In this document: positions 1 to 64,000 of the stretch, in pieces
How positions within the stretch are numbered: the stretch's first letter is position 1
Layout: each line of letters starts with the position of its first letter
Origin: an uncultured Acidimicrobiia bacterium
GTDB lineage: Bacteria > Actinomycetota > Acidimicrobiia > Spongiisociales > ZC4RG35
Direction of reading: 5' to 3'
Length of the DNA: 64,000 nucleotides
Assembly (NCBI GenBank): GCA_963744905.1
Contig: CAVUUV010000004.1
Coordinates: 102,360 to 166,359 of the forward strand
Program-made: the position numbers and the translations under genes
Notes under the pieces: generated by a model
What the model saw: the letters and a program-made list of their open reading frames with translations, nothing else
Databases searched by the model: none
Told to the model about the DNA's origin: nothing

Positions 1-168
1 CGGAGGTGGAGCGCCGGCTGCGAAGCCTGGCCGAGGAGCGCATGTCCTGACCACCACCCGCCCCACGATCGGCCTGGTGGTGCGTGACTCTAGGGGTGCG
101 TCGCCCAAATGATGGCGCGGTCTGTCCGGCCCTCGACGACACCCTCCCCCTGATTGAGCAACACACCA

Positions 169-471
169 CTAGGAGCCCGGACGGCGCCGTCCCGCACCGC
201 TGAAGATCGAGACCAGGATGATCGCCACGACGATCGAGGCGATCCAGTCCACGCCCGCGGTCTCCGGGAAGATGGCCCCGGCCAACCATCCTCCTCCGAT
301 GGCCCCCAGAATCCCTATCAGGATGGTGGCGACCACGCCCATTCCTCTGGTCCCCGGCACGAAGAGCCTGGCCAGCCCACCGATGAAAAGGCCCAACAGG
401 GCATATACCAGGATCGCCCCGAGATCGATCGTCCAGACAACCCCCTGGCCAAGCGTCAGCGGAACCGCCAT
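169..471 (-). CDS. GlsB/YeaQ/YmgE-family small membrane protein (transglycosylase-associated)
   Basis: 100 aa with three predicted TM helices. The Gly-rich motifs match the GlsB/YeaQ family by eye. Confidence 0.65.
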   Translation of the reverse strand: MAVPLTLGQGVVWTIDLGAILVYALLGLFIGGLARLFVPGTRGMGVVATILIGILGAIGGGWLAGAIFPETAGVDWIASIVVAIILVSIFSGAGRRRPGS

Positions 472-680
472 CGCGATCCTCCTGGGCGATTCGGCCTGCC
501 GGGTATCTTCCGGCGCCCGACGGGGAACTCATCCCAGGGCTGCTTCGGCGAGGCGCTGCAGCCGGCGTGGCCGCAACCGCACGGGCCCATAGGGCCCTGA
601 AATGCCATGGCGGCACACAGGTCGGAGCAGTAGTCCCCCTCGAGGGTGCGACAGCTACAGGCGGAGTTGAGACACTTCAT
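456..680 (-). CDS. Cys-rich small protein, bacterial metallothionein-like (SmtA/BmtA-type)
   Basis: The N-terminal 45 aa carry a CxC..C...YCS..C....GPCGCGHAGC pattern that resembles the SmtA zinc-finger-like metallothionein fold. The C-terminal 25 aa tail overlaps the downstream gene by 16 nt. Both the true stop and the frame are uncertain. Confidence 0.45.
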   Translation of the reverse strand: MKCLNSACSCRTLEGDYCSDLCAAMAFQGPMGPCGCGHAGCSASPKQPWDEFPVGRRKIPGRPNRPGGSRWRFR

Positions 681-788
681 GGCACTCCTTGACTTGGATG
701 TATCGCCTCACCTACACCGAAGTCGATCATTTCAAACCTCGGGAGTCGGCTAGCTCAGCGCTTCCACCTACTGTGGGTTGTCAGGCCC

Positions 789-1166
789 ATGCCCACCGCC
801 GTCACCGCAACAGGACCAGCCCTCACCACGCCGCCCGGCCCGTCGGTGGTGGACGGACTGTCCTGGATCGGAATCGTGCTGGCCGGCCTCCTCTTGATAC
901 ACACCCTCGCTGTGTGGGCAGAGAAACGAGGGTGGATCTACTACCGGCGCAGCGGCGGTGGGGCAGGACGAGCTCTTTCCAATGCGATGTCCACCTTCGA
1001 TGCCATGGTCAACCCAGCCTCCGAGCATCTCTACGAGGAGCAGAAATCGGAGCAAATCCGGGGCCAGGTTGACGAGTCGGGCCATCTGATCCTCGACTCG
1101 GGCCACGAGTTCGTGCTCGAGCGAGAGCCAACTGGTCCGGAAGACCACCTCAACGGCCACGAGTAG
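789..1166 (+). CDS. DUF6191-like small membrane protein (hypothetical)
   Basis: One TM helix is followed by a WAEKRGW..RR motif and an acidic tail, as is typical of actinobacterial DUF6191 proteins. The start codon is uncertain; an internal GTG near 848 is possible. Confidence 0.4.
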   Translation: MPTAVTATGPALTTPPGPSVVDGLSWIGIVLAGLLLIHTLAVWAEKRGWIYYRRSGGGAGRALSNAMSTFDAMVNPASEHLYEEQKSEQIRGQVDESGHLILDSGHEFVLEREPTGPEDHLNGHE

Positions 1167-1300
1167 GGCCACGGTCGGCTGAGGTCGCTCGCCACCTCCT
1201 GGCGCGCTTACGTCGCCGTATAGCCTGCGTGCCCTCGAACGGGTGGAACCCCCCATCTCTCCCGCCCGTCTGTTCCGGCTCACGTATGCTCGGAGGGCCG

Positions 1301-2800
1301 ATGACCCAGACCGCCACCAACCAGACCCTGACCGGCGACGACTATCTGGAGTCGCTCCGGGATGGGCGTTCGGTGTGGATAGATGGGGAGCCAGTGGAGG
1401 ACGTCACCACCCATCCCGCCTTTCGCAACGCGGCCCGCTCCATTGCCAACCTCTACGACGCCCTCCACGACCCCGACCTGGCCGAGACGATGCTGGCCAC
1501 CGACCGCCACGGCATCGTCACCCACCCGTTCTTCATGCCCTCCTACACGTCGGACGATTTGCTGGCTGCCCGGGAGGCGATGGCGGTGTGGGCCCGACTC
1601 ACCTACGGCTACATGGGTCGCACCCCCGACTACAAGGCCTCCTTCATGGCCACACTTGGAGCAGACCCGGACTGGTACGCCCCGTTCGGGGACAGTGCTC
1701 GCCACTGGTACCGCCGCTACGCCACCCGGGCCCTATATCTGAACCACGTCCTCATCAACCCGCCCATCGACCGGGCCAAAGCAGTCCACGAGGTGGAAGA
1801 CGTCTTCGTCCACGTGGTTGAGGAACGAGACAACGGGATGGTGGTGGAGGGCGCCAAGATGCTCGCCACCGGATCGTCCCTGACCCATGCCACCTTCGTG
1901 GCCCAGAACAGCGCCGTTCATCTCGAGGCCGGAAAGGCAGAGGACTACGCCCTGGCATTCATCGTCCCCATGGCCGCTCCGGGGATGAAGCTGATCAGCC
2001 GCGCCTCGTACGAGGCTCCGGTCGGCTCACCCTGGGACTACCCGCTCTCGAGCCGCTTCGACGAGAACGACGCCGTGGCAGTGTTCGACCATGTCTTCGT
2101 GCCCTGGGAAGACGTGTTGGTATACCGGGACGTCGAGAAGGCGACCGGTTTCTACGCCCAGTCCGGGTTCATGCCTCGCTACACCCTCCAGTCGGGTACC
2201 AGGCTGGCGGTCAAGTTGGGCTTTCTGGCCGGGCTCCTGGCCCGGGGACTGCAAGCCAACGGAACCGACGGGTTCAGGGGGGTGAAGGCCAAGCTGGGTG
2301 AGCTGATCGGGTGGCGAAACCTGATCTGGGCCGTGACCACCAGCCTGTGTTACGACACCCAGGGAGGCCCCGGCGGCAGCCTCGTCCCGGCCCTGGAGAA
2401 CGCCACCCTGATCCGCCTGTTCGGCACCCAGGCCTTCCCCCGTGCCCGGGAGATCTTTACCGAGTTGTTGGGCGGCGCTCCCCTGGTGGCTCCGTCCTCG
2501 AATAGGGATCTCTTGTCTGAGGAGCTACGACCCCTGATCGACCGCTACTACCGCGGATCGACCGGCGACGCCCACGACCGGATCAAGCTGTTCAAGCTGA
2601 TCTGGGACGCGGTAGGGAGCGAGTTCGGCTCCCGTCATGCCTGGTACGAGTTCAACTACAGCGGCAATCAGGATCAGATGCGTCTCGACGTGCTGCGGTT
2701 CTCCCAGATACGCGGCCTTGCCGACGACTTCGACGACATGGTCGAATCGTGCCTGTCCGACTACGACCTGGACGGCTGGAGCGACGACCGCTGGGTGTAG
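1301..2800 (+). CDS. HpaB-family two-component flavin-dependent monooxygenase, oxygenase component (4-hydroxyphenylacetate 3-monooxygenase-like)
   Basis: 499 aa starting at the ATG at 1301, preceded by a GGAGGG RBS. The full-length protein resembles the HpaB/4-hydroxybutyryl-CoA dehydratase fold family. No flavin reductase partner is adjacent. Confidence 0.8.
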   Translation: MTQTATNQTLTGDDYLESLRDGRSVWIDGEPVEDVTTHPAFRNAARSIANLYDALHDPDLAETMLATDRHGIVTHPFFMPSYTSDDLLAAREAMAVWARLTYGYMGRTPDYKASFMATLGADPDWYAPFGDSARHWYRRYATRALYLNHVLINPPIDRAKAVHEVEDVFVHVVEERDNGMVVEGAKMLATGSSLTHATFVAQNSAVHLEAGKAEDYALAFIVPMAAPGMKLISRASYEAPVGSPWDYPLSSRFDENDAVAVFDHVFVPWEDVLVYRDVEKATGFYAQSGFMPRYTLQSGTRLAVKLGFLAGLLARGLQANGTDGFRGVKAKLGELIGWRNLIWAVTTSLCYDTQGGPGGSLVPALENATLIRLFGTQAFPRAREIFTELLGGAPLVAPSSNRDLLSEELRPLIDRYYRGSTGDAHDRIKLFKLIWDAVGSEFGSRHAWYEFNYSGNQDQMRLDVLRFSQIRGLADDFDDMVESCLSDYDLDGWSDDRWV

Positions 2801-2899
2801 GGCGCTCGGTCGAGTCGACTTCGGGGCCGGCGACAGATCTGGACGGCCCGGGGTCTCCACTGCCTCTACCCTTCACGTCAGCCTGGCCCGACCGAAGGA

Positions 2900-3421
2900 G
2901 TGCCAGTGGGTGCGGCACAGTTCAGAGACGAGGAAGCGCTGTTTCTCTATCGCGTCGGCGGGGTGGCGGTGGATCGGGGCCGAGTGCTGTTGCACCGAAG
3001 CGAGTTCGATGATTTCTGGTCCATTCCGGGAGGACGCGTCGGCGTCGGCGAGACGTCGGCCGATGCCCTGGCCCGCGAGATGCGCGAAGAGACCGGGGCC
3101 GAGGTGCGGGTGGGACGGTTGCTGTGGGTGGTGGAGAACTTCTTCCGCTCCACCCCCCTCGACGGACCGCCCACGGTCTCGCAGCGCATAGACCACCATG
3201 AGCTGGGCGTGTACCTGCAATTACAGTTTCCGGTCCAATTGACCGCAACCGACGCCTTCTTCGGGACCGAGCTGACCGGCACACCGAACGAGTTCACCCT
3301 TGAGTTTCGCTGGTTCCCGCAGTCGAAAGTCGATCAGATCGATCTCCGCCCTCGCCCGCTGCGACAGGCCCTGAGCGGCCCCCTCCCCAGCGGGGCCACA
3401 CGGCTGGTCAACCGCAGCTGA
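2900..3421 (+). CDS. NUDIX hydrolase
   Basis: The Nudix box GGRVGVGETSADALAREMREETGAEV (GX5EX7REUXEEXGU) is present. Confidence 0.8.
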   Translation: MPVGAAQFRDEEALFLYRVGGVAVDRGRVLLHRSEFDDFWSIPGGRVGVGETSADALAREMREETGAEVRVGRLLWVVENFFRSTPLDGPPTVSQRIDHHELGVYLQLQFPVQLTATDAFFGTELTGTPNEFTLEFRWFPQSKVDQIDLRPRPLRQALSGPLPSGATRLVNRS

Positions 3422-3461
3422 CATCTGGGAACCGCATTCGCCTCGACAGCGTCGGAGCGCC

Positions 3462-4013
3462 GTGGATAACGAGAGTTCTCTCGCTCGGCGCCGGCGCTTC
3501 GAAGCCTTGGCGGCCGAGGTGTACGAGCCGATCCAGCGCTACGTCCGACGTCGGGTCGACGACCATGCCGCCGATGACGTGGTGTCGGAAACCCTGCTCA
3601 CGCTATGGCGCCGCCTGGATGACGTCCCGGCTCATGCCCACCTCCCCTGGGCTTACGGCGTGGCCCGGCGTCACATCGCCAATCACCGTCGCAGCACCGC
3701 CCGCCGGCTCCGCCTCGTGCACAGAGCCCAGGCCGAACCACCCCCGGCCCAATCCGCCGACACCCCACTGGACCCGGAACTCGACGTGGCTCTCGCCGCC
3801 CTGGCTGAATCCGACCGAGAGCTGCTCAGGCTGTGGGCGTGGGAGCAACTGGGGCCCGCCGAGATCGCCCCGGTGCTCGGGCTCAGCCCCAACGCCGTTT
3901 CCATACGTCTCCATCGGGCCAAGAAGAAGCTGGCCGAGAATCTCGAACAGGCACGAAAGATCCAGGCGCCCTCCGGACACTCAGACCGTGGAAGCAGAAA
4001 GGAGGAACGTTGA
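3462..4013 (+). CDS. RNA polymerase ECF-type sigma-70 factor
   Basis: Sigma70 regions 2 and 4 are recognisable (…ETLLTLWRRL… and …LGLSPNAVSIRLHRAKKKL…). Its stop overlaps the next start in a TGATG arrangement. Confidence 0.85.
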   Translation: MDNESSLARRRRFEALAAEVYEPIQRYVRRRVDDHAADDVVSETLLTLWRRLDDVPAHAHLPWAYGVARRHIANHRRSTARRLRLVHRAQAEPPPAQSADTPLDPELDVALAALAESDRELLRLWAWEQLGPAEIAPVLGLSPNAVSIRLHRAKKKLAENLEQARKIQAPSGHSDRGSRKEER

Positions 4014-4594
4014 TGACCGACGACGAGCTGAGAAACCGGCTGGCGGCGTCGAACCCGGTTCCTCCTTCCCATGCGGTCGACCCGATCACCTCGGATCGGG
4101 CCCGAGCACAACTGGAGGAAATCATGTCAACGGCAACCACACAACCTCGCACCAGGCCACGGCGGATGCGTCTCACTCTGGCAGTGGCGGCCGCCCTGGT
4201 CGTGGTGGTGGGAGGGGCCACCCTCTACACAGGGTTGGGGACCTCGCAACCCCCGATGGTCCTCACCGCCGACGGAGGTGATGCCATGGCCTCGTGCATC
4301 CGCTTCGATCCCGCCATCCTGGCCGACATGTCACCCGCCTTCGCCGGCACCGTGACCGAAATGACCGACTCCACGGTCACCCTGGAAGTGGACCACTGGT
4401 ACACGGGCGGTGACACCGGAACCGTAGAGATCCGATACACGCCCGGATTCGAAGCCTTGATCGGAACCCCGAGCTTCGATGTCGGTCAGCGCTACCTGAT
4501 CACCGCCACCGACGGAGTGGTCAACGGCTGCGGCTACAGCGGCCCTGCCACCGCCGACCTGGAAGCCGCCTTCAACCAGGCCTTCGGCGGCTGA
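4013..4594 (+). CDS. Putative membrane-anchored anti-sigma factor / hypothetical
   Basis: This ORF is translationally coupled to the ECF sigma gene. A short cytoplasmic N-terminus is followed by one TM helix (LTLAVAAALVVVVGGATLY) and then an extracytoplasmic domain. Confidence 0.55.
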   Translation: MTDDELRNRLAASNPVPPSHAVDPITSDRARAQLEEIMSTATTQPRTRPRRMRLTLAVAAALVVVVGGATLYTGLGTSQPPMVLTADGGDAMASCIRFDPAILADMSPAFAGTVTEMTDSTVTLEVDHWYTGGDTGTVEIRYTPGFEALIGTPSFDVGQRYLITATDGVVNGCGYSGPATADLEAAFNQAFGG

Positions 4595-4675
4595 TCCCCC
4601 CACCCCGGCTCCGGGGAGCTCCCCGGGGCCGGGACGTACGCTCTGGCCGACCGGCAGGGGAGTACGATCCGGCCG

Positions 4676-5263
4676 ATGGGCGGCCAGTTCCACCTCGACG
4701 CCGACACGTACCTGGGCATGATCCGCTCGGAGGTCCAGGGCTACGACGAGCTCCAGGCCCTGGTGGCCAGAGCCACCGCAGACGTGCCCGCCCGGATGAT
4801 CCTCGACCTGGGCACCGGCACGGGTGAGACTGCCCTTGCCACCCTGAAGCTGCATCCCGATGCCGACCTGATCGGAATCGACGCCAGCGAGGAGATGCTG
4901 GCCGTCGCTCGCCAGCGGCTCCCTTCGGCCCAACTGATTGTCTCCCGGATCGAAGATCCTCTCCCGGTAGGCCCTTTCGACGTCGTGATGTCCGCCTTTG
5001 CCGTCCATCATCTCGACGGGCCCGGAAAGGCGGACCTGTTCCGACGCATCTCCGATGTGCTGTCCCCAGGAGGCCGATTCGTCATGCTCGATGTCGTGAT
5101 CCCCGCCCAGCCCGTAGCCTCGCCGATCCGACTCGAGGAGGGCGTCGACATGCCCAGCACCGTGGACGAGATGCTCGGGTGGCTGAGAGAAGGGGGGCTG
5201 AAACCCGAGGTCGTCTACTCGGCGGGCGATCTGGCCGTTCTGGCTGCCGAGCCCGCTGCCTGA
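4676..5263 (+). CDS. Class I SAM-dependent methyltransferase
   Basis: SAM-binding motif I (ILDLGTGTGE) is followed by the post-I acidic residue in DLIGIDAS. Confidence 0.8.
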   Translation: MGGQFHLDADTYLGMIRSEVQGYDELQALVARATADVPARMILDLGTGTGETALATLKLHPDADLIGIDASEEMLAVARQRLPSAQLIVSRIEDPLPVGPFDVVMSAFAVHHLDGPGKADLFRRISDVLSPGGRFVMLDVVIPAQPVASPIRLEEGVDMPSTVDEMLGWLREGGLKPEVVYSAGDLAVLAAEPAA

Positions 5264-5372
5264 TGGTGAGCGGGCGGCACGGGCCCGACCATTTACCCTG
5301 GCCGACCAGCGCCGCCACCACCGCCACCAAGAGCGCGGCGCTCTCCGCTATCCCCCGCCTCCGCCCTCCCCG

Positions 5373-6577
5373 CTAGTGCGACTGTTCTAGGAAATCCAGC
5401 AGGGTTTGCTCGTATCGCCCCGGGTCCACGTTCCAACTGGTGACATGGCCTGCCCCCTCGACCTCGACCAACCGAACCCATCCCGGTGCCTGGGTCGCCA
5501 AGCGACGCGATACCTCAACCGGGACCCGATCATCGTCCAGACCATGGAACACCAGAGTTGGCACCTGGATTGTCTGCGCGGCCCGGTCCACGTAGTCGAT
5601 CTCGGACCAGGACACGTCCCAACGTAGGTCTGACAGCCACATCGCCACAGCCGTCAAAGAAGCCGGGACAGCGATCGACGTGCCGGGCAGCGTCCTTTTG
5701 GTGGCAGCGAAGCGGACCGTCTCTCCCATATCGACATTGGGCGAATCGAACACGACTGCAGACACACGATCAGCGAGGGGCGAATTCTGGAGAAAGGCGA
5801 GGTCGAGGGCGGCACCGGTGCTGTATCCGACGAGAACCAACTGTTGTGCGCCATGGTCTATGGCGTACTGAACCGCTCCTTCCACATCGGCCCATTCCGA
5901 TCGGCCGAAGCGATAGATGCCGCTCGGGTCGGCGGGTTCGTCGGGATCGTTGCGGTAGTCGATGACGAGCGACGTAATCCCCGCCCGGGCATAGGTCGGA
6001 AGGCTTCGCAGAGCTTCCCGCCGGGAGGCGCGCCAGCCGTGGACGTGGACTGCCCAGACCGTCCCCTCACCCGAGCCGATCTTCCATGCGGCCATGTCGC
6101 CCAGGGGTGACTCATAGGAAACGTCCTGATAGTCCAGCCCCACGGAGGACGGATCGCCCGGGTATGTCCACCCCTCAACGTCTACCGCCTCGCATTGGTC
6201 GAGCGACCCGGGACAGCGCGCGGGTAGATCACCCGAGAGGAGCTGGAAATCCCGGGTCACCTCCAGACCCGAGGTGGCAGTTATTGGGCCGAGGAGCCCG
6301 TATCCCGCCTCCCAGTAGAGACCGGCCACGCCGGGACGAAGCGTGTCCCGGCGCTCTTCCTCCGAGGTCAAGACGATGTTTCGCTCGACACCGAGCGGAC
6401 GTAGACGCCGTAGTCGTGACCGGGTGCCTCGGGGGTGAGGGCATCGCTATAAATCATGTTCGAGAAGACGATCCCGCCCGCGGCATAGAACAAGATCACC
6501 AGGCCGGCCAGGCTGCCCACCAGGATCTTGAGCCACCGGGGAACCGTTCTGCGGCGTGGGCGATCTCCGTTTGTCAT
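5373..6577 (-). CDS. Alpha/beta hydrolase with N-terminal TM anchor (apparent frameshift near 6370)
   Basis: The 332 aa ORF 5373–6371 is an alpha/beta-fold hydrolase. The 69 aa ORF 6368–6577 lies in a different frame and encodes the N-terminal signal-anchor plus linker expected for this family. The two ORFs abut. Confidence 0.7.
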
Positions 6578-7062
6578 TCAAGGATCATCCCGCTTCGGCG
6601 CGGAGCCGTCCATGGGGAACACCCCCTATAGATGTGTACAACCAGGGGCGGCCTCTCAGGAACCCGACTTCGGCATCGGGGCCATCCCGCCTGTCCGTTC
6701 TAGTAGGACGGCCGCAGTTTGATGGGCTTCTTCGGACTGCCCGACCAACATGATCAGGCCGCTATCGCATCAGGTCGTCCCCCAACACCACCCGCTCATC
6801 GTCGGCCGAGGGCAATGGGTGGCGATGAAGGGTGAAGGAGATACCCTGTTCAGGCTACCGGCCCCGCCCGCCACAGAGCCGGATGATCCTCCAGGGGTTG
6901 CCGTTCGACAGACGCCATCGCCGCGACGAGGACCGGGACTCCTGTGCCGCTTTGCCCCTTCCCTGGCCCGCCCGGCGCCTAGAGCGGCCCGGAGAAATAT
7001 CGGGCGGGCGCGAAAGGAGTCCTCTCCTCTCGGACACTCAGCACCCGAAAGGAGACACACAC

Positions 7063-7659
7063 ATGACCGACACCACCGTCCATCCTCAGCCGACCCGCAC
7101 CGGGCCCAGAGGAACCCGCATCGCCGTGATCGCCGTGATCGCCGTCTTGGCCCTCGGCACCGGTATGGCGACGCTGATCGGATTCGGCGTCCTCACCCTG
7201 GTTCCGGTAGCGACCGTCGAGCAACCCGACCACAGCCCAGCCCCCATCCCGATGCCGGCCCTGCCCGACGGGGAGATGTTCGCCTGGATCACCGGCGTCG
7301 GCGACCTCATGGTCACGGTTGATCCGGCCCAGATGCTGAGCGGAGAGCCGGCTCACGACGCCGCCGTGGAAGACGGGATCATCGCCCCGGGCGAGGATCT
7401 GCCCAACGACTACTACATCGTCAACCCCTCCAGGCAAGCCATGGACGTAGCCGTGGCAGCCAACGCCGCAGTCACGGTCTACGCCCTGGACTCCCGGGGG
7501 GCCATCGCCGAGGCGAGGATCTCCCTCCTCGATCTGGCCGCCGCCTTCGCCGGCGATCAGAGGATTCCCGTCTACGGGCTCGACCCGAGTGCCTTCCCCG
7601 TCACTTTGACCGTCGAGGGCGGGGCAGTGACTGCCATATCACAGGTGTACCTGCCCTGA
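7063..7659 (+). CDS. Hypothetical secreted/membrane-anchored protein
   Basis: An ATG at 7063 follows an AAAGGAGA RBS. An N-terminal TM/signal-anchor segment (IAVIAVIAVLALGTGMATLIGFGVL) is present. I see no recognisable domain. Confidence 0.5.
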   Translation: MTDTTVHPQPTRTGPRGTRIAVIAVIAVLALGTGMATLIGFGVLTLVPVATVEQPDHSPAPIPMPALPDGEMFAWITGVGDLMVTVDPAQMLSGEPAHDAAVEDGIIAPGEDLPNDYYIVNPSRQAMDVAVAANAAVTVYALDSRGAIAEARISLLDLAAAFAGDQRIPVYGLDPSAFPVTLTVEGGAVTAISQVYLP

Positions 7660-7664
7660 TCTCG

Positions 7665-7692
7665 GAGGGCCCGCGACCTTTCGCGGGCCCTC
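7665..7692 (+). terminator. Perfect 12-bp stem / 4-nt loop hairpin downstream of the 7063–7659 gene
   Basis: GAGGGCCCGCGA-cctt-TCGCGGGCCCTC lies 6 nt after the stop codon. It is GC-rich and has no U-tract, which is common in high-GC genomes. Confidence 0.5.
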
Positions 7693-7693
7693 A

Positions 7694-7750
7694 ATACTCC
7701 GCGTCGTAATTACGGAGCGGGGTACTTAGTACTCCGCGTCGCAATTACGG
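7694..7750. repeat. Repeat family B, copy 1 (CGTAATTACGGAGCGGGGTACTTAG core plus a partial tandem duplicate)
   Basis: The sequence contains the 10-bp palindrome CGTAATTACG. It matches the copies at 7858–7894 and 27820–27854 on the reverse strand. Confidence 0.55.
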
Positions 7751-7856
7751 TCGCATGTTTCGGCCAGTCGGCGGCGTCGATGGCAAGGACGCAGTCCGCA
7801 GGCGCACCCGCAGCGGTGCGTCAAGGACGAGGACACAGCAAGCGGCGTAGCCGGCC

Positions 7857-7895
7857 GCTGAAACGTCAGCGTAATTACGGGGCGGGGTACTTAGG
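7857..7895. repeat. Repeat family B, copy 2 (GAAACGTCAGCGTAATTACGGGGCGGGGTACTTAG)
   Basis: It matches 32 of 35 positions of the reverse complement of 27820–27854. Confidence 0.55.
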
Positions 7896-8075
7896 AGCGC
7901 CCGTCGCCACTGAAGCCGAAGTCTCTCGCAGGGTCCTGCCTGCCCTTTCCTCGGTATCATCTTCTTCAGGTCGCAACCTGACGTCCAGGGGTCGATCGCC
8001 GCAGAAGCGGGCGCTGCTTCATAGCAATTCGACCGCCAGAGTCGAGGCGCCCATCTATCGAGATCGGAGGTTCTG

Positions 8076-8954
8076 GTGAGGTGGAGCAGACGCCCCCGAA
8101 GCGACGACCTGATCGACCGGCGGGGGTCATCCCAAGTACCGGGCCGAACGGGAGGCATCCCGATTCCGCTGGGGATGTTGGGCAAGATGGGCGTGCCGGG
8201 CTTGCTGATCCTGGTGGTGATCTTGGCTTTCGCCTACTGCGGCGGGACCGGCATCGACCCTGGCGTTGGCTCCCTGGAGCGTCCGACCGACCAGGCGGCA
8301 GCCGACCCCCTGGATCCGAGCCTGGATCCTGATGCCGACCTGGTCGATTTCATGTCCTTCGTTCTCGACGATGTTCAGAACGAGTGGGCCGACCTGTTTC
8401 GAATCTCGGGGCTCACCTACGAACGGGCCAAACTCGTCGTGTTCGACGGATTCACGCAATCTGCGTGCGGAGGAGCCAACGACGTAATCGGACCTCACTA
8501 CTGCCCTGTCGATCAGCGTGTCTATCTGGATCTGACGTTCTTCCGGGACCTCTCGGATAGGTTCGGAGCCAAGGGCGACTACGCCCAGGCCTATGTCCTG
8601 GCCCACGAGATCGGCCACCACGTGCAGAACCTGCTGGGAACCATGGATCGGGTCCAGAACTCCTCGGGAGACCCCAACGACCTCTCTGTCCGGCTCGAGC
8701 TTCAGGCTGATTGTTTCGCGGGAGTGTGGGGCTACTCGACATTCCAGCGTGACCTGCTGGAGTCGGGTGACCTGCAGGAGGCACTCACCGCCGCAGCCGC
8801 CGTAGGCGACGACCAGATCCAGAGGGAGACCACGGGCCGCGTGAACCCCGAGACGTGGACCCATGGCTCGTCGGCCCAGAGGATGAAGTGGTTCGAACGC
8901 GGCTTCGAGGATGGAGACCCTTCCGCCTGCGACACCTTCTCGGGTGGAATCTGA
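8076..8954 (+). CDS. ypfJ: YpfJ-family putative neutral zinc metallopeptidase
   Basis: An N-terminal TM helix and an HEIGHH zinc-binding motif are present, and the overall match to the KPN_02809/YpfJ family (Zn_peptidase_2) is good. Confidence 0.8.
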   Translation: MRWSRRPRSDDLIDRRGSSQVPGRTGGIPIPLGMLGKMGVPGLLILVVILAFAYCGGTGIDPGVGSLERPTDQAAADPLDPSLDPDADLVDFMSFVLDDVQNEWADLFRISGLTYERAKLVVFDGFTQSACGGANDVIGPHYCPVDQRVYLDLTFFRDLSDRFGAKGDYAQAYVLAHEIGHHVQNLLGTMDRVQNSSGDPNDLSVRLELQADCFAGVWGYSTFQRDLLESGDLQEALTAAAAVGDDQIQRETTGRVNPETWTHGSSAQRMKWFERGFEDGDPSACDTFSGGI

Positions 8955-9043
8955 CCTCACGGTTCTCCTCCCGGGCTCGGGAGTCGGTTCTTGCCCGGAC
9001 CCGCCCCGAAGCTGGGGAGCCGAGGGCTGTGGTAGCGGGTCTT

Positions 9044-10264
9044 TCAGGCCACCCGCCACACCCGCCACAGAGCGGAGGGGTCCTGAAGGGGATTGCCGTG
9101 GACCAGGAAGAAGTCCGCCGGGCCTCCGACGGTGATCCGCCCTGCCGTCTCCTCGCCCAACAGCTCGCCCCCTATCCAGGTGGCGGCGGCCAGGGCCCGC
9201 CACGGCTCCAGCCCCGCTTCGACCAGACACTCCACCTCCCAGGCCATGTGGTTGGCCCGCAATGAGCCGCCACCGAAATCGGTGCCCGCCGCCATCTTCA
9301 CCCCTGCCTGCGACGCCAGGGCGACACTGTGGAAGGCCCGCTCCTTGCGCTCGGCCAGAGCCGCCCGCCCCTCCGGCGAGGCGAAGCGGTCGATGTTGGT
9401 AGTGGAGGAGAACGTCTCCCACGATGCCATCACCCCCAGGGTGGGGACCAGGTAGGTGCCACGGCGAGCCATGTCGTGGGCCAGGTCGGCGTCGAGGGTG
9501 GTGCCGTGCTCGATGCAGTGCACCCCGCCTTCCACGGCTGCCCGGGCCCCCGGCAACACGGTGGCGTGAGCGGTCACCACCAGCCCGTACTTTGACGCGG
9601 CTGCAACCGCCTGGGCCACCTCTGCCGACGTCCACGGTGAGGTATCCCGATCCGGACCGTCGAGGTACAGCTTGATCAGGTCGGCGCCATCGGCGGCCTG
9701 TTTCTGCACCGCCGCCACCAGCTCGTCTGCGTCTGACGCCTCGACGCTTAGGTCGGCCGGCAAGGTCTCGGCCTTGGATATCCAGGTCCCCGCCGCCCGA
9801 ATGTAGGGGCGGTCGGCCCGGCCCACCCACGAATCCCTCACCTGCAGAGCGAGGGCCCTTCCATCCCGCTGCGGCGATCCTACGTCACGGAACCAGCGAG
9901 TTCCGGCCCGACGGGCGATTTCGCCGTTGTGCTCGGCTACCGCCAACAGCTCCTCGCCCGGGTCTGCGCCCCGAGCGATCCAGTGCGACCCACCGGGGAG
10001 AACGGTGTGGCTGTGGGCGTCGACCATCCCCGGTACCGCCGTCGCCCCCCCGGCGTCGATGATCCGGGTGGCTTCGCCCGGGTCCTCAGCCTCGGGGTCG
10101 GGTCCGACCCACCCGACGTGATCGTCTCTAACCAGGATCGACTGGTCCAGGATCAAGGCCGGACCGGTTCCGTCGGCTATGGCGGCATTGCGGTAGAGGG
10201 TGTCCATCTCGGCGAGTGTAAGGGTTGAGCCCCTGACCAGTCCTCGGGCCTCCACCTGCCGCAA
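9044..10264 (-). CDS. Amidohydrolase-family metal-dependent hydrolase
   Basis: The N-terminal metal-binding motif …DAHSHT… (the HxH of the amidohydrolase superfamily) is present, and the length is about 400 aa. An internal start at the Met 19 residues in is possible. Confidence 0.75.
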   Translation of the reverse strand: MRQVEARGLVRGSTLTLAEMDTLYRNAAIADGTGPALILDQSILVRDDHVGWVGPDPEAEDPGEATRIIDAGGATAVPGMVDAHSHTVLPGGSHWIARGADPGEELLAVAEHNGEIARRAGTRWFRDVGSPQRDGRALALQVRDSWVGRADRPYIRAAGTWISKAETLPADLSVEASDADELVAAVQKQAADGADLIKLYLDGPDRDTSPWTSAEVAQAVAAASKYGLVVTAHATVLPGARAAVEGGVHCIEHGTTLDADLAHDMARRGTYLVPTLGVMASWETFSSTTNIDRFASPEGRAALAERKERAFHSVALASQAGVKMAAGTDFGGGSLRANHMAWEVECLVEAGLEPWRALAAATWIGGELLGEETAGRITVGGPADFFLVHGNPLQDPSALWRVWRVA

Positions 10265-10293
10265 TCCCGGCGGAGGATTTGTAGGCTCCCGCT

Positions 10294-10752
10294 GTGACAG
10301 AACCTCCCAGCGGCACCGTCTCGTTCCTCTTCACCGATGTGGCCGGATCGACCCGCCTGTGGGACTCCGACCGCCGGGGAATGGCCGAGAGCCTGGCCGT
10401 CCACGACCGAATCGTGCAAGCGGCAATCGCCGACTACGGAGGCTACGTGTTCTCCACCGCCGGCGATTCATTCGGAGCCGCCTTCCCGACTGCCTCGGCC
10501 GCCGTGGAGGCGGCTCTCCAGGCTCAGCTGGCTCTGGTCGCCGAGCCGTGGATCGGACCCACGATCCGGGTTCGGATGGGCATCCACACCGGCACCTCAC
10601 AGGAGCGAGCCGCCAACTACTTCGGGCCCGAGGTCAACCGGGCGGCGAGGATAATGAGCGCTGCCAACGGCGGCCAGGTGCTGGTATCGGCCGTCACCGC
10701 CCAGCTGCTGGCCGGTTCGGGGAACGGCGTCCTACACCCTGGTCGATCGTGA
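10294..10752 (+). CDS. Adenylate/guanylate cyclase catalytic domain (N-terminal part of a cyclase–ATPase–TPR regulator; frame broken near 10735)
   Basis: FLFTDVAGSTRLW … GDSFGAAF … RVRMGIHTG… are class III cyclase motifs. The canonical C-terminal cyclase motif LVDRDLHDLKDLDRPEHLFEL continues in the frame of the next ORF. Confidence 0.75.
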   Translation: MTEPPSGTVSFLFTDVAGSTRLWDSDRRGMAESLAVHDRIVQAAIADYGGYVFSTAGDSFGAAFPTASAAVEAALQAQLALVAEPWIGPTIRVRMGIHTGTSQERAANYFGPEVNRAARIMSAANGGQVLVSAVTAQLLAGSGNGVLHPGRS

Positions 10753-10822
10753 CCTCCACGACCTGAAGGATCTCGACCGTCCGGAGCACCTATTCGAGCT
10801 GACCCACCCCGATCTGCCGGTC

Positions 10823-13177
10823 GTGACCGAGCCCATCCACACCGCCGACGTGACTCGCAACCACCTACCCGCACAGCTGACGTCGTTCGTCGGCCGTCGC
10901 CGGGAGCTCGATGCGATCGCTGCCCTGATCGAAGACTCCAGGCTGGTCACGTTGACGGGAGTGGGCGGAACCGGAAAGACCCGTCTGGCCGTGGAGGCCG
11001 CCTCCCGGGCGGAGGAGGACTACCCCGACGGTGTATGGATGGTGGAACTCGCCCCCGTCGCCGACCCCGCCCTGGTGGTCGGGGAGGTGGCGGACCTGTG
11101 GGGTCTACGGGCCGGTGAGGGGGTGGATCTGATCAGGGTGGTCAAGTCACACGTGGCCCGACAGACAATGCTGTTGGTGGTCGACAACTGCGAGCACGTG
11201 CTGGAGTCGGCCGCCGACCTGGTGGCCCAGCTGCTGGCCGCCGCTCCGGGTCTGACGGTCATCGCCACCTCGCGAGAATCGCTGGGGATAGGCGGAGAGG
11301 CCGTGTACCGGGTGCCATCCCTGGGCCTACCCGAGCGGTCGTCGGGGGCCGATGCATCCGACGCCGTGCAACTCTTCCTGGACCGGGCCGCTCACAAGGG
11401 AGGCGACGACATCCCGGCCACGGAGATGGAGGCGGTGGTGAGAATCTGTCGCCGCCTGGACGGGATTCCTCTCGGTATCGAGCTGGCCGCCGCCCGTCTC
11501 CGCACTCTCAGTGCCACGGAGCTGGCTGACCGTCTCGACGCTTCTTTCCGCATCCTGACCGGCGCCTCCAAGACGGCGGTGTCCCGCCAACGCACCCTTC
11601 AGACCGCAATCGACTGGTCCTACGATCTTCTCGGCGAGGAGACCGCGGCCGTGTTCCGCCGCCTATCCGTCTTCGCAGGTGGCTTCGACCTGGCCGCGGC
11701 CGAAGCGGTGGGCGTCGACGAGGCGATCCAGGACTGGCAGGTGCTCGACCACATCGACCAGCTGGTCGACAAGTCCTTGATCGTCGCCGCCCACCACGGG
11801 GGACAAACCAGATTCCGGATGCTCGAGCCGATCCGCCAGTACGGCCAGGAGCGGCTGGCGGCCGCCGGCGAGGCCGACGCCGTATATGAGGCCCATGCTC
11901 GACACTATGCCGGATATGTGGCCGAGGTGGCCCCGGGCCTCCGGAGCCGGGAACAGCGCCGTGCCAATGACGAATTGCTGGCCGAGTGGGACAACATCCG
12001 TCTCGCCCTGGCCACGCTCCAGGATAAGGGTCGCGCCGATCTGCTCTTGTTGACCTGCTTCGACCTGACCTGGTTCTTCAACCAATCCAGCCTTCTCGTG
12101 GAGGGACGTGAGCTGGTTCTGTCCGCTCTGCAGTCGGTGGGGAACGAGGCTTCTGACGAGGCGGCGGCCCGAGCCTGGTGGGAGGCGGCAATACTGGCCA
12201 CCTTCCTCACCGATCCCCGAGGGATCGACTATGCGGAGAGAGGGCTGGAACGGGCTCGTGCCGGCGGTCTACCCGGCCTGGAGGGCTGGTTGAGCGCCGC
12301 CCGGGGTATGACCGCACGGCTTCTCGATCCCGGCCGGGTGGATGACAGGGACTGGCTGGCCGAGGGAGTCCGTCTGGTCAATGAGAGTCCCGGCCTGCCG
12401 CTGTTCGATGGGGCGTGGGATGACGTCTTCTTGGATTTCATGGTGCTCTTCGCCGGGGGCTCGCCTGAGGGGGTAGAAGGCCCAGACACCCTCCCCCGCC
12501 AGAGGGCGATGAGTCCCGGCGCGGACGCGGGCCATTTCCTCGACTCCCTGGTGAGCCGGGCCATGACCGTGGGCGACCTGAACATGGCCGCCAACGTCAT
12601 GACCCTGGCAACATCGGTTCCCGACCAAGACGATTGGGTACTCGAACAGCTCCACCGCAGTGTGGAGATGCTCGAAGAGCTGGACTTTCGTCACGGGCTG
12701 GGCCATTCCCTGTTCTACCTGGGCGTGGAGACCCAGGACCGGGGAGTCGGCGATGGGATCGATGACCTGGCTCGGGCCTCGCAGATGCTGGCCGAACTGG
12801 GGGACCTGCCCTGTTCGACCTGGTCCGCCGCCCGGCTGATCCGCGCCTTGCTGGACTCCGATGAGCTCGACGAGGCGGGACGGTACCTGGCCGGCTCGGT
12901 GGGGAGGTTGATCGATTTCGAGCGTGAGATCCCCTCCGATCTTCCGGCACTGGCCTGCCGTTATGCGGTGGCTCGCGGAGACAACATCACGGCCGCCCGG
13001 GCGCTCGGCCACCATCTGGCTCATCACGCCGACAGTGACGATGAGGCTGCCCGCTGTCTGGAGAGGTTGGAAAGCATCCTCGACGTGGGGGAACTAGAGA
13101 GGCGAATGGCTGAGGGGGCCGCCACATCCCCGTCCGAGGTGCTGGCCTGGATCCAGCAGGCGGTGGCGACCGCCTGA
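10823..13177 (+). CDS. NB-ARC/AAA ATPase + TPR regulatory protein (C-terminal part of a cyclase–ATPase–TPR regulator)
   Basis: A Walker A motif (LTGVGGTGKTRLA) is present. The protein has 784 aa and a TPR-like C-terminal half. This architecture is typical of the large actinobacterial cyclase/ATPase/TPR regulators. Confidence 0.8.
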   Translation: MTEPIHTADVTRNHLPAQLTSFVGRRRELDAIAALIEDSRLVTLTGVGGTGKTRLAVEAASRAEEDYPDGVWMVELAPVADPALVVGEVADLWGLRAGEGVDLIRVVKSHVARQTMLLVVDNCEHVLESAADLVAQLLAAAPGLTVIATSRESLGIGGEAVYRVPSLGLPERSSGADASDAVQLFLDRAAHKGGDDIPATEMEAVVRICRRLDGIPLGIELAAARLRTLSATELADRLDASFRILTGASKTAVSRQRTLQTAIDWSYDLLGEETAAVFRRLSVFAGGFDLAAAEAVGVDEAIQDWQVLDHIDQLVDKSLIVAAHHGGQTRFRMLEPIRQYGQERLAAAGEADAVYEAHARHYAGYVAEVAPGLRSREQRRANDELLAEWDNIRLALATLQDKGRADLLLLTCFDLTWFFNQSSLLVEGRELVLSALQSVGNEASDEAAARAWWEAAILATFLTDPRGIDYAERGLERARAGGLPGLEGWLSAARGMTARLLDPGRVDDRDWLAEGVRLVNESPGLPLFDGAWDDVFLDFMVLFAGGSPEGVEGPDTLPRQRAMSPGADAGHFLDSLVSRAMTVGDLNMAANVMTLATSVPDQDDWVLEQLHRSVEMLEELDFRHGLGHSLFYLGVETQDRGVGDGIDDLARASQMLAELGDLPCSTWSAARLIRALLDSDELDEAGRYLAGSVGRLIDFEREIPSDLPALACRYAVARGDNITAARALGHHLAHHADSDDEAARCLERLESILDVGELERRMAEGAATSPSEVLAWIQQAVATA

Positions 13178-13209
13178 GGCGAAGGGAGCCGCGATACCCT
13201 CACGTCGGT

Positions 13210-13617
13210 ATGGAGGCACTTGCCACCTTCGAGCTCTCCGAACAGCGCCAGGTCCCAACAGCCGACGACGTCGACTCGGTGGTCGACGTCTGCCTCTCCC
13301 ACAGTGCCTTCACCAAGACGTTCCGGGGTGACCTGGACGGATCGAGTGTCACCGAGATGCTGGCTGCCCGCTCCCCCGGAGGAGCCGGATACGTGGCGAT
13401 GGAACGCATCGTCGGCCGCCTGGGCGATCGGGTGGGGACCTTCGTCCTGTTGCACCTGGGAACCCTCGACGGAGAGGGCGAGCCCGCTGGTCACTGGCCG
13501 ATCGTGCCGGGATCCGGAACCGGTGAGCTGGAGGGAATCAGCGGCCACGCCCACATCGGCGCCGACGACGACGGAACCCACCGCATCCAGCTTCATTACG
13601 AGCTGGGGGCCCTCTGA
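13210..13617 (+). CDS. DUF3224 domain protein
   Basis: 135 aa. The …VPGSGTGELEGISGHA… region matches DUF3224 family proteins. Confidence 0.65.
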   Translation: MEALATFELSEQRQVPTADDVDSVVDVCLSHSAFTKTFRGDLDGSSVTEMLAARSPGGAGYVAMERIVGRLGDRVGTFVLLHLGTLDGEGEPAGHWPIVPGSGTGELEGISGHAHIGADDDGTHRIQLHYELGAL

Positions 13618-13621
13618 CAGA

Positions 13622-13743
13622 CTCTGTGAACCCTTTCTTGGCAACGGGCGGAGATTCGGTTCACAATGAGAGCCGTCCCAGCGCAAACCGTTCTCTCTGT
13701 GAACCCTTTCTCGGCCACCGGCGGAGATTCCGTTCACAGAGAG
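13622..13743. repeat. Repeat family A, tandem copies 1 and 2 (CTGTGAACC-N26-GGTTCACAG hairpin elements)
   Basis: Two roughly 46 bp units (13622–13667 and 13693–13743) are present. Both the stem sequences (9–10 bp) and the loop sequence (CTTTCTYGGC…GGAGATTC) are conserved. Confidence 0.6.
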
Positions 13744-13745
13744 TG

Positions 13746-14192
13746 CTACTCCGACCGAGACGCGTACCTGAAGGTCGTGAAGGGCCATTGCCGCTGGAGC
13801 CATTCGGTCACGGCTCTCCAGACAACGACGTCCAACTCGGCGCGGCTCTTGGTGACCCATGAGCTGACATAGGCCTCGGTGTCGCCGTTTCGATCGGGAT
13901 AGATGTACAGGCACCCGATCACCTCGTCGCCATCCAGGATCGAGTACGTGAAACCCCGGCCCTCCTCGAAATCCCGGGCATGCCCGTCCAGGTCTTCCAG
14001 GTTTTCCTCCAGCGTCATCGGGTGAGGCCAATTGCCCCATTCGCCCGGGGTCGAATGGATGTGATCCATGCTCGAGGTCCAGGCGGCATAGTCCCGCTCG
14101 TTGTGGACCGATCCGAGCGGCTCCAGGCGAAAGCCGGGCCCGTCGAAGCTCGTGGGCGGGTCGAAGTCGTCAGGAACCAAGCTCGAGGGCAT
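13746..14192 (-). CDS. GNAT-family N-acetyltransferase
   Basis: 148 aa. A …FTYSILDGDEVIGCLYIYP… acetyl-CoA-binding core is present. The gene is flanked by family A repeats. Confidence 0.7.
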   Translation of the reverse strand: MPSSLVPDDFDPPTSFDGPGFRLEPLGSVHNERDYAAWTSSMDHIHSTPGEWGNWPHPMTLEENLEDLDGHARDFEEGRGFTYSILDGDEVIGCLYIYPDRNGDTEAYVSSWVTKSRAELDVVVWRAVTEWLQRQWPFTTFRYASRSE

Positions 14193-14244
14193 GCCGGGGA
14201 GAGCTTACGCCCGAGCCCGGATGTCCCTGATGTTCCCGCAGGCG

Positions 14245-14291
14245 GACTGTGAACCATTTCTGGGCGTAGGCCCCAGATTCCGTTCACAGAC
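14245..14291. repeat. Repeat family A, copy 3
   Basis: CTGTGAACCATTTCTGGGCGTAGGCCCCAGATTCCGTTCACAG has the same stem and loop signature as the copies at 13622–13743. Confidence 0.6.
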
Positions 14292-14350
14292 CTGGCTCCT
14301 TCCCACCACCCCCTCCGGCTAAATGCCGTGGCCAGCAGCTGGAGGGCAAG

Positions 14351-15121
14351 ATGTGGATGGAATGCTTCGCCGGTGACGCCCGGATCGAAGCCGACGACGC
14401 CGAGACGATCGCCGAACGATTCCTCGCCCACGCCCGGCAGAATCACGACTGGTCGTACCCGGAAGAGGCACTCCGCAACTACGCCCGCAACTACGCCGAG
14501 GCGAACGGGCGGCTCACGGGGGGTACGGAGCGTCTGCCCGAGATAGGGGAGGTGACCGTCTATCCGGTGACCGAGGATCGTATCGATGATTGGCTCAATT
14601 TCTTCGACCACGACGGCTTCGCCGGCAATCCGGACTGGGCTTCGTGCTACTGCCTCGAGCCCCACGTCCCACCCACCGACGAGGAGCCTGAGCGACCTTG
14701 GCGCCAGGTCCGGTCGGCCATGGTCGACCGGTTCCGCACGGGCGGCACCTACGGGTACCTCGCCTACGTCGACGAGAACCCGGTGGGGTGGGTCAACGCC
14801 TCACGGCGGGACGACTACGGCTTCTTCCGGTCGGTGGATCCCGACGGACCCGAACCGGCATCGGTCATCGGCGTGTCCTGCTTCGTAGTCGCGCCTCCAT
14901 ATCGGAGACATGGAGTCGCCGGAGCGCTCCTGGACAGGGTTATCGCCGACGCCTCTGGTCGAGGAGCCGAATGGATCGAGGGCTACCCGCACAATTCTCC
15001 TGACAGTGGCGACCCGGGCCATTTCCGCGGGCCGCGGCACCTCTACGACGCCCGCGGATTTGAACCGGTCGAGCAGCGCGAGCGCGACACGGTCATGCGC
15101 CGCCCGGCGCCCACGGGCTGA
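14351..15121 (+). CDS. GNAT-family acetyltransferase with N-terminal extension
   Basis: The C-terminal 150 aa form a GNAT fold (…VIGVSCFVVAPPYRRHGVAGALL…). Confidence 0.65.
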   Translation: MWMECFAGDARIEADDAETIAERFLAHARQNHDWSYPEEALRNYARNYAEANGRLTGGTERLPEIGEVTVYPVTEDRIDDWLNFFDHDGFAGNPDWASCYCLEPHVPPTDEEPERPWRQVRSAMVDRFRTGGTYGYLAYVDENPVGWVNASRRDDYGFFRSVDPDGPEPASVIGVSCFVVAPPYRRHGVAGALLDRVIADASGRGAEWIEGYPHNSPDSGDPGHFRGPRHLYDARGFEPVEQRERDTVMRRPAPTG

Positions 15122-15611
15122 CCTCACCGCCAACCCAGACCATCTCGCCGTCTTCGTCGTAACGGTCGCTGGGTCTGAGCCCGAGGTGGACCGCCACGTG
15201 CTGGGATGCAACATGGTCAGGATGGATGTGGGCAGAGAAGCGCGCCACACCGAGCTCGACCAGAAAGGTTCGCATGGCGGAGACAGCTTCGGTGGCGAAC
15301 CCGCGTCCCTGCCAAGGAACCCCGATCACCCACCCCAGGTCGGCGTCTGCGCCGCGCACGGTGGCCTGCACATATCCGATCGGCGTTCCGTCCTGGCGGA
15401 TCACCCAGTTGAGCCAGGTCTCGGCGGGGCGGGCCGAACCGGCCACTTGATGACGGTACAGATCTTCCAACTGCTCCCGAGTAGGAGGCTCGCCTCCGGT
15501 GAACGTGTACAGACCTGGATCGGCCAGGACGCCCCACATCTCCGTGGCGTCACTCACGGCCAATGGTGTCAGAGTGAGACGGGCACTGCGAAGCACATCG
15601 CTCGGAGCCAT
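15093..15611 (-). CDS. GNAT-family N-acetyltransferase (RimJ/RimL-like)
   Basis: The WVIGVPWQGRGFATEAV motif is present. It overlaps the convergent previous gene by 29 nt. Confidence 0.7.
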   Translation of the reverse strand: MAPSDVLRSARLTLTPLAVSDATEMWGVLADPGLYTFTGGEPPTREQLEDLYRHQVAGSARPAETWLNWVIRQDGTPIGYVQATVRGADADLGWVIGVPWQGRGFATEAVSAMRTFLVELGVARFSAHIHPDHVASQHVAVHLGLRPSDRYDEDGEMVWVGGEVSPWAPGGA

Positions 15612-15649
15612 CCCTCAATTATGGGCGTAATCGAGCCGGTCGCGCGGCC

Positions 15650-16126
15650 CTACGGCACGGGGACGATGGCGATGTGTATCACCGCGATGTGAGGGATGAT
15701 CCGGGCGATCTTCTCCTTTGTCCTCTCTTCTCGCGCCAGGCCGTAGGCCTTGGCATCCACCGGGCGCTTGGCCAGATAATCGGTCATGAACTCGAGCGTG
15801 TTGGTGTCGTCCGTCTCGAGTTCCGCCTTGCCGGTGTAAACCCGGCCGGCCAGTCTCAGCTCTACCTCAATCGGGGACTCGAAGTTGTGCCACCATTTCC
15901 GTTGACGTTTGGTGATGACGGTCACCACGTCGCCTTGCCGGTCGTAGCTGACGGGAATCGTGTAGGGCTTTCCCGTCTTGCGGCCCTCGAAGCTGAGCAG
16001 CGCCACTCCCTTTCCGATCAGACTCTCGAGGCCGGGGGTGGTGAGCGCCCACTTCATCCATCGGTTGGCCCACTCAGGCGGCTTGTCCTGAGGGATCCGA
16101 ACCTCTCCGGTGGGAGAACTCGTCAT
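15650..16126 (-). CDS. Nitroreductase-family deazaflavin(F420)-dependent oxidoreductase-like (DUF385)
   Basis: …LLSFEGRKTGKPYTIPVSYDRQGDVVTVI… matches the conserved DUF385/split-barrel core. Confidence 0.55.
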   Translation of the reverse strand: MTSSPTGEVRIPQDKPPEWANRWMKWALTTPGLESLIGKGVALLSFEGRKTGKPYTIPVSYDRQGDVVTVITKRQRKWWHNFESPIEVELRLAGRVYTGKAELETDDTNTLEFMTDYLAKRPVDAKAYGLAREERTKEKIARIIPHIAVIHIAIVPVP

Positions 16127-16218
16127 CGAATACCTCCATTACTAGACCCTTCTTCCACCTCATCATTTGACCGCACCCGTCTCGCGACTAGAGGCGAAGG
16201 TAACGAAAACGGGCCGCC

Positions 16219-17427
16219 TCAGGCCTGGTGCTGGTATCTCCTCAGGAATCGATGGGCCGATGCCAGAGAAGGTGCCTGAGACCGGGTGGCGGGGACCTGA
16301 ATCAGACCGGCGGTTGCGAACAGGAGACCGAACCCCAACCCGATTCCCACGAAGCCCCACTGGTCGAGGAGGATCCCCCCCAGGCTCGCTCCGAGCAGAT
16401 AACCGAGTTGAGTGGCGCTGGTGCGCAGACTCATCGCCGCCAGGCGCCGGCCGTTCGAGATCCCTAGACCCATCGCCGCGCCGGCGATGGTCCGCCCTCC
16501 ATCGAAAAACACCGCCACGGCGAAGACGACCACCGCGGTCGCCAGGCCGGTGCGGGCGGAAGAGAACACTCCCACCGCGACGGCGGCAGCCAGCGAGAAG
16601 CCCACCAACAGCAGTCCGGTTCCTTTTTCGAGCCAGCGTCGACCCAGGAAGTTGCCCGGCAGGTAGAACACCGCACCCACCCCGAGTATCAAACCGACCT
16701 TGCCCACCCCGAGGTCGTAGGCCTGGATGAAGACCGCTCCGCTGTAAGTCAACGCCCCGCCCCAGGCTGCGAAGGCCAACAACTCGGACGTCGCCCAGCG
16801 TTTGACCCCCGGCTCCTGCCACAGCCCGTAGGGGTCACATCGTTGGCCCTCGTCGCTTATCGAGGTGTCGCGCAACGCCAGAGCAGCCAGGGCAACGAGA
16901 CTCGACGCCAGGGGCATCACGACCCAGGCCCAGCGCCAACTGCCCTGGGACACCAGCCCGACTATGGGTTGTCCGACCACCCACGCCACGGGCTGACCGA
17001 TCAACGCCCACGACAGAACCCGGGAAGCCTGCCCATCCGCCGCCCACACCTCGGAGGCGGCCACCCCACCCGACAACACGGCCGCCAGGCCCAACCCGAT
17101 CACCACGTGGGCCCCGATCATCACCGCGAAGGTCGGGGCGACCGCGCAGGTGAGGGCGGCGACCGCAAACAGGGCCAGCCCCGCATACAGGAGGGTGGAG
17201 AGCCGAAACCGGTTTCCCCTCACCGCCAACACCAGAGCGAACACGGCCGCCGTCACGCCCGACACCGACCTCAATTGGGCAGCCCCCGCCGTGCCCACCC
17301 CGAACTCCTCGGCAATCTGGGGGAGGATCGGGGACAGGACCATGATCGACGCCTGGGCGGCGAACAGGGCCGCGAACAGGACGTAGCCGACCCCCAGGCC
17401 CGACCGTCGTCGTAGTGAAGGGTGCAT
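16219..17427 (-). CDS. MFS transporter
   Basis: 402 aa with 12 predicted TM helices and a typical MFS arrangement. Confidence 0.8.
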   Translation of the reverse strand: MHPSLRRRSGLGVGYVLFAALFAAQASIMVLSPILPQIAEEFGVGTAGAAQLRSVSGVTAAVFALVLAVRGNRFRLSTLLYAGLALFAVAALTCAVAPTFAVMIGAHVVIGLGLAAVLSGGVAASEVWAADGQASRVLSWALIGQPVAWVVGQPIVGLVSQGSWRWAWVVMPLASSLVALAALALRDTSISDEGQRCDPYGLWQEPGVKRWATSELLAFAAWGGALTYSGAVFIQAYDLGVGKVGLILGVGAVFYLPGNFLGRRWLEKGTGLLLVGFSLAAAVAVGVFSSARTGLATAVVVFAVAVFFDGGRTIAGAAMGLGISNGRRLAAMSLRTSATQLGYLLGASLGGILLDQWGFVGIGLGFGLLFATAGLIQVPATRSQAPSLASAHRFLRRYQHQA

Positions 17428-17549
17428 CGGAGAAGCCTACGTCACCACCTACTGCCCACGCCTGCAGAATCCCCGGACATCTATTTCTGGAGCGGTGGAC
17501 CGCCACCCGTGGCTCAAAACGGCCGGGACCTACCAGAATCGAGGGTGCC

Positions 17550-18245
17550 ATGGCTGATCGGCGCTGGCCGCGAGTTGCCCTCTCGATTCTCGGCATCCAC
17601 AACCTGACGCAGAATTCATTTCTAAATGAGCGGGGCTACGTGGCAGGAAATCTCGTGGTGTCGGGGCTGATGATCGGTGTCGGGCGTGCCGCGGGGTTGG
17701 AGTGGGCCGAGATGGGACTCGATCGGGGCGACCTCCGACGCAGTCTGGACGTCGGCGCGATTGCGGCCGGTGCCGGCTCGGCCGCCGCCCTCCTCCTTCT
17801 CGAGAGTCGGCGCGGGCGAAGGTTCCTCCACGACGAGCGGGCAATCGGAACGGGCCACCGGATATGGAGTCGGGCCCTGATTCGATTCCCGATCGGCACG
17901 GCCCTGTTCGAGGAGGTCGCCTTCCGTGGTGTCCTCCCGGGGCTGATTCGGCAGGGTCGGGGGGCGTTCCCGGCCGAGGTCCGTTCTGCTGTGGCTTTCG
18001 GGCTCTGGCACCTGATCCCGACCCGAACGGCCCTGTCGTCCAACCCGGCCGGTCGGGAACTTTCGGTCAAGCAGCGTCTGCTGGTGATCGTCGGTGGGTC
18101 GGCCGGAGCCGGTGTGGCCGGCCTCGTCCTCAGCTGGATGAGGCGATACGCCGGCAGCCTCCTGGCTCCCTGGGTGGCACATTCATCCTTCAATACCCTG
18201 AGCTATCTGGCCGGCGTGGCTGCCGCCAAGCTCTCGTCGAATTAG
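17550..18245 (+). CDS. CPBP-family intramembrane metalloprotease (CAAX protease-like)
   Basis: EEVAFRG and FGLWH motifs sit in TM segments. The chosen start is the ATG at 17550. Confidence 0.65.
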   Translation: MADRRWPRVALSILGIHNLTQNSFLNERGYVAGNLVVSGLMIGVGRAAGLEWAEMGLDRGDLRRSLDVGAIAAGAGSAAALLLLESRRGRRFLHDERAIGTGHRIWSRALIRFPIGTALFEEVAFRGVLPGLIRQGRGAFPAEVRSAVAFGLWHLIPTRTALSSNPAGRELSVKQRLLVIVGGSAGAGVAGLVLSWMRRYAGSLLAPWVAHSSFNTLSYLAGVAAAKLSSN

Positions 18246-18292
18246 GTCGGGCTCGACACGGTTACGCGATTCCCCGTCTCATCGCCGCGAGC

Positions 18293-18923
18293 TCAGCGGG
18301 ACCGGAGGGTGTCGAGGCCCGGTCCCTGGAGGTCGTCGAGGGCGACGCGTCGCCCACAGGTGGCCATTAGCAGCGCCTCGGCGGGACCACGCACCTCCGG
18401 GCCCTCGCCATGGGACCAGTCCGTGTCAGTCGCCACGAGCCGGAGACCGGCGATACGGTCCTTGTTGCCCAGAACTGATCCGGTGCGGACCATCGACCAG
18501 AGGGCGCGAACCGTCCTCTCGACGGGTGGAACCCTGTCTATCGCCAGAGGCCGGCGCATGTCCTGGCCATGAACGATCGCCTCCGCAAGGAGTCCCGCGG
18601 GCGTAGTGCCGGGTAGGACGACGGCGGCTCACGGCGGACTCTCTCAGCCGCCCCGCCAGATCCCGAGGGCTCGCATCGTCACCGACTCGAATGGAGAGCC
18701 GCCGGCTGGCACGATTGAAGTCGAATCCCGATCTGATCAGGTAGGCCAGGAACCTGGAAACACCCCCGCCTTCGGCTCCCATCACCACGTGGGCGAAGAC
18801 GTGACGGACCTTCCAGCCGTCGCACAGCGACGGCGCATCCCACTGCGTGTCTGACAGCGACTCGCCGAGGTCGGCCAGATCTTCACGCTCTGCGACGACC
18901 GCCTCCCAATCGTCCATCTTCAT
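18293..18923 (-). CDS. DinB_2 / mycothiol-dependent maleylpyruvate-isomerase-N-terminal-domain family protein (TIGR03083-like), apparent frameshift near 18625
   Basis: The N-terminal ORF (…WDAPSLCDGWKVRHVFAHVV…) and the C-terminal ORF (…EAIVHGQDM…RLVATDTDWSHGEGPEVRGPAEALLMA…) lie in different frames. Together they span the family. Confidence 0.55.
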
Positions 18924-18926
18924 ACC

Positions 18927-19292
18927 CTAATGAAGGAGCCACAGGTCAGGCCCGGCTGAGGGATGGCGCACACGGCGGCATTTGATCCGGCTCCAAGCCC
19001 CTGGAGCGCCCAGCTCGTCGATGCCAAGACCAAGCCTCATCACACGACCCGGGAGCCGATTCTCACCCCGTGACGCATGACCGACAGCTCCCAGCCACTC
19101 GATGGCATCTGGCCGCTCGACCACTTCCAGCCGACCATGGGCGAGACCGACAGGCCGAGACCGCCGGAGCAGTCGGGTCCGGCGAGAGGACCACGGACTA
19201 TTGCCGACCAGCCAGCCGATGTAACCGATGAAATCCTGACAGAGATCCCGGCCCAAGGGGCATGTGCGGAGGGTAGCTGGCTCCCCGCTCAC
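18927..19292 (-). CDS. Hypothetical protein
   Basis: It is tightly packed between two minus-strand genes with 4-nt overlaps. I see no recognisable motif, so it may be non-coding. Confidence 0.25.
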   Translation of the reverse strand: MSGEPATLRTCPLGRDLCQDFIGYIGWLVGNSPWSSRRTRLLRRSRPVGLAHGRLEVVERPDAIEWLGAVGHASRGENRLPGRVMRLGLGIDELGAPGAWSRIKCRRVRHPSAGPDLWLLH

Positions 19293-20497
19293 TCTGTGTG
19301 GTCATGCACCCACACGCCCACAGCCGAGGGACGCATCGCCTCGCCCACCACGGCCACCGCTTCTCCGATCAACTGGTTGACATCTGTGCCTTCCCGGAGA
19401 TGATCTCCAAACCGATCGACTACCCGCTGGGCGTCGTACTGGGACCGATAGAAGCGACGGTCCACCCAGACCAACAGCCGGCGGCGCAAAGGATTGAACA
19501 ATGCTGCCACCACCAGAGTCGACCCGGCCACGAACAGAGGAGGCTGCTCCCCCATCAGCCGGATGGGCAGCCACACGGCACCCACCACGTAGACCGAACC
19601 CAGGGCCACGATCACCAGGGCATAACCCACGGTGCGCGAGATGATCCGGTCGATGTCGTACAGGCGGTATTTCGCCACCGCAAAACCGATCGACAGCCAC
19701 ACCCCACTCAGAGTCACGGCGAGGGCCCAGGCCGCCAGGTCGGTCCCGATGAACCGAAGGTTGAGGACGGTGAAGAGGAAGTCGGCGACGAAGGGGACGG
19801 CGGCGAGGGTGAACCATTTCAACTGGGCGCGCTGGACCCCGGTCGATCGACGCCAGCGCAGCACCGCCGCGATCACCGCCGGGATGGTGAGGAGGAAGAG
19901 ACCGACGTTGAGCGTTGCCAAAACTGAGCCGTCCGGGCCAGGGATGCCCCACGGGTTGGTCACATAACGTGAACAGTCGACGCCGCCTTCACCCACCGAC
20001 ACGACGCACACCCGGTTCTGGAACACCACTCCGAGGAAAGCCAGCAACATGAAGAACATGGCGGCCCGAGCCACCCACCCAGACCATCGGCTGATGGCGA
20101 CGCCGTCGGGAAACCAGATCGGCAACAGGATGAGGAGAGCGGTCAGGAGACCACTGAACGCCATCTCGCCGGCGATCTCAGCGATCATGGCAAACAACGG
20201 GTGGCCGTTGGCGACCCCCCAGTCCCGGACCAGTGCATAGGCACCCACCACCGTGAAGCTCAGTACCGCCACCAGGACCACCGGGCCGATGTTGTTGTCC
20301 GGCACTCTGATGCACAGGAACAATCCCACGCCCAGGCCCAACAGGCTCGGGATCAGACTCATCGGCTGAGTGTTCACCGATGACGTGATTCCAACGAAGA
20401 TCAAGAACCCCGAAACCGTCAGGATGCCGAACGAAAGCACCCAGCCGATCAGCGCCCGGATTCTCACGGCACTCTCACCGGAGGACGGGCTGTGCAC
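19289..20497 (-). CDS. Polytopic membrane protein resembling the N-terminal sensor region of histidine kinases, with no kinase domain
   Basis: About eight TM helices are predicted. The C-terminal …RRFYRSQYDAQRVVDRF… segment is typical of the start of the cytoplasmic part of sensor kinases. The ORF terminates before any HisKA/HATPase domain. Confidence 0.6.
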   Translation of the reverse strand: MHSPSSGESAVRIRALIGWVLSFGILTVSGFLIFVGITSSVNTQPMSLIPSLLGLGVGLFLCIRVPDNNIGPVVLVAVLSFTVVGAYALVRDWGVANGHPLFAMIAEIAGEMAFSGLLTALLILLPIWFPDGVAISRWSGWVARAAMFFMLLAFLGVVFQNRVCVVSVGEGGVDCSRYVTNPWGIPGPDGSVLATLNVGLFLLTIPAVIAAVLRWRRSTGVQRAQLKWFTLAAVPFVADFLFTVLNLRFIGTDLAAWALAVTLSGVWLSIGFAVAKYRLYDIDRIISRTVGYALVIVALGSVYVVGAVWLPIRLMGEQPPLFVAGSTLVVAALFNPLRRRLLVWVDRRFYRSQYDAQRVVDRFGDHLREGTDVNQLIGEAVAVVGEAMRPSAVGVWVHDHTE

Positions 20498-20556
20498 CGG
20501 GACCTCACCTCGTGTCGTCGGACCCGAGTAGCCATGGCGTCATGCTGGCAGCCATT

Positions 20557-20574
20557 CGTTACGAAAACGTAACG
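20557..20574. promoter_or_regulatory. Perfect palindrome CGTTACG-aaaa-CGTAACG between convergent/tandem genes
   Basis: A 7-bp inverted repeat with a 4-nt spacer lies 60 nt upstream of the start of the membrane-protein gene. It could be an operator or the terminator of the SnoaL gene. Confidence 0.3.
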
Positions 20575-20813
20575 CCGACCTTCCCCGTCGTTCTGGCCGG
20601 CCAGATATCGTGACGGACCGGCTCGTACCCGAGCGGAGCAGCCCGATATTCGCCTAGACCTTGCGCCTAGACCCTTCGCTGGTCTTCGCCCCATGGGATG
20701 GCCGGATACATCGGGGCCCGGGCCACGGCGCTGGCCTGACTACCCGGGCAGCCACAGACGGAGCCGGCATCGCCATCACCTATGCGGGATCGGGTGGGGC
20801 GGTCGCCCGGCGG

Positions 20814-21245
20814 CTATTCGCTCGCCTGGAACCCCCAGATCTCCTCCAGGGCGTGCTGATCGGCTATGTAGTCGCGGATGAAGACGGCTCGACCATGTCG
20901 AATCGTGATCGAGGTGACCCCGTCGAACCCGAACCATCTTCCCTGACGGTCTTCCTCATCCAGATGCCACTCGACGAGAACCGAGTTGCTCGACCCCATG
21001 GCCAGGCCGTTCTCGGCCGCAATCTTCTTGATGGTGAACCGCCTCGAGGGCATCTGGCTGAACCAGGCTCCGTACCAGGATCTGATGGCGTCGGCGCCCC
21101 TGTGGCTCCCCGAGACGACGGTTCGCCCGGGGAACTCGAACACGGCGTCGTCCGAGACCCCTGACATGAAGGTCGCCAGGTCCCCGCGGTTCAGGGCCGC
21201 AAAGCTGCGTCGCGTCGCTCTCATGGCCAGAGCCGCTCCGATCAT
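20814..21245 (-). CDS. SnoaL-like / NTF2-family protein
   Basis: 143 aa with the typical NTF2-like α+β pattern (…DDAVFEFPG… and …FTIKKIAAENG…). Confidence 0.65.
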   Translation of the reverse strand: MIGAALAMRATRRSFAALNRGDLATFMSGVSDDAVFEFPGRTVVSGSHRGADAIRSWYGAWFSQMPSRRFTIKKIAAENGLAMGSSNSVLVEWHLDEEDRQGRWFGFDGVTSITIRHGRAVFIRDYIADQHALEEIWGFQASE

Positions 21246-21709
21246 GACGATTCCCCCGACGTAGCGGTGCGCCCAACGGATGGTGTCTCAGCTGCGATGT
21301 CCGCATCCAATGGATTCAAGGCGAATACAGGGTGACGACCGGCCTCCTCGAGGTCGTTTTCGGAAGGAAAGTGACGTTTGGTCATGCCCGCCGTCATCCG
21401 CCGATATCGCCCGATCACGTCGCCAGCGCGCTCCCGGTCGGAAACCTCGGTCAGACTGACCTCCTGTATGACCTTGCCGCGAGTGAGGGTGCCCTGCCCC
21501 GAGGCCCGAACGTTGGCCACCCAGGCCGACGTCGGCACCTGGGCCACCAACCACCTGCGGGGTCCGTCGCTTACGACGGCCACCGGCACCTCGTGCATCT
21601 CCCCCGTATGGCGACCCGCCACACCCAGCAGGTGGACGAAGGAGTAGCCCATCCCCCGGCGCGCCATCGAGCCTGCGATGCGATCCAGAATCGGTTGCAT
21701 TCGTCTCAT
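21242..21709 (-). CDS. Nitroreductase-family deazaflavin-dependent oxidoreductase-like (DUF385-type)
   Basis: …PTSAWVANVRASGQGTL… resembles the DUF385 core. Confidence 0.5.
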   Translation of the reverse strand: MRRMQPILDRIAGSMARRGMGYSFVHLLGVAGRHTGEMHEVPVAVVSDGPRRWLVAQVPTSAWVANVRASGQGTLTRGKVIQEVSLTEVSDRERAGDVIGRYRRMTAGMTKRHFPSENDLEEAGRHPVFALNPLDADIAAETPSVGRTATSGESS

Positions 21710-21805
21710 GACAGCCTCCTTGATCTAGACAGTGTCAATATAGAAATCAAACTTTACGCTGTCAAGATCGGTTTACAGTCGGTCTGTCATGCATGATGAG
21801 TACTA
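21710..21805. promoter_or_regulatory. Divergent promoter/operator region between the DUF385 gene and the TetR gene
   Basis: The region is AT-richer than its surroundings. It holds reiterated TGTCA/TGACA half-sites (TGACAG…AGACAGTGTCA…CGCTGTCA…GGTCTGTCA). Confidence 0.4.
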
Positions 21806-22416
21806 ATGGCAACGCGAGGTAGGCGATACCACCACGGCAACCTGCGACAGGTGCTGCTCGAGACGGTAGGGGCGACGATCCGCCGGGACGGGCTGGAGGC
21901 AGTCACCCTGCGCGAAGTTGCCAGGCGCGCCGGGGTGTCCCATGCCGCTCCGGCCCACCACTTCACAGTCTCCGCGGGCTCCTGACCAGCTTCGCCATCG
22001 CTGGATACGACCTACTCACGGACCAATTCGAGTCCACCCTGGCTCGGCTGGAGGGTGAGAACACCACCCCGCTGGAGACCTCCCACGAACTGGGCGTGAC
22101 CTACGTACGATTCGCCGTTGACCGGCGCGAGTACTTCGAGGTCATGTATCGCCACGAGCTGCTCGACACCCGGGACCCGGCGTTCGTCCAGGCCCGTGAT
22201 CGGTCAGGCGAGTACCTGATGCGGGCCGTCGATGCGGGCCGCCAGGCGGGATGGGCGACGGACGCAGATCCCAAGTCCGCCGCCCTTGCCGCCTGGTCCG
22301 TCGTCCACGGCCTGGCGTCCCTGTGGGTCACCGAAACCCTGGCCGATCGCCTCGCCGGCCGTGATGTCGACGAACTCGCCCGGGCCGTGCTGCGCATCAC
22401 CATCGCTCCTCGTTGA
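21806..22416 (+). CDS. TetR-family transcriptional regulator (apparent frameshift near 21963)
   Basis: The HTH segment GLEAVTLREVARRAGVSHAAPAHHF is followed, after a 1-nt shift, by …GLLTSFAIAGYDLL… and then the TetR_C region (ORF 22096–22416). Confidence 0.6.
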
Positions 22417-22449
22417 GACAAGCGACCCCGCCATAGCGGGCGTAGTGGT

Positions 22450-23227
22450 CAAGTCGGCTCGACGAGTTGAGAGGTCGCTAACGGAATCGAGCCCGTGATA
22501 TGTCTGATAATCGATCTCTCTTAGCCAGATTTCCCTTCCGGAGATACAGCTCATCCGCTTGGGCAATGACGGCTCGAGCTGCCTCTTCCAGACCTGAGGT
22601 GCTCAACGTCCTCGCCAGATGGACGTGCAGGTCAGCGCGGAAGTCCACCATGGCGTCGGGAACCAGGTCTATGGCCGATTGGGCGAGTTGAATTGCGTTG
22701 TCGGCCTTCCCCCCGGCCGGCCAAGGCCAGGGCTTGCGTCGATCGCCACAGGGCCTGTGGCACCACCCTCTGTGAAGGTGCCTTGTCTCGACTCAGTTCA
22801 GCCATCTCGGCGGCCTCATCGAGATCTCCCTTCTGGGACAAGACCCTTGCCAGCAGGGCGGCCGCCTCTGATGCCTCTCTCGAATCCCCATGTCCAGATC
22901 CAGTCGGAGGGCCCGCCTCAGTGCATCCCCGGCGGCGTCGAGCTCACCGGCAAGTGTCTCCACCTCGGCACGCCGCTTGCCGAGCAGCGTCAGGGGACGG
23001 CGGGCCTGGGCGTGCTCCTTCAAGACGACTTCAGCGCGGTCGACCATCTGGCGAGCTCGTTCGAACTGACCGTTCATCGCATGCAGACAGCCAAGGATCG
23101 GCAATACCGCTGCGCTCTGCTCACCCCGCCAAAGGGCTAACTCCTCACATTCCTCGATGCATTGCGGTACGGGCATTGGACCTTCCTCCAGTGAGGTGGC
23201 CAGCATCCGGCGGGCGCCAAGTTGCAT
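22450..23227 (-). pseudogene. Remnant of the TPR region of a regulator (multiple frameshifts, no N-terminus)
   Basis: TPR-like helical repeats are readable across three frames (…GKADNAIQLAQSAIDLVPD…, …EAAALLARVLSQKGDLDEAAEMA…, …ALWRGEQSAAVLPILGCLHAMNGQFERARQMV…). One frame switch coincides with a C6 homopolymer at 22711. Confidence 0.45.
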
Positions 23228-23280
23228 CTGTCATCCCCAAGGGAATGAGACCAAGGCTCGACTCTGCTAGATGAGAGCGA

Positions 23281-24736
23281 TCACCCATTCGCGTCTCCGA
23301 TTCTGACCCACGGCTGCGATGTGGCGACAGCGTTGGCTGCTGCCCAATCCGGGTACGTACTTACAACGGTGAGGAGCAGGTCACCGTTGGCGTTGGTCCT
23401 CCATCTGTACACGTCAGTCACGCCGTTGGGCCAGGCGATGGTCAGCCGATCACCTTCGATCGTGTAGTCGCCGGCCTGTTCGAACGATCCTTCAAAGGCG
23501 GGAGAAGTGTGGACGAAGCTGACCGTGCCATGTGAGAAGGTCCACGTGTAAATCCCCGCCAATATCGAGATCTTCTCTGGATAGTCGGTCTCGTCGGCTC
23601 CCCCCGCTCGGTATTGATCCTCGGTGGTCTCGAATCGGTAGACGCCGTCGATGACACCGTCTGCCGTGACATGATCTGATTGACCGCCGCACGGGACGGG
23701 GGCTACGGCTGACACCTGCGAAGTACGCTTCAGTTCGGCGATGCGGTCGATCAACGACTTGGTGAGCTCGTCGCTCAGCAAATCCGCGTAGACGGAGGCT
23801 GTGGCTGCCTCCAGGGCTGTCAGGTCGCCCTCACCAGCCAGCACCACAGCCTGGCCAGTAATGCAAAACCGGAGGGCGGCGACGGCATCGCTCGGCGTGT
23901 TTTCGATCGACCACGTGCGAGTTTCGGCGGCTGCCTGTTGGAGAATCGAGCGTTTGTCGTTGTCGAGCCCGGCGAACACTCCGGCGTTGACGACGAGCGA
24001 GTTCACCTTTGGATAGAAGGTGACGTTGCCGGTCGCTGTCCCGGAAGGATCAAGCCGATATTCCGACTCCATGCCCGCCTGGGTGGATTCATCGATCTCG
24101 TCGTCGGTGACAGTGGCCCCCAACGAGGTGAATATCGCCTCAGTGATAGCCGAGGTTGGGGTTCGTATCGTCTTCCCTGAGTAGTCTGCTGGGCCGAGAA
24201 ACGGCTTCGAGAATCCGAACGGGTGACGCAGTCCCTCGGGTAGGAGGGCGAGGCCCACGATCCCTATCTGGTCGAGCCCGGACAGCAAGTCGTCGGCCAG
24301 GTCGCTGTCGATGACCTCGGCGACGAGCGTCCGTTGTTACGAGAAACGGCGCGTTCAAGGCCCGCAGGCTTGTTACGCCTTCGGTGTCCCAGGCCCTCGC
24401 AGGGATGTTTCCCATCTCGAGATCGCCATCGACAACCATGTGGGCCACCTTCTGATCCCAGTCGGACAACCCGGTTCCGGCGGCATGCCACACCGGTTTG
24501 ACAGTGATAGTGCCCTCCGACAGCTGCGCGACCCTACGGGCGAACTCCTCGACCTGGTCACTGGCCGGCCGCCCCTGGCCGTCGTCGGTCCCCATCCTGA
24601 GGACCAGCGGTGGCGCGGCACCACCTGCTTTGCTGACCCCGGCACCCTTGCTGCAGGCGCTCATGGTCAACACGACGGCCAAGGCTCCGATCGCCACTCT
24701 GCCGAGCTTGCTCATTGGTGTCCTCCACGTGTCCAC
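23281..24736 (-). CDS. DctP-family (TRAP-type) solute-binding lipoprotein with C-terminal extension, apparent frameshift near 24335
   Basis: A lipobox (LTMSACS) is followed by DctP-like N-terminal motifs. After a frame switch the protein continues …LLSGLDQIGIVGLALLPEGLRHPFGFSKP…. No DctQ/DctM genes are nearby. Confidence 0.6.
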
Positions 24737-25045
24737 CGCGCCACCGCGAATCTATGAAGAAGGAGGAGGCGTGACATCGTGGCTAGTCTCACTCGGCGCT
24801 CAACTGACCGTTGTGGGTGGCCACAATTTCAGGCCCGATCACGACCACTCCCAGAGAATACAACCGGTGAGATAGGCGGATGCTGCCTCAACGACATGAT
24901 TGCCGTGTCGCGGACACCATGGATTGTCCGGGGGAGACTGAGGCAGCGGTCGACAACAGCGCTGGGGGCTGATGGCACCAGAGGTGCGATGGGCATGAAA
25001 CGGGGCGGTGCGCGCTAGCCGCAGGCCGCCACGTACGCTTCGGAC

Positions 25046-26506
25046 ATGAAACTCGCCGTCGCCGGAGCCACCGGATACATCGGCAGCCGGCTGGTGCCGC
25101 GGCTGCTCGCCGCCGGCCACCAGGTGGTTTGCCTGGCTCGCACCCCGGCCAAGCTCGACGACCGACCCTGGCGCGACAAGGTCGAGGTACGTGCCTGCGA
25201 CGTCCTCGTTGCCGAGGAGGTCGAGCAGGCGCTAGAGGGTTGCGACGCCGCCTACTTCCTGATCCACTCGATGGGGGAACATGCGGACTTCGCCGACGCC
25301 GATCGTGCCGCCGCCGAGAACTTCGCCCGGGGGGCGGAAGCCAACCGGCTCCAACGGATCGTTTACCTAGGTGGCCTCGGCCGCGCCGGGGACCTGTCCG
25401 ATCACCTCGCCAGCCGTCAAGAGGTGGGCCACGTTCTGGCCCAGGGCGCCACCCCCGTCACCGAGTTGAGGGCCAGCGTCGTCATCGGCGCCGGATCGGT
25501 CTCCTTCGAGATGCTGCGCTACCTGACCGAGGTGCTGCCGGTGATGGTCACCCCACGCTGGGTGGAGACCAGGACCCAGCCGATCGCCATCCGCGACGTT
25601 CTCTCCTACCTCGTGGCAGTCCTCGACGACCACGGGGGATCTGTCGTCTACGAGATCGGCGGCCCCGATGTCATCACGTACCGGGAGATGATGCAGTTGT
25701 ACGCCGATGTGGCGGGGCTGCGCCGCCGGATCATCATTCCGGTCCCCGTCCTGACCCCTCGGCTCTCATCGCTGTGGGTGGGGCTCGTAACCCCACTCCC
25801 CTCGGGGGTGGCGCGCCCGCTGGTCGATTCGCTCCGCAACGAGGTCGTCGTCACCGACCATGCCGCCGCCAAGTTCGGCGTGGAGGTGCTCGCTCTCAGG
25901 GAGGGGATCGAGCACGCCCTGGACCGGGACACCCGCTTCGACGTCCCCAGTCGCTGGTCCGACGCCAGTTCCAGCCCGGCCCGGCCCTTCCCCTCCGACC
26001 CCGAATGGGCGGGGGGCAGCCTTATGGAGGACCGCCAGACGGTCCCCACCTACGCCAGGCCCGCAGACCTGTTCTGGGCTTTCTCCCGGGTCGGGGGGAC
26101 AGTCGGCTACTACACCCTCGACTGGGCGTGGAGGTTTCGGGGCCTGCTCGACACCCTGGTGGGAGGGGTCGGACTGCGCCGGGGCCGGCGTCACCCCCAG
26201 GAGGTGCGGCTCCACGACACCATCGACTTCTGGCGAGTGTCGTCCGTCGCCCCCGACGACCACCTCGAGCTCTCCGCAGAGATGCGCCTCCCCGGCGAGG
26301 CGTGGCTGGAGTGGCGGGTCCGGAGTGACGGCGACCAGACATTCCTCGACCAGACCGCCCGCTTCCGGCCCCGGGGACTGGCCGGTCGCCTCTACTGGTA
26401 TGCCATGTTCCCGTTCCACCGCATGATCTTCGGTCGCATGGCCCGCCGGATCACCGCCGCGGCCGAGGCGCACTCCCCCGCCAAGACCTGGAAACCACTC
26501 AGCTAG
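25046..26506 (+). CDS. NAD(P)H-binding SDR/NmrA-like domain fused to DUF2867
   Basis: An N-terminal Rossmann motif (VAGATGYIGSRLVPRLL) is present. The C-terminal 150 aa are typical of DUF2867. Confidence 0.75.
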   Translation: MKLAVAGATGYIGSRLVPRLLAAGHQVVCLARTPAKLDDRPWRDKVEVRACDVLVAEEVEQALEGCDAAYFLIHSMGEHADFADADRAAAENFARGAEANRLQRIVYLGGLGRAGDLSDHLASRQEVGHVLAQGATPVTELRASVVIGAGSVSFEMLRYLTEVLPVMVTPRWVETRTQPIAIRDVLSYLVAVLDDHGGSVVYEIGGPDVITYREMMQLYADVAGLRRRIIIPVPVLTPRLSSLWVGLVTPLPSGVARPLVDSLRNEVVVTDHAAAKFGVEVLALREGIEHALDRDTRFDVPSRWSDASSSPARPFPSDPEWAGGSLMEDRQTVPTYARPADLFWAFSRVGGTVGYYTLDWAWRFRGLLDTLVGGVGLRRGRRHPQEVRLHDTIDFWRVSSVAPDDHLELSAEMRLPGEAWLEWRVRSDGDQTFLDQTARFRPRGLAGRLYWYAMFPFHRMIFGRMARRITAAAEAHSPAKTWKPLS

Positions 26507-26621
26507 GGGGTCCGCCTGGTGCTCGACACGATTCCGGCTACCGGCTACGTCGTCTACGGTCTGAGCCGTTTCCTGCCGCCTGCCGTCCATATTCAATGGT
26601 AAGAAGAATCAGGAGGATTTC

Positions 26622-27183
26622 ATGGCCGACCTCATCTACGCCATCAGCGCGTCACTCGACGGCTTTATCGCCGACGAGAACGGCAACTTCGACTGGTCGT
26701 ACCCATCTGAGGACACCCATGCCTTCTTCAACGACCTCCAGCGATCGGTGGGCACCTTCCTTTGCGGCCGTCGCATGTATGAGACGATGAGGGTGTGGGA
26801 CACACTTCTCCTCGACGACCTCCCCGACGTAGAACGCGAGTTCGCCGAGGCGTGGCGGGATACCGACAAGGTCGTCTACTCATCCACTCTGGATACCGTG
26901 CCGGAAGCGCGGACCCGTATGGAGCGGACGTTCGACCTCGAAGTGGTACAGAACATGAAGGACAAAGCCGACCGCGACCTGTCCATCGGTGGCGCCGGCC
27001 TCGCTGCTGAGGCCATAAGGGCAGGCCTCGTCGACCGGTATCTACTGCGCCTGGTCCCGACGATCGTCGGTGGGGGCACCTCTGCCCTTCCCGATGCAAC
27101 GAGCGATCGACCTCGCTCTCCACACGACTCGTCGCTTCGACGATGGCTCCGTTCTGCTCGAGTATGGCCGCCGAGGAGCCTGA
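26622..27183 (+). CDS. Dihydrofolate-reductase-family protein (RibD C-terminal domain-like), apparent frameshift near 27095
   Basis: The N-terminal motif is …LIYAISASLDGFIADENG…. The canonical C-terminus …RAIDLALHTTRRFDDGSVLLEYGRRGA* is readable in the +1 frame, ending at 27183. Confidence 0.65.
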
Positions 27184-27372
27184 AGGACCGAGGCAACACG
27201 GAAGCTCGGCAAACTGACCAGAACCCTCCACCACGCGTTTCACCACCATTCGCAGTGTCGCCAAGGAGAATCTGGCATCCGTTGGACCGGTGCACGACTG
27301 CCCTCAGCCCTTCCAGGTTTGACAGGTATGGTCGACGGGTAGGCCGCCGAACGACATGCGAAGGAGGGTTTC

Positions 27373-27810
27373 ATGCCATCAACCGACTATGTCGCCGAAG
27401 CCACCATCGAAATACGGTCGACGCCCGAAGACGTGTGGGATGCGCTGACCGAGCCCGAACGGATCCAGAAGTACATGTTCGGCACCCGGGTGGAAACGGA
27501 CTGGAATGTCGGCAGCCCAATCGCCTGGAAGGGCGAATGGCAGGGAAAGCAGTACGAGGACAAGGGCAAAATCCTCGTCTTCGACCCGGAACGAGAGCTC
27601 AGCTACAGCCACTACAGCCCTCTGACCGGCGCCCCTGACGTTCCAGAGAACTACCACACCGTCACCATCAAGCTCACCTCTGACGATGGTGTAACGAATG
27701 TCACACTCACTCAGGACAACAACGACACCGAAGAAGCCAGAGACCACTCCCAACGGAACTGGTCAACCATGCTGCAGGCGCTGAAGGAACATGTAGAAGC
27801 CGGCTACTGA
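27373..27810 (+). CDS. SRPBCC-family protein (AHSA1/Aha1-like)
   Basis: 145 aa. The …PEDVWDALTEPERIQKYMFG… pattern matches the family. Confidence 0.75.
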   Translation: MPSTDYVAEATIEIRSTPEDVWDALTEPERIQKYMFGTRVETDWNVGSPIAWKGEWQGKQYEDKGKILVFDPERELSYSHYSPLTGAPDVPENYHTVTIKLTSDDGVTNVTLTQDNNDTEEARDHSQRNWSTMLQALKEHVEAGY

Positions 27811-27819
27811 CACCGGGCA

Positions 27820-27854
27820 CTGAGTACCCCGCCCCGCAATCACGCTGACGTTTC
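27820..27854. repeat. Repeat family B, copy 3 (reverse orientation)
   Basis: Its reverse complement is GAAACGTCAGCGTGATTGCGGGGCGGGGTACTCAG. It sits in a convergent intergenic region. Confidence 0.55.
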
Positions 27855-28009
27855 GATGGTCGGCGAACGCCGTTTGCCACGTCCTTGTCCCCGACGGACC
27901 GCCCCGGCGACGCAGGCGACCACGACCTCCCGTGCGGGTCGAGCCATGCGCCGCGTTGTAGAACTCGAAGTCCGTGAGTTGCCCGCTCGCCCTCGTGGGT
28001 GCCGAACGC

Positions 28010-28456
28010 CTACGACACGGCGGCCTTCACCATGGCGGAAACCCTCTTCTCGACCGTCGGGGTCCATTCGGTGAGGGCGTACGATGTTGGCCACATCGGA
28101 CCGTCGTCGAGGTTGGCGGCCTCCTCGAACCCGAGCGTCGCGTAGCGAGACTTGAACTTGCCGGCGTCCTTGAAGAAGACGACAACCTTGCCGTCCTCGT
28201 TGGCGTAGGCCGGCATGCCGTACCAGGTCTTGGGCGACAACTCGGGAGCGGTGGAGGTCACGGTGGCATGCACGCGCTCGGCGAGGATGCGGTCCTCGGG
28301 GGCCATCGCGGCGATACTGTCGAGCGCCGCCTGGAGGGCATCGGCCATTTTGGCGCCCTTCTTCCCCTCGGCGCGCAGCTCGGCGGCCCGCTGCTTCATG
28401 GCGGCACGCTCTTCGGCGCTGAACCCACCCGATTCGTTCTCTGTCGACATGGCCAC
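28010..28456 (-). CDS. DUF1801 (YdhG-like) domain protein
   Basis: …WYGMPAYANEDGKVVVFFK… matches the DUF1801 core. Confidence 0.7.
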   Translation of the reverse strand: MAMSTENESGGFSAEERAAMKQRAAELRAEGKKGAKMADALQAALDSIAAMAPEDRILAERVHATVTSTAPELSPKTWYGMPAYANEDGKVVVFFKDAGKFKSRYATLGFEEAANLDDGPMWPTSYALTEWTPTVEKRVSAMVKAAVS

Positions 28457-28589
28457 TCCTCTCTTCTTGCTTGGCTCGGAACACGCTATGTCTCCACAAA
28501 ACGCTACGGCCGACCCAAGGGAATCGCTTCTCGATTCCTGCTCTGTTGCCGGCCGAACCTGACCGAACCGCGCCGAGTCGACACCAAAG

Positions 28590-29015
28590 GCCGGGCGCAG
28601 GACCCCGCCCCCGCTTGGCTGAGCGCTCTCCCCCGGACCCAGTGGCTCCCATCGCTCCCGGTGCTTCCCGGCTGCGAACAGCGGCGATCCGGGACCTCAG
28701 GAACCAGGTATCCATCTCCCCCTTGCCTTTGAGGCTGGCCCGACCCCGGGGCTCGCACTCGAAGTCAGGCTGGATGCGGATCCTGTCTGGCTCGCCGTGA
28801 CTCCATCCGGGCGGCAGCTGTTCACTGTGTCTCCCCGCACGTCGTAGTGGAACTTGTTGGTAACGATCACCCCGCCCACGAGCGGCCCCGAGTTGATGCC
28901 GATCCGGACCGCGAGCCGCCTGCCGTTCCTGGCGGGAATCCGCACCCGAGCCTCGAGCATGTCGCTGTCCCAAGTCGCAGATGGCGTGAACGTGATCGGG
29001 TCGGGGAACCGGCAC
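28590..29015 (-). pseudogene. Truncated, frameshifted remnant of a class III adenylate/guanylate cyclase domain
   Basis: …LAVRIGINSGPLVGGVIVTNKFHYDVRGDTVN… then, after a frame change, …AARMESHGEPDRIRIQPDFECEPRGRASLKGKGEMDTWFL. These are canonical C-terminal cyclase motifs. No N-terminal half is present. Confidence 0.5.
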
Positions 29016-29026
29016 GCCGGCAGACG

Positions 29027-29236
29027 TCAGCCCCGATCGGCCGTGCTGGGGCCCTGGAGCAGCCGGGCGGGCAAACGGATGATCGCCCCGATCAGCTCGA
29101 ACACCGCCTTCACCGACACTCCCACCAGACGAAAGGGCAGGCTCAACAGCCAGACGATCGGGTACAGGATCAGCGCCAGCAGCGCCAGCGGCAACGAGAT
29201 GATCGCCAATATCAGCCAGAGAAGAAACTTGACCAT
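29027..29236 (-). CDS. Small hydrophobic membrane protein (hypothetical)
   Basis: 69 aa with two predicted TM helices. It lies directly downstream of the DUF4342 gene on the same strand. Confidence 0.35.
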   Translation of the reverse strand: MVKFLLWLILAIISLPLALLALILYPIVWLLSLPFRLVGVSVKAVFELIGAIIRLPARLLQGPSTADRG

Positions 29237-29252
29237 CGCTGTGGGGAACAGT

Positions 29253-29534
29253 CTAGGAGGGCTGCTTGGCCTCGACCCGCTCGATCTCGATGGTGCATTC
29301 AGTCACCAGGGCGGCCAGGGCACCAACCGCGGCCAACACCGGAGCGATGACGACGCCCACCACTCCGATAGTGAGGGGAATCTCCATCAGCCTGTGGCCG
29401 TCCCTGTCGGTGATGGCGATGCGACGCACATTCCCTTCATGCACGATCTCTTTGATCTTGGCCAGAAGATCGTCGCCCTTGACCTCGATGGTCTCAGTGT
29501 GGACCTTCTCCTCGGTAGTCACATTGGTCACCAT
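29253..29534 (-). CDS. DUF4342 domain protein
   Basis: …LLAKIKEIVHEGNVRRIAITDRDGHRLMEIPLTIGVVGVVIAPVLAAVGALAALVTECTIEIER… matches the family. The start is at the ATG at 29534, preceded by a GGAAGGAG RBS. Confidence 0.7.
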   Translation of the reverse strand: MVTNVTTEEKVHTETIEVKGDDLLAKIKEIVHEGNVRRIAITDRDGHRLMEIPLTIGVVGVVIAPVLAAVGALAALVTECTIEIERVEAKQPS

Positions 29535-29766
29535 GGTCTCCTTCCTCGGTCCCGAGTTGCTCCAGATGCCTCCATCTTGACCATCCGAGCTCGAGGTGCC
29601 AGGGGACAAGGTCCCATGTGGCCCACAAGAGACGGCCCGGGACCGGACCAGGACGGGTCCCGGGCGTAGCTGGAACGGAATCGCCATCAGCGAATCCCCC
29701 GGTTCGACCCAGCCTTCGAGCTTCGGTACTCGAGCCGAGTCACGGGTGGAGAGCGCCACGAGGTGG

Positions 29767-29798
29767 GAGGCGCGGGAACCGCCGGGTTCCCGCGCCTC
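29767..29798. terminator. 14-bp perfect stem / 4-nt loop hairpin downstream of the 30100–29822 gene
   Basis: The hairpin is GAGGCGCGGGAACC-gccg-GGTTCCCGCGCCTC. A second hairpin lies at 29637–29665. Confidence 0.45.
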
Positions 29799-29821
29799 TG
29801 CGGCCCACCTGGTTGTTGACG

Positions 29822-30100
29822 TCAGTACTGGATCGCCTCGACCTCTTCGAAGATCTCGACCCTGGGCTGGCCGGTGACGCCGGCCCGGTGCATCGACTCT
29901 TTCAGGTCGGCGTTGTCGACGAAGGCCCGGGCGGCCTCGGTGGTGTCGAAGCCGGCCACGACCGTGATGTTGTTGGGATCATCGACGTTGCGGTTGATGC
30001 GGTGAAACAGCGCACCACCCTTGGCCGGCGGGTACTCGTCGAAGACGGCCTTCCAGCGGTCGTAGTCCTCGACCTCGTGGTTGATGGCGAGCATTTGCAT
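29822..30100 (-). CDS. Small ferredoxin-like-fold protein (ABM/Dabb-like), hypothetical
   Basis: 92 aa. The start ATG at 30100 is preceded by a GGAAAGGAG RBS. Confidence 0.5.
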   Translation of the reverse strand: MQMLAINHEVEDYDRWKAVFDEYPPAKGGALFHRINRNVDDPNNITVVAGFDTTEAARAFVDNADLKESMHRAGVTGQPRVEIFEEVEAIQY

Positions 30101-30161
30101 GCTTTCTCCTTTCCTCGACCCGTTCTCGGGTCGTGCTGTGTGTAAGCGGCCTCTTGCCGCC

Positions 30162-31028
30162 TCAGCCTGCGAACAGCTCCTCACGAAGGAACTGTTCGAT
30201 GCCGCGTGGCCGGAACCCGGTCAGCGTCTCGGTGATTGGCTGCGGATCACCGAGATAGGTTGTCGCCTGGAAGTAGTCGAACAGCTCGGCATAGGCGTCC
30301 TTGTGCGGCTCCGACAGCGGGAACCCGGCCACGTACTCGCGGCTCGTCACCGGCGCCTGTTGGTAGGCGACCGGGCGACCCAGCACCGAGGTGGCGGCTT
30401 CGGCGATCTGCTCGCCGGTGATCCCGCCGGGGACGTGGACGTCGAATCCCCGGTTGGCCGGACCCCGATCGAAGAACGCCGCCGCCGCGGTGACGATGTC
30501 CTCGACGTCGGTCGCCGCCCACACCATGTCCCCGGGCCATGGCATGCTCACCACTCCCTGGGACAGATAGTCTCGAGCCGCCCACAGGTTCTGGAGGAAC
30601 CACGCCGGCCGCAGGATCGTGTACCCGATGCCCGAGTGGGCCACTCGCTCCTCGATTGGAGTCTTGTTGTCGAGGACCCGTGCCCCGGTGTCGCCACGGT
30701 CCGCCCCCACGGCAGAGTGCATGACGAGATGCGCCACGTCGTGCTTGAGGGCGGCATCGATGACGTTGTCGGCAACGATCCGTTCTGTGGCGAACAGATC
30801 GTCGCCTCCCTCCATCGGTGTGAGATACACACCGTCGGCTCCCTCCACCACTTTGATCGCCTGCTCAGGGTCGGTCAGGTCGGCGGCGACCGGCTCCACG
30901 CCACCGTCCCAGTTCCCCGGGTTCCGACAGATCGCCCGCACCCGGCTGCCTTGTGCCGCAAGGCGCCGCGCCAGCCGGCCGCCAATCGTTCCCGTCGCTC
31001 CGATGATTGCGATGGTTCCCATGTGCAT
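30162..31028 (-). CDS. NmrA-family NAD(P)-binding oxidoreductase
   Basis: An IAIIGATGTIGGRLARRL Rossmann motif is present. The length is 288 aa. Confidence 0.8.
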   Translation of the reverse strand: MHMGTIAIIGATGTIGGRLARRLAAQGSRVRAICRNPGNWDGGVEPVAADLTDPEQAIKVVEGADGVYLTPMEGGDDLFATERIVADNVIDAALKHDVAHLVMHSAVGADRGDTGARVLDNKTPIEERVAHSGIGYTILRPAWFLQNLWAARDYLSQGVVSMPWPGDMVWAATDVEDIVTAAAAFFDRGPANRGFDVHVPGGITGEQIAEAATSVLGRPVAYQQAPVTSREYVAGFPLSEPHKDAYAELFDYFQATTYLGDPQPITETLTGFRPRGIEQFLREELFAG

Positions 31029-31149
31029 CCTTTCCGCCTTCGTGTCTCGACTTTCGAGCCACACCGACTATCATCTTGTATCGCACTATCTACTTTCTGA
31101 TAGTCCGATATAGGATCATTCGAGTTCGAACTATACACTAGAGGAGACG
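31029..31149. promoter_or_regulatory. Divergent NmrA/MarR promoter-operator region with nested palindromes
   Basis: GACTATCA…TGATAGTC inverted repeats occur together with an internal ACTATC-N8-GATAGT. There is also a perfect 10-bp palindrome, AGTTCGAACT. Confidence 0.45.
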
Positions 31150-31611
31150 ATGAGTCAACCCCCCACTCGCCCAGGCGGCCGCGACGATCCCGGCCTGCGG
31201 GCCTGGCGCGCCCTGATGGAACTCCACATGGAGCTCACCACGCTCTTCGACACCGAATTCCGGGAGCAATGCGGGATCGACCTTTCGATCTACGACACTC
31301 TGCTCCACGTCTATGAGTCAGGACCGGAAGGGATCCGCATGACCGACCTCTCCGAGCGACTGGTGGTCAGCAAGTCCGGACTGACCACCATCATCGACCG
31401 CCTCGAGGCACGGGGCCTTCTCCGACGGGTCCCCGATCCCGACGATCGGCGAGCGATTCGCATCGCCATCACCGATGAGGGATACGCCGTGCTCCGGTCG
31501 GCGGCCAAGGTCCATATGGCCAGCGTCGACCACAACTTCTCGAGCCACATCACCGACGATGAGGCCCAAATGATCATCGACATCGTCGATCGGATCCGCG
31601 CAGACGAATGA
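31150..31611 (+). CDS. MarR-family transcriptional regulator
   Basis: It has a winged-HTH core (…GIRMTDLSERLVVSKSGLTTIIDRLEARGLLRRVPDPDDRRA…). Confidence 0.85.
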   Translation: MSQPPTRPGGRDDPGLRAWRALMELHMELTTLFDTEFREQCGIDLSIYDTLLHVYESGPEGIRMTDLSERLVVSKSGLTTIIDRLEARGLLRRVPDPDDRRAIRIAITDEGYAVLRSAAKVHMASVDHNFSSHITDDEAQMIIDIVDRIRADE

Positions 31612-31674
31612 CCCCGGCTGCGCTCGAACAAAGACAATGCCGTGTCACGGCCGGGCTCGACGAGTGGGCCGGGC

Positions 31675-33873
31675 TTATGCGGTTCGGGCGAAGAAGTCGA
31701 CCAACACCTCGACCACTGCCGCTGGATGCTCGGCATGAAAGACATGCCCGGCTTTTTCGAAGATGACCAGCTCGGAGTGGGGTGCGAGCCGGGCTATGGA
31801 CCGAGCATTGTCGGTCGGGACCAGCAAGTCTCTGTCGCCGGCCATTACCAGCAGGGGGACCTCGAGTCTCGCCAACCGATCCGAGGCGTCGAACGACCTC
31901 ATCGCCTCCGAACGACGGCCCAGCTCCTCGAGCGAATGCGGGTACGCCTGCTTGCTGGCCAGGAACCACTCTCCCACCTCGGGGTGGTGACGGAGGGTGT
32001 CGGGGTGGAATCCGATGCCGAGCACTGCCTCCCTATCGGCGTCGCCGGCGTCAGGGTCACGAAACCAACGGGGACTGCAGCGTCGCCGGTCACCTCGTTC
32101 CGGCGCTCGGCCTAGGAACGGTGGACCTGGATGCCCCGACCCTTGACGGGGAGGCCATCTGATGGATAGGCGGGCCCGCCGTAGACCAGCGACCCATCCG
32201 GGGCCGCGGACTGTGATCCAGAACAGATCGCGGTCGGATGTGGCCAGACGCTCGTCCGTCGCAACCACGTCGAAGCTGTAGCCGGCCTCTCCATTCAGGC
32301 GTGCCGTGCCGGAGAAACGTGCGATACCGTCGGCGATACGAAGGTCACGCAGAGAAGTGGCGTGCAAGTTGAAGCCACGCCCAGCCTGCAGCTCCAGATT
32401 GCCGGCCACGGTTCCCGATCGGGTCCAGCGGGCCACGAATCCGAAGGTGGCCTTGGGCGAGGCCTCGGGCCTGCCCGGCAACGATCCGACCGGAGAGCTG
32501 ACCCACCCTCCCCCGGTGACGAAGGTATCGGGGTCGAACACGAACACGGTGCCGATCTGCGCCGTGTCGGAACCGCCGTCGTCGTCGGTGACTGTGACGG
32601 CGACCGTGTACGTTCCCGGCATCTGATACTCGTGGGAGGCCGAAGCGTTGCCGGCACCGCCCGACTCGCTCACCGCTCCCGGCGACGAAGAACCGTCTCC
32701 CCAATCGAACGTGGCGACATGGGTGTCTTCGAATCCGGCGTCGGTGAAGTCCGCCCAGGCCGTGACGGCCGTCGCCAGGGGAGAGAGGGCCGGCAATCCG
32801 GATGTGGACGTGATCACCGGGGGAAGGTTCGTCACCGTGACCGTGAACCCGTCGGTGGCAGTGAGCAGGCCGTCGTCGGCCGTGACCACCGTCGGTCGAT
32901 GATCGGCGTCGTCGGGCTCCAAGCGGGACCAGCTCCAGGAGCCGTCTCCGTTGTCGACGAAACCGGTGCAGAAACCCGAGCAGCTCAGGTCGAGGGGGTC
33001 CCCGTCCGGATCCGAGAACGACCCCGAAGTGGAGGCCAGGGACCCCTCGGGGACGGTCACGTCGGCAGCGCCCGACTGCACCTCGGGAGGATCGTTGATC
33101 TGCTCGAAAGTAACGGGACCAAACCGCACACCCGCCTGCGAGAAGGCGTACAGGGCGAACCCGCCCGTCGGGAAGGCTCCGGTCTCATCGAATTCGAGCT
33201 GGTCGTTGACCCACAACCGGAGGTGGTCGGTCTCGTACTCGACGACGAAGTGGTAGGTGGAGCCGTTCACCCATCCCGCGTCTCCGAGGTTGGCCCCCCG
33301 AGCCAGCTCCTCGACCACTGCTGCGCCTCCCAGAGAAGCGTGGCTCCACAACTCCCCCCACAGGGGGACTCCCTCGATCCGGGTCAGGGCCAATCCCGGG
33401 GTGCCGTCGACCGGATCCGGGAAGTCGAACCAGCTGATCGACTGGGCGGCCTTTCGCCAGTCGACCAGCAGATAGTCGGCCCCCGGGTTGGTGATGTCAC
33501 CGGGGTCGTATCCAAGCGCCAGGCCGAAGAAGTCGTCATCGAAACCGTCCGGCATGGTGAAGTCGACAGTGATCCGGTAGTCGTCGGCCGGGTGGCCGCT
33601 GGCGAAGAAGGTGGGCGCACCGTTGACCACCTGGCTGACCACCTCGTTGCCGGATTGGAGCTGCCACTCCCCCGGCTGGGTGTAGATACCGGCGGGTGCC
33701 GGCGAAGACTCCCCGGTCCAGCCGGAGAGGTCGACCGGGCCGGCGGCCAGTGCTGGGGCGGCAAGCGCCATCGTGACCAGGGCGGTCAGGATCACATATC
33801 TTCGCATTGTCGACCCTCGCGCCCCACGGGCCTTACTCTCAGTGACAGAATACCACTCAGAGTGGGGACACAA
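31675..33873 (-). CDS. Secreted LamG/concanavalin-like (DUF1080-type) + PKD-domain protein whose reading frame runs into an alpha/beta-hydrolase C-terminal fragment
   Basis: A signal peptide and then a jelly-roll-like N-domain are followed by a PKD-like repeat (…FDWGDGSS…YTVAVTVTDDDG…). The last ~115 aa resemble only the C-terminal half of an alpha/beta hydrolase (…LLVMAGDRDLLVP…EKAGHVFHAEHP…). Confidence 0.6.
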   Translation of the reverse strand: MCPHSEWYSVTESKARGARGSTMRRYVILTALVTMALAAPALAAGPVDLSGWTGESSPAPAGIYTQPGEWQLQSGNEVVSQVVNGAPTFFASGHPADDYRITVDFTMPDGFDDDFFGLALGYDPGDITNPGADYLLVDWRKAAQSISWFDFPDPVDGTPGLALTRIEGVPLWGELWSHASLGGAAVVEELARGANLGDAGWVNGSTYHFVVEYETDHLRLWVNDQLEFDETGAFPTGGFALYAFSQAGVRFGPVTFEQINDPPEVQSGAADVTVPEGSLASTSGSFSDPDGDPLDLSCSGFCTGFVDNGDGSWSWSRLEPDDADHRPTVVTADDGLLTATDGFTVTVTNLPPVITSTSGLPALSPLATAVTAWADFTDAGFEDTHVATFDWGDGSSSPGAVSESGGAGNASASHEYQMPGTYTVAVTVTDDDGGSDTAQIGTVFVFDPDTFVTGGGWVSSPVGSLPGRPEASPKATFGFVARWTRSGTVAGNLELQAGRGFNLHATSLRDLRIADGIARFSGTARLNGEAGYSFDVVATDERLATSDRDLFWITVRGPGWVAGLRRARLSIRWPPRQGSGHPGPPFLGRAPERGDRRRCSPRWFRDPDAGDADREAVLGIGFHPDTLRHHPEVGEWFLASKQAYPHSLEELGRRSEAMRSFDASDRLARLEVPLLVMAGDRDLLVPTDNARSIARLAPHSELVIFEKAGHVFHAEHPAAVVEVLVDFFARTA

Positions 33874-34042
33874 GGGGAAAGTTCTCTAACTCCCCGCCCC
33901 CACTCCAGCGCCGGCATCCAACCAGAGGCGGGACCCCGGTCAGTTGCCCAGATCAGCGGCGGCCGCGCCACCGTGTTGATCGGTCCGAGCGGGCCGGCGC
34001 CTGATCACCGGCTCACCCAGGCGACAGCCGACTCTGCCTCGC

Positions 34043-35432
34043 TCAGGGCCCGGACGGACACGGTGCAGCCAACAAGTGTCCTCCCGGAGTCGTGAAGTCG
34101 GTGAACCGGCAGCCGTAGTCGTCCTCGGCCACGACCGAGGGGTCGGACACGATGTCGCCGGCCGGTTTGACGCCGTTCTCAACCCAATTCACCAGGTCTG
34201 CGAAAGCCGTCACCAGTTCGGTGGGAGTGAAACCGCAATGATTCACCCCGCGTATCGCCCTCTGCACCAGGAGATCGCTCCTACCGGCTCGCTGCACTTC
34301 TCCCGCGTAGACGACTTCGTTGAGGAACGGGACGAACAGGTCACCCAGGTTGTGGAGTGTCAGCACCGGAACACGGATGTCACCTCGCACCACCGGTATC
34401 GGGTTCAGTGTCTCGGACCGGCGCAACCAGGGGGCGGCATCAACCCGCACGATCTGGTCGTTCAACTCCTGCTCGGCGACCGAGATGGCCGGGTCGAGGT
34501 CCATCTGGTATTGGGTATCCCGGTTGTCCGGGACCGTCCCGGGCTTGCCCGCCACGGTGCCGTCGCTGACACCGAGGTCGAACAGGAAGTTGCCGGCCCC
34601 GGACGCGATAGGAGGGGAATGTGTTCCAGAAGTACCAGGCCTGGTCGAAGTTGGGACGATCTCCGCCCGAACGCAACTCGACCAGCTGCTTGAAAGCCTG
34701 GCCGGTCGGGTTCAGGGCGAGAGGCCACCCTCCGGGGGTCGATTCCAGGTTGGCCTTGATGGCCGGCACGTCCGCCCCTATGTAGGTAGCGCCATCGGTG
34801 ACGGGAAAGCGCGACTCGCCCAAGCCGAGCTGCTGGGCGGCCACGTTGAAGTCCAGGAAGTAGTCGAACAGCTCGTAATCTCCCAGCACCCCGCACACGG
34901 CCAGGGCTCCGTCGTAGGTCTGGGGGTATTGCTCGACAGAGCGTGCGGTCACGTGACCACCCATCGACCCACCGGTCATGTAAGTGGTTTCAGGATGACC
35001 GAACTGCTGGCCGAACAAGCGGACCAGCGCCTCTGTGTCCCTGACGCCGTCCCCCACGTTGTAGTCGTTGGAAGAGAAGCTGGACGCCGCCCAGGCGAAG
35101 CCGTTGGCGAGGAGGTAGGGACGAAGCGGGTGATTGTCCACCGTCAGCTCGAGGCCGCTTCCCCGGAAGCCGTGGGCCCACATCACCAGCGACCCGTTCC
35201 AGTCGGCGGGCACCTCGATGCGATAGCCGGCGCCCTGGTTTACTCCCCACACCCTGGTGGTGTCTTCGAATCCGGGAAGGGGATCGAAGGGGAGCTCGGC
35301 TTGATCGACGAACCAGGCAGGTTCCGGTTGAGGGGGCCCGTTGGGACCCCAACCGGAACCGAGAGCCGAAATCGGGCCCAGGGTCAGGACCAGCAGGGCG
35401 ACAACGGCGGTGACGGTAGATATGCGTCGCAT
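34043..35432 (-). CDS. Secreted alpha/beta-hydrolase-fold esterase/lipase-like protein (apparent frameshift near 34600)
   Basis: A signal peptide and a GGSMGG nucleophile-elbow motif are present. The 330-aa ORF and the 170-aa ORF overlap in different frames and join at FWNTFPSY / ASGAGNFLFDLG. Confidence 0.6.
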
Positions 35433-35676
35433 TCTTCTCCCTCAGCTTCTCTCTCCCAACCGTACTCTTCGACCCGAGGGTGTGGGCGCGAAGACTATGA
35501 GTCTTCGCGGGGACTCGTCCGGCGACATCCCCTCCGCCGGGGCGTTTCGTCCCGGCTTCCAGTCGTGGTGGTAACCGAGATCGTTTCAGCCCGGCTCCGC
35601 CGGCGTCCGGGAGGCTGGCCCGGCCAATGAACGCACCCGTCCAGGGCCGGAGTACCCCCCGACCTCGTCGATGCCG

Positions 35677-36715
35677 TCAGATGAGCAGACGGTCCTCGTA
35701 CTCGACCCGGGACAGGAGGTGGGGCTCGCCGTCGGTGATGAGGATCATGTCCTCGATGCGGACCCCGCCCCCTCCCGCGCACCTCGGGGACCCAGACGAG
35801 GGGTTCGACTGCGAACACCATGTTGGGCTGGAACTGATAGACAGTGGCTCCGGGCAGAGTTTCGCCTATGTACGGAGGCTCGTTGGCGCCCATCCCTATG
35901 CCGTGCCCGATGAAGAGGCTGAACAGATGATCCTCGAGCCCATGATCTGCGACCTTGGCGATGATGGCGTCAGCACAGTCCTGATTGGTGAAGCCGGGCC
36001 GCATCTTCTCCACACCCGCCATCAGCCCCTCGTATACGGCCGTGTAGATCTTCTGCTGTTGTCTGGATGGTCGCCCCACGACCGTCGTCCGGCCGATATC
36101 GGCGAAATAGCCATTCCACATGGCGCCGATGTCGATGAAACACAGGTCCTGATTTCTGATGATCTTGTCCGTGGCGAGACGGTGAGGCGGGGACATGTGC
36201 TCTCCCGAGGCCACATAGGGGGTGATCACATGGGCCATCTCGCCTCCGAGACGGAAAAGGGTCTGCATGGCGTCGGCGGCCACTTCGAGCTCGCGCCGAC
36301 CCGCCCTCGTCTCGTCCAGAGCTCTCTGCGTGACAGAGTCTCCGATTGCGCAGGCCTCCTCGATCACCGCCACCTCGAGATCTGTCTTGATCCACCGCGC
36401 CTCGTGCATGATGGTGTCTCCGTCCACTACCTCCACATCGGGCAGGTGGGAGCGAAGAGCCTCGATGAACGAGATATTGGCCTGATCGACGGCCAAGACC
36501 CCCGTCTCGCGCTCGCGCAAGAGGGGCGCCAGCGTCTCCTTCACGAAGCCGTCGACCAATTCCCGTTGTTCCATGATGGGAACTGCATGGGCGGCGCCAA
36601 GCCAGCTCATCCCGTACCCGGCCTTGTCGATCTCTCCTCCCGAGGCCAGCAAGATTGGGTCCTCGTCGGAGAACAACAGGGCTCCGTTCAGGGAAGTCGT
36701 CTTACCGGCGATCAA
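35677..36715 (-). CDS. M24-family metallopeptidase/hydrolase (Xaa-Pro peptidase/creatinase fold), apparent frameshift near 35770
   Basis: The pita-bread-fold metal ligands lie in …DIGAMWNGYFADIGRT… and …HGIGMGANEPP…. The C-terminus …GVRIEDMILITDGEPHLLSRVEYEDRLLI* is readable in another frame after a G/C-rich run. Confidence 0.7.
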
Positions 36716-36954
36716 CTGGGCGCGAAGCGAGGTCAGGTAGCGGACGTTCTCGTCTTTCCATACCAGCAGTGCATCGGCGTTCGAATGGACAAGGGCCTCC
36801 TTCGCCTTACCCAGGCGCTGACGGCGTAGCCGGGCGAAGTCGTACCGATCTTCCCAGTCGACGGCGAACGGTCCCTTGGCATATCCAGTGATGTCGATGC
36901 TCCTGTCTTCTCAGGGGAGACGCGGCTCGGTGGCCGACACGATATAGGGTGACG

Positions 36955-38004
36955 TCATGGCTCTGGCACGTCCTGCAGCCGGTCGGAAATATCCAGCCGT
37001 TCGGCCACCTGCCGGAGTTGGTCGAGGAGGACGTCGGGAACCGGAATCCCTCTCCGGCGCTGAGCGACCTCCAACTCGATGGCACCGTCTCCGGGAAGAC
37101 GCACCGCTCCCGGCGGGCCGGCGGATCGAAGCGCCCCCAGATGCTCATCCACGGCCAGCTCGAACTCGTCCTGGGGCCGCATGAGATCGGGACGGAGCAC
37201 GAGGATCGCCTGGCCGGTGTTTGCCACCTCATCGGCCACCGCCCGATGGTCGATGACCTCGGCGCCGAAGGCCGCTCCATTGAGGACGCCGGCGAGCATA
37301 CCGATGGCCACATTGAGGCCCGACCCCTTGTAGCCACCGATCGGCATGAGAAAGCCCTCGTCTGCTCGGGCCGGATCCGTGATCGGCTGACCCCCGGAGT
37401 CGACGACCCACCCTTCCGGCAACGTCTGGCCGGCCTGTGCGAGCACCTTGATCGTCCCGTGCGAGGCCACGGTCGTGGCGATATCGAGCGCGAAGGTACT
37501 GGTGTGACCCGGAATGGCGATCGAGATGGGATTCGTGCCCAGCAGCCTCTGATCGCCTCCCCACGGTGGCATCACGTTGGCGCTCGCCACCGCCATGTAG
37601 ATGGCGATGAAACCCTCCCGCGCAGCCATCGTGGTGTAGACGCCGGCGGCACCGGCGTGGTTGGAGCGGACGGTGCCGACCCAGGCCATGCCCGATTCCC
37701 TTGCCTTGGCAATGGCCGTCTCGACCGCACGGGTCATGACTACCTGCCCGAGTCCATTGTCCCCGTCCACCAACGCCGAGACCGGCGTGTCCCGGGTGCA
37801 CACGATGCTCGGACGCAGATTGATTCCCCCCGCTTCGATCCTGGTGACATAAGGCGGCACCCGAATGATGCCGTGGCCCGTCCGCCCTCTGAGGTCCGCC
37901 TCCAGAAGGCGCTGGGCCGTGATCCGGGCCTGATCTGGCATGACGTCCAGGCTGGTGAACACATCTTCGACGAAGCTCTGGAGGCGCTCCAGTGAGAACC
38001 TCAT
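36955..38004 (-). CDS. Ldh_2-family oxidoreductase (malate/L-lactate dehydrogenase family 2; ureidoglycolate/sulfolactate/Pyr2C-reductase-like)
   Basis: 349 aa. The …RTGHGIIRVPPY…HAGAAGVY… pattern matches the Ldh_2 family. Confidence 0.75.
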   Translation of the reverse strand: MRFSLERLQSFVEDVFTSLDVMPDQARITAQRLLEADLRGRTGHGIIRVPPYVTRIEAGGINLRPSIVCTRDTPVSALVDGDNGLGQVVMTRAVETAIAKARESGMAWVGTVRSNHAGAAGVYTTMAAREGFIAIYMAVASANVMPPWGGDQRLLGTNPISIAIPGHTSTFALDIATTVASHGTIKVLAQAGQTLPEGWVVDSGGQPITDPARADEGFLMPIGGYKGSGLNVAIGMLAGVLNGAAFGAEVIDHRAVADEVANTGQAILVLRPDLMRPQDEFELAVDEHLGALRSAGPPGAVRLPGDGAIELEVAQRRRGIPVPDVLLDQLRQVAERLDISDRLQDVPEP

Positions 38005-38384
38005 TGCTGGAACTGCTCCACGGTCTCGCCCGTATCGGCAAACGTGCGGGTCACGTGCGTGTCCCCGTAAACCCAGAGGATTCGCATCCTGGAAGTGCCG
38101 CTGTTGATGAAGCGATGAAGCTCGCCGGGAGCGATCTGAGTCGTGTCATAGGGAACCGCTGGTCGTTGTTCGCCTTCGAGTTCGGCCAGACCCTCCCCTT
38201 CTATGACGGTCACCTGCTCGATCGTGTTGTGACTGTGAAGGCGAATCGAGGTTCCGGGCGGAAAGGTCGTGATGCCCATGGTGAAGCGTTGCCCTTGCAG
38301 CGGCAGGGGCGTCAGGCGCACGCTTTCGATCCCGTTCCCCCTCTCAACGGGTTCACTCTGGTCGAACTTCAGCAATCTGGCCAT
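38001..38384 (-). CDS. Cupin-domain protein
   Basis: 127 aa with two His-containing cupin motifs (…HSHNTIEQVTVIEGEG… and …GELHRFIN…). It overlaps Ldh_2 by 4 nt. Confidence 0.7.
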   Translation of the reverse strand: MARLLKFDQSEPVERGNGIESVRLTPLPLQGQRFTMGITTFPPGTSIRLHSHNTIEQVTVIEGEGLAELEGEQRPAVPYDTTQIAPGELHRFINSGTSRMRILWVYGDTHVTRTFADTGETVEQFQQ

Positions 38385-38408
38385 CGTCTCTCTCCTAGGG
38401 CTCGCGTG

Positions 38409-39152
38409 TCATGCCATGAACCTGCCCCCATTGACCGACACGGTCTGACCGGTCATGAAACTCGCCGACGGAGAGGCGAGGAATACCACCCACCGTGCGA
38501 TCTCATCGGGGCTCTGGTACCGGCCCAGCGGGATGGAGGCCGCCGTGGCACGGCGTTCCTCTTCGTCACGGACCTTCTCGATGCGCTCGGTCAGCACCGC
38601 CGACGGTGCCAGCGCGTTCACCGTTATCCCCAACGGGGCCAACTCGGAGGCCATGACCCTGCTGAGGGCGTGGACGCCCGCCTTGGCGGCCGCATAAGCC
38701 GGTGTGGTCCGATAGGTTGCCACCTGGCCGGCCAGAGAACCCAGATTGACCACGCTTGCCGCCGGCGAGCAACGCAGCCAGGGCAGCGCCGTCTGCGTCA
38801 TCAAGAAGACCGAGGTCAGGTTCAAATCGAGCGTCGCGTGCCATTCCGACAACGGGGCATCGGCCAGGCTCCTCTGGGCTGAGAAGCCGCCGGCATTGTT
38901 GACCAGCACATCCACCCGTCCCTCCGCATCGCCGATCTGTTGCAGGGCAGCCCGAACTTCGTCCGCCGAGGTGACATCGCAACCGATGAACCGCACCCTG
39001 GTGGTGTCTCGGGCCAGTTCGGTGCCCCTATCCGCATCGACATCCAGGGCGTAGACGAGATCTCCCTGGGCGGCGAAGGCAGTGACGATGGCTCGACCGA
39101 TGCCGATTGAGGCTCCGGTGACGATCACCACCCGCTCGTCGGCGGCACTCAC
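38409..39152 (-). CDS. SDR-family oxidoreductase
   Basis: The TGASIGIGRAI Rossmann motif and a YAAAK active-site motif are present. Confidence 0.85.
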   Translation of the reverse strand: MSAADERVVIVTGASIGIGRAIVTAFAAQGDLVYALDVDADRGTELARDTTRVRFIGCDVTSADEVRAALQQIGDAEGRVDVLVNNAGGFSAQRSLADAPLSEWHATLDLNLTSVFLMTQTALPWLRCSPAASVVNLGSLAGQVATYRTTPAYAAAKAGVHALSRVMASELAPLGITVNALAPSAVLTERIEKVRDEEERRATAASIPLGRYQSPDEIARWVVFLASPSASFMTGQTVSVNGGRFMA

Positions 39153-40069
39153 GACGCCACCAGCATCAGGATCTCATCGGAGACGGCAGATCGGGCCATG
39201 GCCATGGCGCCCTGTGACGCTTCGAGGAAGGAAGCTCTCTCTTCGTCGCCCAGATCGACGAAATGGGCCCCTTCGGCCTCCATTCGGCGACGGAGGGACT
39301 CCTCGTACCCGGCGGCGGCTATCCGCTGGACGGAAACGGCCGACCGTGCCCCCTCGGCCACGACTCGCCTGATCTCGGGCGAAAAGGACTCCCAGGTTGG
39401 CCGGTGGGCGAAGAGGCCCCGCGCCCCGTACAGATGCCCGGTCATGGTGACATGCGGATGGACCCGGTCGACCCCGTAGGCAACGGTGTTGGCCAGCGGA
39501 TTCTCCTGGGCATCCACCTTTCCATCGACGATCAAGCCGATTCCATCCTGAAGCTCCGCCGCAACCGGGACCGCACCCCACGACTCGAACAGTGCGACGT
39601 GGAAGGCGTTGGGCTGAAGCCGGACCGTCAGGCCACGACAGTCATCTGGGGTGCGAATCGGGCGCAACCGGTTGGTGAGATGACGAAACCCGTTGTCCCA
39701 AAACCCCAGCACCTCGAATCCGGTACTGGAGGCGACCGATTCTCTCAACGCCCCCCCGAGGCCACCGTCCAGCGCCTCGTGGGCCTGCTTTAGGTCTGCG
39801 AACAGGAAGGGGACATCGAGGACGTTGAGGTCGGGGACCCGGCTCCCCAGGTAGCTGCACGAGAAGTAGCACATGAACATCTCCCCCGCCTCCACCAGCC
39901 GGAACAGATCTGTGTTGGGCCGGCCCTCGTCCATGATGTTGTAGTTGATGGCAACACTCACCTGGTTGGCTGTGGCGGATTCCACGAACCGGCCGAAGGC
40001 GGCCAGGCCCTGGCCGTGGGCGCTTTCTCTGGGTCCATAGCCGCCGATGTGCAGTTCGATCTGGCTCAT
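39149..40069 (-). CDS. DctP-family (TRAP solute-binding protein) homolog with no signal peptide
   Basis: Core TRAP SBP motifs are conserved along the whole length (…LDVPFLF…GFWDNGFRHLTN…DGQENPLAN…). The ORF begins directly with the mature-domain sequence. An upstream stop leaves no room for a leader, and the gene is 77 bp from the divergent neighbour. Confidence 0.65.
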   Translation of the reverse strand: MSQIELHIGGYGPRESAHGQGLAAFGRFVESATANQVSVAINYNIMDEGRPNTDLFRLVEAGEMFMCYFSCSYLGSRVPDLNVLDVPFLFADLKQAHEALDGGLGGALRESVASSTGFEVLGFWDNGFRHLTNRLRPIRTPDDCRGLTVRLQPNAFHVALFESWGAVPVAAELQDGIGLIVDGKVDAQENPLANTVAYGVDRVHPHVTMTGHLYGARGLFAHRPTWESFSPEIRRVVAEGARSAVSVQRIAAAGYEESLRRRMEAEGAHFVDLGDEERASFLEASQGAMAMARSAVSDEILMLVAS

Positions 40070-40146
40070 CTGTCTCGCAAAAGAGGCTGCTCGCGACGAA
40101 TCGTATATGATGTAGGATCAGGCTGTCGAACGGACAGGAGTAGCTG

Positions 40147-41382
40147 ATGGCTCAAGAACCTTGGAAGACCGAGCAATGGTTTTCCAGTCCCTGGAACTAC
40201 CTACCGGAGGTCACAGAGGGGTTTCAAGTTCCCGACGAGGTACGTATCCACGATGTGACCTTGCGGGACGGGGAGCAGCAGGCCGGTGTCGAGTTCACCG
40301 CCGACGAGAAGGTGCAGATCGCCGAAGCGCTCGCCGAGGCCGGTATTCATCGCATCGAGGCGGGCTTGCCCGCAGTCTCCCCGGCCGACAAGGAGGCCAT
40401 CGAGCGGATGGTGGCGGCCGAGCTGCCGACAGAGATCTATGCCTTCAGCAGATGCCTGGTCTCGGACGTGGAATTGGCCCTCGATTGTGGGGTGTCGGGT
40501 GTGGTGATGGAGGTTCCCGCCAGCCATCACTTGATCGAGAAGGCTTACCGGTGGCCGGTGGAAAAGGCGATCGACGCCTCCGTCGAGGCAACCAAGTACG
40601 CCCACGACAATGGGCTCAAGGTGACGTTCTTTCCCATCGACGCCACGAGAGCGACGATGACCCAGCTCCTCGATGACCTCGAGACGGTGGCTACCAATGG
40701 TCATGTCGACAACATCGCCCTCGTCGACACCTTCGGAGTGACGTCTCCCCATGCCATCCGCTACTACACCCGCAAAGTCCGAGAGCGTTTCCCTGGCGTG
40801 CCGCTCGAGACCCATTTCCACATGGACTTCGGTATGGGGGTGGCGAACACGGCCCTGGCCGTGACAGAGGGCGCCTCCGTTCTCCACACCACCGTCAGCG
40901 GGATCGGCGAGCGGGCCGGAAACGCTCCCACGGAGGAGACGGTGCTGGCCCTTTTGACCATGTACGGAATCGACACCGGCATCAACACGGAGAGGTTCAC
41001 CGACATCGCACGACTGGTGGCCGAGCTCTCGGGTGTCACCCAGCCCGCCAATCGCCCGGTCACCGGCGAGATGCTGTACAACGTCGAATCGGGCATCATC
41101 GCCACCTGGGTCAACAACGTGGGCGACGAGCTGCTCGAGCCCTTCCCTTACCGTCCCGAGCTGGTCGGCCAGGCCGACCCGAGCATCGTCCTCGGAAAGG
41201 GCTCGGGGCTCGACTCCATTGCCATCTGGCTGGCCCGGCACGGCATCAACGACGCCGAGACCAAGGAGATCGAGGCGATCCTGGCCGAGGTGAAGGGTCG
41301 GTCTTTGGCCAAGAAGGGCCTGTTGGACGACGACGAATTCCTCGACGTCGTCCGCCAAGTCATCCCCGACAAGGTCAACTGA
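40147..41382 (+). CDS. DRE-TIM metallolyase (HMGL-like/pyruvate carboxyltransferase domain; IPMS/homocitrate synthase/4-hydroxy-2-oxovalerate aldolase-like)
   Basis: DVTLRDGEQ… and …HFHMDFGMGVANTLAA… are hallmark motifs of the family. Confidence 0.75.
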   Translation: MAQEPWKTEQWFSSPWNYLPEVTEGFQVPDEVRIHDVTLRDGEQQAGVEFTADEKVQIAEALAEAGIHRIEAGLPAVSPADKEAIERMVAAELPTEIYAFSRCLVSDVELALDCGVSGVVMEVPASHHLIEKAYRWPVEKAIDASVEATKYAHDNGLKVTFFPIDATRATMTQLLDDLETVATNGHVDNIALVDTFGVTSPHAIRYYTRKVRERFPGVPLETHFHMDFGMGVANTALAVTEGASVLHTTVSGIGERAGNAPTEETVLALLTMYGIDTGINTERFTDIARLVAELSGVTQPANRPVTGEMLYNVESGIIATWVNNVGDELLEPFPYRPELVGQADPSIVLGKGSGLDSIAIWLARHGINDAETKEIEAILAEVKGRSLAKKGLLDDDEFLDVVRQVIPDKVN

Positions 41383-41409
41383 AAACAGGCGTCTGAGGGA
41401 GCAGTATTC

Positions 41410-42648
41410 ATGCGAGAAGCATTTTTCGGTCTGAGCACCGACTGGAAGGAAGGGATCAACTGGGCCAACGTCAGGGACTGGCGGCTCAAGAGGGCGCACG
41501 AGGCCATGGAGCGGCACGGTCTCGGGGCGCTACTGCTGTTCTATGACGAGAACATGCGATACGTGTCGTCGACCCTGACGCCCGGGTGGAACCGTCTCAA
41601 GCCCGGTCTGCGCTACGTGGTGCTGCCGGCGGGAAAGCCTCCCATCGTGTACGAGCAAGGCGACATCGGCATGCACCTCGAGGTCCACAATCCATGGATC
41701 CCAAAGGAGAACATCCGCCACTCCTACATATGGATCAAGGGAGCCGTCGGTCCGGCCGCCGACCAACAGGTCACGAAGTTCGTGGACGCCCTCTTGAACG
41801 ACCTGGAGGAGGCCGGGGTCCGGGATCAACCACTCGGAGTCGACTTCATCGACATCAACCTCTTGCGGGCGTTTCAAGAACGGGGAATCGAATGGACCGA
41901 TGGTATGTCGCCCATGATGGAGGCGAGGGCCATCAAGTCCCCCGACGAGATCAAGGCGTTTCAGATCGTCGGAGCCATCTGCGACCGGGTGCACTACGAG
42001 ATAACGAACTTCATGAAACCCGGCATGACCGAGAACGAAGTGGCGGCTTTTGGATTCGAGCAGCTCTACTCGATCCCGGGGATGGAAGACGTCGAGGACG
42101 TCATCGTGTCTTCGGGTCCCAACGCCTGGCCCAACTGGCGCAACTTCTCCGACCGCATGATCCGTCCTGGCGAGCTCGTCATCATCGACCTGGCCGCTCT
42201 GACCTGGAACGGGTTCAAGTCCTGCGTCTATCGAACCTACTGCGTGGGCGGCAAACCCACCGATGAGCATCAGCAGGCCTACGACATGGCCCACAAGTGG
42301 CTGTGGGATTCGATCGAAGCCACCAAGCCCGGGGTAACGACAGCCGACGTCGCCTCCAAATGGCCCTCGGCCAAGGAGGCATGGGGATACGAGGAAGAGG
42401 ACCGTGCAGCAGCCAACAACTGGGGCCACGGGCTGGGCCTCGCCCAGTACGACCCGCCGGTGATATCCCGGATCTGGTCCCTCGATCACCCGGTCGAGAT
42501 CCAGCCGGGCATGACCTTCGCTCTGGAAACCCAGCATGGCAAGGTACACGATTACGGGGTGCGTCTCGAAGAGATGATCTACGTCACGGACACCGGCATC
42601 GAGCTCGTATCGACGTACAAGAACCACGAGATCATCGTCATCGACTGA
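41410..42648 (+). CDS. M24-family hydrolase (creatinase/prolidase/ectoine-hydrolase-like fold)
   Basis: It has a creatinase-like N-domain plus pita-bread C-domain (…IIDLAALTWNGFKSCVYRTY…HGLGLAQYDPP…ETQHG…). Confidence 0.75.
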   Translation: MREAFFGLSTDWKEGINWANVRDWRLKRAHEAMERHGLGALLLFYDENMRYVSSTLTPGWNRLKPGLRYVVLPAGKPPIVYEQGDIGMHLEVHNPWIPKENIRHSYIWIKGAVGPAADQQVTKFVDALLNDLEEAGVRDQPLGVDFIDINLLRAFQERGIEWTDGMSPMMEARAIKSPDEIKAFQIVGAICDRVHYEITNFMKPGMTENEVAAFGFEQLYSIPGMEDVEDVIVSSGPNAWPNWRNFSDRMIRPGELVIIDLAALTWNGFKSCVYRTYCVGGKPTDEHQQAYDMAHKWLWDSIEATKPGVTTADVASKWPSAKEAWGYEEEDRAAANNWGHGLGLAQYDPPVISRIWSLDHPVEIQPGMTFALETQHGKVHDYGVRLEEMIYVTDTGIELVSTYKNHEIIVID

Positions 42649-42658
42649 CGCCAGGGTC

Positions 42659-44341
42659 GTGCGATATCCCGATCGACTGGCCGCTGCCCATCTGAGCCCT
42701 GAAGGGTCGCTGCTCATCGGGCTCGACGACGATCGCTGTCTCGATCACCGGCTGGTCGGCGCCAAGGCGGCCCGGCTGGCCAGGGCACGCCGGACAGGAA
42801 TCCCGGTCCTTCCCGGATTCGTCGTGAACGGTTCCGCCTCAACCCACCACATGAAGATCGGCGCCGCTGCGCTGACCAGGCGGGGCTCGGGAGGGGCACG
42901 CCTGGAGATGATGTCCGAGCCTCTGCCCATCGCCGACGATCTGGTCGCGGCCGGATCCCGTCTCGGTCCCCGGCTGGTGGCCCGCTCCTCCACCAGTCTC
43001 GAGGCATCGGGCCGGTGGTCGGGCGCCTTCACCTCGTATCTGGACCTGACTCCCGACGAACTGCCCAGGGCGATCGTCGGATGCTGGGCGTCGGCCTTCT
43101 CCGTGCAGGCAATCAGCCGGCAGCGAGCCGAGAACATCGAGCCCGGCTCCTTCCCGATGAGCGTTCTGGTCCAACCTGCCCTGTCTCCTGCGTCGGGCGG
43201 GACGGCGATGCTCGACGAGGGGGGGCGGGTGACGGTCCATACCGTCGAGGGCTCACCCGCCCCGCTGCTCCAGGGGTGGTCACAGGGTGCTGAGGCACGA
43301 TGGGACGGCCGGTGGATCGGCGAAGAGGCCATCTCCCTGCTGGGAGCCGACCGACTCGACGCCATCGCCTCGCTCCTGAGGCGAGCCCACCAGGTCGTCG
43401 GTGCCGACCGCTGCGAATGGGCACTGGACGACGACATCTGGATTCTGCAGTTGGACTCCGTACCCGCTCCCCCAGCCCTCGATCAGTTCATCGCCCAGCC
43501 TCGAGAACTCGACCCCATTCTGCTCGATGTGGCACGCACGGTTACCAGAGCCCCGGGCGCCCTCGGCGAAGAACTCGTTCTCCCCTGGGCTCTGGCGGGC
43601 CTCCCCCGAACCCTGACATCCTCCGTCGAGAGGCCGGCGACTGCGCTGGCCCGAGCCCGCCACCTGTGCGAGGAGTTGACGGCCGAAGTATGGGGATGTG
43701 CCGCCCCCCAAGCGCGATCATTGGCCCTGGAAACCCTGGAACGACTTCGCACCGGCGATCCCTCACCTGCGCTGGCCCGCATCCGGCGGCTTCGTCCCCC
43801 CGACACAGCGAAGGCGACGACGCTTCTGTCCCTGGTGGACGGCATGCGCCAGGCCCTGGTAGGACTGGGCGCTTTCCCCGACCCCGGCTCGGCCTGGTAC
43901 GCCACGACTCACGAGGTCGAACGGGCGGCACAGAAGACCCCCACAAGTGCGGTCGACCGCGTCGGTGTCTCCGGCTGGGAACCTTTCGTGGCCTCCGTAG
44001 TCCTGGCCGGAGGACACCGTCACCGGGGCACCCCGGCGGCCCCCGGCATCGGGGCGGGCCGACGGCACTCGATCAATGGACCCGACGAGGCCGCCTGGTT
44101 CTCGCCCAGGGAAGTGATCGCCACTCCACAACCCGTCCCCAACCTGGCCCCGTTCCTGTGGGATTCGGCGGGATTGGTGACAGAATCGGGATCCCCGGCC
44201 GCCCACCTCTTCGAGTCCGCCCGGTCTCTGGGAGTACCGGCTGTGTGTGGAGTGTCGTCGGGGGAGACCGACGACGAGATCGTGGCGGTGGACGGCTATT
44301 CGGGAGTCGTCTCTACCACTCCCCTGTTCGGAGAAGCATGA
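42659..44341 (+). CDS. PEP-utilising-enzyme family protein: PPDK_N (ATP-grasp) domain + C-terminal mobile phosphohistidine domain, with no PEP/pyruvate-binding TIM barrel
   Basis: The N-terminal …LVGAKAARLARARRTGIPVLPGFVV… resembles the PEP synthase/PPDK nucleotide-binding region. The C-terminal …ESGSPAAHLFESARSLGVPAVCGV… resembles the swivel phospho-His domain. The protein ends about 60 residues later. Confidence 0.65.
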   Translation: MRYPDRLAAAHLSPEGSLLIGLDDDRCLDHRLVGAKAARLARARRTGIPVLPGFVVNGSASTHHMKIGAAALTRRGSGGARLEMMSEPLPIADDLVAAGSRLGPRLVARSSTSLEASGRWSGAFTSYLDLTPDELPRAIVGCWASAFSVQAISRQRAENIEPGSFPMSVLVQPALSPASGGTAMLDEGGRVTVHTVEGSPAPLLQGWSQGAEARWDGRWIGEEAISLLGADRLDAIASLLRRAHQVVGADRCEWALDDDIWILQLDSVPAPPALDQFIAQPRELDPILLDVARTVTRAPGALGEELVLPWALAGLPRTLTSSVERPATALARARHLCEELTAEVWGCAAPQARSLALETLERLRTGDPSPALARIRRLRPPDTAKATTLLSLVDGMRQALVGLGAFPDPGSAWYATTHEVERAAQKTPTSAVDRVGVSGWEPFVASVVLAGGHRHRGTPAAPGIGAGRRHSINGPDEAAWFSPREVIATPQPVPNLAPFLWDSAGLVTESGSPAAHLFESARSLGVPAVCGVSSGETDDEIVAVDGYSGVVSTTPLFGEA

Positions 44342-45216
44342 TGTCTGCGCGGGTGGGAATCATCGGGCTCGGGGTCATGGGTGCCGCCATGGCCAAGAAT
44401 CTCCTCGCGGCCGATCATGAAGTACTCGGGTTCGATCTCGCTCCCCACAGGAGACAGATCGCCACCGACGCCGGTGTCAGCGTCCTGGCGAATGCGGCTG
44501 CGGTGGCCAAGCGAGCAGACACGGTCGTCTTCTCCCTTCCCACCGTCGAGGCCCTGGCGGCGGTGGCCGACGAGGTCGCCGCCAATGCCCATGCCGAATT
44601 GCTCTGCCTCGAAACCGGCACGTTCCCGCTCGTCGCCAAGTTCTCTGCCCGCGATGTGCTGGCGGCAGCCGGGATCGAACTGATGGACACGGCGCTGTCG
44701 GGCACCGGCCTACAGGCAGCAGACGGAACACTGGTCGTGTTCGCATCGGGAACGCCGGAAGCGTTCGAACGAGCCCAGCCGGTCTTCCGTGCCATCGGCC
44801 GGTCAACGCATTACCTGGGGGAATTCGGCAACGGCTCCAGGATGAAATACATCGCCAACCTTCTGGTGACCATCCACAACCTGGCCACCGCCGAGGCCCA
44901 CGTTCTCGGAATGGCCGCCGGAATGGACCCCGCCGTCGTCCAGGAGGTGATGGAAGACGGCGTCGGCTCCTCGAAGATCTTCGAGATCAGGGGCCCGATG
45001 ATGGTCGCCGGCGATTACCCGGCCGCGGCCCGGCTGGACATCATCCTCAAAGACGCCCGCATCATCGAAGACTTCGCCCAAAGCGTGGGGGCTCCGACCC
45101 CGCTCCTCGATGCGGCGCTCGAGGTCTACACCCGGACCAGCGCAGCCGGTATGGGGGATTTCGACGCGGCCGTCTTGTTCGAGTACCTACGCAACCAAGC
45201 CGGACTCGAACGATGA
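44338..45216 (+). CDS. NAD(P)-dependent oxidoreductase, 3-hydroxyisobutyrate/6-phosphogluconate dehydrogenase-like (HIBADH family)
   Basis: RVGIIGLGVMGAAMAKNL is an NAD-binding motif. The length is 292 aa. Its start overlaps the upstream stop in an ATGA arrangement. Confidence 0.8.
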   Translation: MMSARVGIIGLGVMGAAMAKNLLAADHEVLGFDLAPHRRQIATDAGVSVLANAAAVAKRADTVVFSLPTVEALAAVADEVAANAHAELLCLETGTFPLVAKFSARDVLAAAGIELMDTALSGTGLQAADGTLVVFASGTPEAFERAQPVFRAIGRSTHYLGEFGNGSRMKYIANLLVTIHNLATAEAHVLGMAAGMDPAVVQEVMEDGVGSSKIFEIRGPMMVAGDYPAAARLDIILKDARIIEDFAQSVGAPTPLLDAALEVYTRTSAAGMGDFDAAVLFEYLRNQAGLER

Positions 45217-47498
45217 TCGGTCGGCCGCTTCGCCGCCTCGAGGATTCCCATCTGATCACCGGCAGAGGACGTTACGTCGACGACATCTCACTCCCCTCCA
45301 CGGCCCACGCCGTCTTCGTCCGTAGTGTCGAGGCCCATGCCCTGATCCGATCGGTGAGCCTCGACCAACGCGACGCCGGTCGGGCCCGACTCTTTGGGCC
45401 TCGCGAGCTCGGCCTGACGGCCCCGGTCCAGAACCAGCATCCCTCCCCACTGATCGAGCGCTCCACACAGGCTCCACCCCTGTCCGACCACGAGGTGTGC
45501 TTCGTTGGCCAGCCGATAGCCGTGGTCGTGGCTCCGACGGCTCAGGAGGCAACCGATGCAGCCGGTGCCGTTCTGATCGACTACGAACCGCTCCCGACGA
45601 TGACAGATCATCGTCGGGCATTGGACGTAGATGCCCCTCCCGTGCATTTGGGAGGTGACGGCAACCTCATCGCCACTCTCAGCGCCTCCTTCGGCGAGGT
45701 CGAGGCCGGGTTCGCCACAGCACCTCGAAGGCTGGCCCTGGACGTGGATCAACACCGGGGGGCGGGCGCCTCGATGGAGGGCCGGGCGATCCTGGCTAGT
45801 TGGGAAGAGGGAGAGCTGAAGCTGTGGACTTCGACGCAGGCACCCTATGCGGTTCGAAGCCATCTGGCGTCATATCTCGGTTTGAAGCCCGATTCCGTAA
45901 GGGTGATCGCACCGGATGTCGGGGGTGGCTTCGGGCCGAAGGCAGCCGTCTACCCCGAGGAGTACGTCGTTGCGGCCCTGGCCATTCATCTGAGACAACC
46001 CGTCAAGTGGATCGAACAGCGCCGCGAGAACTTCACGGCCACCTACCAGCAGCGCGGCCAGAGCGGCCGGATCGAGGTGGCCTTCGACGACAACGGAAGG
46101 GTCCTGGCCCTTCGCGCCCACCTCACACACGACTGCGGTGCCTTCGTGCCTTACGGGATCGTGGTCCCCATGACAACGCTCCGTCTGATGTCGGGCCCCT
46201 ACCGGATCCCCGCCCTGGAGGCGACGATCGAATGCGTGTTCACCAACGCCACTCCGACCGCAGCCATCAGAGGGGCCGGCCGACCCAATGCCTGCTTCGC
46301 GCTGGAGCGGACGATGGATGCGATCGCCCGATCGCTGAACCTGGAGAGGGAGACGATTCGGCGTCGCAACTTCATACCCGTCGATGCCCTTCCCTATCAG
46401 GTCGATATCCCCGGCTCGGACGGTCGGCCCATCACCTACGACAGCGGAGATTTCACCCGGGCGCTCGATGCGGCGCTGGAGGCGGCGCGAATCGACGATT
46501 TCCCGAGCCGCCGGGAAGTCTCGGAGCGGAGCGGCCTTCGGCGCGGATACGGCATCGCCTCGTACATCGAAGACACCGGGATGGGCCCCTTCGAAGGAGC
46601 CCGGATCGAGATTCTCGCCGGCGGAGAGGTCCTGGTCGAGACCGGAGCCGGAGCCCAGGGTCAGGGACATGAGACCGTCTTCGCCCAGATATGTGCCCAG
46701 CACCTGGGCGTCGAACCGGGCCGAGTGAGGGTCAGGAGTGGAGACACCGCCTTCTACAGCCACGGCGTCGCCACCGTTGCCAGCAGGACCGGTCAGACCA
46801 CGGCCGCCGCCGTCAGCGTGGCGGCCGAAGAGCTCGCTTCGATCACCAAGGAACTGGCTGCCGACGAGCTCGAGGCTGCATTCGAGGACATCGCCCTCGA
46901 AGGGGGCATGGCCATGGTTGTCGGCCAACCTGGTACCGAGATTCCCTTCGCCGACCTGGTGAGCCGCCTGTCCCGGGCGGATGCGTTCCCCACCCGTCTG
47001 CGAAGGCCCGGGCTCTCGGTGGAACGGGTCGTCCCCTTCGGCGGACTCGGATTCACATACGGGACCCACGTCGCCGAGGTCGAGGTCGATCCCGAGACCG
47101 GACATGTCAGGGTGGTCGGATACATCGTGGTCCACGACTGTGGCACGTTGATCAACCCGATGATCGTCGACGGCCAGATCGACGGCGGGGTGGCGCATGG
47201 ATTGGGTAACGCTCTGATGGAGCGCGTCCAGTTCTCCGACTCCGGCCAGCCGCTGACGACTTCTTTCATGGACTACCACCTGATGACGGCGGTTGAGATG
47301 CCGCCCTTGGTCAAGACGCACACCGTTACGCCCTCTCCCAACAATCCTCTTGGAACAAAGGGGGCTGGCGAGGGCGGCACGATCCCGGCGGCTGCCGCCG
47401 TGACATCGGCCGTCGAGCACGCTCTCTCCGACCGGGGTGTGATCGTGAATCACTACCCGGTTGAGATGCAGTGGGTGCAGAAGGCCGCCACCGGCTGA
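45213..47498 (+). CDS. Xanthine-dehydrogenase-family molybdopterin-binding large subunit (CoxL/aldehyde-oxidase-like)
   Basis: 761 aa. The N-terminal …RLEDSHLITGRGRYVDD… region and the Mo-cofactor domain motifs (…GGGFG…, …GEGGT…) are present. No small or medium subunit genes are adjacent. Confidence 0.85.
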   Translation: MIGRPLRRLEDSHLITGRGRYVDDISLPSTAHAVFVRSVEAHALIRSVSLDQRDAGRARLFGPRELGLTAPVQNQHPSPLIERSTQAPPLSDHEVCFVGQPIAVVVAPTAQEATDAAGAVLIDYEPLPTMTDHRRALDVDAPPVHLGGDGNLIATLSASFGEVEAGFATAPRRLALDVDQHRGAGASMEGRAILASWEEGELKLWTSTQAPYAVRSHLASYLGLKPDSVRVIAPDVGGGFGPKAAVYPEEYVVAALAIHLRQPVKWIEQRRENFTATYQQRGQSGRIEVAFDDNGRVLALRAHLTHDCGAFVPYGIVVPMTTLRLMSGPYRIPALEATIECVFTNATPTAAIRGAGRPNACFALERTMDAIARSLNLERETIRRRNFIPVDALPYQVDIPGSDGRPITYDSGDFTRALDAALEAARIDDFPSRREVSERSGLRRGYGIASYIEDTGMGPFEGARIEILAGGEVLVETGAGAQGQGHETVFAQICAQHLGVEPGRVRVRSGDTAFYSHGVATVASRTGQTTAAAVSVAAEELASITKELAADELEAAFEDIALEGGMAMVVGQPGTEIPFADLVSRLSRADAFPTRLRRPGLSVERVVPFGGLGFTYGTHVAEVEVDPETGHVRVVGYIVVHDCGTLINPMIVDGQIDGGVAHGLGNALMERVQFSDSGQPLTTSFMDYHLMTAVEMPPLVKTHTVTPSPNNPLGTKGAGEGGTIPAAAAVTSAVEHALSDRGVIVNHYPVEMQWVQKAATG

Positions 47499-47522
47499 GT
47501 CCGCCAACCAAAGGAGACAGGC

Positions 47523-48302
47523 GTGGACCTAGGAATCTCGGGCAAGAAGGCCCTGCTGACGGCATCCAGCCGGGGCCTGGGCAAAGCCTGTGCCATTGCC
47601 CTGGCAGCAGAAGGAGTGAACGTGGTCATCAACGGCAGGGACGAGGCCACCCTGGAGGCGTCGGCCGAAGAGATCAGGCACCGATTCGACGTAGAGGTGC
47701 TGGGCGTCCCCGCCGACATCAACTCCGATCAGGGCCGACAGAGTCTGCTGGAGAGCTGCCCCGATCCCGACATTCTCGTCAACAACAACTGGGGGCCTCC
47801 ACCAGGCGCTTGGGAGGACTTCGAATACGACGACTGGCTGGGAGCCGTAGAGGCGAACATGCTGGCACCGATAATGATGATCAAGGGGGTGATCGCCGGG
47901 ATGAAGGAGAGGCGCTTCGGGCGAATCGTCAACATCACCTCCCAGATGGTCAAGTCACCCTTTCGGGTGATGGGACTCTCGGCCGGCGCCCGTACCGGGC
48001 TGACTGCCGCAGTGAAAGTGCTGTCCCGTGATGTGGCCCGCTTCAATGTCACCATCAACAACCTCCTCCCTGAACGGATAGACACCGAACGTCAGGTGTA
48101 CATGGCCAGGAGGCAGGCCGAATCCGCCGGTATCACCTATGAGGAGGCGCGGCGCCAAATCGTCGACAGCATCGCCGCCCAGCGCATGGGCCGGCCCGAG
48201 GAATTCGGGGCCGCCTGTGCCTTCTTGTGCGGCGCCGACTCGGGATACATCTCCGGCCAGAACCTGCAGCTGGACGGGGGATCCTATCGAGGCACGTTCT
48301 GA
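47523..48302 (+). CDS. SDR-family oxidoreductase (3-oxoacyl-ACP reductase-like)
   Basis: The Gly-rich loop is TASSRGLGKAC and the family core is present. The likely start is the GTG at 47523. Confidence 0.75.
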   Translation: MDLGISGKKALLTASSRGLGKACAIALAAEGVNVVINGRDEATLEASAEEIRHRFDVEVLGVPADINSDQGRQSLLESCPDPDILVNNNWGPPPGAWEDFEYDDWLGAVEANMLAPIMMIKGVIAGMKERRFGRIVNITSQMVKSPFRVMGLSAGARTGLTAAVKVLSRDVARFNVTINNLLPERIDTERQVYMARRQAESAGITYEEARRQIVDSIAAQRMGRPEEFGAACAFLCGADSGYISGQNLQLDGGSYRGTF

Positions 48303-48432
48303 CTGCCATAGGGCAGGGCGAGACGGCGAGCCCCGGGACTCCGCAGCGCCTGACGGCGACCTATCCAGCCGTCTCGACCACCGCATCGAACGATCTCCTG
48401 GCCAGGCCGGTCTCACCCGAAACGGCTGCTAG

Positions 48433-49704
48433 TTGAAACCCAACCTCCTCAAATGGGGGCGGCGGGCGGTAGTGGACGTCCGGCCGCTCCGGCTCGTTCC
48501 CGGATACAGATGGCTGTTCGCCGGGCTGTTCTTCGGACAGGCAGGACGGCAGATGACGGTGGTGGCCGTTCCGTTCCAGGTGTTCGAACTGACCGGATCC
48601 ACCCTGGCGGTGGGTCTGCTTGGTCTCACTCAGCTCGTGCCGCTGCTGGTGGTATCCCTGGTTGGAGGCGCCTTGGCCGATGCGGTGGATCGCCGCAAGC
48701 TTCTTTCGTTCTCACAGGTGATTCTCGCCCTGACCGGGGTCGGCCTGTTGTGGAATGCCGCCGCCGACTCTCCCCTCCTCTGGCCACTCTTCGTCCTCAG
48801 CGGGCTGAATGCAGCGGTTTCGGCCGTCGACTCTCCCGCCCGCCAAGCCGTGCTGCCGGGCCTGGTGGGGCGCGGGCTCCTCCCATCCGCTCTGGCCCTC
48901 AATCAGACCCTCGGGAACGTGGCCAAGGCGGCCGTGCCGGCCGCCGGCGGTCTCCTGATCGCCACGGCCGGACTTCCGTTCAGCTACGGCGCGGTGACTG
49001 TCATGTTCGTCGCCAGCGGCATCTTGTTCTACCGGATTCCCAGCCTTCCCGTCGAGGGAGGAAAAGGACGTTTCAACATCTCCTCGATCGTCGACGGCCT
49101 CCGTTATCTAGGGTCCCGTCGACTCATCCAGGCGGCCATGCTCATCGACCTCAACGCGATGGTGTTCGGAATGCCCACTGCCCTATTCCCCGCCATCGGT
49201 ACCCAGATCTTGGACGGGGACGCCTTCACGGTCGGCCTGCTCTACGCCGCCCCCGGGGCGGGAGCCCTCTTCGCTGCCCTCACTTCGGGCTGGGTTGCCT
49301 CGGTTCGTCGCCACGGCCGAGCCGTGATCATGGCCGTCATCGGATGGGGCCTGGCCATCGCCGTGTTCGGCCTGACCGCCTCGACCGCTCTGGCCCTTGC
49401 GATGCTGGCGATCGCCGGCGGCGCAGACGTCGTGTCCGCCATCTTCCGGAACACCATCGTCCAGATGTCCACCCCCGACGCGTTCCGGGGCCGGCTGATG
49501 TCGATGCACATAGCGGTAGTGGCGGGCGGGCCCCGGCTGGGAGACCTGGAGGCAGGGGTGGTCGCCTCGCTGGCCTCGATCAGGTTCTCGGTCGTCTCGG
49601 GTGGGATCGTGTGTGTCCTCGGTGCCCTGGCAATTACCCGCTGGGCGCCTTCTCTGGCCGCATACAGCTACGAGCCCGACGGCGGCGGCGCGATGGCACC
49701 GTGA
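48433..49704 (+). CDS. MFS transporter (EntS/efflux-like)
   Basis: 423 aa with 12 TM helices and an N-terminal basic region. Confidence 0.8.
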   Translation: MKPNLLKWGRRAVVDVRPLRLVPGYRWLFAGLFFGQAGRQMTVVAVPFQVFELTGSTLAVGLLGLTQLVPLLVVSLVGGALADAVDRRKLLSFSQVILALTGVGLLWNAAADSPLLWPLFVLSGLNAAVSAVDSPARQAVLPGLVGRGLLPSALALNQTLGNVAKAAVPAAGGLLIATAGLPFSYGAVTVMFVASGILFYRIPSLPVEGGKGRFNISSIVDGLRYLGSRRLIQAAMLIDLNAMVFGMPTALFPAIGTQILDGDAFTVGLLYAAPGAGALFAALTSGWVASVRRHGRAVIMAVIGWGLAIAVFGLTASTALALAMLAIAGGADVVSAIFRNTIVQMSTPDAFRGRLMSMHIAVVAGGPRLGDLEAGVVASLASIRFSVVSGGIVCVLGALAITRWAPSLAAYSYEPDGGGAMAP

Positions 49705-49756
49705 GAGCGAAGCAATGACGACGCCCCTGAGTCCTCTCGACCACGAGCCCGGCCTC

Positions 49757-50755
49757 TCAATCCAGGCCGAACAGCCTCATGGCAGTCCCCCCCGAGATGG
49801 CGGCACGCTGGTTGGAGTCCAGGCCACCGGTCTCGGCCAGCAGGCCCACCGGGTCGGTCTCGCTCATATCGAAGGGGAAGTCCGTGCCGAGCATGACCCG
49901 TTCCGGCCCAACCACCTCGATCAGATGCCGGAGGTAAAGCGGCTGAAAGACCATCGTGTCGTAATAGAGCTGCTTCATGTAGTGACTGGGCGGGTGCTCG
50001 GGAATCCGTACCCGTGTCTCCGGTCTGACCTTCCACGTGTGATCGGCCCGGGAACAGTAGAAGGGGAGATAGCCGCCGCCGTGGAGCAGCAACAGCTTGA
50101 TCCCGGGATGGTCCTCGAACAGCCCACTGAAGATCATCCGGGTGGCGGCCACCATGGTCTCGAGGGGATTACCGATGCAGTTGACCAGGAAGTAGTCGGA
50201 GAGACGCTGCCCCTCCGGATAGCCGCTGGGGTGGAGGATGACCGGTACGCCCTTGGACGCCACGGCTGCCCAGAAGGGCCGGAACCGGGGCTCATCCAGG
50301 TTTCGCCCGTCGATCGTTCCCCCTATCTGGACTCCCTTGAAGCCCAACTCATCGACGGCCCGATCCATCTCGGCGATGGCCAGATCGATGTCCTGCAAGG
50401 GCAAGGTGGCCCCGATGGGGGCGAACCGATCCGGATGCTCGGCCGCCACCGTCGCCAGGTTGTCGTTCTGAATGCGGGCAGACTCGGCCGCGGCCGGACC
50501 CGGCGCCCAGTAGAAGTACTCCGATACGAAAGTGGCCAGACCTTGCAGTTCTATGCCCATCGCATCCATCAGCTCGAGCCGTGCCGACGGAACCGTCAGG
50601 GCGGCCTCGATGCTGGGAAACATCTCCTGGTTCTGTTCTCTGGAGGTCCGATTCATGAAGTAGTCGTAGGGCTCGAACTCAGGCCGCCGGTGTATCTCGA
50701 CCGGGGCCCTGGCGGAGGGAGTAGCGAGATGGCAATGGACGTCGATGGTCTTCAT
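49757..50755 (-). CDS. Amidohydrolase-2-family enzyme (ACMSD-type metal-dependent decarboxylase/hydratase-like)
   Basis: The N-terminal IDVHCHL motif, an internal …HPSGYP… and a …LLLHGGGY…GTDFPFD motif match PF04909 proteins. Confidence 0.8.
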   Translation of the reverse strand: MKTIDVHCHLATPSARAPVEIHRRPEFEPYDYFMNRTSREQNQEMFPSIEAALTVPSARLELMDAMGIELQGLATFVSEYFYWAPGPAAAESARIQNDNLATVAAEHPDRFAPIGATLPLQDIDLAIAEMDRAVDELGFKGVQIGGTIDGRNLDEPRFRPFWAAVASKGVPVILHPSGYPEGQRLSDYFLVNCIGNPLETMVAATRMIFSGLFEDHPGIKLLLLHGGGYLPFYCSRADHTWKVRPETRVRIPEHPPSHYMKQLYYDTMVFQPLYLRHLIEVVGPERVMLGTDFPFDMSETDPVGLLAETGGLDSNQRAAISGGTAMRLFGLD

Positions 50756-50796
50756 GGCTCCTGCCTGGGGGTCGGTGGCGGCACCATACCCTCACC

Positions 50797-51786
50797 GTGG
50801 AGCGGGAGACGCGCCACATGACCGGGTCGCTTCGGGATCTGATCTGGCGGTCTCAGGAGGGTGAGCGCCACGAGCGACGCCTCAACACGATCGTCGTGTA
50901 TCTGCTCCTGGCGACCGTGGTGGTGGTGCTGGGCTTGAACTGGCCGATCATGGCCACGGGCCTGAGATCCATCACTCCGGTGTGGATGGCGGTTTTCCGT
51001 GTCGCCGGCGCCGCGCTCGTCGTCACCACCATCACCGTCTCCACCGGTAGGTTTCACCTTCCGCCCCGACGTGACCTCCCGATCATCGTCTCACTGGGGA
51101 TCTTTCGTCTGGCGGCGGTCTTCCTCCTGGTCTTCACGGCCCTCAAGCTGGTGCCGGCGGGACGAGCATCGGTAGTCGTATGGACCACCTCACTGTGGAC
51201 GGTGCCCATCGCCGCCATCTTCCTGGGAGAGACGATGAACCGGCGCAGATGGATGGGGCTGGCAATTGGCATCACCGGCGTGGCGATTCTCTCACAGCCC
51301 TGGAGTCGGGATTGGACCGAGCCCGGCATCGCGTTGGGTCACGGGTTGCTGATTCTGGCCGCCATCACCAACGCCGCCACCTCGGTGCACATTCGCGCTC
51401 ACCGTTGGACCATCACTCCCCTGGAGGCCATCCCATGGCAACTGGCCGGGGCGGCCATCCCACTGGTCGTGCTCGGGCTGGTGATGGAAGGGCCGCCGGT
51501 CATCCACTGGACTGCCCAGCTGGCATGGATCGTCGCCTATCAGGGGATGCTCGCAACGGGAGTGGCGTTCTGGGCCCAGATAGTGATCCTGCGGAATCTC
51601 GCCGCCGTCTCCACCAACCTGACCCTGATGGCGGTCCCCGTGGTGGGCGTCATATCGTCGGCGGTGTTGTTGCAGGAGTCGATAACCGGCTCCCTGGCGA
51701 TGGGGATGGTCCTGGTCATCGTCGGCGTGAGCCTCAATCTCCTCTCCGATCAGGGACAGGGACGAGAACGGATCCCGGACGGGTAA
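50797..51786 (+). CDS. DMT-superfamily (EamA-like) transporter
   Basis: It has 10 TM helices and two EamA repeats. The true start may be the ATG at 50818. Confidence 0.7.
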   Translation: MERETRHMTGSLRDLIWRSQEGERHERRLNTIVVYLLLATVVVVLGLNWPIMATGLRSITPVWMAVFRVAGAALVVTTITVSTGRFHLPPRRDLPIIVSLGIFRLAAVFLLVFTALKLVPAGRASVVVWTTSLWTVPIAAIFLGETMNRRRWMGLAIGITGVAILSQPWSRDWTEPGIALGHGLLILAAITNAATSVHIRAHRWTITPLEAIPWQLAGAAIPLVVLGLVMEGPPVIHWTAQLAWIVAYQGMLATGVAFWAQIVILRNLAAVSTNLTLMAVPVVGVISSAVLLQESITGSLAMGMVLVIVGVSLNLLSDQGQGRERIPDG

Positions 51787-52479
51787 TCAGCTCCGCGCTC
51801 GCTCGGAGTCCTCGAAAGCGTGGATCGATGTGGCCAGGTGACGAGTCAATAGCTCGACCGCCGCCTCGGCATCCCGCTGCTCCAGAGCGTCGAGGATGTC
51901 GGCGTGATCTCGGTTGGCATCGTCTCGCAATGTCGAACTCTGCTTGAGAGAGGCCCCGATGTACATGAGTGAGGCATCCTGCAGGTTGCGGATTATCCCC
52001 ACCAGGCGGGGCGATGCGGCCGCTTCGTAGATGGCCATGTGGAAGGCGCGGTTCCGATCGACCCATTCGGCCGACTGCGGCTCTGCCAGCATCTTCTGGT
52101 GCAGCTCGCTGAGCCGGGCCAGGAGCTGGTCACTCACTTTGGGCACCGCCTGGCGGATCGCCAGCGGTTCCAGGACGCTCCGAATCTCATAGATCTCGTG
52201 AACGTCGTCGCTGCTCAGCTCCGCAACGACGGCACCGTGATGCGGATCGAACCTCACCAAACCCTCGGTGGCCAGGTCGCGGAGGGCTTCCCGCACCGGC
52301 GTGGTGCTCACATCGAGCATCGAGGCCAGCTCGGCCTGCACCAGCCGGCTCCCGCTGGCCAGCTCTCCGTTGAGTATGGCCCTACGCATGACCCCTCTGA
52401 CATACTCGTGGGCCGTCTGGCGGGTCGGTGCGAGTCCGTCGCCGAGGACGGAACTTCGGAAGTCGGAATCGCCTGTCAT
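51787..52479 (-). CDS. GntR-family transcriptional regulator (FadR/FCD subfamily)
   Basis: An N-terminal GntR wHTH (…LASGSRLVQAELASMLDVSTTPVREALRDLATEGLV…) is followed by an FCD helical domain. The start was chosen at MTGDSDF. Confidence 0.8.
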   Translation of the reverse strand: MTGDSDFRSSVLGDGLAPTRQTAHEYVRGVMRRAILNGELASGSRLVQAELASMLDVSTTPVREALRDLATEGLVRFDPHHGAVVAELSSDDVHEIYEIRSVLEPLAIRQAVPKVSDQLLARLSELHQKMLAEPQSAEWVDRNRAFHMAIYEAAASPRLVGIIRNLQDASLMYIGASLKQSSTLRDDANRDHADILDALEQRDAEAAVELLTRHLATSIHAFEDSERARS

Positions 52480-52596
52480 ATGGTTATCAATGCTAACTGT
52501 GGACCGGCTCCATCGTGTGGATGCTCGCCGCCCCGGGAAGCGATCGAGCCGGTGGGAGCGAGGCATCTACGATCTCGTCAACAACCCACAGGAGTC

Positions 52597-53598
52597 GTGT
52601 TGAAAGCAGTGCGTGTCGTTGAGCCCGGTGTGGTCACGGTGTCCGATGTACCCGAGCCACCGTCAGACCAGGTGATGGTCCGGGTCCACCAGGTAGGTAT
52701 CTGTGGAACCGACACCAAGATCTTTCTCGGCAAGATACCGGTGGACTATCCGCGGATCATGGGCCATGAGATGGTGGGTGAAGTCGCCTTCGCTCCCGAG
52801 GAGGCTCCCTACCAGGAGGGACAGCGAGTCCTGGTCGACCCGGGCGTCGCCTGCGGCTGGTGTCACCTCTGCCGAGCCGGGAGACCCAACCTCTGCATCA
52901 ACGGAGGTCTGCTGGGCCGCGATGTCGACGGCGTATTCGCCGACTACATAGCCGCACCCGTCGGTCGGCTCATACCCGTGCCGGAACACATCTCGGACAG
53001 AGCGGCCGGTCTGTTGCAGGTGCTTGGAACGTGCGTCCATGCCTGTAAGCAGGTCAACCCCGTTCCGGGTGGGGTGGCGGCGGTGATCGGCCTCGGGGTC
53101 TCCGGCCAGCTCATCGCCCAGTTGCTGACGATGAGGGGAATGCAGGTGGTGGGCATAACTCGATCCGAGTGGAAGCGACGCCTCGCCGTGGAAAGCGGAG
53201 TCGTCGCGGCGGTGGAACCGGCCCGGGCCGCCGCCGCGCTGGCCGACCTCACCTCGGGTCGTGGCCCCGAGATCGTTGTGGAGGCCGTCGGCACCGAGGC
53301 CACGTTGGCTGAGGCGATCTCACTGGCGGCCACAGGGGGAGAGGTGGTGGTGTTCGGGACGTTGACCGGTGGGAGCTCGGGACTCCCCTACTACGAGCTG
53401 TATCACAAGGAGCTGACGGTGCACAATCCTCGCGCTGCGATTCCGGCCGACTACGAGGATGGGGTTGCCCTGGCGGCAAGCGAGTCTCTGCGACTGGATG
53501 ACATCGTCACCCATGTGCTGACGCTGGACGACGCCCACCGCGCTTTCGAGCTGGTGCAGGATCCCGCCAGCCTGAAGGTACTGATGAAGCTCGGGTGA
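52597..53598 (+). CDS. Zn-dependent alcohol dehydrogenase (MDR family; threonine/sorbitol dehydrogenase-like)
   Basis: The structural zinc cysteines are in …GVACGWCHLCRAGRPNLC…. The Rossmann motif is VIGLGVSG. A GTG start at 52597 follows a CAGGAG RBS. Confidence 0.8.
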   Translation: MLKAVRVVEPGVVTVSDVPEPPSDQVMVRVHQVGICGTDTKIFLGKIPVDYPRIMGHEMVGEVAFAPEEAPYQEGQRVLVDPGVACGWCHLCRAGRPNLCINGGLLGRDVDGVFADYIAAPVGRLIPVPEHISDRAAGLLQVLGTCVHACKQVNPVPGGVAAVIGLGVSGQLIAQLLTMRGMQVVGITRSEWKRRLAVESGVVAAVEPARAAAALADLTSGRGPEIVVEAVGTEATLAEAISLAATGGEVVVFGTLTGGSSGLPYYELYHKELTVHNPRAAIPADYEDGVALAASESLRLDDIVTHVLTLDDAHRAFELVQDPASLKVLMKLG

Positions 53599-53604
53599 AC
53601 GGCC

Positions 53605-54796
53605 TCAGATTATGTCCCGCGCCGCCATGTCATCGATCTCCTCTGGTGGGAAGCCGAGCTCGACGAGGACCTCTTCTGTGTCGGCGCCCAGCATGGGAGG
53701 ATCTCTGCGAATCGATGCGGCCGTGTCCGAGAGTCGGATGGGAAGTCCCAGCATCTTGAAAGCCCCTACCAGGGGGACGTCTCTCTCGACCACCATCTCG
53801 CCGCGCCCTCGTCTGGTCGCTGCCCAAGGCCTCGGAGACCCGGTTGATCGGACCCGAGGGAATACCCAACTCGTCCATCACCCCGATCCACGACTGTCTG
53901 GTTCCGGTGGCGAGGACCTCCCCCACCAGCCGGTCCACCAACTGGCGGTTGCGAACCCGATCGGGGTTGGTCGCCATCCGCTCGTCTCGCGCCCACTCGG
54001 GATGACCCAGAGCCTCAGCCAGGAGACCGAATTGACGATCGTTGCCGACCGCCAGAGCCAGGTCTCCGTCAGCGGCCCGAAACGTCCTGTAGGGGACGAT
54101 GTTGGGGTGGCCGTTGCCATAGCGGGAGGGCTCGACACCGGAGGCGAGGTGGTTGGCTGCCACGTTCGCCAGCAGATGGAGGCCGGTGTCGTGGAGATTG
54201 ACTTCACATCGCTGGCCCGACCCGGTCGACCCCCGAGCCTGGAGAGCGGCGAGGATGGCGATGGTCGCCTGCATCCCGGTGCAGATGTCGACGATCGCCA
54301 CTCCCAGCTTCATCGGAGAGCCTTCCGGTTCGCCGGTGATCGCCATCAGCCCGGTCTCCGCCTGGAGAATGAAGTCGTATCCCGGCCGATCCGCTTTCGG
54401 GCCCGTGGATCCGTATCCGGTGATGGAGCACCGAACGACCCCGGCGGCGTTTTCCTCGAACCAGGCGTCGTCGAACCCCCAACGCTCCAGAGTCCCCCGC
54501 TTGAAGTTGTCCACCACCACATCCCCGGCACAGATCATCCGGCCCAGTACGGCCCGGCCCTCCGGCCGGGAGAGATCGAGGGTGATGCTGCGCTTGTTCC
54601 GATTCACCCCGACGAAATAGGCCGACAGCGGGCCGACATAGGGAGGTCCCCATTGCCGTGTGTCGTCACCCGTGCCCGGGCGCTCGACCTTGATCACCTC
54701 TGCTCCCAGGTCCCCCAGCGTCTGGGTGCATAAGGGTCCGGCCAGCACACGGGACAGGTCGATGACGCGCAGACCCGCCAGCGGACCATCGCTCAT
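53605..54796 (-). CDS. CaiB/BaiF-family (class III) CoA-transferase, apparent frameshift near 53815
   Basis: Full family conservation runs from MSDGPLAGLRVIDLSRVLAGP…. The C-terminal 60 aa (…GEMVVERDVPLVGAFKMLGLPIRLSDTAASIRRDPPMLGADTEEVLVELGF…) lie in the -1 frame (ORF 53605–53796). Confidence 0.75.
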
Positions 54797-55665
54797 TCTC
54801 GAGCTGCCCGCGAGGCGTCACTCTGATTGTGCCCCGAGTGAAAATCATCGGCGTAGGCGTCGAGGGCGACCTTGTTGCGCACCCGGAACTGGTGGAAATC
54901 GGCCGGTCGCTTCTCCAGGAAGGCGTTCATGCCCTCGAGAGACTCCTCGCTACCCCATATGTTGGCCAGCAACTCCATGCCATGCTGCCACGATGGATAG
55001 AGCTGGTCGCTGTCGAAGTTGAGCGAGACCTTGGTGGCCCGGAGAGTCTGAGAGGAGTAGCCCTTGATCTGGCTGACGATCTCCTCGACCCGCTGCCTGA
55101 GTTCTCCGGCCGGCACGGCCTCGTTGGCCAGGCCTATCTCCGCCGCCTCGGTCCCCGAATACCGACGACACAGGAAGATCATTTCCTTGGCACGCCGCTC
55201 GCCGATCAGTTTGGCGATGTACTGGGTGGCACCCACGGTCGGGCACGCACCCACTCTCGCCCCGGTCTGACCGAAGATCGCATCCTCGGCGGCGATGGCC
55301 AGGTCGCACCAGAGCATCAGCTCATGACCGCCCCCAACGCACGCCCCCTCCACCATGGCGATAACCGGGATGGGCAGGTTGCGACAGGTCATCGCCACCC
55401 GCAGCATCCGATCGTTCCACATGTACGAGTTGGCTTTGTTGAGCTTCATCATGGCGTGGAAGTCACCGCCGGCCGAGAAGTGACCCGCAACCCCGTAGAT
55501 GACGGCAGCCACGATGGTCGGATCGAGGCGGGTCGACTCGAGGGCGTGAGCGATCTCGTCGAGAGTCTGCTCCCGGAAGGCGTTTCGGACCTCGGGGCGA
55601 TTGATGCCGATCCAGGCAGCATCGTTACGCACTTCGTACACGATTTCGCGATATTCCATTGTCAT
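54793..55665 (-). CDS. Crotonase-fold enzyme, MenB/BadI-like (enoyl-CoA hydratase/isomerase family)
   Basis: …FSAGGDF… (oxyanion hole) … the C-terminal …FLEKRPADFHQFRVRN… resembles the DHNA-CoA synthase/2-ketocyclohexanecarboxyl-CoA hydrolase tail. Confidence 0.75.
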   Translation of the reverse strand: MTMEYREIVYEVRNDAAWIGINRPEVRNAFREQTLDEIAHALESTRLDPTIVAAVIYGVAGHFSAGGDFHAMMKLNKANSYMWNDRMLRVAMTCRNLPIPVIAMVEGACVGGGHELMLWCDLAIAAEDAIFGQTGARVGACPTVGATQYIAKLIGERRAKEMIFLCRRYSGTEAAEIGLANEAVPAGELRQRVEEIVSQIKGYSSQTLRATKVSLNFDSDQLYPSWQHGMELLANIWGSEESLEGMNAFLEKRPADFHQFRVRNKVALDAYADDFHSGHNQSDASRAARE

Positions 55666-56660
55666 CAGCCTTTCTCGCCAACTTCCACGGCCCGCCCCGT
55701 TGCGGCCGATTCCTGAGCGGCCTCGAGCACCGCTATCACGGCCAGGGCGGTTTCGCCGTCCACTTCGACCTCGGTCTCCCCCCTGACGGCGTGGGCGAAC
55801 TCGGTGAGCTCGTCCACCAACGGGTCGATCGGATCCAGCTCCACCTCATTGCGCTCGGAGCCGTCCCAGGCCTGCAGCTGCAGCCGGGCACCGGCGGCGA
55901 GGTTGTAGGCCGCCCCTTTGGTGGCAAACACCGAGATCTCATTGATGGTCGGGGTGAAGAACGAGGTGGTCAGGGTTCCCACCGCTCCGCTCTCGAACTC
56001 GACCGCCACCACCGTCGCCTCATCGATGGGATGGTCACGACCGGGCCGGGTGAAGGCGGAAACCCGGCGGATGGGACCCACCAGGTAGTGCATCGTGTCG
56101 ATCTTGTGAACCCCGAGCGAGGTCATCGAGCCCAGAGGGCTTTCCTCGGGGCTCCAGCGCCAGGCTCCGGCCGGCATACGAAAGCCGTTGGGAATCGACT
56201 GGTGGGCGACCACAGTCTCCACGTCGCCCAGATCCCCTGCCTCCAGCAGCGCCTTCAGACGGCGATTGGCCGCCGTCCTCCGCCGGAGGTGGCCTACCTG
56301 GAGAATGACCCCGGCCCGCCTGGCGGCGTCGATGCAGGCCACACCGTCGGCCACCGTGGTAGTGAGGGGCTTCTCCAGGAATACGTGCTTGCCTGCCGAC
56401 GCCGCCTGCTCGGTCAGTGGACGGTGGCTCTTGTGAGAGGTGGCGATCAAGACCCCTTCGATCTCCGGATCTGTGAGGAACTCGTCCAGAGAACCGGCCG
56501 CCCGGCACCCGAATCGCTCGGCGAATCTGTTCCGCCCCTCGGCGCCACGGGCGAAGCAACTTACGATCTCGGCCTGCCCGCTTCGTTGCACGGCCTGGGC
56601 CATTTCCGCTCCCCACCATCCCAGCCCGAGGCTTCCGAGACGTACCCTGTCCGTACTCAT
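55665..56660 (-). CDS. Gfo/Idh/MocA-family NAD(P)-dependent oxidoreductase
   Basis: An N-terminal Rossmann motif (LGSLGLGWWG) and an …EKP… motif are present. The length is 331 aa. Confidence 0.8.
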   Translation of the reverse strand: MSTDRVRLGSLGLGWWGAEMAQAVQRSGQAEIVSCFARGAEGRNRFAERFGCRAAGSLDEFLTDPEIEGVLIATSHKSHRPLTEQAASAGKHVFLEKPLTTTVADGVACIDAARRAGVILQVGHLRRRTAANRRLKALLEAGDLGDVETVVAHQSIPNGFRMPAGAWRWSPEESPLGSMTSLGVHKIDTMHYLVGPIRRVSAFTRPGRDHPIDEATVVAVEFESGAVGTLTTSFFTPTINEISVFATKGAAYNLAAGARLQLQAWDGSERNEVELDPIDPLVDELTEFAHAVRGETEVEVDGETALAVIAVLEAAQESAATGRAVEVGEKG

Positions 56661-56729
56661 TGCTCTCCTTCCGCTCGATCGATCCTATATGTTATGTGAT
56701 ATTGCCCCACGCGACGAGAAAGGCCTCGT

Positions 56730-58052
56730 ATGACCATCACCGTCAAGGGAGGAACGGTGGTTTCGGCCACCGCTCTCGGCCGGGCAGATCTGCGGATAGA
56801 GGGCGAGACAATCGCCGAGATCGGAGACCTGGAGCCGGATGGCGAGGTGGTGGATGCGACCGGCCTGTTGGTTCTTCCGGGGATGGTCGATACCCACGTT
56901 CACCTCATGGATCCTGGCCCCACCGACCGGGAGGACTTCCCCACCGGGACGTCGGCCGCCGCCGCCCGGGGGGTGACCACGGTCGTCGAGCACACCCACG
57001 CTCATCCGATTCGCTCCGTCTCCGAGTTCGACGACAAACGCCACTATCTGCAGGGACGGTCCAATGTCGACTATGGGCTCGCCGCCCATGTGTGGCCGGA
57101 TCACATAGGCGACATCACCGAACTGGCGGCGGCGGGGATCAGCTTCTTCAAGATCTTCACCTGCACCACCCATGGAGTGCCCGGTCTCGATCCGTTCCAG
57201 TTGCGGGAGGCTCTGATCGCCATAGCCGGGGCCGGGATTGGCTGCCTGATCCACAACGAAGACGAGAGCCTGACTACTTCGACCGAAAGGCGGCTGAGAG
57301 AGGAGGGGAGGTCCGATCCGGGGCTGCTGTCGGAATGGCGCAGCCGCGAAGCAGAGATGGTGGCGGTGGCGTCGAGCGCCGCCCTGGTGTTGAGCACGGG
57401 AGCGGCAGCCACCTTCGCCCATGTCTCCTCTCCGCCGGTCCTGGATGTCATCGACGCCTTTCGCAACCTGGGCGCCGATATCGTCGCCGAGGCCTGTCCC
57501 CAGTACTTCACCATGGAGGAGGCCGAGGTCGAGTCCTTCGGTGCCTTGCGCAAGTTCACCCCGCCGGCCCGGATTCGCCGGGCCGAGGACCGGGTCGCCA
57601 TGTGGGAGGCGGTGCGAACGGGCCGGTTCCATCACTTCTCCACCGATCACGCACCCTCGACCGTCGCCCAGAAGACCGGGACGGGATTCTGGGATGCCCC
57701 ATTCGGGCTTCCCGGGCTCGACACCACCTTGCCCTTCCTCCTGGATGCTGCCCTGGAGGGTGAGATTGCCCTGACCGACCTGGTGCGCCTCTACTCCACC
57801 GCCCCCGCCGACCGCTACCGGCTCCCCAAGGGCCGATTGGCCCCGGGGAGCGACGCCGATCTGGTCCTGGTCGATCCTGAGGCGAACTGGCAGGTCGAGG
57901 ACGGAGACATCATCTCCAAAGCCGGGTGGACACCCCTGGCCGGGCGCAGTTTCCGGGGTGGCGTAGTCTCCACCTACCTGCGTGGCCGGGAAATCGCCCG
58001 GGATGGTCGCTGCCACCACAGTTTGAGCGGCAACTTCGTCCGACCCCGATAG
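56730..58052 (+). CDS. Cyclic amidohydrolase (dihydroorotase/allantoinase/dihydropyrimidinase-like)
   Basis: …GMVDTHVHL… (HxH) and the overall 440 aa layout match D-hydantoinase/allantoinase-type enzymes. Confidence 0.8.
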   Translation: MTITVKGGTVVSATALGRADLRIEGETIAEIGDLEPDGEVVDATGLLVLPGMVDTHVHLMDPGPTDREDFPTGTSAAAARGVTTVVEHTHAHPIRSVSEFDDKRHYLQGRSNVDYGLAAHVWPDHIGDITELAAAGISFFKIFTCTTHGVPGLDPFQLREALIAIAGAGIGCLIHNEDESLTTSTERRLREEGRSDPGLLSEWRSREAEMVAVASSAALVLSTGAAATFAHVSSPPVLDVIDAFRNLGADIVAEACPQYFTMEEAEVESFGALRKFTPPARIRRAEDRVAMWEAVRTGRFHHFSTDHAPSTVAQKTGTGFWDAPFGLPGLDTTLPFLLDAALEGEIALTDLVRLYSTAPADRYRLPKGRLAPGSDADLVLVDPEANWQVEDGDIISKAGWTPLAGRSFRGGVVSTYLRGREIARDGRCHHSLSGNFVRPR

Positions 58053-58103
58053 CGGGACCAGGCTACGGCACCGCGACGGGTCGGCCCGAGGGGTGAGGGA
58101 GAC

Positions 58104-58616
58104 TCAGCAGACGGCGCAGGCGCTCATGAACACCGCCAGCATCGTGTAATAACCCACCATGGCCGCCAGTTCAACGATGCCTTCTTCGCCCAGATCGGAC
58201 CTCGCCGCCTCGAAGACGGCGTCGGACACGGTCCCCGTCCGACACAGCTCCTGGACGAAGGTCACCAGAGTCGCCGCCGAGGGATCGTCCACCATCTTGC
58301 CGGCCTGGATCGATTCCAGTACCGCGTCCGACACCCCGGCCGACCTGGCCAGAGGCGAGTGCGATTCCCACTCGAAGGGGCAACGACGCTCGATGGCGGT
58401 GGTACAGATCACCAGCTCGCGATCGTGGTCCGACAGCATCCCCCGATAGCGGATCACGGCCCCGAGGTCGGCCGCCGCCCGGGCTATCTCCGGACGGTGG
58501 AGCATGGCGGCGAAGGGACGGATCATCTTGCCCCGACTGGCCGCGATGTGATCGAACACCTCCAGCTGGGAAGGAGCGGCCTGGTCTCGCTCTTCGATCA
58601 TCTCGACACGTGGCAT
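58104..58616 (-). CDS. Carboxymuconolactone-decarboxylase (CMD/AhpD-like) family protein
   Basis: 170 aa. …ELVICTTAIERRCPFEWESH… is the typical CMD core. Confidence 0.75.
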   Translation of the reverse strand: MPRVEMIEERDQAAPSQLEVFDHIAASRGKMIRPFAAMLHRPEIARAAADLGAVIRYRGMLSDHDRELVICTTAIERRCPFEWESHSPLARSAGVSDAVLESIQAGKMVDDPSAATLVTFVQELCRTGTVSDAVFEAARSDLGEEGIVELAAMVGYYTMLAVFMSACAVC

Positions 58617-58657
58617 CGTCCCTCCTGGCCAGAAGACATTTCTAGGCTGTATCTTGC

Positions 58658-59467
58658 ATGATATATGATCTGGCGGTGACGGAATCCGCAGACAGAATCG
58701 TCGACACCGCCCGGGGGACGATCTCCTACGGTGACTACGGGAGGGGGCCTGCCCGGGTGGTGCTGCATTCCCTGCTCACGGACCGGCGGGCCTTCGACCA
58801 CCTCCGGGCCGACATGGGTGGCAGGATCATCACCGTCGACCTGGCGGGTTTTGGCTCCACGGCGCCGGCTCCCCCCACCATCGACGCCTATGCCGACCAG
58901 GTGGCCGCTCTCATGGAGGCCCTCGACCTGGAGCCCACCACCACCTTCCTGATGGGAAATGGCCTGGGGGCGTTCGTAGCCCTGGGCCTCGCCATCCACC
59001 ATGGAGACGCCTTCGGGCGGCTGTTGCTGATCGGGTGTGGGACCGGGTTCTCTGCCTCCGCCAGGGGCAGTTTCCTCGCCATGGCTTCGGCGGCGGAGGC
59101 AGGGGGCATGGACGCCGTCGTTCCCACCGCGCTCCGGCGCATATTCACCGAGGAGTACCTGGACGCCAACCCGAGTGTGGCCGAGGAGCGGGCGATGGTG
59201 CTGAAGCGTACCGACCCGGCCGCCTTCGCCTCGGCCTGCCATGCCCTGTACGGCCTCGACTATGCCGAAGAGGTCAGCGGAGTGCACAACCCCACCATGA
59301 TCGTGGTGGGCGAGGACGACCGGGCCACACCACCGGAGATGGCCGAGCGTCTCCACGCGTTGCTCCCCGACTCCACCCTGGTGCGTCTTTCGGGTGTGGC
59401 CCACGCCCCTCATCTGCAGGATCCGGCCGGGTTCATGAGAACGATCAAACGATTCCTGGAGGAATGA
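58658..59467 (+). CDS. Alpha/beta-hydrolase-fold protein (3-oxoadipate enol-lactonase-like) lacking the nucleophilic serine
   Basis: The fold motifs are present (…VVLHSLLTDRRAF…, and a C-terminal …GEDDRATP…GVAHAPHLQDP). The nucleophile elbow reads LMGNGLGAF instead of G-x-S-x-G. Confidence 0.7.
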   Translation: MIYDLAVTESADRIVDTARGTISYGDYGRGPARVVLHSLLTDRRAFDHLRADMGGRIITVDLAGFGSTAPAPPTIDAYADQVAALMEALDLEPTTTFLMGNGLGAFVALGLAIHHGDAFGRLLLIGCGTGFSASARGSFLAMASAAEAGGMDAVVPTALRRIFTEEYLDANPSVAEERAMVLKRTDPAAFASACHALYGLDYAEEVSGVHNPTMIVVGEDDRATPPEMAERLHALLPDSTLVRLSGVAHAPHLQDPAGFMRTIKRFLEE

Positions 59468-60408
59468 TGACGAGGTACAAAGTGGTGGTCAGCGATCAGG
59501 TGTTTCCCTCGGTGGAGATCGAACGCGCCATGCTGGCTGAGATCGACGCCGGGTTGGACGTCGCCACCGGCAACATCGACGACGTGCTGGCCGTGGCCGC
59601 AGATGCCGACGCCATCCTCAACACCTATCTCCCCTGGACCGCCGAGGCCATCGCAGGACTGGAGAGGTGCCAGATCATCGCCCGCTACGGTATCGGGGTC
59701 GACAACGTCGATCTCGATGCGGCCGCCCGCGCCGGCATCGTCGTCACCAACGTCCCCGACTACTCGGTGGAGGAAGTGGCCACCCATGCCCTGGCCCTGA
59801 TTCTGGCCTCTCTGCGGAAGGTGGTACCGGCAGACGACCTGGTTCGGTCCGGCGGGTGGAGCGTGGACAACTTCCGTCCCATACACCGTCTCTCCACCAT
59901 GACGGTGGGCCTGGTGGGCTACGGACGCATCGCCCGGCGTATCGCCGCTCCCCTGGAGGCCCTGGGGGCGCGGCTCGTGGCACACGACCCCTACCTTGAG
60001 CCTGGCCCCGACCTCCCACCGCTGCTGGAGCTCGATGATCTCCTCTCCGAAGCAGACGTGGTCTCGCTCCACCTTCCCCTCACCGACGAGACCCGGGGCC
60101 TGATCGACGCTGACCGGATCGAGATCATGAAGCCGGGCGCGATCCTGGTCAACACCTCCCGCGGCCCGCTGGTGGATCTCGACGCCGTCACCGCCGCCCT
60201 CGAGGAGCACCGGCTCGGTGCCGCCGGTCTGGACGTGTTCGACGTCGAACCGGTCGACCCCGAACGCCTCGAGGGGGTATCGAATCTGATCGCAACTCCC
60301 CACATGGCCTACTACTCGGAGGAAGCGCTGCAGGAATCCCAACGCAAGGCCACCACACAGGTGATCAAAGTCCTCACCGGCCAAGAACCGGATTACCGGG
60401 TCAACTGA
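59467..60408 (+). CDS. D-isomer-specific 2-hydroxyacid dehydrogenase (PGDH/CtBP-like)
   Basis: GLVGYGRIARRIA is an NAD-binding motif. …SLHLPLTDETRGLI… and the catalytic …TPHMAYYSEE… are present. The start overlaps the upstream stop in a TGATG arrangement. Confidence 0.8.
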   Translation: MTRYKVVVSDQVFPSVEIERAMLAEIDAGLDVATGNIDDVLAVAADADAILNTYLPWTAEAIAGLERCQIIARYGIGVDNVDLDAAARAGIVVTNVPDYSVEEVATHALALILASLRKVVPADDLVRSGGWSVDNFRPIHRLSTMTVGLVGYGRIARRIAAPLEALGARLVAHDPYLEPGPDLPPLLELDDLLSEADVVSLHLPLTDETRGLIDADRIEIMKPGAILVNTSRGPLVDLDAVTAALEEHRLGAAGLDVFDVEPVDPERLEGVSNLIATPHMAYYSEEALQESQRKATTQVIKVLTGQEPDYRVN

Positions 60409-60409
60409 G

Positions 60410-60787
60410 ATGGAGGCGAGCCCCGAAATCGTCGAGCGAGGCGTCTTCGAGCCCGAACAGTTCTCCCGGGAGCTGGACCAGGCTCCAGACAATCACGACC
60501 TGGGCACCACGCTCTGGTTCGAGAACGAACGCATCCGGGTGTGGGAGGTTCTGCTCCAGCCGGGAGAGAGAGGTCCCTTTCACAGCCACACCACCAACTA
60601 CTTCTGGACCGTCGTCGAGGGCAGCCGCGGCCTGCAGCGCTTCGCCGACGGGACCTATGTGATTCGCGATTACGAGGTCGGAGAGACCAAATTCCTCGAG
60701 CACACCGTGGATCAGCCCCTGATTCACGACCTCGAGAATGTCGGCGGTGGCGTCCTGCGATTCGTGACTGTGGAACTCCTCGGCTGA
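60410..60787 (+). CDS. Cupin-domain protein
   Basis: 125 aa with the cupin motif …FHSHTTNYFWTVVEG…. Confidence 0.65.
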   Translation: MEASPEIVERGVFEPEQFSRELDQAPDNHDLGTTLWFENERIRVWEVLLQPGERGPFHSHTTNYFWTVVEGSRGLQRFADGTYVIRDYEVGETKFLEHTVDQPLIHDLENVGGGVLRFVTVELLG

Positions 60788-60794
60788 GCAACCG

Positions 60795-61976
60795 ATGGGG
60801 TGGCCACGAGTTGTCATAGCTGGAGGCTCGATCGGGGGCCTCACCACCGCCGCCCTCCTGCGCGACCTGGGATGCCGGGTCGACGTCTACGAGCGCTCGC
60901 CCTCCCCCCTCGAGGACCGGGGGGCCGGAATAGTCGTCCTGCCGATCACCGAGCGCTACTTCCGGGAACGAGCCGAGGAGGATGAGAGGGTCAGCCTGGA
61001 GCTCACCTACTGGACCTACGTCGACCGGGAGGGGAGGATCCTGAGTGCCGACCCCGATCATTACCGGTTCAGCGGCTGGAACACCATCTACCGCGCCCTG
61101 CTCGACGCCTTCGGGACCGAGCACTACCACCTCGGCCGGGAGGTGGTCGGGTTCGAAGAGGACCAGGACGGGGTCACCGCGGTGCTGGCTGACGGCGAAC
61201 GGGTTGGGGGCGACCTGCTGGTCTTCGCTGATGGATTTGGCTCCACCGGCCGCTCCATACTCATGCCGGAGGTGGTTCCCGAGTACGCCGGTTATGTTGC
61301 GTGGCGCGGGACCACCCCCGAGAACTCCCTCAGCCCGGCCACCCGTCGGCAGTTGGCCGACGCCATGGTTTACCAGGTCCTCGACGCCGGACACATCCTG
61401 GTCTACGCCATCCCCGACCATTTCGGACGCACCTCCCCCGGCCACCGGGTGATCAACTCCGTCTGGTATCGCAACTATCCGACGGGAGGCCCCTTCGAGG
61501 ATCTGATGGTCGACCGTGACGGCCGGCGCCGGGCCGCCACCGTTCCCCCGGGAGGAATCCGTCCCGAGCCCATGAGAGAGATGCAGACCACCGCCCGGCG
61601 AGTGCTCGCTCCCATCCTTCTGGAAGTGGTGATGGGGTGTGACCAGCCCCTGATTCAGGCCATCTTCGACCTGGCGAGCCCCCGGATGGCATTCGGCCGT
61701 ATTTGCCTCATCGGAGACGCCGCAGCCACCATCCGTCCCCACCTGGCGGCCGGCCAGGCCAAGGCCTGTGCCGACGCCTGGGCCCTGCGCGACGCACTCC
61801 GGTCGTCGGGCGGCGAGGTGAGGTCTGCCCTGGCGAAGTGGGAGCCCCAACAGCTGGCCCTGGCTCACGATGCCCGGAATCGCTCGCGTGCCATGGGGAC
61901 TGCCAGCCAGTTCGACGGGACGATGATCCCCGGCGACCCCGCCTGGAAATTCGGTTTGTGGGAGCCGGGCAATTGA
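60795..61976 (+). CDS. FAD-dependent aromatic-ring monooxygenase (2,6-dihydroxypyridine-3-hydroxylase/salicylate-hydroxylase-like)
   Basis: The GxGxxG motif is VIAGGSIGGLTTA, and the DG motif is DLLVFADGFGS. …GDAAATIRPHLAAGQ… is also present. The length is about 393 aa. Confidence 0.8.
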   Translation: MGWPRVVIAGGSIGGLTTAALLRDLGCRVDVYERSPSPLEDRGAGIVVLPITERYFRERAEEDERVSLELTYWTYVDREGRILSADPDHYRFSGWNTIYRALLDAFGTEHYHLGREVVGFEEDQDGVTAVLADGERVGGDLLVFADGFGSTGRSILMPEVVPEYAGYVAWRGTTPENSLSPATRRQLADAMVYQVLDAGHILVYAIPDHFGRTSPGHRVINSVWYRNYPTGGPFEDLMVDRDGRRRAATVPPGGIRPEPMREMQTTARRVLAPILLEVVMGCDQPLIQAIFDLASPRMAFGRICLIGDAAATIRPHLAAGQAKACADAWALRDALRSSGGEVRSALAKWEPQQLALAHDARNRSRAMGTASQFDGTMIPGDPAWKFGLWEPGN

Positions 61977-63112
61977 TCGTCGAGGTAGTGGCGGTCGGCA
62001 CCGAGCTCCTCATCGGCCAGATCATCAACTCCAACGCCGCCGCCATCGGCCGCCGGCTGGCCGAGGAAGGCTTCGACGCCCACTTCCAGGTGACGGTAGG
62101 CGACAACCTCTCCCGATTGTCTTTCACTCTCAGGCAGGCCCACCAACGGGCGGATGCGGTCGTCATCACCGGGGGCATCGGCCCCACCCAGGACGACCTC
62201 ACCCGCCAGGCGCTGTGTAACCTCGCCGACCGTCCGATGATCCGGGACCGCGAGCACGCCGCCTGGATCGAGGACCGAATCCGCTCCTCCCGGGGGACGG
62301 TGTCGGAGAACGTGCTGCGCATGGCCGACCTCCCCGAGGGTGCGGAGGGTCTGGTCAACGCCAACGGGGTGGCACTCGGGGTGGCGCTGGAGCATCAGGG
62401 AAAGTGGCTCTTCGCCATGCCCGGTGTTCCAGCCGAGATGATGATGATGTTCGACCAGGAGGTACTCCCCCGGCTCCGCCGACTTTCGGGCTCTCCCGCC
62501 GTCCTCCTCAGCCGGGTGCTGAGAACCTGGGGCCTGGGCGAATCTCAGGTGGCCGAGCGCCTCGACGACCTCTTCACGGCCACCAACCCGTCAGTGGCCT
62601 TCCTCATCAGTGATATGGAGGTCCAGGTCCGGATCAGCGCCAAGGCGCCGGACAGGGAGACGGCAAGAGACCTGATAGAGCCGGTGGAGCGGCAGGTGCG
62701 GGAGAGGCTTGGTGGGGCGGTGTTCGGCAGTGATTCCGATCGCGTCGAGGACCTGATCCTGGGCGGGCTCTCCGCCCAGGCCTGGACGGTGGCCACGGTC
62801 GAGCACGCCACCCTGGGTCAGGTGGGAGCTCGTCTCGCCACAACACTCGGCGAGGCCTTTAGGGGTTCGATCATCCCTCCGTCCGGTGAGGCCGAACCAT
62901 CACCGCCCCCGGCCGACGTGATCCTCCACGTCGGTGAGATCGGGACGGATCCGGCCGAGCGCCGCACGACCCGGGCGGTCGACATGGACGTCCGCACACC
63001 GGTCAGATCCATCGAGCGTACTTTCAGGTTCGGAGGCGACGACGAGCGCCTACGCTCTTTCGCGGTCATCGCCGGACTGCACATGATCCGTCAGGCCATC
63101 GAGCCCTCATGA
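61973..63112 (+). CDS. cinA: CinA-family competence/damage-inducible protein (MoCF-binding domain + CinA C-terminal domain)
   Basis: A probable TTG start at 61973 overlaps the upstream stop. IVEVVAVGTELLIGQIINSN… is the classical CinA N-terminus. Confidence 0.75.
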   Translation: MIVEVVAVGTELLIGQIINSNAAAIGRRLAEEGFDAHFQVTVGDNLSRLSFTLRQAHQRADAVVITGGIGPTQDDLTRQALCNLADRPMIRDREHAAWIEDRIRSSRGTVSENVLRMADLPEGAEGLVNANGVALGVALEHQGKWLFAMPGVPAEMMMMFDQEVLPRLRRLSGSPAVLLSRVLRTWGLGESQVAERLDDLFTATNPSVAFLISDMEVQVRISAKAPDRETARDLIEPVERQVRERLGGAVFGSDSDRVEDLILGGLSAQAWTVATVEHATLGQVGARLATTLGEAFRGSIIPPSGEAEPSPPPADVILHVGEIGTDPAERRTTRAVDMDVRTPVRSIERTFRFGGDDERLRSFAVIAGLHMIRQAIEPS

Positions 63113-63980
63113 TCGCCGGCAGCCGGCTGCGTGACCATCTCGCTCGCCGGCCACTGCTCACTGCGGTCGTATATACGGGGGTTGGGGTTCTGCCCATGTT
63201 CCTGGTCAGCGCCCAGATCCTCCAGTTGGGGCGGGAGATCGACTTCGGCGTTGCCCGGCTCGGTTTGGCCACCGCATTCTTCTTCGGAATGGCCGCCTTG
63301 GCCGCCAACCCGGCCGGTCAGGTGGTGGCGCGCCTCGGCCCTCGCCAGGGTTTGCGCATCGGCAGCTCTCTCACCGTGGTTGCCTGCATCCTGGCCGCCT
63401 CCGCTTCGGCCTGGTGGGTGATACCCGTGGCCACCGCCCTGGGTGGAATCGGCAATGGGACGATCCAGGTAGCGGCCAACGTGGCCATCTTCGACGGCGT
63501 CACCCGGCGAAGGCAGGGATTGGCCTTCGGGAGCAAACAGGCCTCCGTCCCCTTGGCCAGCATGCTGGCCGGACTCTCACTGCCGGTGATCGGACTCGTG
63601 TTCGGGTGGCGCTGGGTCTTCATCGGCGCCGCCTTGCTGGCCCTGATGCTGGCCGCTTCTGCCCCCGCTCCTGCCAACAGGAGAAAAGAGATCGAGGCAC
63701 GAGGGACCCATGGGCCGCCCGCCACCATCTCTGATACTCCTGGGGCTGGCCGGGATCAGTGGGGCCATGGCCGGCAACGGTGTCTCTCTGTTCGTCGTCC
63801 CCTCGGCCGTGGCGGTTGGCATCAGCGAGGCGGCGGCCGGGGCCGTCCTGGCGGTCTGCTCGTTCCTGGCGATGGCCGTGCGCATGGCGGCGGGCTGGAC
63901 CGTGGATAGGCGGGGATCCAGCGGTCACACCGAGATGGCCTGGCTGGTGGGGGCCGGCGCGGTGGGGGCTCTGGTACTGA
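63109..63980 (+). CDS. MFS transporter (runs off the window end; possible frameshift near 63718)
   Basis: Six TM helices and then the central loop are read in the frame of the start codon. The second half (…PPPSLILLGLAGISGAMAGNGVSLFVVP…) is readable in the -1 frame and continues to the end of the window. Confidence 0.65.
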
Positions 63981-64000
63981 TGGCTACCTCCTCACCCCTG

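Follow-up and report, generated by a model that had tools for sequence, protein, structure and literature searches.

Annotation pipelines and the field alike treat DctP-family proteins as the extracytoplasmic receptors that serve TRAP transporters, and to our knowledge the DctP fold is known only from outside the cell. In the yiaK-yiaL-yiaMNO operon of Escherichia coli, YiaK is a 2,3-diketo-L-gulonate reductase of the Ldh_2 family, YiaL forms a small beta-barrel, and YiaMNO make up a TRAP transporter whose DctP protein, YiaO, is periplasmic and works with YiaM and YiaN. AmiC of the amidase operon (LivJ-like) and NasS of nitrate assimilation (NrtA-like) are leaderless binding-protein homologues that serve as cytoplasmic ligand sensors, and both act via an adjacent ANTAR antiterminator. 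A solute-binding protein has also given rise to an enzyme, as in the case of cyclohexadienyl dehydratase (PMC7683729). Orphan TTT binding proteins (Bug/TctC family, e.g., AdpC) are encoded beside catabolic genes without adjacent membrane components (PMC5812351).

Here we describe a leaderless DctP-family gene in a 64,000-nucleotide stretch of DNA from an uncultured Acidimicrobiia bacterium, referred to below as the window. The yia operon and the window have the same trio of gene types side by side, one for an Ldh_2 oxidoreductase, one for a small beta-barrel protein and one for a member of the DctP family. YiaK is detectably homologous to the Ldh_2 protein of the window (PDB 1s20/1nxu, E ~1e-31); the latter is, however, closer to sulfolactate and malate dehydrogenases, with L-sulfolactate dehydrogenase as its closest solved structure (PDB 2x06, E = 7.5e-65). 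Unlike in the yia operon, the DctP-like protein of the window is leaderless and the QM genes are absent. With AmiC and NasS it shares a single-domain binding-protein fold, which in our case would likewise be kept in the cytoplasm, and a place in the operon that it serves, but those proteins belong to other binding-protein families. No ANTAR antiterminator partner was found within 5 kb of the gene in the window or in four further loci (L001, L003, L004, and L006), where the neighboring genes all encode enzymes or transporters. Cyclohexadienyl dehydratase resembles the protein in combining a binding-protein scaffold with a metabolic function other than transport, as we propose here, but it derives from another binding-protein family, it is an exported protein, and the residues that catalyze its reaction are known. 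The Bug proteins are similar in lying by catabolic genes without adjacent membrane components, while they keep their signal peptides and are periplasmic.

A Complete DctP-Family Fold

The gene occupies positions 39149..40069 on the minus strand and encodes 306 amino acids, assigned to the family by Pfam, an AF2 model and Foldseek. The Pfam profile DctP (PF03480) matched with E = 2.7e-51 and 175 bits (gathering score 23.4), aligning residues 12–289 with profile positions 5–279 of 286. The NCBIfam model TRAP_S1 scored 142 bits against a cut-off of 50, and the NCBIfam subfamily model for dctP, TIGR00787, scored 139.8 bits, below its cut-off of 175.05. The AF2 model had a pLDDT of 90.1 and a pTM of 0.87. 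Foldseek matched it to 50 TRAP binding-protein chains with a probability of 1.00 and TMq values of 0.82–0.91 (0.85–0.91 for the best 40); the top matches were all TRAP binding proteins, and the alignments, of about 300–311 columns, covered the whole mature protein. According to this model the protein is a complete two-lobe type II binding-protein (Venus-flytrap) fold with a hinge, and its sequence begins at the first strand of the mature fold. A sequence-only reading of the window had noted DctP-family motifs along the full length of the frame and had suggested modeling the structure; the profile matches and the predicted fold both point to a complete mature-type DctP protein.

The closest solved relatives are the classical DctP-type TRAP proteins 4xeq, 4pdd, 4p9k/4pak, 4pdh, and 4nq8, with the highest TM-score for IseP (8t9t/8te9). 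Identity to the nearest solved chains is 24–28%, and to IseP it is 20%. In common with these proteins the target has the Pfam family, the two-lobe fold along the entire mature length (TMq 0.86–0.91), an Arg/Arg/Asn clamp with identical spacing, and the motifs 'NGFRH', 'VR', and 'QENP'. It differs from them in having neither signal peptide nor lipobox, in the lack of dctQM nearby and in its position within enzyme operons.

Absence of a Leader Peptide

The frame upstream of the gene reads ...STA*SYIIYDSSRAASFARQ-MSQIELH (asterisk, stop), with an in-frame stop 17 codons 5' of the start and no ATG, GTG or TTG between the two. Only 77 bp (40070..40146) separate the gene from a divergent HMGL-like gene that starts at 40147. 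Within this intergenic region, a site resembling a promoter for the DctP-like operon was found on the minus strand, with a -35 element TCGACA (40129-40124), an 18-nt spacer and a -10 element TACGAT ending at 40100; a consensus scan returned this one site where 0.3 would be expected. The site lies about 30 nt upstream of the gene, inside a block of about 40 nt that is conserved in 10 Acidimicrobiia loci (the window, L001, L003, L004, and L012–L017).

The N-terminus of the protein is not hydrophobic. Within the first 40 residues the maximum Kyte-Doolittle hydropathy over 12 residues was 0.78, compared with a mean of 2.63 and a minimum of 1.50 in 44 signal-bearing relatives. Among the 120 closest homologues the same measure averaged 0.18 with a maximum of 1.00, and a hydrophobic N-terminus was found in none of them. 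A transmembrane segment was not detected anywhere in the protein, the highest 19-residue window reaching 1.14. Hence, judged by the upstream stop, the hydropathy and the homologues, the target lacks the N-terminal Sec/Tat or lipoprotein signal that is expected of a TRAP P subunit.

The leaderless start is kept in all 120 close homologues, which come from independent assemblies, and across the broad clade described below; 97 of the 120 are exactly 306 amino acids long. At 53 of 80 genome loci there is room for at most 12 residues ahead of the fold, and many loci of the clade have an in-frame stop a few codons upstream of the gene. A mis-called start or a frameshift that hides a leader was rejected, given that independent assemblies agree on both start and length, and in view of the in-frame stops and the conserved promoter-like site. 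The sequence-only reading had held that the protein begins directly at the mature domain and that no leader can be encoded in the short gap, and it would have given way had a signal peptide emerged after correction of the sequence; the homologues exclude this, and both claims stand.

Membrane Partners of TRAP Transporters

Neither DctQ nor DctM was found by Pfam among 45 candidate ORFs of the window, and tblastn of the 64-kb window with six diverse DctM, two DctQ and TctA/B/C queries gave nothing at E < 0.05, in agreement with the earlier observation that these genes are missing. The genetic linkage to dctQ and dctM that typifies a TRAP P subunit is thus not seen in the window, nor do these genes occur within 10 kb in L001, L003, and L004. 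Across the clade, DctM was present within 10 kb at 5 of 80 loci; counting just the 39 loci whose flanks are complete, it was present at 3. Three loci (L008, L032, and L083) have classical dctP-(Q)M genes immediately upstream of the leaderless gene, and some link to TRAP systems may therefore exist. A simple inside/outside pair sharing one ligand was considered and is not supported: the classical P and the leaderless P' of L008 differ at most signature positions.

A second DctP homologue of the window (23281–24736), described previously as an orphan lipoprotein, indeed has a lipobox N-terminus and no QM partner, but in this assembly it is split into two frames near 24290–24330, so that the earlier description is only partly right. 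It is only a distant DctP relative (about 25% identity). Frameshifted genes in the window comprise this one, an M24 gene and a tannase-like gene.

Operon Structure and Gene Context

The DctP-like gene is followed on the minus strand by three partner genes for cytoplasmic enzymes, whose family assignments, made before from the sequence, were confirmed by Pfam in each case. A gene for a short-chain dehydrogenase/reductase (SDR; 38409..39152; adh_short_C2, E = 6e-57) overlaps the stop of the DctP-like gene with its start by 4 bp (ATGA); the same overlap is found in L001 and L004 and suggests that the two genes are translationally coupled. Next come a Cupin_2 protein of 127 amino acids (38001..38384; E = 9e-13), 76–77% identical to its orthologues in L001, L003, and L004, and an Ldh_2-family NAD(P)-dependent 2-hydroxy/2-oxo-acid oxidoreductase (36955..38004; E = 4e-104), whose gene overlaps that of the cupin by 4 bp.

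The divergent operon on the plus strand begins with an HMGL-like enzyme of the homocitrate/isopropylmalate-synthase type (40147..41382; Pfam E = 1e-64; PDB 6ktq, E = 8e-55), 88% identical to its orthologues by tblastn. It continues with an M24 creatinase/prolidase-type protein (41410..42648; 91% identical to orthologues), for which the DMSP lyase DddP is the nearest relative of solved structure, and a protein that joins PPDK_N (ATP-grasp) and PEP-utilizers (swivel-His) domains by Pfam (42659..44341). The gene of the latter always adjoins the M24 gene, a pair that both Acidimicrobiia and Rhodospirillales have conserved; that an M24 protein should be paired with a phosphotransfer protein of the PEP-utilizer type is an unusual feature of the candidate pathway. 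A DMSP-lyase reading of the cluster, based on the DddP-like M24 protein and the cupin, was dismissed as too weak, the DddP model scoring 114.7 bits against a cut-off of 600. Further downstream on the plus strand are a 3-hydroxyisobutyrate-dehydrogenase-like (HIBDH-like) beta-hydroxyacid dehydrogenase (44338..45216; NAD_binding_2 and NAD_binding_11), whose gene has an ATGA overlap with the one before, and a molybdenum hydroxylase large subunit (MoCoBD, 45213..47498), 65% identical to orthologues that carry PF01315, PF02738, and PF20256. An MFS_3/MFS_1 permease by Pfam (48433..49704, plus strand) has orthologues at the same position in L001, L003, and L004 and is likely the importer of the cluster in Acidimicrobiia, with TctCBA in its place in Proteobacteria. 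A GntR/FCD regulator (Pfam) is encoded at 51787-52566 and also in L004.

Synteny with the window operon is kept in L001, L003, and L004. The core of cupin, DctP-like and Ldh_2 genes recurs in Acidimicrobiia, Alphaproteobacteria and Betaproteobacteria, while the importers nearby differ (MFS, TTT). In Rhodospirillales it occurs with M24, PEP-utilizer and HMGL genes and with TctCBA, and in a Variovorax MAG with Aldedh, Glyoxalase, FAH and TctC. Within 10 kb of the leaderless gene, Ldh_2 was found at 21 and the cupin at 17 of 80 loci, and about one quarter of the loci had no recurrent family at all. Clustering of all ORFs within 4 kb at the 80 loci returned no universal neighbor; the most frequent were TctC (31), GFO_IDH_MocA-like (29), HIBDH-like (18), Ldh_2 (14), cupin (13) and SDR (12). 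A TctC gene often adjoins the leaderless gene (34 of 80 loci), which implies that the role of extracytoplasmic receptor is already filled there.

A Large Clade of Leaderless Relatives

Relatives of the protein are encoded in at least 574 stretches of a collection holding one genome per species. They measure about 300–315 amino acids, share 27–44% identity in the wider clade and come from Acidimicrobiia, Nitrospinota, Tectomicrobia, Rokubacteria, and Alpha-, Beta- and Gammaproteobacteria. Among representatives chosen at 50% identity, dozens of leaderless clusters appeared at 30–44% identity, and signal-bearing forms only at weaker scores. Two relatives, P0196 and P0223, carry a Tat signal. In a neighbor-joining tree all 42 leaderless sequences formed one clade, apart from 44 exported sequences; the target thus appears to belong to a large leaderless clade of a single origin. 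The locus is leaderless and free of QM genes, as had been described; beyond what the sequence-only reading could show, it is not a peculiarity of one genome and represents a large clade tied to the conserved cupin/Ldh_2 catabolic module.

The leaderless proteins contain on average 3.35 cysteines per domain, compared with 0.81 in exported relatives (p = 6e-10). This roughly fourfold content also distinguishes the target from classical TRAP proteins, and we regard it as a cytoplasmic signature, from which a location inside the cell is inferred. Close relatives that carry a name in their source are labeled 'TRAP transporter substrate-binding protein' or similar. A literature search turned up no description of a DctP protein that is leaderless or cytoplasmic, and the clade is apparently undescribed.

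Ligand Clamp and Predicted Pocket

Residues R129, R150 and N190 do not vary among 37 diverse leaderless sequences. They are spaced 21 and 40 residues apart, exactly as are Arg152, Arg173 and Asn213 of 4P47, the conserved residues with which TRAP binding proteins bind a carboxylate (PMC11668362). In the model, R150 falls on the sixth predicted beta-strand, like Arg147 of SiaP, the conserved arginine on beta-strand 6 (PMC5812351). Four further invariant residues, Y11, Y68, G215 and A252, are specific to the clade and set the target apart from classical TRAP proteins; from their positions at strand ends and helix starts, and by homology, they probably line the pocket. The residues of the predicted pocket (Y11, S16, H18, Y68, W124, N126, H130, N194, H212, and G215) are almost invariant across operon contexts. 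Besides Y11 and Y68, S16/H18 also count among the invariants specific to the clade.

As both the clamp of two arginines and an asparagine and the clade-specific residues are invariant, the protein has probably kept the ability to bind a small organic acid. It would still close around one such acid, a carboxylate or perhaps a sulfonate, gripped by the clamp. The predicted pocket is nearly identical from one operon type to the next, as fits a single shared ligand or chemistry; a catalyst would be suited equally well.

Proposed Role and Alternative Explanations

Our preferred reading, to which we assign a probability of roughly 45%, is that the protein is a cytoplasmic member of the DctP family and not a subunit of a TRAP transporter, and that it serves the enzymes of its pathway as an intracellular receptor for an organic acid. 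As the product of the first gene of a translationally coupled operon, it would be made together with the NAD(P)-dependent dehydrogenases and the cupin. Following import it would capture, with high affinity and in the cytoplasm, the acid substrate or a labile oxo-acid intermediate. Such capture would keep the free acid concentration low, and the bound acid would be presented to the cupin and the dehydrogenase enzymes. The absence of one universal partner counts against a receptor, as do three signal-bearing relatives that nest within the leaderless clade. Taken together, the data favor a protein that still binds its ligand and acts within the pathway, without separating carrier, sensor and enzyme; the ligand chaperone, sensor and delivery subunit put forward in the sequence-only reading thus stand as candidate roles.

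The main rival to a receptor, which we consider unlikely though a serious contender, is that the pocket has turned into an active site, for example one that works on a hydroxy- or oxo-acid as an isomerase, dehydratase, decarboxylase or lactonase, and that the protein itself supplies a step of the pathway. Cyclohexadienyl dehydratase offers a precedent, the gene sits among enzyme genes in three lineages, and the core is without an obvious dehydratase or isomerase besides the cupin. A predicted pocket that is almost invariant at 27–44% overall identity is, moreover, more typical of fixed chemistry than of diverse ligands. However, no new set of acidic or metal-binding residues distinguishes the clade from its exported relatives, H130, H212, Q188 and E189 are common in classical binding proteins too, and the full carboxylate clamp for tight binding is retained; we also know of no enzyme in the DctP family. 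It seems improbable to us that the protein is a cytoplasmic ligand sensor that controls expression or enzyme activity via protein–protein contact in the manner of AmiC or NasS, as the gene adjoins neither an ANTAR-type partner nor any other regulator that stays constant, and the translational coupling is to enzymes and not to a regulator. Regulators do occur in the clusters (GntR/FCD in the window and in L004, AraC adjoining the gene in L085), but their families vary by lineage. Cytosolic members of binding-protein families with alternative functions are an accepted notion (PMC9602780), and DctP domains are found in signaling proteins, C-terminal to an MCP domain in P0190 and P0241 and ahead of the best-matching MCP stretch in P0231. 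These fusions were nevertheless set aside as evidence for the clade, because the fused domains branch outside it and lack its signature residues.

That the protein is still an extracytoplasmic TRAP binding protein, owing to a mis-called start, an assembly error or non-classical export, and serves a DctQM pair encoded elsewhere in the genome is by now very improbable. The frameshifted genes of the window indicate that assembly errors occur, and a few leaderless genes adjoin dctPQM. The start shared by 120 of 120 close homologues, the upstream stops in many loci, the 77-bp gap and the promoter-like site nonetheless largely refute it; the high cysteine content and partners that are NAD(P)-dependent cytoplasmic enzymes argue in the same direction, as does the divergence of the adjacent classical P of L008 at signature positions. 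We give least credence to the idea that the gene is a functionless relic of a TRAP operon in decay. The missing membrane partners and the disrupted second DctP-like gene of the window would suit such decay, but conservation already contradicts it: every homologue has kept an intact reading frame, column identity averages 78% among 61 family members, the operon position is conserved, and the clamp is invariant across a clade that spans several phyla.

A more far-reaching proposal, possible but in our view rather doubtful, is that the fold has acquired a new function in this clade, either as a catalyst or as an obligate intracellular substrate-capture subunit acting with the cupin and Ldh_2 proteins, and that together they define a widespread, so far uncharacterised pathway by which bacteria of sea and soil would break down a small organic acid of the keto/hydroxy or sulfo type.

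Implications for the DctP Family

Leaderless DctP-like genes sit within breakdown-pathway operons in hundreds of bacterial species, and cultured carriers of the clade include Rubrivivax (sp. RP6-9, L071), Roseibium (sp. MMSF_3544, L078) and Antarcticirhabdus (A. aurantiaca, L072). The conserved cupin/Ldh_2 module would provide an entry to a candidate catabolic pathway shared widely among Acidimicrobiia and Proteobacteria. If the whole clade works inside the cell, many genomes would carry a mis-assigned 'transporter' gene, and both transporter counts and substrate predictions made from DctP genes would be inflated. A new metabolic role of the Venus-flytrap fold, in capture, hand-off or catalysis, would then become testable.

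A leaderless DctP protein spanning the mature fold

The ORF at 39149-40069 (minus strand) encodes a protein of 306 aa that matched the Pfam family DctP (PF03480; E = 2.7e-51) over residues 12-289, corresponding to profile positions 5-279 of 286. It scored 142 bits against the NCBIfam model TRAP_S1 (cut-off 50) and stayed under the cut-off of the TIGR00787 dctP model (139.8 vs. 175.05). In frame with the ATG, the sequence 5' of it is STA*SYIIYDSSRAASFARQ-M, which places a stop codon at a distance of 17 codons with no alternative start in between; the spacing from the ATG to the divergent HMGL-like gene (start 40147) is only 77 bp. The maximum 12-residue hydropathy in the first 40 residues was 0.78, compared to 2.63 on average and never less than 1.50 in signal-bearing relatives, and no 19-residue window of the protein exceeded 1.14. 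DctQ, DctM or TctA were not found in the window, either by Pfam scans of 45 candidate ORFs or by tblastn, for which six queries of DctM, two of DctQ and those of TctABC were used. The protein lacks both the export signal and the linkage to DctQ/DctM (QM) membrane subunits, which are among the defining features of a functional P subunit of a TRAP transporter. The sequence-only reading, which had described a full-length DctP homolog with no room for a leader, no membrane subunits and SDR, cupin and Ldh_2 as operon partners, was confirmed; the feature is real, was correctly observed, and is more general than could be known at that point.

The AlphaFold2 model (61 family members) reached a pLDDT of 90.1 and a pTM of 0.87, and Foldseek against the PDB returned TRAP solute-binding proteins only (probability 1.00, TMq 0.82-0.91). 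Since these alignments span ~300-311 columns and the target chains have ~300 residues, the 306 residues represent the whole mature fold and nothing more. The best solved relatives by sequence (4xeq, 4pdd, 4p9k, 4pdh, and 4nq8; E 5e-34 to 8e-29) showed 24-28% identity in the Foldseek alignments; no solved structure falls within the leaderless clade. By sequence and fold, the protein is a DctP family member. Its invariant residues R129, R150, and N190 are spaced by 21 and 40 residues, exactly as Arg152, Arg173, and Asn213 of 4P47, which according to the IseP paper are conserved in TRAP binding proteins and bind the carboxylate (PMC11668362). R150 is located on the sixth strand of the model, like SiaP Arg147, an arginine shared by 96.8% of TRAP binding proteins (PMC5812351). 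The acid-gripping machinery is intact.

Extent and signature of the leaderless clade

The 120 best database homologues were 62-75% identical to the DctP-like protein, and those with a named source are labelled as Acidimicrobiia MAGs. They are 303-338 aa long (exactly 306 aa in 97 cases) and all share the N-terminus M-x(3-5)-LWIGGYGP; extensions in the few longer calls are hydrophilic. Mean column identity among 61 family members was 78%, and the lack of a leader is a trait of the family rather than a chance event. Searching 1.84 billion cluster representatives added dozens of clusters of 302-317 aa (30-44% identity), in which the alignment begins at their own residue 2-8 and a hydrophobic N-terminus is absent, while relatives with a signal peptide or lipobox appeared at weaker scores only (lengths 324-370, offsets +22 to +60). 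With a profile of 37 leaderless sequences 2645 proteins were retrieved at E<1e-20; the top 120 have 294-336 aa and belong to Entotheonella, Rhodospirillales, Desulfobacterales, Kiloniellales, and others. Using the clade motifs VDAQENPL and [FWY]WDNG[FIV]RH, relatives were found on at least 574 stretches of a one-genome-per-species collection. The best 80 of these loci include Nitrospinota, Tectomicrobia, Rokubacteria, Chloroflexia, and Alpha-, Beta-, and Gammaproteobacteria, with cultured carriers such as Rubrivivax sp. RP6-9 and Antarcticirhabdus aurantiaca; in 53 of the 80, at most 12 residues are possible before the fold, often with a stop within a few codons.

In a neighbour-joining tree, all 42 leaderless sequences formed one clade apart from 44 exported relatives, a grouping that is indicative only because the tree lacks bootstrap support. 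Three signal-bearing sequences alone fell inside this clade, namely P0148, whose signal is of the lipoprotein type, and P0196 and P0223, whose signals are of the Tat type (SRRNFLK, KRKFLK). For a DctP protein, Tat is an unusual export route, which may reflect folding or ligand loading beforehand. The chemoreceptor-type proteins P0190, P0231, and P0241, in which a DctP domain is fused to an MCP signalling domain, formed their own branch outside the clade; in P0190 and P0241 this fusion would put the DctP domain in the cytoplasm. Leaderless members contain 3.35 cysteines per domain, exported relatives 0.81 (p = 6e-10), an excess that fits a reducing cytoplasm.

Across the 37 leaderless sequences (27-44% identity), G10, Y11, P87, G127, R129, R150, G165, N190, and Q248 are invariant and G49, Y68, W124, N126, H130, N194, H212, G215, and A252 nearly so. 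While R129, R150, N190, H212, Q188, and E189 are common to leaderless and exported proteins, Y11, Y68, G215, and A252 are rare in the latter (4-19%). The same signature was found in members of very different operons (the window, loci L008 and L009, Entotheonella, and Rhodospirillales). The signature residues lie at strand ends and helix starts of the predicted model, the places of ligand contact in type II binding proteins, and by this analogy would line the pocket.

Operon context in the window

The DctP-like gene is the first of an operon continuing with SDR, Cupin_2, and Ldh_2, with ATGA overlaps at the SDR (with the DctP-like gene) and at Ldh_2. The genes of the divergent operon code for the HMGL-like enzyme, an M24 protein with DddP as its closest solved relative, a protein of the PPDK_N/PEP-utilizers type, a 3-hydroxyisobutyrate-dehydrogenase-like (HIBDH-like) enzyme, a molybdenum hydroxylase large subunit, an SDR, and an MFS_3 permease. 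This arrangement recurs on three long Acidimicrobiia contigs, which lack DctQM within 10 kb. Orthologues were 64-69% (DctP-like), about 60% (SDR), 77% (cupin), and 70% (Ldh_2) identical to those of the window, and 88% (HMGL) and 91% (M24) in the divergent operon. A block of ~40 nt in the intergenic region (40095-40140), conserved in ten Acidimicrobiia loci, reads ..TTCGACAG..GATCCT.CATCATATACGAT.. and contains the region's sole promoter-like site (TCGACA-18-TACGAT, 40129-40100, minus strand), from which an mRNA would begin roughly 25 nt before the DctP-like ATG. The block is probably a shared promoter or operator. A GntR/FCD gene is present at 51787-52566.

In Acidimicrobiia and Rhodospirillales, the M24 gene (DddP/creatinase-like) is always directly followed by PPDK_N plus PEP-utilizers (ATP-grasp, swivel-His), as at 41410-44341 (+) in the window and 2963-5396 in locus L006. 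This pairing hints at an undescribed two-protein ATP-dependent enzyme.

Elsewhere in the window, the second DctP homolog noted by the sequence-only reading (23281-24736, minus strand) indeed has a lipoprotein-type N-terminus (..ALAVVLTMSAC..) and no QM genes nearby, but it is distant (~25% identity to classical DctPs), has a C-terminal extension of ~110 aa, and is split into two reading frames near 24290-24330, making it either a pseudogene or an assembly indel. An M24 peptidase-family gene (35495-36715, minus strand), located elsewhere in the cluster in related genomes, is 84-85% identical to orthologues over residues 1-316 only; its last 90 residues are low-complexity read-through, indicating a frameshift at the 3' end. 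At 34043-35432 (minus strand), the ORFs 34043-34555 and 34440-35432 overlap in different frames, the upstream one with weak tannase/esterase-like matches, and this looks like a third frameshifted gene. Together the three suggest indel errors or gene decay in this stretch.

A conserved core with changing transporters

A Rhodospirillales chromosome carries GFO_IDH_MocA, cupin, leaderless DctP-like, Ldh_2, TctC, TctB, and TctA in this order, with the M24 and PEP-utilizer pair on the opposite strand; a related alphaproteobacterial locus also has an HMGL-like gene (55% identity to the window's). A third version of the cupin/Ldh_2/DctP-like module is the operon of a Variovorax MAG (L085, 3567-13014): NMT1-like, Ldh_2, aldehyde dehydrogenase, cupin, glyoxalase, FAA hydrolase, TctC, leaderless DctP-like, AraC, EamA. 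Within 10 kb of the leaderless gene in the 80 loci we counted TctC in 29-34 (depending on the threshold), HIBDH-like in 25, Ldh_2 in 21, SDR in 18, cupin and TctA in 17 each, and DctM in 5 (3 of the 39 with full flanks). When neighbours within 4 kb were clustered without bias, TctC, GFO_IDH_MocA-like dehydrogenase, HIBDH-like, TctA, Ldh_2, cupin, and SDR were the commonest families, and no partner was universal. A TctC gene adjoining the leaderless one, where present, already fills the role of extracytoplasmic receptor. The DctP-like/enzyme core travels while the transporter changes.

In L008 (5073-8930), L032 (5890-10834), and L083 (154-4575), a classical dctP-(Q)M set is followed immediately, on the same strand, by the leaderless gene. 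Inside and outside proteins for one ligand were considered for L008; as its classical and leaderless P proteins differ at most signature positions, the pair does not resemble such an arrangement. Locus L009 holds two leaderless paralogues in one cluster (2942-3841 and 8001-8921), with molybdenum hydroxylase, Fer2, Amidohydro_2, ADH, an Asp/Glu-racemase-like gene, and EamA, adjoining urate/purine catabolism genes.

Proposed function

With its Ldh_2, small beta-barrel and DctP genes, the operon is reminiscent of yiaK-yiaL-yiaMNO of E. coli, whose P protein is periplasmic. Nothing on leaderless DctP proteins was found in the literature searched. One survey classes ~1% of the proteins that match Pfam families of binding proteins as cytosolic and serving alternative functions (PMC9602780).

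That the DctP-like protein is cytoplasmic and not a TRAP subunit is very likely. The data contradict both an exported protein that was mis-annotated, which is highly improbable, and a decaying relic, which is hardly credible at all. The strongest competitor, in itself rather unlikely, is an enzyme derived from a binding protein: such conversion has precedent (PMC7683729), and this explanation stays alive because the near-identity of the predicted pocket in different operon contexts fits one chemistry as well as one ligand. A sensor of the AmiC/NasS type is more doubtful, as there is no constant regulatory partner and the DctP domains fused to MCP do not belong to the clade.

The analysis shows a binding-protein fold that is complete, under selection and leaderless, that has an intact acid clamp, and that is expressed together with NAD(P)-dependent enzymes of the cytoplasm from a module with an interchangeable importer. 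We tentatively propose, with a probability of 0.45 for the full statement, that the DctP-like protein has a small organic acid as its cytoplasmic ligand and works as part of the pathway, where it would most likely capture an imported substrate or a labile oxo-acid and present it to the cupin and the dehydrogenases.

Follow-up and report, generated by a model that had tools for sequence, protein, structure and literature searches.

An open reading frame from an uncultured Acidimicrobiia bacterium raises the question of what a PEP-utilising dikinase phosphorylates when it has no PEP/pyruvate TIM barrel, and where its acceptor is bound. The gene lies in a stretch of 64,000 nucleotides that was analysed as a whole and is referred to here as the window. 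It encodes a protein that we call DIK, with the following layout.

42659..44341, + strand: barrel-less dikinase-like protein DIK, 560 aa; GTG start at 42659, stop codon ending at 44341
42713..43456, + strand: ATP-grasp nucleotide-binding domain of DIK, residues 19-266; placed by Pfam PPDK_N, invariant columns, the AlphaFold2 model and Foldseek
43514..44011, + strand: all-helical middle domain of DIK, residues 286-451; placed by AlphaFold2 secondary structure and by gaps and occupancy in the alignment
44015..44323, + strand: phosphohistidine swivel domain of DIK, residues 453-555; placed by Pfam PEP-utilizers, structure-sequence alignments and conservation

A dikinase cut down to ATP-grasp and swivel domains

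Pfam detected two domains in DIK. PPDK_N covers residues 31-183 (E 3.6e-11; 43.4 bits, cut-off 27), and the PEP-utilizers mobile domain covers residues 482-549 (E 8.6e-11; 41.7 bits, cut-off 23.1). The AlphaFold2 (AF2) model, with a mean pLDDT of 87.7 and a pTM of 0.70, divided the protein into an ATP-grasp domain (19-266), a helical domain (286-451) and a swivel domain (453-555). Residues 1-18 form a lineage-specific disordered extension, and the position of residue 19 is the start in most orthologues. Pfam found no PEP-utilizers_C barrel (PF02896) in DIK, and none in the cluster genes, the ten largest other ORFs of the window or nine gene-called neighbourhoods. NCBIfam and the alignments to PDB entries are in accord with Pfam on the two domains. 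DIK belongs to the PEP-utilising dikinase superfamily and has kept, of its modules, an ATP-grasp and a phosphohistidine swivel domain. The initial annotation, made from the letters of the sequence, had read ORF 42659-44341 (+) as a 560-aa protein with these two domains and no barrel, and the Pfam scan and the AF2 model bear this out; the intact C-terminal barrel that it had entertained as a possible misreading was looked for by Pfam and is absent. Its estimate that the protein ends about 60 residues after the mobile-domain motif was approximate: the C-terminus lies 44 residues past the catalytic histidine, and the string that it quoted, AVCGVSSGETDDEIVAVDGYSGV (residues 528-550), stops 10 residues short of the end.

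The annotation had also proposed locating the catalytic histidine. It is His516 (codon CAC at 44204-44206; context TESGSPAAH516LFESARSLGVPAV), which aligns with the catalytic swivel histidine of the PEP synthases 9DAE and 8A8E and of rifampin phosphotransferase (RPH; 5FBS). In the ATP-grasp domain the conserved residues are K36 (in GAKAA), R109-S110-S111, E115, W143 (in CWAS), Q172, E253-W254 and Q264, and RGSGGAR (residues 75-81) is a family-specific motif. Among 119 orthologues, K36, R109-S110-S111, E253 and H516 are retained in at least 98%, and Q172 and Q264 in at least 70%. The PPDK_N match spans only profile positions 2-185 of 328; the ATP-grasp is complete in the AF2 model, E253 and Q264 included, and Foldseek matched it to the ATP-binding domain of RPH (5HV6), HpeI (9GOJ) and PEP synthase (2OLS).

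The middle domain consists of 165 helical residues and is the most variable part of the dikinase. Acidimicrobiia dikinases, that of the window included, keep it with the conserved motifs LPWALAG (308-314) and W345, and many of them carry a deletion of about 30 residues within it. Outside Acidimicrobiia it is wholly missing from many orthologues of 365-490 aa, which consist of ATP-grasp and swivel only and still have all catalytic residues and the same M24 partner, described below. Compared with RPH, the middle domain gave no significant sequence match; the sole match, to RPH residues 688-719, scored -3.3 bits.

The possibility that DIK is a truncated pseudogene or an assembly artefact of a normal PEP synthase or pyruvate phosphate dikinase (PPDK), or one part of a split enzyme with its barrel elsewhere, would accommodate both the PPDK_N match to the first 185 of 328 profile positions and the finding that the orthologue lies in two ORFs in one Phytohabitans assembly. 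Against it stand more than 464 homologues of about 470-590 aa with the same two Pfam domains, relatives in 151 GTDB species-representative genomes, a dN/dS of 0.27 against the closest relative, the conserved catalytic residues and the complete modelled ATP-grasp. Furthermore, the conserved gene that follows has its start in overlap with the DIK stop codon, and PEP-utilizers_C is absent from the window ORFs scanned and from all neighbourhoods examined. These observations support an intact protein under purifying selection. We regard this explanation as effectively refuted, and with it the truncated PpsA pseudogene against which the initial annotation had cautioned. As a side observation, a GC3-based gene caller missed the dikinase gene owing to its high GC2 (0.57), which is a limit of that heuristic and not evidence against the gene.

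The M24 partner and its genomic island

The genes surrounding that of DIK are as follows.

40147..41382, + strand: HMGL-like protein (DRE-TIM; isopropylmalate-, homocitrate- or citramalate-synthase-like, without regulatory domain); first gene of the operon
41410..42648, + strand: DddP-like M24 (pita-bread) protein, 412 aa; stop codon 10 nt before the DIK start
44341..45216, + strand: HIBADH-family dehydrogenase; start ATG at 44338 or 44341, overlapping the DIK stop codon
45213..47498, + strand: Mo-hydroxylase large subunit (CoxL-like or glyceraldehyde-dehydrogenase-alpha-like); 4-nt overlap with the HIBADH stop codon
47523..48302, + strand: SDR oxidoreductase; last gene of the apparent operon
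36955..40069, - strand: divergent set of four genes, with synteny kept at roughly half of the 83 loci anchored on the dikinase
36955-38004, - strand: Ldh_2 dehydrogenase of the divergent set
38001-38384, - strand: small cupin of the divergent set
38409-39152, - strand: SDR of the divergent set
39149-40069, - strand: DctP TRAP solute-binding protein of the divergent set
49757-50755, - strand: Amidohydro_2 protein that recurs with the module
50797-51786, + strand: EamA transporter that recurs with the module
51787-52566, - strand: GntR/FCD regulator that recurs with the module

The dikinase gene is the near-obligate, translationally coupled neighbour of a hyper-conserved M24 gene. Anchored on the dikinase, the M24 gene lies directly upstream in 74 of 83 loci; in most of the misses the contig breaks off at the dikinase gene or shortly ahead of it, and one locus (L055) is a clear exception. 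Anchored on the M24 gene, a dikinase homologue follows directly in 60 of the 61 metagenome loci whose sequence continues for 600 bp or more past that gene. Of the 79 pairs in which the dikinase start codon is clear, 65 have -4 to +9 nt between the M24 stop codon and that start; in the window the spacing is 10 nt. The dikinase start is TTG or GTG in 73 of the 79. Among cultured Actinomycetes, Phytohabitans suffuscus and Salinactinospora qingdaonensis carry the pair. A search of 1.84 billion representatives with the two proteins concatenated gave no natural fusion among its best 150 matches; the only match that spanned the junction (P0366) was rejected as an Arg-rich read-through artefact. A full-text literature search returned no published account of an M24 and dikinase pair. 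The pairing suggests a two-protein enzyme that has not yet been described.

The two partners evolve at very different rates. Among loci, the M24 protein is 77-93% identical and the dikinase 30-53%; dN/dS is 0.011 for the former versus 0.27 for the latter, and GC2 is 0.40 versus 0.57. The M24 protein is 412 aa long in 117 of 118 pairs. Its alignment with the DMSP lyase DddP, a metalloenzyme that acts on a small carboxylate, takes in the whole protein, N-terminal and pita-bread domains alike (E 2e-27). Only about a quarter of the residues are identical, DddP lacks a dikinase partner, and the M24 protein falls outside the DddP family as defined by model NF043017 (114.7 bits against a cut-off of 600). 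The metal-site residues of the partner are D260, C272, H340, E373 and E387 (D-C-H-E-E), with four of the five canonical M24 ligands kept. They correspond to Asp295, Asp307, His371, Glu406 and Glu421 of DddP, so that two of its six ligands are altered, Asp307 to C272 and Asp297 to A262. From these features the M24 protein is a plausible catalytic acceptor. Its relatives at about 40% identity keep the cysteine and have no dikinase neighbour; the pairing therefore marks out one clade, and the cysteine is not specific to it. We considered the cysteine as a dedicated phospho-acceptor and judged this unlikely, as it is also found in distant relatives without a dikinase.

The HMGL-like gene is 65-98% identical among the compared loci and lies upstream of the M24 gene in 64 of 83. 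The best match of the HIBADH-family protein was L-threonate dehydrogenase (below threshold); others were tartronate-semialdehyde and sulfolactaldehyde reductases. A consensus scan revealed no internal promoters or terminators in the operon, and no terminator-like sites were detected between 40200 and 48600. Rfam gave no match between 34 and 54 kb, whether a riboswitch or another RNA that might name a ligand. Among the cluster genes examined there is no second kinase. Since every NCBIfam match of the dikinase, the M24 protein and all neighbours falls below its cut-off, the substrate cannot be read from annotation. The module is part of a catabolic island with TRAP, ABC or MFS uptake, GntR/FCD regulators, several hydroxy-acid dehydrogenases, an Amidohydro_2 protein and the HMGL-like lyase or synthase; judged by its gene content, the best reading is that this island serves a small hydroxy-acid. 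The initial annotation cited the neighbouring hydrolases as loose context and overlooked the upstream M24 gene as a near-obligate, coupled and extraordinarily conserved partner.

The candidate acceptor site

Our preferred explanation, held tentatively and a little short of an even chance, is that the dikinase is a subunit that converts ATP into a His~P donor, that the M24 protein contributes, in trans, the site where the acceptor binds, and that the pair works within a small-hydroxy-acid catabolic island. By homology with PEP synthase, PPDK, RPH and phenylphosphate synthase (PpsAB), ATP would be bound in the ATP-grasp by K36, R109, E253 and Q264. The beta-phosphate would pass to His516 with release of AMP and Pi, and the swivel domain would ferry His516~P to the acceptor site. 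Because the dikinase has no conserved acceptor-binding domain of its own, we propose that this site lies in trans on the M24 protein, with its unusual D-C-H-E-E metal site. The pair would then form a complex, a two-component ATP-dependent enzyme in which the pita-bread domain replaces the PEP/pyruvate TIM barrel of PEP synthase and PPDK or the rifampin-binding domain of RPH. Its likely role would be to import-couple no step itself but to activate, by phosphorylation, a small hydroxy- or oxo-carboxylate that the cell has taken up, so that the M24 metal centre may then hydrolyse or cleave it or carry out an elimination. The initial annotation had suggested a substrate-activating kinase; such a role is still plausible, with the acceptor site more likely supplied by the M24 protein than by the dikinase.

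In a more specific form, which we consider possible but doubtful, the M24 protein would be the acceptor module of a split dikinase: His516~P would phosphorylate a small hydroxy-acid at the Cys-containing metal site, and the DddP-like centre would eliminate or cleave the product. This would amount to kinase plus beta-eliminase chemistry on a 3-substituted 2-hydroxy acid. One example would be the conversion of 2-phospho-3-sulfolactate to PEP and sulfite, a phospho-analogue of the conversion of DMSP to acrylate and DMS.

Transfer from Enzyme I to HPr in the PTS and from DhaM to DhaL are precedents for phosphohistidine and ATP-grasp modules acting in trans. Within the superfamily, the catabolic enzymes PpsAB, HpeHI and CreHI show that modules on separate proteins can cooperate in trans, and HpeHI and PpsAB are two-component dikinases (PMC12167813); the barrel-less VadK binds enzymes that are encoded close by (PMC13400623). 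Several observations count against an acceptor in trans, the lack of a natural fusion among the best 150 matches being one. The helical domain of the Acidimicrobiia proteins could be a ligand binder, and in the complete Phytohabitans genome the partner gene lies in two ORFs. We also know of no M24 enzyme that takes a phosphoryl group from a protein. Moreover, the fast evolution of the dikinase and its TTG or GTG starts (73 of 79) suit an accessory or regulatory protein of low abundance no less than they suit a stoichiometric subunit.

We compared DIK with the known systems. Its ATP-grasp and swivel-His modules are homologous to those of PEP synthase and PPDK, and the best sequence matches of the swivel are the PEP synthases 9DAE and 8A8E. 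DIK has PF01326 and PF00391 and lacks PF02896; in contrast to these enzymes it has no TIM barrel and no regulatory Thr two residues ahead of the catalytic His, where the sequence reads S-P-A-A-H. PPDK has an Arg after the Mg-binding Gln (LQxR), which is not kept in DIK (ILQLD). The scores of TIGR01418 (47.3 bits against 739.75) and NF005057 (50.1 against 598) were far lower than their cut-offs. By fold, RPH is the closest solved relative of DIK (Foldseek E 1.2e-21; top matches 5HV1, 5HV3 and 5FBS), in agreement with the kinship proposed in the initial annotation, and the two presumably share the chemistry in which ATP yields AMP, Pi and His~P and the phosphoryl group passes to an acceptor. RPH (5HV1, 5FBS), the PigC/RedH/HapC ligases and DIK have an N-terminal ATP-grasp, a helical middle and a swivel at the extreme C-terminus, an order that the AF2 model and Foldseek both recover for DIK. 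Nevertheless, neither its central domain nor model NF041857 (33.2 bits against a cut-off of 999) places DIK in the RPH family, the RedH and PigC models gave 50 and 42 bits against cut-offs of 1350 and 1300, and RPH has no obligate partner protein. The description of RPH and phenylphosphate synthase as two-module relatives does not hold: both have a third, large acceptor-binding domain, which in RPH binds rifampin and lies between the ATP-grasp and swivel domains (PMC4844700) and in HpeH and PpsA is an RPH-like domain on the His-carrier subunit (PMC12167813). In PpsAB, HpeHI and CreHI an ATP-grasp subunit is separate from a subunit with swivel and acceptor domains, whereas DIK unites ATP-grasp and swivel in one chain, and it is the acceptor domain that is missing or in trans. 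DIK thus has neither the separate ATP-grasp and His-carrier proteins nor the large acceptor domain of the two-component phenolic dikinases, even though HpeI (9GOJ) structurally matches its ATP-grasp, and its cluster, unlike theirs, holds no aromatic-catabolic carboxylase.

Two other readings compete with an acceptor in trans. The dikinase might itself bind and phosphorylate a pathway intermediate, like RPH, PpsAB, HpeHI and PigC, and the M24 protein would be the next or previous enzyme, acting on the free metabolite, phosphorylated or not. RPH is the top structural match and its domain order (ATP-grasp, helical, C-terminal swivel) is identical; there is a weak, non-significant match between the end of the helical domain and the end of the RPH central domain, and the helical-domain motifs are conserved in the Acidimicrobiia clade. 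In addition, the cluster genes examined include no other kinase, its dehydrogenases look like those of acid-sugar pathways in which a kinase is required, and adjacent genes often encode consecutive steps. However, the helical domain, with its 165 residues, is far smaller than the domain that binds rifampin in RPH or its counterpart in HpeH and has no significant sequence similarity to either; no other part of the protein is less conserved, and the RPH, PigC and PEP synthase NCBIfam models all score far under their cut-offs. As the helical domain is absent from many catalytically complete orthologues with the same M24 partner, a self-contained RPH-like kinase is not the best reading, and we consider it unlikely.

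Alternatively, DIK may be a regulatory histidine kinase, in which His516 would be autophosphorylated according to ATP/AMP status and the protein would bind or phosphorylate the M24 enzyme, and perhaps the HMGL-like one, tuning flux and taking no part in the chemistry. VadK (Rv1127c) of Mycobacterium tuberculosis shares the minimal architecture of ATP-grasp and His domain with no PEP/pyruvate barrel; it autophosphorylates, and it co-purifies with enzymes encoded nearby (PMC13400623). The rapid evolution, drifting composition (GC2 0.57 versus 0.40 for the M24 gene) and mostly weak TTG or GTG starts of the dikinase gene are typical of low-abundance accessory proteins, and the M24 relatives at about 40% identity work without a dikinase partner. 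Yet VadK descends from a genuine PPDK, and DIK is not a close sequence relative of this short type, judged by NF004531, a 534-position PPDK model that we take to represent the length class of Rv1127c: it gave 32.7 bits against 456, over the swivel domain only. The partners of VadK are methylcitrate synthase and dehydratase, whereas the neighbours of DIK are M24, HMGL-like and HIBADH genes and not prpDC; DIK thus shows neither PPDK descent nor a methylcitrate-gene neighbourhood. Nor is vadK coupled stop to start with its partners, unlike the DIK gene: it lies near its targets, with the regulator gene rv1129c listed between (PMC13400623). A near-universal, stop-start coupled adjacency in two actinobacterial classes is more typical of a subunit than of a regulator, and the two phosphoanhydride bonds spent per dikinase cycle would make for costly regulation. 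We judge a regulatory role of this kind to be unlikely, slightly more so than a stand-alone kinase.

Implications for barrel-less dikinases and M24 enzymes

Barrel-less PEP-utilising dikinases have been recognised only recently, as RPH in antibiotic resistance, PpsAB and HpeHI in the initiation of aromatic catabolism, and VadK as a metabolic regulator. The DIK family would be a fourth solution, a minimal ATP-grasp and phosphohistidine carrier encoded nearly always beside the gene for a non-homologous metalloenzyme. The module is abundant in soil, marine and sponge Acidimicrobiia without cultured representatives. At least two cultured Actinomycetes, P. suffuscus and S. qingdaonensis, carry it as well, and the hypothesis is therefore directly testable at the bench. 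Should the M24 protein prove to be the acceptor module, a function would be assigned to a protein with 77-93% identity between members of two actinobacterial classes. The pair would then be an ATP-dependent M24 enzyme, of which we know no earlier example, and a split dikinase with an M24 acceptor would represent a new enzyme architecture.

Domain architecture and spread of the dikinase

We analyzed the product of the following gene, referred to here as the dikinase.

42659-44341, + strand: dikinase gene, GTG start, 560-aa product

A Pfam scan placed PPDK_N at residues 31 to 183 (E 3.6e-11) and the PEP-utilizers mobile domain at residues 482 to 549 (E 8.6e-11), both above gathering scores, and found no PEP-utilizers_C barrel. 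The initial annotation had described an ATP-grasp plus swivel His protein without a barrel, and it was right on both points: the protein ends 44 residues past His516, its stop codon overlapped by the ATG of a HIBADH-type dehydrogenase gene. The catalytic histidine, which that annotation left unplaced, is His516 in the swivel motif TESGSPAAH516LFESARSLGVPAV; it aligned to the catalytic His of the solved PEP synthases 9DAE and 8A8E and of rifampin phosphotransferase (RPH; 5FBS). An AlphaFold2 model (59 sequences as input; mean pLDDT 87.7, pTM 0.70) predicted the following segments.

Residues 1-15: disordered N-terminus
Residues 19-266: complete ATP-grasp
Residues 286-451: all-helical domain
Residues 453-555: swivel domain

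Although only the first half of the PPDK_N profile was matched, the second half of the ATP-grasp is present in the modeled structure. E253-W254 and Q264 occupy the positions of Mg ligands in ATP-grasp dikinases and are invariant in the family alignment.

More than 464 homologues were recovered from 5.8 billion clustered proteins. The best 120 were 471 to 594 aa long and about 50% identical, and all carried the same two Pfam domains; their names go no further than "PEP-utilizing enzyme" or "PEP/pyruvate-binding domain-containing protein." Relatives were present in 151 species-representative genomes of GTDB; these are almost all MAGs of Acidimicrobiia, recovered from soil, sediment, seawater and sponges. 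Against the closest relative (locus L005), dN/dS was 0.27, similar to the HIBADH neighbor (0.30). This conservation and selection rule out the truncated pseudogene of a normal PpsA raised earlier; a pseudogene or split PEP synthase is extremely improbable.

The nearest fold relative was RPH (Foldseek E 1.2e-21), followed by HpeI, pyruvate phosphate dikinase (PPDK) and PEP synthase. RPH, PigC/RedH and the two-component dikinases PpsAB, HpeHI and CreHI all possess a large domain that binds the acceptor (PMC4844700; PMC12167813), which is absent from the dikinase; RPH and phenylphosphate synthase are thus not the two-module enzymes they had been taken for. VadK (Rv1127c) undergoes autophosphorylation and interacts with enzymes whose genes lie close to its own (PMC13400623). 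It has the minimal architecture in common with the dikinase but differs in its PPDK descent and its methylcitrate enzyme partners, and a short-PPDK model scored only 33 bits on the dikinase (cut-off 456). The dikinase belongs to a new, uncharacterized family inside a known superfamily.

In the clade of the window protein, the helical domain carries the conserved motifs LPWALAG (308-314) and W345, and about 30 of its residues are deleted in many members. Its sole similarity to the RPH central domain was a nonsignificant match to the last helices of the latter. Many orthologues outside Acidimicrobiia matched the profile only at about 13 to 254 and 412 to 537; these proteins of 365 to 490 aa consist of ATP-grasp and swivel domain, still lie downstream of the same M24 gene and retain K36, R109-S110-S111, E253, Q264 and H516. 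From these alignments the middle domain is dispensable, and the family as a whole thus lacks a conserved acceptor-holding domain.

Pairing with a DddP-like M24 gene

41410-42648, + strand: M24 partner gene, directly upstream of the dikinase gene

Using tblastn with the window cluster proteins as queries on 83 dikinase-anchored loci, we found the M24 gene directly upstream in 74. The initial annotation had overlooked this partnership. Most of the other loci sit on contigs that break off at the dikinase gene or shortly before it; L055 is a clear exception. Conversely, when metagenome contigs were scanned from the M24 side, 60 of 61 loci extending 600 bp or more past the M24 gene had a dikinase homologue immediately 3′ of it. 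M24 is the one protein consistently present with the dikinase. The pair also occurred on one metagenome-assembled contig of 4.7 Mb and in the cultured Actinomycetes Salinactinospora qingdaonensis (dikinase of 559 aa) and Phytohabitans suffuscus (418 aa). In the complete P. suffuscus genome AP022871.1 (L086 10217-11472) gene calling split the dikinase into ORFs of 195 and 232 aa, while an assembly with an identical M24 protein has one 418-aa ORF (L085 10217-11473); the split stems from a frameshift, a sequencing error or recent decay of the gene.

A start codon fell at dikinase profile position 1 in 79 of 109 pairs (TTG 42, GTG 31, ATG 6), and in 65 of these 79 it lay −4 to +9 nt from the M24 stop codon. 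Such spacing is a textbook case of translational coupling, and the weak starts suggest that less dikinase than M24 is made. Among the 79 clear cases in these pairs (loci L001-L168), TTG and GTG were strongly enriched right where M24 terminates. The window pair is separated by 10 nt, the dikinase start having shifted 18 codons upstream. What defines the family is its near-obligate coupling to a DddP-like M24 protein that is hyper-conserved, a trait not reported before; we found no report of the pair in the literature.

The two partners differ sharply in rate and composition.

Comparison of the paired proteins and genes
Length over 118 pairs: M24, 412 aa in 117; dikinase, 365-583 aa
Identity to the window protein: M24, 77-93% (median 88%); dikinase, 30-53% (median 45%)
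dN/dS versus L005: M24, 0.011; dikinase, 0.27
GC at codon position 2 (GC2): M24, 0.400; dikinase, 0.572

Half of the M24 alignment columns (119 sequences) were invariant. Clustering at 50% reduced the M24 clade to a handful of representatives and the dikinases to more than 100. In the window, the dikinase gene has a GC content of 0.687 (rich in Ala, Gly, Arg and Pro codons) and M24 0.606, though the genes are coupled. Because of this sharp composition difference, a simple GC3-minus-GC2 gene caller skipped the dikinase, HIBADH and CoxL genes.

The best solved relatives of M24 were the DMSP lyases DddP (4S00, 4RZY, 4B28; E 2e-27), aligned from end to end, N-terminal domain included, and then prolidases. 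The DddP family model scored 115 bits (cut-off 600), which marks the protein as DddP-like rather than as a true DddP. DddP holds two metal ions through Asp295, Asp297, Asp307, His371, Glu406 and Glu421 (PMC4108388). The M24 equivalents are D260, A262, C272, H340, E373 and E387, all within invariant stretches; the metal site is thus kept, with Cys replacing the Asp307-equivalent ligand. In relatives about 40% identical (P0266, P0275) the Cys is retained, but no dikinase gene adjoins; the pairing therefore defines one hyper-conserved M24 clade.

Gene neighborhood and substrate class

The genes lie in an operon with intergenic gaps of −4 to +27 nt, in which we found no terminator-like site.

Window operon, + strand, in order: HMGL-like (isopropylmalate/homocitrate-synthase-like), M24, dikinase, HIBADH-like, CoxL-like Mo-hydroxylase large subunit, SDR
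Divergent set, − strand: Ldh_2, cupin, SDR, DctP binding protein
Downstream: Amidohydro_2, EamA, GntR/FCD genes
Soil Actinomycetes-type loci, in order: HTH-cupin regulator, CocE/NonD hydrolase, M24, short dikinase, GFO/IDH/MocA, HIBADH-like, Amidohydro_2

Both locus types share M24, the dikinase, a HIBADH-like enzyme, Amidohydro_2, organic-acid uptake systems and FCD-type regulators. The shared HIBADH enzyme is L-threonate-dehydrogenase-like (172 to 179 bits, cut-off 350). Every curated family match in the cluster fell below threshold and so gave no name for the substrate; judged by the classes of enzyme, it would be a small (C3-C6) hydroxy- or oxo-carboxylate. No second kinase was found among the cluster genes examined.

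Several further genes were observed.

35498-36712, − strand: second, different M24 gene (about 405 aa) adjoining Ldh_2, PepQ- or ectoine-hydrolase-like (NF040821, 139 bits, cut-off 630); L004 has a similar extra gene at its edge, the cluster of which recurs in 11 loci
45213-47498, + strand: CoxL-like large subunit, no adjoining 2Fe-2S small- or FAD medium-subunit gene, as also in the syntenic loci examined (L001, L003, L004)
39149-40069, − strand: DctP-type TRAP solute-binding gene, no DctQ/DctM among the adjacent cluster genes scanned
53633-55845, − strand: family III CoA-transferase (succinate-glutarate or oxalate CoA-transferase-like) and enoyl-CoA hydratase, about 10 kb downstream of the module; conservation with it was not seen in other loci
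1073-2797, + strand: HpaB-type 4-hydroxyphenylacetate 3-hydroxylase homologue, apparently unrelated to the module
10658-13174, + strand: STAND/AAA_16 NTPase, 839 aa, apparently unrelated to the module
L002 (Acidimicrobiia), near its M24-dikinase-HIBADH trio: 1111-3470, − strand, glycine/sarcosine/betaine-reductase-like genes (GRDB, Gly_reductase); 15648-16275, + strand, VapBC toxin-antitoxin pair

Possible roles of the pair

Our best reading, held tentatively, is that the dikinase and M24 form a two-component ATP-dependent enzyme. By homology, ATP would phosphorylate His516 with release of AMP and Pi, and the swivel domain would then donate the phosphate at the M24 metal site, activating a bound small acid. 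The main argument for passing the phosphate outside the polypeptide is that the family has no conserved acceptor domain; the pairing, the rate asymmetry and the identity of M24 likewise led us to place the donation at the M24 site.

A stand-alone RPH-like kinase, with M24 merely a neighboring pathway enzyme, is doubtful given the dispensable middle domain. The substrate-activating kinase role first proposed is partly supported, though a self-contained, RPH-like form of it is less probable than an acceptor site supplied by M24. The fast evolution of the dikinase and its weak start codons would suit a VadK-like regulatory histidine kinase acting on M24, but the genes are coupled in the manner of subunits and such a regulator would be energetically costly, so we consider it rather unlikely. 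The remaining weight is kept for functions outside those considered.

The architecture of the dikinase alone is no longer surprising. What is surprising is its pairing with M24, the asymmetry in rate between the partners and the prospect that M24 may be an ATP-driven enzyme, all of them directly testable in the cultured strains.

Follow-up and report, generated by a model that had tools for sequence, protein, structure and literature searches.

In the fungal hxn route, 2,3,6-trihydroxypyridine is saturated, a cyclic imide is opened and alpha-hydroxyglutarate is formed as the end product (PMC9304392). Hydrolysis of glutarimides by hydantoinase-type enzymes is also reported (PMC13098106). Here we analyze a stretch of 64,000 nucleotides from an uncultured Acidimicrobiia bacterium (contig CAVUUV010000004.1; hereafter the window), in which 13 genes between positions 49757 and 61976 had been annotated as a catabolic locus, possibly for a hydroxylated N-heterocycle or alicyclic acid. 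Most likely, the cluster degrades a small ring compound that contains nitrogen, along a route unlike any characterized pathway. The N-heterocycle is retained as our best guess; the alicyclic acid is unlikely.

Gene Content and Layout

One open reading frame per position was picked by codon-position GC (GC3 0.75-0.83), families were assigned with Pfam and NCBIfam, and structural neighbors were taken from the PDB (table 1). Each of the 13 family calls of the initial annotation was borne out, that of the serine-less alpha/beta hydrolase included. These genes do not, however, form a single contiguous locus or operon: they alternate between both strands and make up at least seven transcription units. 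Past the FAD monooxygenase, the right-hand operon also takes in a CinA-like and an MFS gene, and the functional unit reaches upstream to about 35.5 kb. No enzyme attains a curated equivalog cut-off in NCBIfam, all equivalog scores being lower, and therefore homology assigns no substrate; this agrees with the earlier remark that no textbook pathway fits.

Table 1. Features of the catabolic region (window coordinates).
Feature	Position	Strand	Support
Upstream operon: TRAP solute-binding protein, SDR, cupin, Ldh_2, perhaps M24	35495..40069	-	Pfam, NCBIfam
Third operator copy ATCGTATATGATGTAGGAT, DctP operon/HMGL-like operon gap	40100..40118	.	Perfect motif match
Upstream operon, IPMS/homocitrate-synthase-like through SDR	40147..48302	+	Pfam, NCBIfam
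MFS_3 (EntS-like) transporter	48433..49704	+	Pfam, NCBIfam
Amidohydro_2 protein, ACMSD-like	49757..50755	-	PF04909, 141 bits
EamA/DMT transporter, divergent from Amidohydro_2 gene	50797..51786	+	PF00892, two matched stretches
GntR regulator with FCD domain	51787..52566	-	PF00392, PF07729
Zn-dependent medium-chain dehydrogenase (Zn-ADH), divergent from GntR	~52597..53598	+	ADH_N, ADH_zinc_N
Class III CoA-transferase, succinate:glutarate/SUGCT type	53630..54796	-	PF02515 (CoA_transf_3), 379 bits
Crotonase, MenB-like scaffold	54793..55665	-	ECH_1, 192 bits
Gfo/Idh/MocA oxidoreductase (GFO)	55665..56660	-	Three GFO Pfam domains
Operator copy ATCCTATATGTTATGTGAT, GFO<>amidohydrolase	56682..56700	.	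19-bp palindrome
Cyclic amidohydrolase, DHOase/allantoinase/hydantoinase superfamily	56730..58052	+	NCBIfam, PDB
CMD/AhpD-like (carboxymuconolactone-decarboxylase) family protein	58104..58616	-	PF02627, 33.6 bits
Second operator copy ATCTTGCATGATATATGAT, CMD<>hydrolase operon	58651..58669	.	19-bp palindrome
Serine-less alpha/beta-fold protein, PcaD-like	58658..59467	+	Abhydrolase Pfam matches
D-isomer-specific 2-hydroxyacid dehydrogenase	59464..60408	+	2-Hacid_dh_C, 175 bits
Small single-domain cupin, 125 aa	60410..60787	+	Cupin_2, 21.9 bits
Class A FAD monooxygenase, 2,6-dihydroxypyridine 3-hydroxylase type	60795..61976	+	PRK07236, 434 bits
CinA-like protein	61973..63112	+	MoCF_biosynth and KH domain, degenerate C-terminus
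MFS transporter, final operon gene visible in window	63109..63909	+	MFS_1, 62.5 bits

Conservation across Acidimicrobiia

Our comparison set comprised 80 species-level Acidimicrobiia loci (L-numbers below) anchored on the cyclic amidohydrolase. At least two, five and eight of the 13 genes occur in 53, 23 and 12 of these loci, respectively, the complete set of 13 is found in L022, and these genes are the core of a larger set common to many uncultured Acidimicrobiia. The initial annotation had proposed neighborhood conservation as its own test, and the neighborhood is conserved, with at least three of the 13 genes in 43 of 80 loci. Related loci display 19 different gene orders at an anchor identity of 55-72%. 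The gene grouping is non-random. Module composition differs between genomes, and about a third of the amidohydrolase homologs have housekeeping surroundings without the operator described below.

GFO is the commonest partner of the amidohydrolase (32/80 loci). Zn-ADH is found in 21 loci, Amidohydro_2 orthologs (at least 45% identity) in 18/80, and EamA/DMT in 12, each time adjoining the Amidohydro_2 or GntR gene. The MFS_3 gene travels with this Amidohydro_2-EamA-GntR block, at the same position in L006, L022, L069, L070, L072, and L077. Several otherwise complete versions (e.g., L011, L077, L126, and L196) lack the FAD monooxygenase and the serine-less hydrolase. Both are accessory, and so therefore is the main "pyridine" clue. 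At the right-hand end, the CinA-like gene overlaps its two neighbors by TTGA and ATGA, which couples it translationally to the monooxygenase, and it occupies the same place in 6-7 genome loci and five metagenome contigs. Its product scores 243.8/243.15 bits against TIGR00200, while the PRK00549 profile is covered only from position 4 to 295 of 414. The terminal MFS gene has orthologs of about 390 aa at the same position (61-76% identity), compared with only 266 aa here.

The locus had also been regarded as a "second," distinct one. This view does not hold, as the same operator recurs at 40100 and genes of the first locus travel with the amidohydrolase elsewhere. In other genomes, homologs of the reverse-strand upstream operon lie no more than 10 kb from the amidohydrolase; those of L005 lead into it on the same strand. 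The forward-strand upstream operon encodes an IPMS/homocitrate-synthase-like protein, a DddP-like M24 protein, a PPDK_N/PEP-utilizer protein, a HIBADH-family dehydrogenase, an orphan Mo-hydroxylase large subunit, and an SDR. No Fe-S or FAD partner of the Mo-hydroxylase subunit was found among the window ORFs scanned. Orthologs of M24b (up to 91% identical), HIBADH and MoCoL occur in 17, 24, and 14 loci, respectively, often with the operator just 5'. Both upstream operons would thus be co-regulated with the cluster.

A Shared Operator

A 19-bp palindrome (consensus ATCSTRYAT-S-ATRYASGAT) overlaps the -10 regions at GFO<>amidohydrolase and CMD<>hydrolase. The first copy, ATCCTATATGTTATGTGAT, overlaps the -10 boxes of both divergent promoters, and the same element is present in at least 15 orthologous intergenic regions. 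Sites orthologous to ATCTTGCATGATATATGAT occur in L001, L004, L007, L010, L012, and L022, as well as in 19 metagenome contigs, and one orthologous to ATCGTATATGATGTAGGAT lies in L005 ahead of DctP-SDR-cupin-Ldh_2-amidohydrolase. The window contains three sites, all within the cluster region, versus 0.15-0.23 expected; related loci contain 49 versus 0.4 expected, every one at a promoter position. The CMD gene is the most regular neighbor of the operator. The full palindrome is also kept in unidirectional contexts, and 19 of 33 high-GC contigs from an independent motif scan of metagenomes have cluster orthologs at the motif.

The proposed link to a GntR/FCD regulator gains support from two sides: the palindrome lies 0-60 nt 5' of GntR+FCD genes in five other contigs, and the presence of the GntR ortholog correlates with the operator (16/18 vs. 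19/62 loci, odds ratio 18, p=1.7e-5). No full operator is found at the own promoter of the window's GntR, whose true start is likely Met30, at 52479 (orthologs are 226-240 aa long). Because of the operator position and this family association, we infer that a repressor, most probably the GntR/FCD protein (51787-52479), would bind the palindrome over the -10 boxes of the divergent promoters, to be released by a carboxylate inducer. In this manner the window's own GntR may control the predicted sites. The shared operator and its copy at 40100 therefore point to a single regulon that exceeds the flagged interval. We tentatively propose, at slightly less than even confidence, that this interval forms the core of a catabolic regulon defined by the operator, which spans at least 28 kb, from about 35.5 kb to beyond 64 kb, and is widespread in Acidimicrobiia.

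Enzymes of the Cluster

The cyclic amidohydrolase scores below the NCBIfam cut-offs for allantoinase (280/358 bits), DHOase (260/452), and hydantoinase (239/393), and matches all three in the PDB at about 1e-50. Its six invariant residues (H56, H58, K141, H175, H231, and D306) are the counterparts of the metal centre of Escherichia coli allantoinase, all of which are kept. It represents a distinct subfamily within the DHOase/allantoinase/hydantoinase superfamily. Clustered on a Haloarcula plasmid are an amidohydrolase homolog (43%), a 2-hydroxyacid dehydrogenase homolog (44%), a monooxygenase homolog (37%), a Mo-hydroxylase, SDRs, and MFS and DMT transporters. An asparaginase adjoins the amidohydrolase on this plasmid, and the same pair is found in Haladaptatus and L074, which fits a conversion of imide to half-amide to acid. 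No carbamoylase-type family was detected among the cluster genes scanned in the window, and no amidase is evident within the Acidimicrobiia cluster itself.

Amidohydro_2 is probably a non-oxidative decarboxylase or hydratase: its nearest PDB match is ACMSD (1e-50), gamma-resorcylate decarboxylase matches at 1.6e-31, no lactonase is among the PDB matches, and NCBIfam gives no match at E<=1e-5. The sequence of Zn-ADH (best NCBIfam model PRK10083, 158 bits vs. cut-off 376) shows the Cys motifs for both the catalytic and the structural Zn. GFO, the first gene of the GFO-crotonase-CoA-transferase operon, is nearest to an uncharacterized protein (3DB2, 1.6e-46). The serine-less hydrolase, whose mRNA is probably leaderless with a GTG start at 58676, has GNGLG in place of the GLSMG nucleophile elbow of PcaD (2XUA) and so lacks the nucleophile; the His is kept, and the elbow is conserved in 17 orthologs. 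The 2-hydroxyacid dehydrogenase, starting in an ATGA overlap with the hydrolase stop, reaches 228/454 bits for PGDH and 190/455 bits for glyoxylate reductase. The cupin falls below the Pfam gathering score of 27.2 but matches PDB cupin 9u8n (5.9e-10), with an HxH...Hx3N three-His type motif, without a Glu ligand, invariant in 18 orthologs. The monooxygenase exceeds the PRK07236 cut-off (333 bits), and its PDB match to 2,6-dihydroxypyridine hydroxylase (2VOU, 9e-72) is followed by a next best of 2e-17.

Alternative Explanations

Ureide, hydantoin or pyrimidine catabolism (purine/allantoin- or uracil-type) would make the amidohydrolase an allantoinase or dihydropyrimidinase analog, with cupins replacing ureidoglycine aminohydrolase or ureidoglycolate lyase. 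The role of ureidoglycolate dehydrogenase would fall to Ldh_2 or the 2-hydroxyacid dehydrogenase, that of tartronate-semialdehyde reductase to HIBADH, that of xanthine/uracil dehydrogenase to the Mo enzyme, and that of an HpxO-like hydroxylase to the flavoenzyme. In effect, allantoinase is the best NCBIfam model of the amidohydrolase, Ldh_2 scores 199 bits against ureidoglycolate dehydrogenase, HpxO is second among the named models for the monooxygenase (106 bits), and L005 has cupin, Ldh_2, and amidohydrolase genes in a row on the same strand, recalling the allD/allE/allB logic. Moreover, related loci include RidA, NitT/TauT-type ABC transporters, and HIBADH, and the Haladaptatus neighborhood has a cytosine (NCS1) permease, a cysteine hydrolase, and an LLM monooxygenase. 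Nevertheless, we find this scenario unlikely: every score is under its curated cut-off, the monooxygenase is far nearer 2,6-dihydroxypyridine hydroxylase than HpxO (245 vs. 66 bits, PDB), the amidohydrolase is partnered by asparaginase and not carbamoylase in three lineages, and the CoA module and at least three extra dehydrogenases have no role in such routes. N-carbamoyl amidohydrolase, allantoate amidohydrolase, allantoicase, HIU hydrolase, and OHCU decarboxylase families are all absent among the scanned genes. Somewhat less probable still is a nitrogen-free substrate (a sugar acid, polyol or hydroxylated aromatic acid), in which the Amidohydro_2 proteins would serve as lactonases or decarboxylases and some side reaction would account for the recruitment of the amidohydrolase. 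At least five NAD(P) dehydrogenases (GFO in two or three copies, Zn-ADH, SDRs, HIBADH, and Ldh_2), Amidohydro_2 paralogs, the TRAP solute-binding protein, and GntR/FCD, a frequent controller of sugar-acid operons, would suit sugar-acid metabolism too; HIBADH scores 179 bits to L-threonate dehydrogenase, and a PcaC/PcaD-like pair recalls the beta-ketoadipate route. However, the scanned genes include no dehydratase, kinase or KDPG-type aldolase family, Amidohydro_2 is closest to decarboxylases, and the PcaD-like protein lacks a nucleophile, while the conserved neighborhood centers on the amidohydrolase, which lies directly on the operator, and the Mo-hydroxylase, flavin hydroxylase, and asparaginase associations indicate C-N chemistry.

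In the specific version of the initial annotation, an alicyclic or heterocyclic acid would be activated with CoA, after which the crotonase would cleave a C-C bond of the ring by BadI-type hydrolysis. MenB and BadI are in fact the highest-scoring named models of the crotonase, translational coupling links it and the CoA-transferase to the GFO gene (with a 4-nt overlap of CoA-transferase start and crotonase stop), and three other arrangements (L032, L051, and L075) likewise have both beside the operator. The family call holds, but these scores are about half of the equivalog cut-offs (196/380 and 176/468 bits), and the residues catalytic in MenB/BadI are replaced: S-F-D reads A-C-P (Ser161/Asp163 to Ala/Pro), Tyr258 is Trp, and GGGHV has become GGGHE, gaining a Glu, identically in 12/12 orthologs. 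The crotonase is thus unlikely to be a BadI-like ring hydrolase, and the alicyclic acid is likewise unlikely. The CoA module, present in only 9-11/80 loci, is a peripheral branch, and its CoA-transferase (SucGlutTfsCaiB 355 bits vs. cut-off 750; PDB SUGCT 3e-83), being of dicarboxylate (glutarate, oxalate) type, suggests open-chain substrates. Overall, we regard ring cleavage by this enzyme as quite improbable. The least credible scenario, to which we give very little weight, is a patchwork of unrelated small operons with the palindrome merely a lineage-typical promoter element. It could draw on the seven units on alternating strands, on the variable modules, and on the TANNNT -10 hexamer inside the half-site, with similar -10 boxes at the Zn-ADH promoter. 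Yet the same genes re-assort jointly through the many orders seen at that anchor identity, the palindrome stays intact in unidirectional contexts, its only three sites in the 64 kb all fall inside the cluster region, the metagenome-wide motif search retrieves the same cluster, and a partial version is present in Halobacteria.

A Putative Cyclic-Imide Route

Our preferred reading, which we rate a little short of an even chance, is that the cluster catabolizes a hydroxylated, carboxylated N-heterocycle or cyclic imide, opened hydrolytically by the DHOase-type amidohydrolase, with 2-hydroxyacid oxidation and CoA-dependent steps to follow. The retained metal centre, the 2VOU-like monooxygenase, the ACMSD-like Amidohydro_2, and the SUGCT-type CoA-transferase count for the N-heterocycle; the accessory monooxygenase, the partnerless Mo subunit, and the lack of an amidase in the cluster count against it. 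As to substrate class and step order, we infer that a small compound of pyridone or cyclic-imide type would be taken up by the MFS, TRAP, and DMT transporters and hydroxylated on the ring by the Mo-hydroxylase and the 2,6-dihydroxypyridine-hydroxylase-like flavoenzyme, where present. ACMSD-like and CMD proteins might remove the carboxyl group or shift a tautomer, and GFO and Zn-dependent dehydrogenases would set the ring oxidation state to give an imide or lactam. Ring opening would then be hydrolysis of the C-N bond by the amidohydrolase, and not a task of the crotonase. The D-2-hydroxyacid dehydrogenase could act on the resulting 2-hydroxy or 2-oxo dicarboxylate, and the CoA-transferase with the re-tooled crotonase may feed the CoA ester of a C4-C5 dicarboxylate into central metabolism. 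For the cyclic-imide opening proposed here, the fungal hxn route provides a precedent (PMC9304392).

Gene Content and Transcription Units

The G+C content of the window is about 65% and both strands carry many overlapping ORFs, among which a GC3 of 0.75-0.83 picks a single ORF per position. Pfam and NCBIfam agree on all 13 gene families that the initial annotation had listed and on their order (table below). The proposal that these form one contiguous locus or operon, in turn, gives way to at least seven transcription units on alternating strands. Gene overlaps of 1 and 4 nt tightly couple the operon of the Gfo/Idh/MocA oxidoreductase (GFO), crotonase and CoA-transferase, and the junctions of the operon running from the alpha/beta-fold hydrolase through the D-2-hydroxyacid dehydrogenase, cupin, monooxygenase and CinA-like genes to the MFS gene are ATGA, a 1-nt gap, a 7-nt gap, TTGA and ATGA. 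No protein reaches an NCBIfam equivalog cut-off, two subfamily-level models excepted, in agreement with the earlier view that no textbook pathway is matched.

Genes, operators and other features of the region, with positions in the window
Feature	Position	Strand	Remarks
M24, Ldh_2 dehydrogenase, cupin, SDR, TRAP solute-binding protein (upstream genes)	within 35.5-49.7 kb	-	
IPMS/homocitrate-synthase-like, DddP-like M24, PPDK_N/PEP-utilizer, HIBADH, Mo-hydroxylase large subunit, SDR, MFS_3 (upstream genes)	within 35.5-49.7 kb	+	
Operator, perfect copy	40100-40118		between TRAP-SBP operon and HMGL-like operon, "first" locus
DddP-like M24 and PPDK_N pair	41410-44341	+	
Mo-binding large subunit, xanthine dehydrogenase family	45213-47498	+	
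Amidohydro_2 protein	49757-50755	-	Pfam/NCBIfam
Intergenic region Amidohydro_2-EamA	50756-50796		own conserved element
EamA	50797-51786	+	Pfam/NCBIfam
GntR+FCD	51787-52566	-	PF00392 52 bits, PF07729 97 bits
Zn-ADH	~52597-53598	+	Pfam/NCBIfam
Class III CoA-transferase	53630-54796	-	PF02515 379 bits
Crotonase	54793-55665	-	PF00378 (ECH_1) 192 bits
Gfo/Idh/MocA oxidoreductase	55665-56660	-	Pfam/NCBIfam
Operator	56682-56700		between GFO and amidohydrolase
Cyclic amidohydrolase	56730-58052	+	Pfam/NCBIfam
CMD family protein	58104-58616	-	Pfam/NCBIfam
Operator	58651-58669		between CMD and hydrolase
Alpha/beta-fold protein (hydrolase)	58658-59467	+	Pfam/NCBIfam
D-2-hydroxyacid dehydrogenase	59464-60408	+	Pfam/NCBIfam
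Small cupin	60410-60787	+	Pfam/NCBIfam
FAD monooxygenase	60795-61976	+	PRK07236, 2VOU
CinA-like gene	61973-63112	+	
MFS ORF	63109-63909	+	266 aa

Translational coupling links the CinA-like gene to both of its neighbors, the monooxygenase and MFS genes. The CinA model match ends at position 295 of 414, so that the NMN-deamidase part appears degenerate, while the MoCF_biosynth domain could have to do with pyridine nucleotides or with the handling of Mo cofactor. The MFS ORF that follows is short compared with its same-position orthologs (about 390 aa), and a frameshift, truncation or assembly error near the window end may be responsible. The region between the Amidohydro_2 and EamA genes carries a conserved element of its own, G(C/G)ACCATAAC in seven loci and GGCACCATACC in the window, which differs from the palindrome described below. 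Elsewhere in the window (1229-2800 (+); 9044-13177) we found an HpaB-type two-component flavin hydroxylase and another Amidohydro_1 protein, together with a protein that has an adenylate/guanylate-cyclase domain and, encoded after it, an AAA-domain protein of 784 aa. A search of the window and of four related loci with Rfam detected no riboswitch.

A Separate Cyclic Amidohydrolase Subfamily in a Conserved but Shuffled Neighborhood

The binuclear metal center of the cyclic amidohydrolase (HxH, carboxylated Lys, two His, one Asp) is complete: H56, H58, K141, H175, H231 and D306, invariant in 26 sequences, correspond to H59, H61, Kcx146, H186, H242 and D315 of E. coli allantoinase. With allantoinase AllB, dihydroorotase (DHOase), D-hydantoinase, dihydropyrimidinase and imidase the protein thus shares the fold and this center, including the carboxylated Lys, but it falls below every equivalog cut-off (allantoinase 279.7/357.85, DHOase 260.2/452, hydantoinase 238.6/393.25 and ErtD 224.7/600 bits). 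Approximately equidistant from allantoinase, DHOase and hydantoinase, it belongs to a subfamily of its own, which is marked by the motifs HVHLMDPG and FTC[TDS]THGVP and numbers about 300 proteins across the GTDB species representatives. The loop after HxH, HVHLMDPG, has no Arg at the position that presumably holds the carboxylate-binding residue in DHOases.

With this amidohydrolase as anchor, an alignment-based scan in which one genome stood for each GTDB species yielded 300 relatives, the best 80 of which (55-72% identity) were fetched with 10-kb flanks. Nearly all of these 80 derive from Acidimicrobiia-type MAGs, and the named homologs are likewise nearly all from Acidimicrobiia MAGs. By tblastn of the window proteins at a threshold of ≥45% identity, at least two of the 13 genes were present in 53 of the 80 loci, at least five in 23, at least eight in 12 and all 13 in one (L022). 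The initial annotation had named a neighborhood not conserved elsewhere as the result that would count against it; on the contrary, at least three genes occur together in 43 of the 80 loci. The loci with at least five genes show 19 distinct gene orders, for example Amidohydro_2-GntR-ZnADH-amidohydrolase-2HDH (2HDH, 2-hydroxyacid dehydrogenase), crotonase-GntR-amidohydrolase or, on a single strand, ZnADH-2HDH-cupin-amidohydrolase-GFO. Gene order is not passively inherited.

The most frequent partner of the amidohydrolase is the GFO gene (32/80 loci), followed at 15-23 loci by the cupin, Zn-ADH, GntR, Amidohydro_2, monooxygenase, hydrolase and 2-hydroxyacid dehydrogenase genes, and at 9-11 loci by the CMD, crotonase and CoA-transferase genes. 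Several complete-looking versions of the cluster lack the monooxygenase and the serine-less hydrolase. About one third of the amidohydrolase homologs reside in a housekeeping context without an operator, and the enzyme is therefore not exclusive to the regulon. Eight loci (L023, L026-L029, L031, L034 and L036) hold homologs 57-60% identical, with the same motifs and an adjacent NUDIX gene, in a block that, as read from the sequences, resembles der, ispH, cmk, aroA, rluB and scpAB; neither cluster genes nor operators were found in them.

Some genes near the amidohydrolase in other loci have no counterpart in the window (e.g., L025 6037-6441, L044, L065, L005 12607-16205). A RidA/L-PSP gene, absent from the window, lies beside the amidohydrolase in 19 loci, and 12 loci have next to it three or four genes for an ABC transporter similar to the NitT/TauT type, with a binding protein that no Pfam model matches. 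Additional GntR/FCD paralogs also adjoin the amidohydrolase in related loci.

A Shared Palindrome as Probable Operator

The divergent GFO-amidohydrolase intergenic regions of 18 loci share a strongly conserved element, which recurs as its reverse complement in the CMD-hydrolase regions and reduces to a 19-bp palindrome, ATCSTRYAT-S-ATRYASGAT (here called the operator). Chance alone would give the window 0.15-0.23 sites, whereas it contains exactly three, and the 80 loci contain 49 at no more than two mismatches versus 0.4 in shuffles, mostly 20-80 nt ahead of a gene start. Operators precede the genes for GFO, amidohydrolase, CMD, hydrolase or 2-hydroxyacid dehydrogenase, an Amidohydro_2 paralog, HIBADH with the Mo-hydroxylase, and the crotonase-CoA-transferase pair, the last in three independent arrangements (L032, L051, L075). 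Since its half-sites hold outward-facing TANNNT hexamers, the operator overlaps both -10 boxes, a placement that, from sequence, would be that of a repressor site. The hydrolase gene is probably leaderless, starting at GTG 58676.

Because the pattern was partly derived from the 80 loci, a metagenome scan with the exact pattern was run as an independent test. Cluster orthologs lay directly at the motif in 19 of 33 high-G+C contigs, in new gene orders, and in five further contigs a perfect palindrome occurs 0-60 nt upstream of a GntR+FCD gene. These five (L095, L113, L162, L167 and L097) contain no cluster enzyme gene, and one of the palindrome-linked GntR+FCD genes is divergent from an Fe-ADH gene. 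Given palindromes ahead of GntR+FCD genes outside the cluster, the operator type may be common to a wider GntR/FCD group. Within the 80 loci, the GntR ortholog and the motif co-occur (16 of 18 versus 19 of 62 loci, odds ratio 18, p=1.7e-5); this, together with the palindromes preceding GntR+FCD genes, makes a GntR/FCD protein the likely operator binder.

The cluster had been placed under a GntR (FCD) regulator from the outset. The GntR+FCD gene in the locus, the shared palindrome and the co-occurrence render control through the operator plausible, although the regulator's own promoter has no full site: the GntR-ZnADH and Amidohydro_2-EamA regions of the window hold only -10-like half-sites and no full operator. 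The domain architecture is that of the FadR subfamily of GntR/FCD regulators, which likewise act on catabolic operons through palindromic operators; here the palindrome overlaps the -10 boxes at divergent catabolic promoters. From these regulators the present system departs in that own promoter and in an operator unlike the usual core of the subfamily, t.GT-N-AC.a.

Extent of the Proposed Regulon

The initial annotation delimited the locus at 49757-61976 and kept it apart from a "first" catabolic locus upstream. Neither the boundaries nor the separation can be maintained, given the operator at 40100 and the upstream genes that lie near the amidohydrolase elsewhere. Homologs of these genes were found no more than 10 kb from the amidohydrolase (17 loci have M24b, with up to 91% identity, 24 have HIBADH and 14 have the Mo subunit), and in L005 the TRAP-SBP, SDR, cupin, Ldh_2 and amidohydrolase genes are consecutive on one strand behind an operator. 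Downstream, where the region past 64 kb was judged from the collinear loci L010 and L022, the MFS gene is followed by two more GFO-type genes, one or two Amidohydro_2 paralogs and then another operator. From the shared operators and co-travelling genes, we conclude that the unit spans about 28 kb or more and that the "first" and "second" loci are one regulon.

The DddP-like M24 protein scores 115 bits to the DMSP lyase DddP against a cut-off of 600 (PDB 4S00, 2e-27), and the PPDK_N and PEP-utilizer protein encoded after it has no match to the PEP-binding C-terminal domain. The M24-PPDK_N pair is adjacent in at least eight other loci, and the conservation of M24b, up to 91%, is unusual for an unassigned protein. 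The Mo-binding large subunit has a HIBADH-type dehydrogenase gene upstream, a pair also found behind an operator in L025, L032, L039 and L041; no 2Fe-2S or FAD subunit for it was detected among the window ORFs scanned.

Crotonase and Accompanying Enzymes

The crotonase protein matches PF00378 over profile positions 6-250 of 251, which places it in the crotonase superfamily, and the initial annotation had gone further in taking it for a MenB/BadI-like ring hydrolase. MenB and BadI are indeed its best-scoring relatives (1e-50 to MenB 2IEX), with which it shares the overall scaffold and the GQTG..VG segment, yet its scores fall below their cut-offs (PRK07396 195.8/380, TIGR01929 184.7/342.7, BadI TIGR03210 176.4/467.6). 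The catalytic residues of MenB are Ser161 and Asp163, within GSFD, and Tyr258 (E. coli numbering). Aligned with E. coli MenB (4ELS), GSFD is replaced by GACP, LFY by NIW (Tyr258 to Trp) and GGGHV by GGGHE, the changed residues being identical in 12 of 12 orthologs. With Ser/Asp and Tyr replaced in all of them, the protein is not of the MenB/BadI type and the ring-hydrolysis argument falls; its reaction is expected to differ from that of either enzyme. The Glu gained in GGGHE occupies what we take to be the position equivalent to Glu144 of enoyl-CoA hydratase (rat ECH numbering). Among class III enzymes, the accompanying CoA-transferase comes closest to those acting on dicarboxylates (SUGCT, glutarate, oxalate), with 355 of the 750 bits of the succinate-glutarate CoA-transferase equivalog.

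Other fine assignments made at first reading hold. The Amidohydro_2 protein is nearest to ACMSD (1e-50, 176 bits, versus 113 bits for gamma-resorcylate decarboxylase; PDB), with H7xH9 and HGGG present and no NCBIfam match at E≤1e-5. The monooxygenase, nearest to 2VOU (9e-72 over residues 5-388), scores 434 bits against the PRK07236 cut-off of 333 and is, by sequence, a member of this 2,6-dihydroxypyridine-hydroxylase-type class A flavin subfamily. The hydrolase lacks the nucleophilic Ser: its elbow GNGLG aligns with GLSMG of PcaD 2XUA, and the Gly is invariant in 17 orthologs only 40-59% identical. The cupin retains HxH...Hx3N without the usual Glu, and the nearest solved relative of the GFO protein is uncharacterized.

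Haloarchaeal Counterparts

The best plasmid-borne matches to the amidohydrolase are haloarchaeal, on megaplasmids with a partial version of the cluster. On a plasmid of Haloarcula sp. JP-L23 (CP050017; L081), homologs of the amidohydrolase (43%), 2-hydroxyacid dehydrogenase (44%) and monooxygenase (37%) occur together in a neighborhood that also encodes SDRs, transporters of the MFS and DMT families, a CoA-acylating semialdehyde dehydrogenase and a Mo-hydroxylase along with its 2Fe-2S subunit, and an asparaginase gene is divergent from the amidohydrolase. A Haladaptatus halobius plasmid (L082) likewise has asparaginase next to an amidohydrolase-Amidohydro_2-SDR series, along with an ABC transporter, M24, a cysteine hydrolase, a cytosine-type permease and a GFO protein, and the asparaginase-amidohydrolase pairing recurs in an Actinomycetota locus (L074). 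No carbamoylase-type family was found among the cluster genes scanned. An amidase beside the ring-opening amidohydrolase and no carbamoylase would fit a sequence from cyclic imide to half-amide to acid. The Haloarcula and Haladaptatus carriers are cultured and could act as experimental proxies.

A Putative Catabolic Regulon and Its Alternatives

Known superfamilies are here assembled into a regulator-controlled catabolic cluster whose substrate class we infer. We tentatively favor, at somewhat less than even chances, a regulon for the catabolism of a pyridone- or cyclic-imide-type compound, a small N-heterocycle bearing hydroxyl and carboxyl groups. Ring hydroxylation, an optional step, would fall to the Mo enzyme and the flavoenzyme, the ACMSD-like and CMD proteins would take off a carboxyl group or bring about a tautomeric shift, and the GFO protein and Zn-ADH would adjust the ring redox state before the DHOase-type amidohydrolase opens the ring by C-N hydrolysis. 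The D-2-hydroxyacid dehydrogenase would then process a 2-hydroxy or 2-oxo acid, and a side branch might pass a dicarboxylate on as its CoA ester; all steps after the ring-opening amidohydrolase are ones that we infer. The earlier interpretation thus survives in its families, its lack of a textbook match, its conserved neighborhood and a plausible GntR link, and has been replaced in its boundaries, operon structure and crotonase role.

An amidohydrolase related to allantoinase and hydantoinase could also be read as part of a ureide, hydantoin or pyrimidine route, which we consider unlikely, the asparaginase pairing and the absence of a carbamoylase-type family among the cluster genes scanned fitting it less well. 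A nitrogen-free substrate, such as a sugar acid or an aromatic acid, is a still more doubtful candidate, and sugar-acid catabolism is retained as a minor alternative. The BadI-type version of the initial annotation has the shared scaffold on its side, but with the MenB Ser/Asp and Tyr replaced in the crotonase it is very improbable, and that the genes follow no common pathway, in spite of their recurrence across loci, is the least credible reading of all.

A bolder form of the N-heterocycle reading can also be put forward, albeit as an unlikely one: a not yet described prokaryotic route that would degrade a compound of the pyridinediol, nicotinate or glutarimide type, present in Acidimicrobiia and partly in Halobacteria. 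The heteroaromatic ring would be hydroxylated, partly saturated and then opened hydrolytically by a new DHOase-type imidase subfamily, which would make the route a counterpart, with non-homologous enzymes, of the fungal hxn pathway. The CoA branch joined to it would employ a crotonase whose active site has been invented anew on a MenB scaffold, and the nucleophile-less alpha/beta-fold protein and the three-His mini-cupin would perform new non-hydrolytic chemistry.

Soils, sediments and sea water are rich in Acidimicrobiia, which are almost uncultured, and to our knowledge very few of their pathways have an experimental assignment. The cluster is found in dozens of species-level genomes, and the defined operator with its candidate GntR sensor, whose ligand would point to the substrate, offers a handle on it. 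It also brings together three enzyme variants whose chemistry is not readable from homology, namely the cyclic amidohydrolase subfamily, the MenB-like crotonase without the catalytic residues of MenB and the serine-less alpha/beta-fold protein. If the substrate is a common N-heterocycle (nicotinate-type, pyridone or cyclic imide), a bacterial and archaeal route would be added to a field in which, as far as we know, several classical pathways still have no genes; if it is ordinary, the main value would be that a gene set recurring in MAGs can be annotated better.

Comparison with Known Systems

Membership in the allantoin/purine, Pseudomonas nic, reductive pyrimidine or Rut pathways was considered and rejected, as scores stay below cut-offs and obligatory partner enzymes are absent. 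For the all/hpx regulon, AllB reaches 280/358 and AllD 184/496 bits, no M20 or allantoicase family was found, and the cupins have no NCBIfam match. None of the isochorismatase, Asp/Glu-racemase or NicX-type families of the Pseudomonas putida nic cluster occurs among the genes scanned, which show only a distant NicC relation (64 bits) and an orphan Mo large subunit. BadI-type ring hydrolysis was set aside on the catalytic residues of the crotonase. DMSP/acrylate metabolism, suggested by the DddP-like M24, class III CoA-transferase, crotonase and cupins, was also discarded, the similarity being weak (115/600 bits) and the amidohydrolase hub left unexplained. Mycobacterium INA1 reportedly has a CoA-dependent citrazinate route, to which we give no weight as evidence here; literature searches on isonicotinate/citrazinate catabolism, on trihydroxypyridine with amidohydrolase and on PDB 9U8N returned nothing usable.

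Side-by-side CMD and PcaD-like genes, divergent from one operator, recall PcaC/PcaD of the beta-ketoadipate pathway. Here, however, Gly replaces the nucleophilic Ser in all orthologs, the score is below cut-off (TIGR02427, 128/256 bits) and there are no other pca genes. The monooxygenase belongs to the same subfamily, PRK07236, as the 2,6-dihydroxypyridine 3-hydroxylase of Paenarthrobacter nicotinovorans pAO1 (2VOU), and the bacterial 2-hydroxypyridine/nicotine routes via 2,3,6-trihydroxypyridine likewise end in C-N opening to a glutaramate-type product. Their ring opener, though, is a polyketide-cyclase-like protein instead of a DHOase-type amidohydrolase, none of the remaining nicotine or hpo gene families accompanies the monooxygenase here, and that enzyme is dispensable in several cluster versions.

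By analogy, the closest precedent in logic is the hxn lower nicotinate route of Aspergillus nidulans, in which a Mo-hydroxylase and FAD monooxygenases build 2,3,6-trihydroxypyridine, reductase/dehydrogenase steps saturate it to a cyclic imide, 3-hydroxypiperidine-2,6-dione, and an imidase opens the latter by hydrolysis at C-N, with alpha-hydroxyglutarate as the end product (PMC9304392). The enzymes are nevertheless non-homologous. HxnM is a PuuE/polysaccharide-deacetylase-type imidase, in contrast to the DHOase type here, HxnT (OYE) and HxnW (SDR) would have Zn-ADH and the GFO protein as candidate counterparts, and no HxnN-type amidase was seen in the cluster. The hxn product is the (S)-isomer, whereas the dehydrogenase here is of a D-specific family, and hxn is without the CoA module and the ACMSD-like, CMD, cupin and serine-less hydrolase proteins, all present here. 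Hydrolysis of glutarimides by hydantoinase-type enzymes is known (PMC13098106). The logic is the same in both systems, and with an alpha-hydroxy C5 dicarboxylate as end product one would naturally expect a 2-hydroxyacid dehydrogenase to act next.
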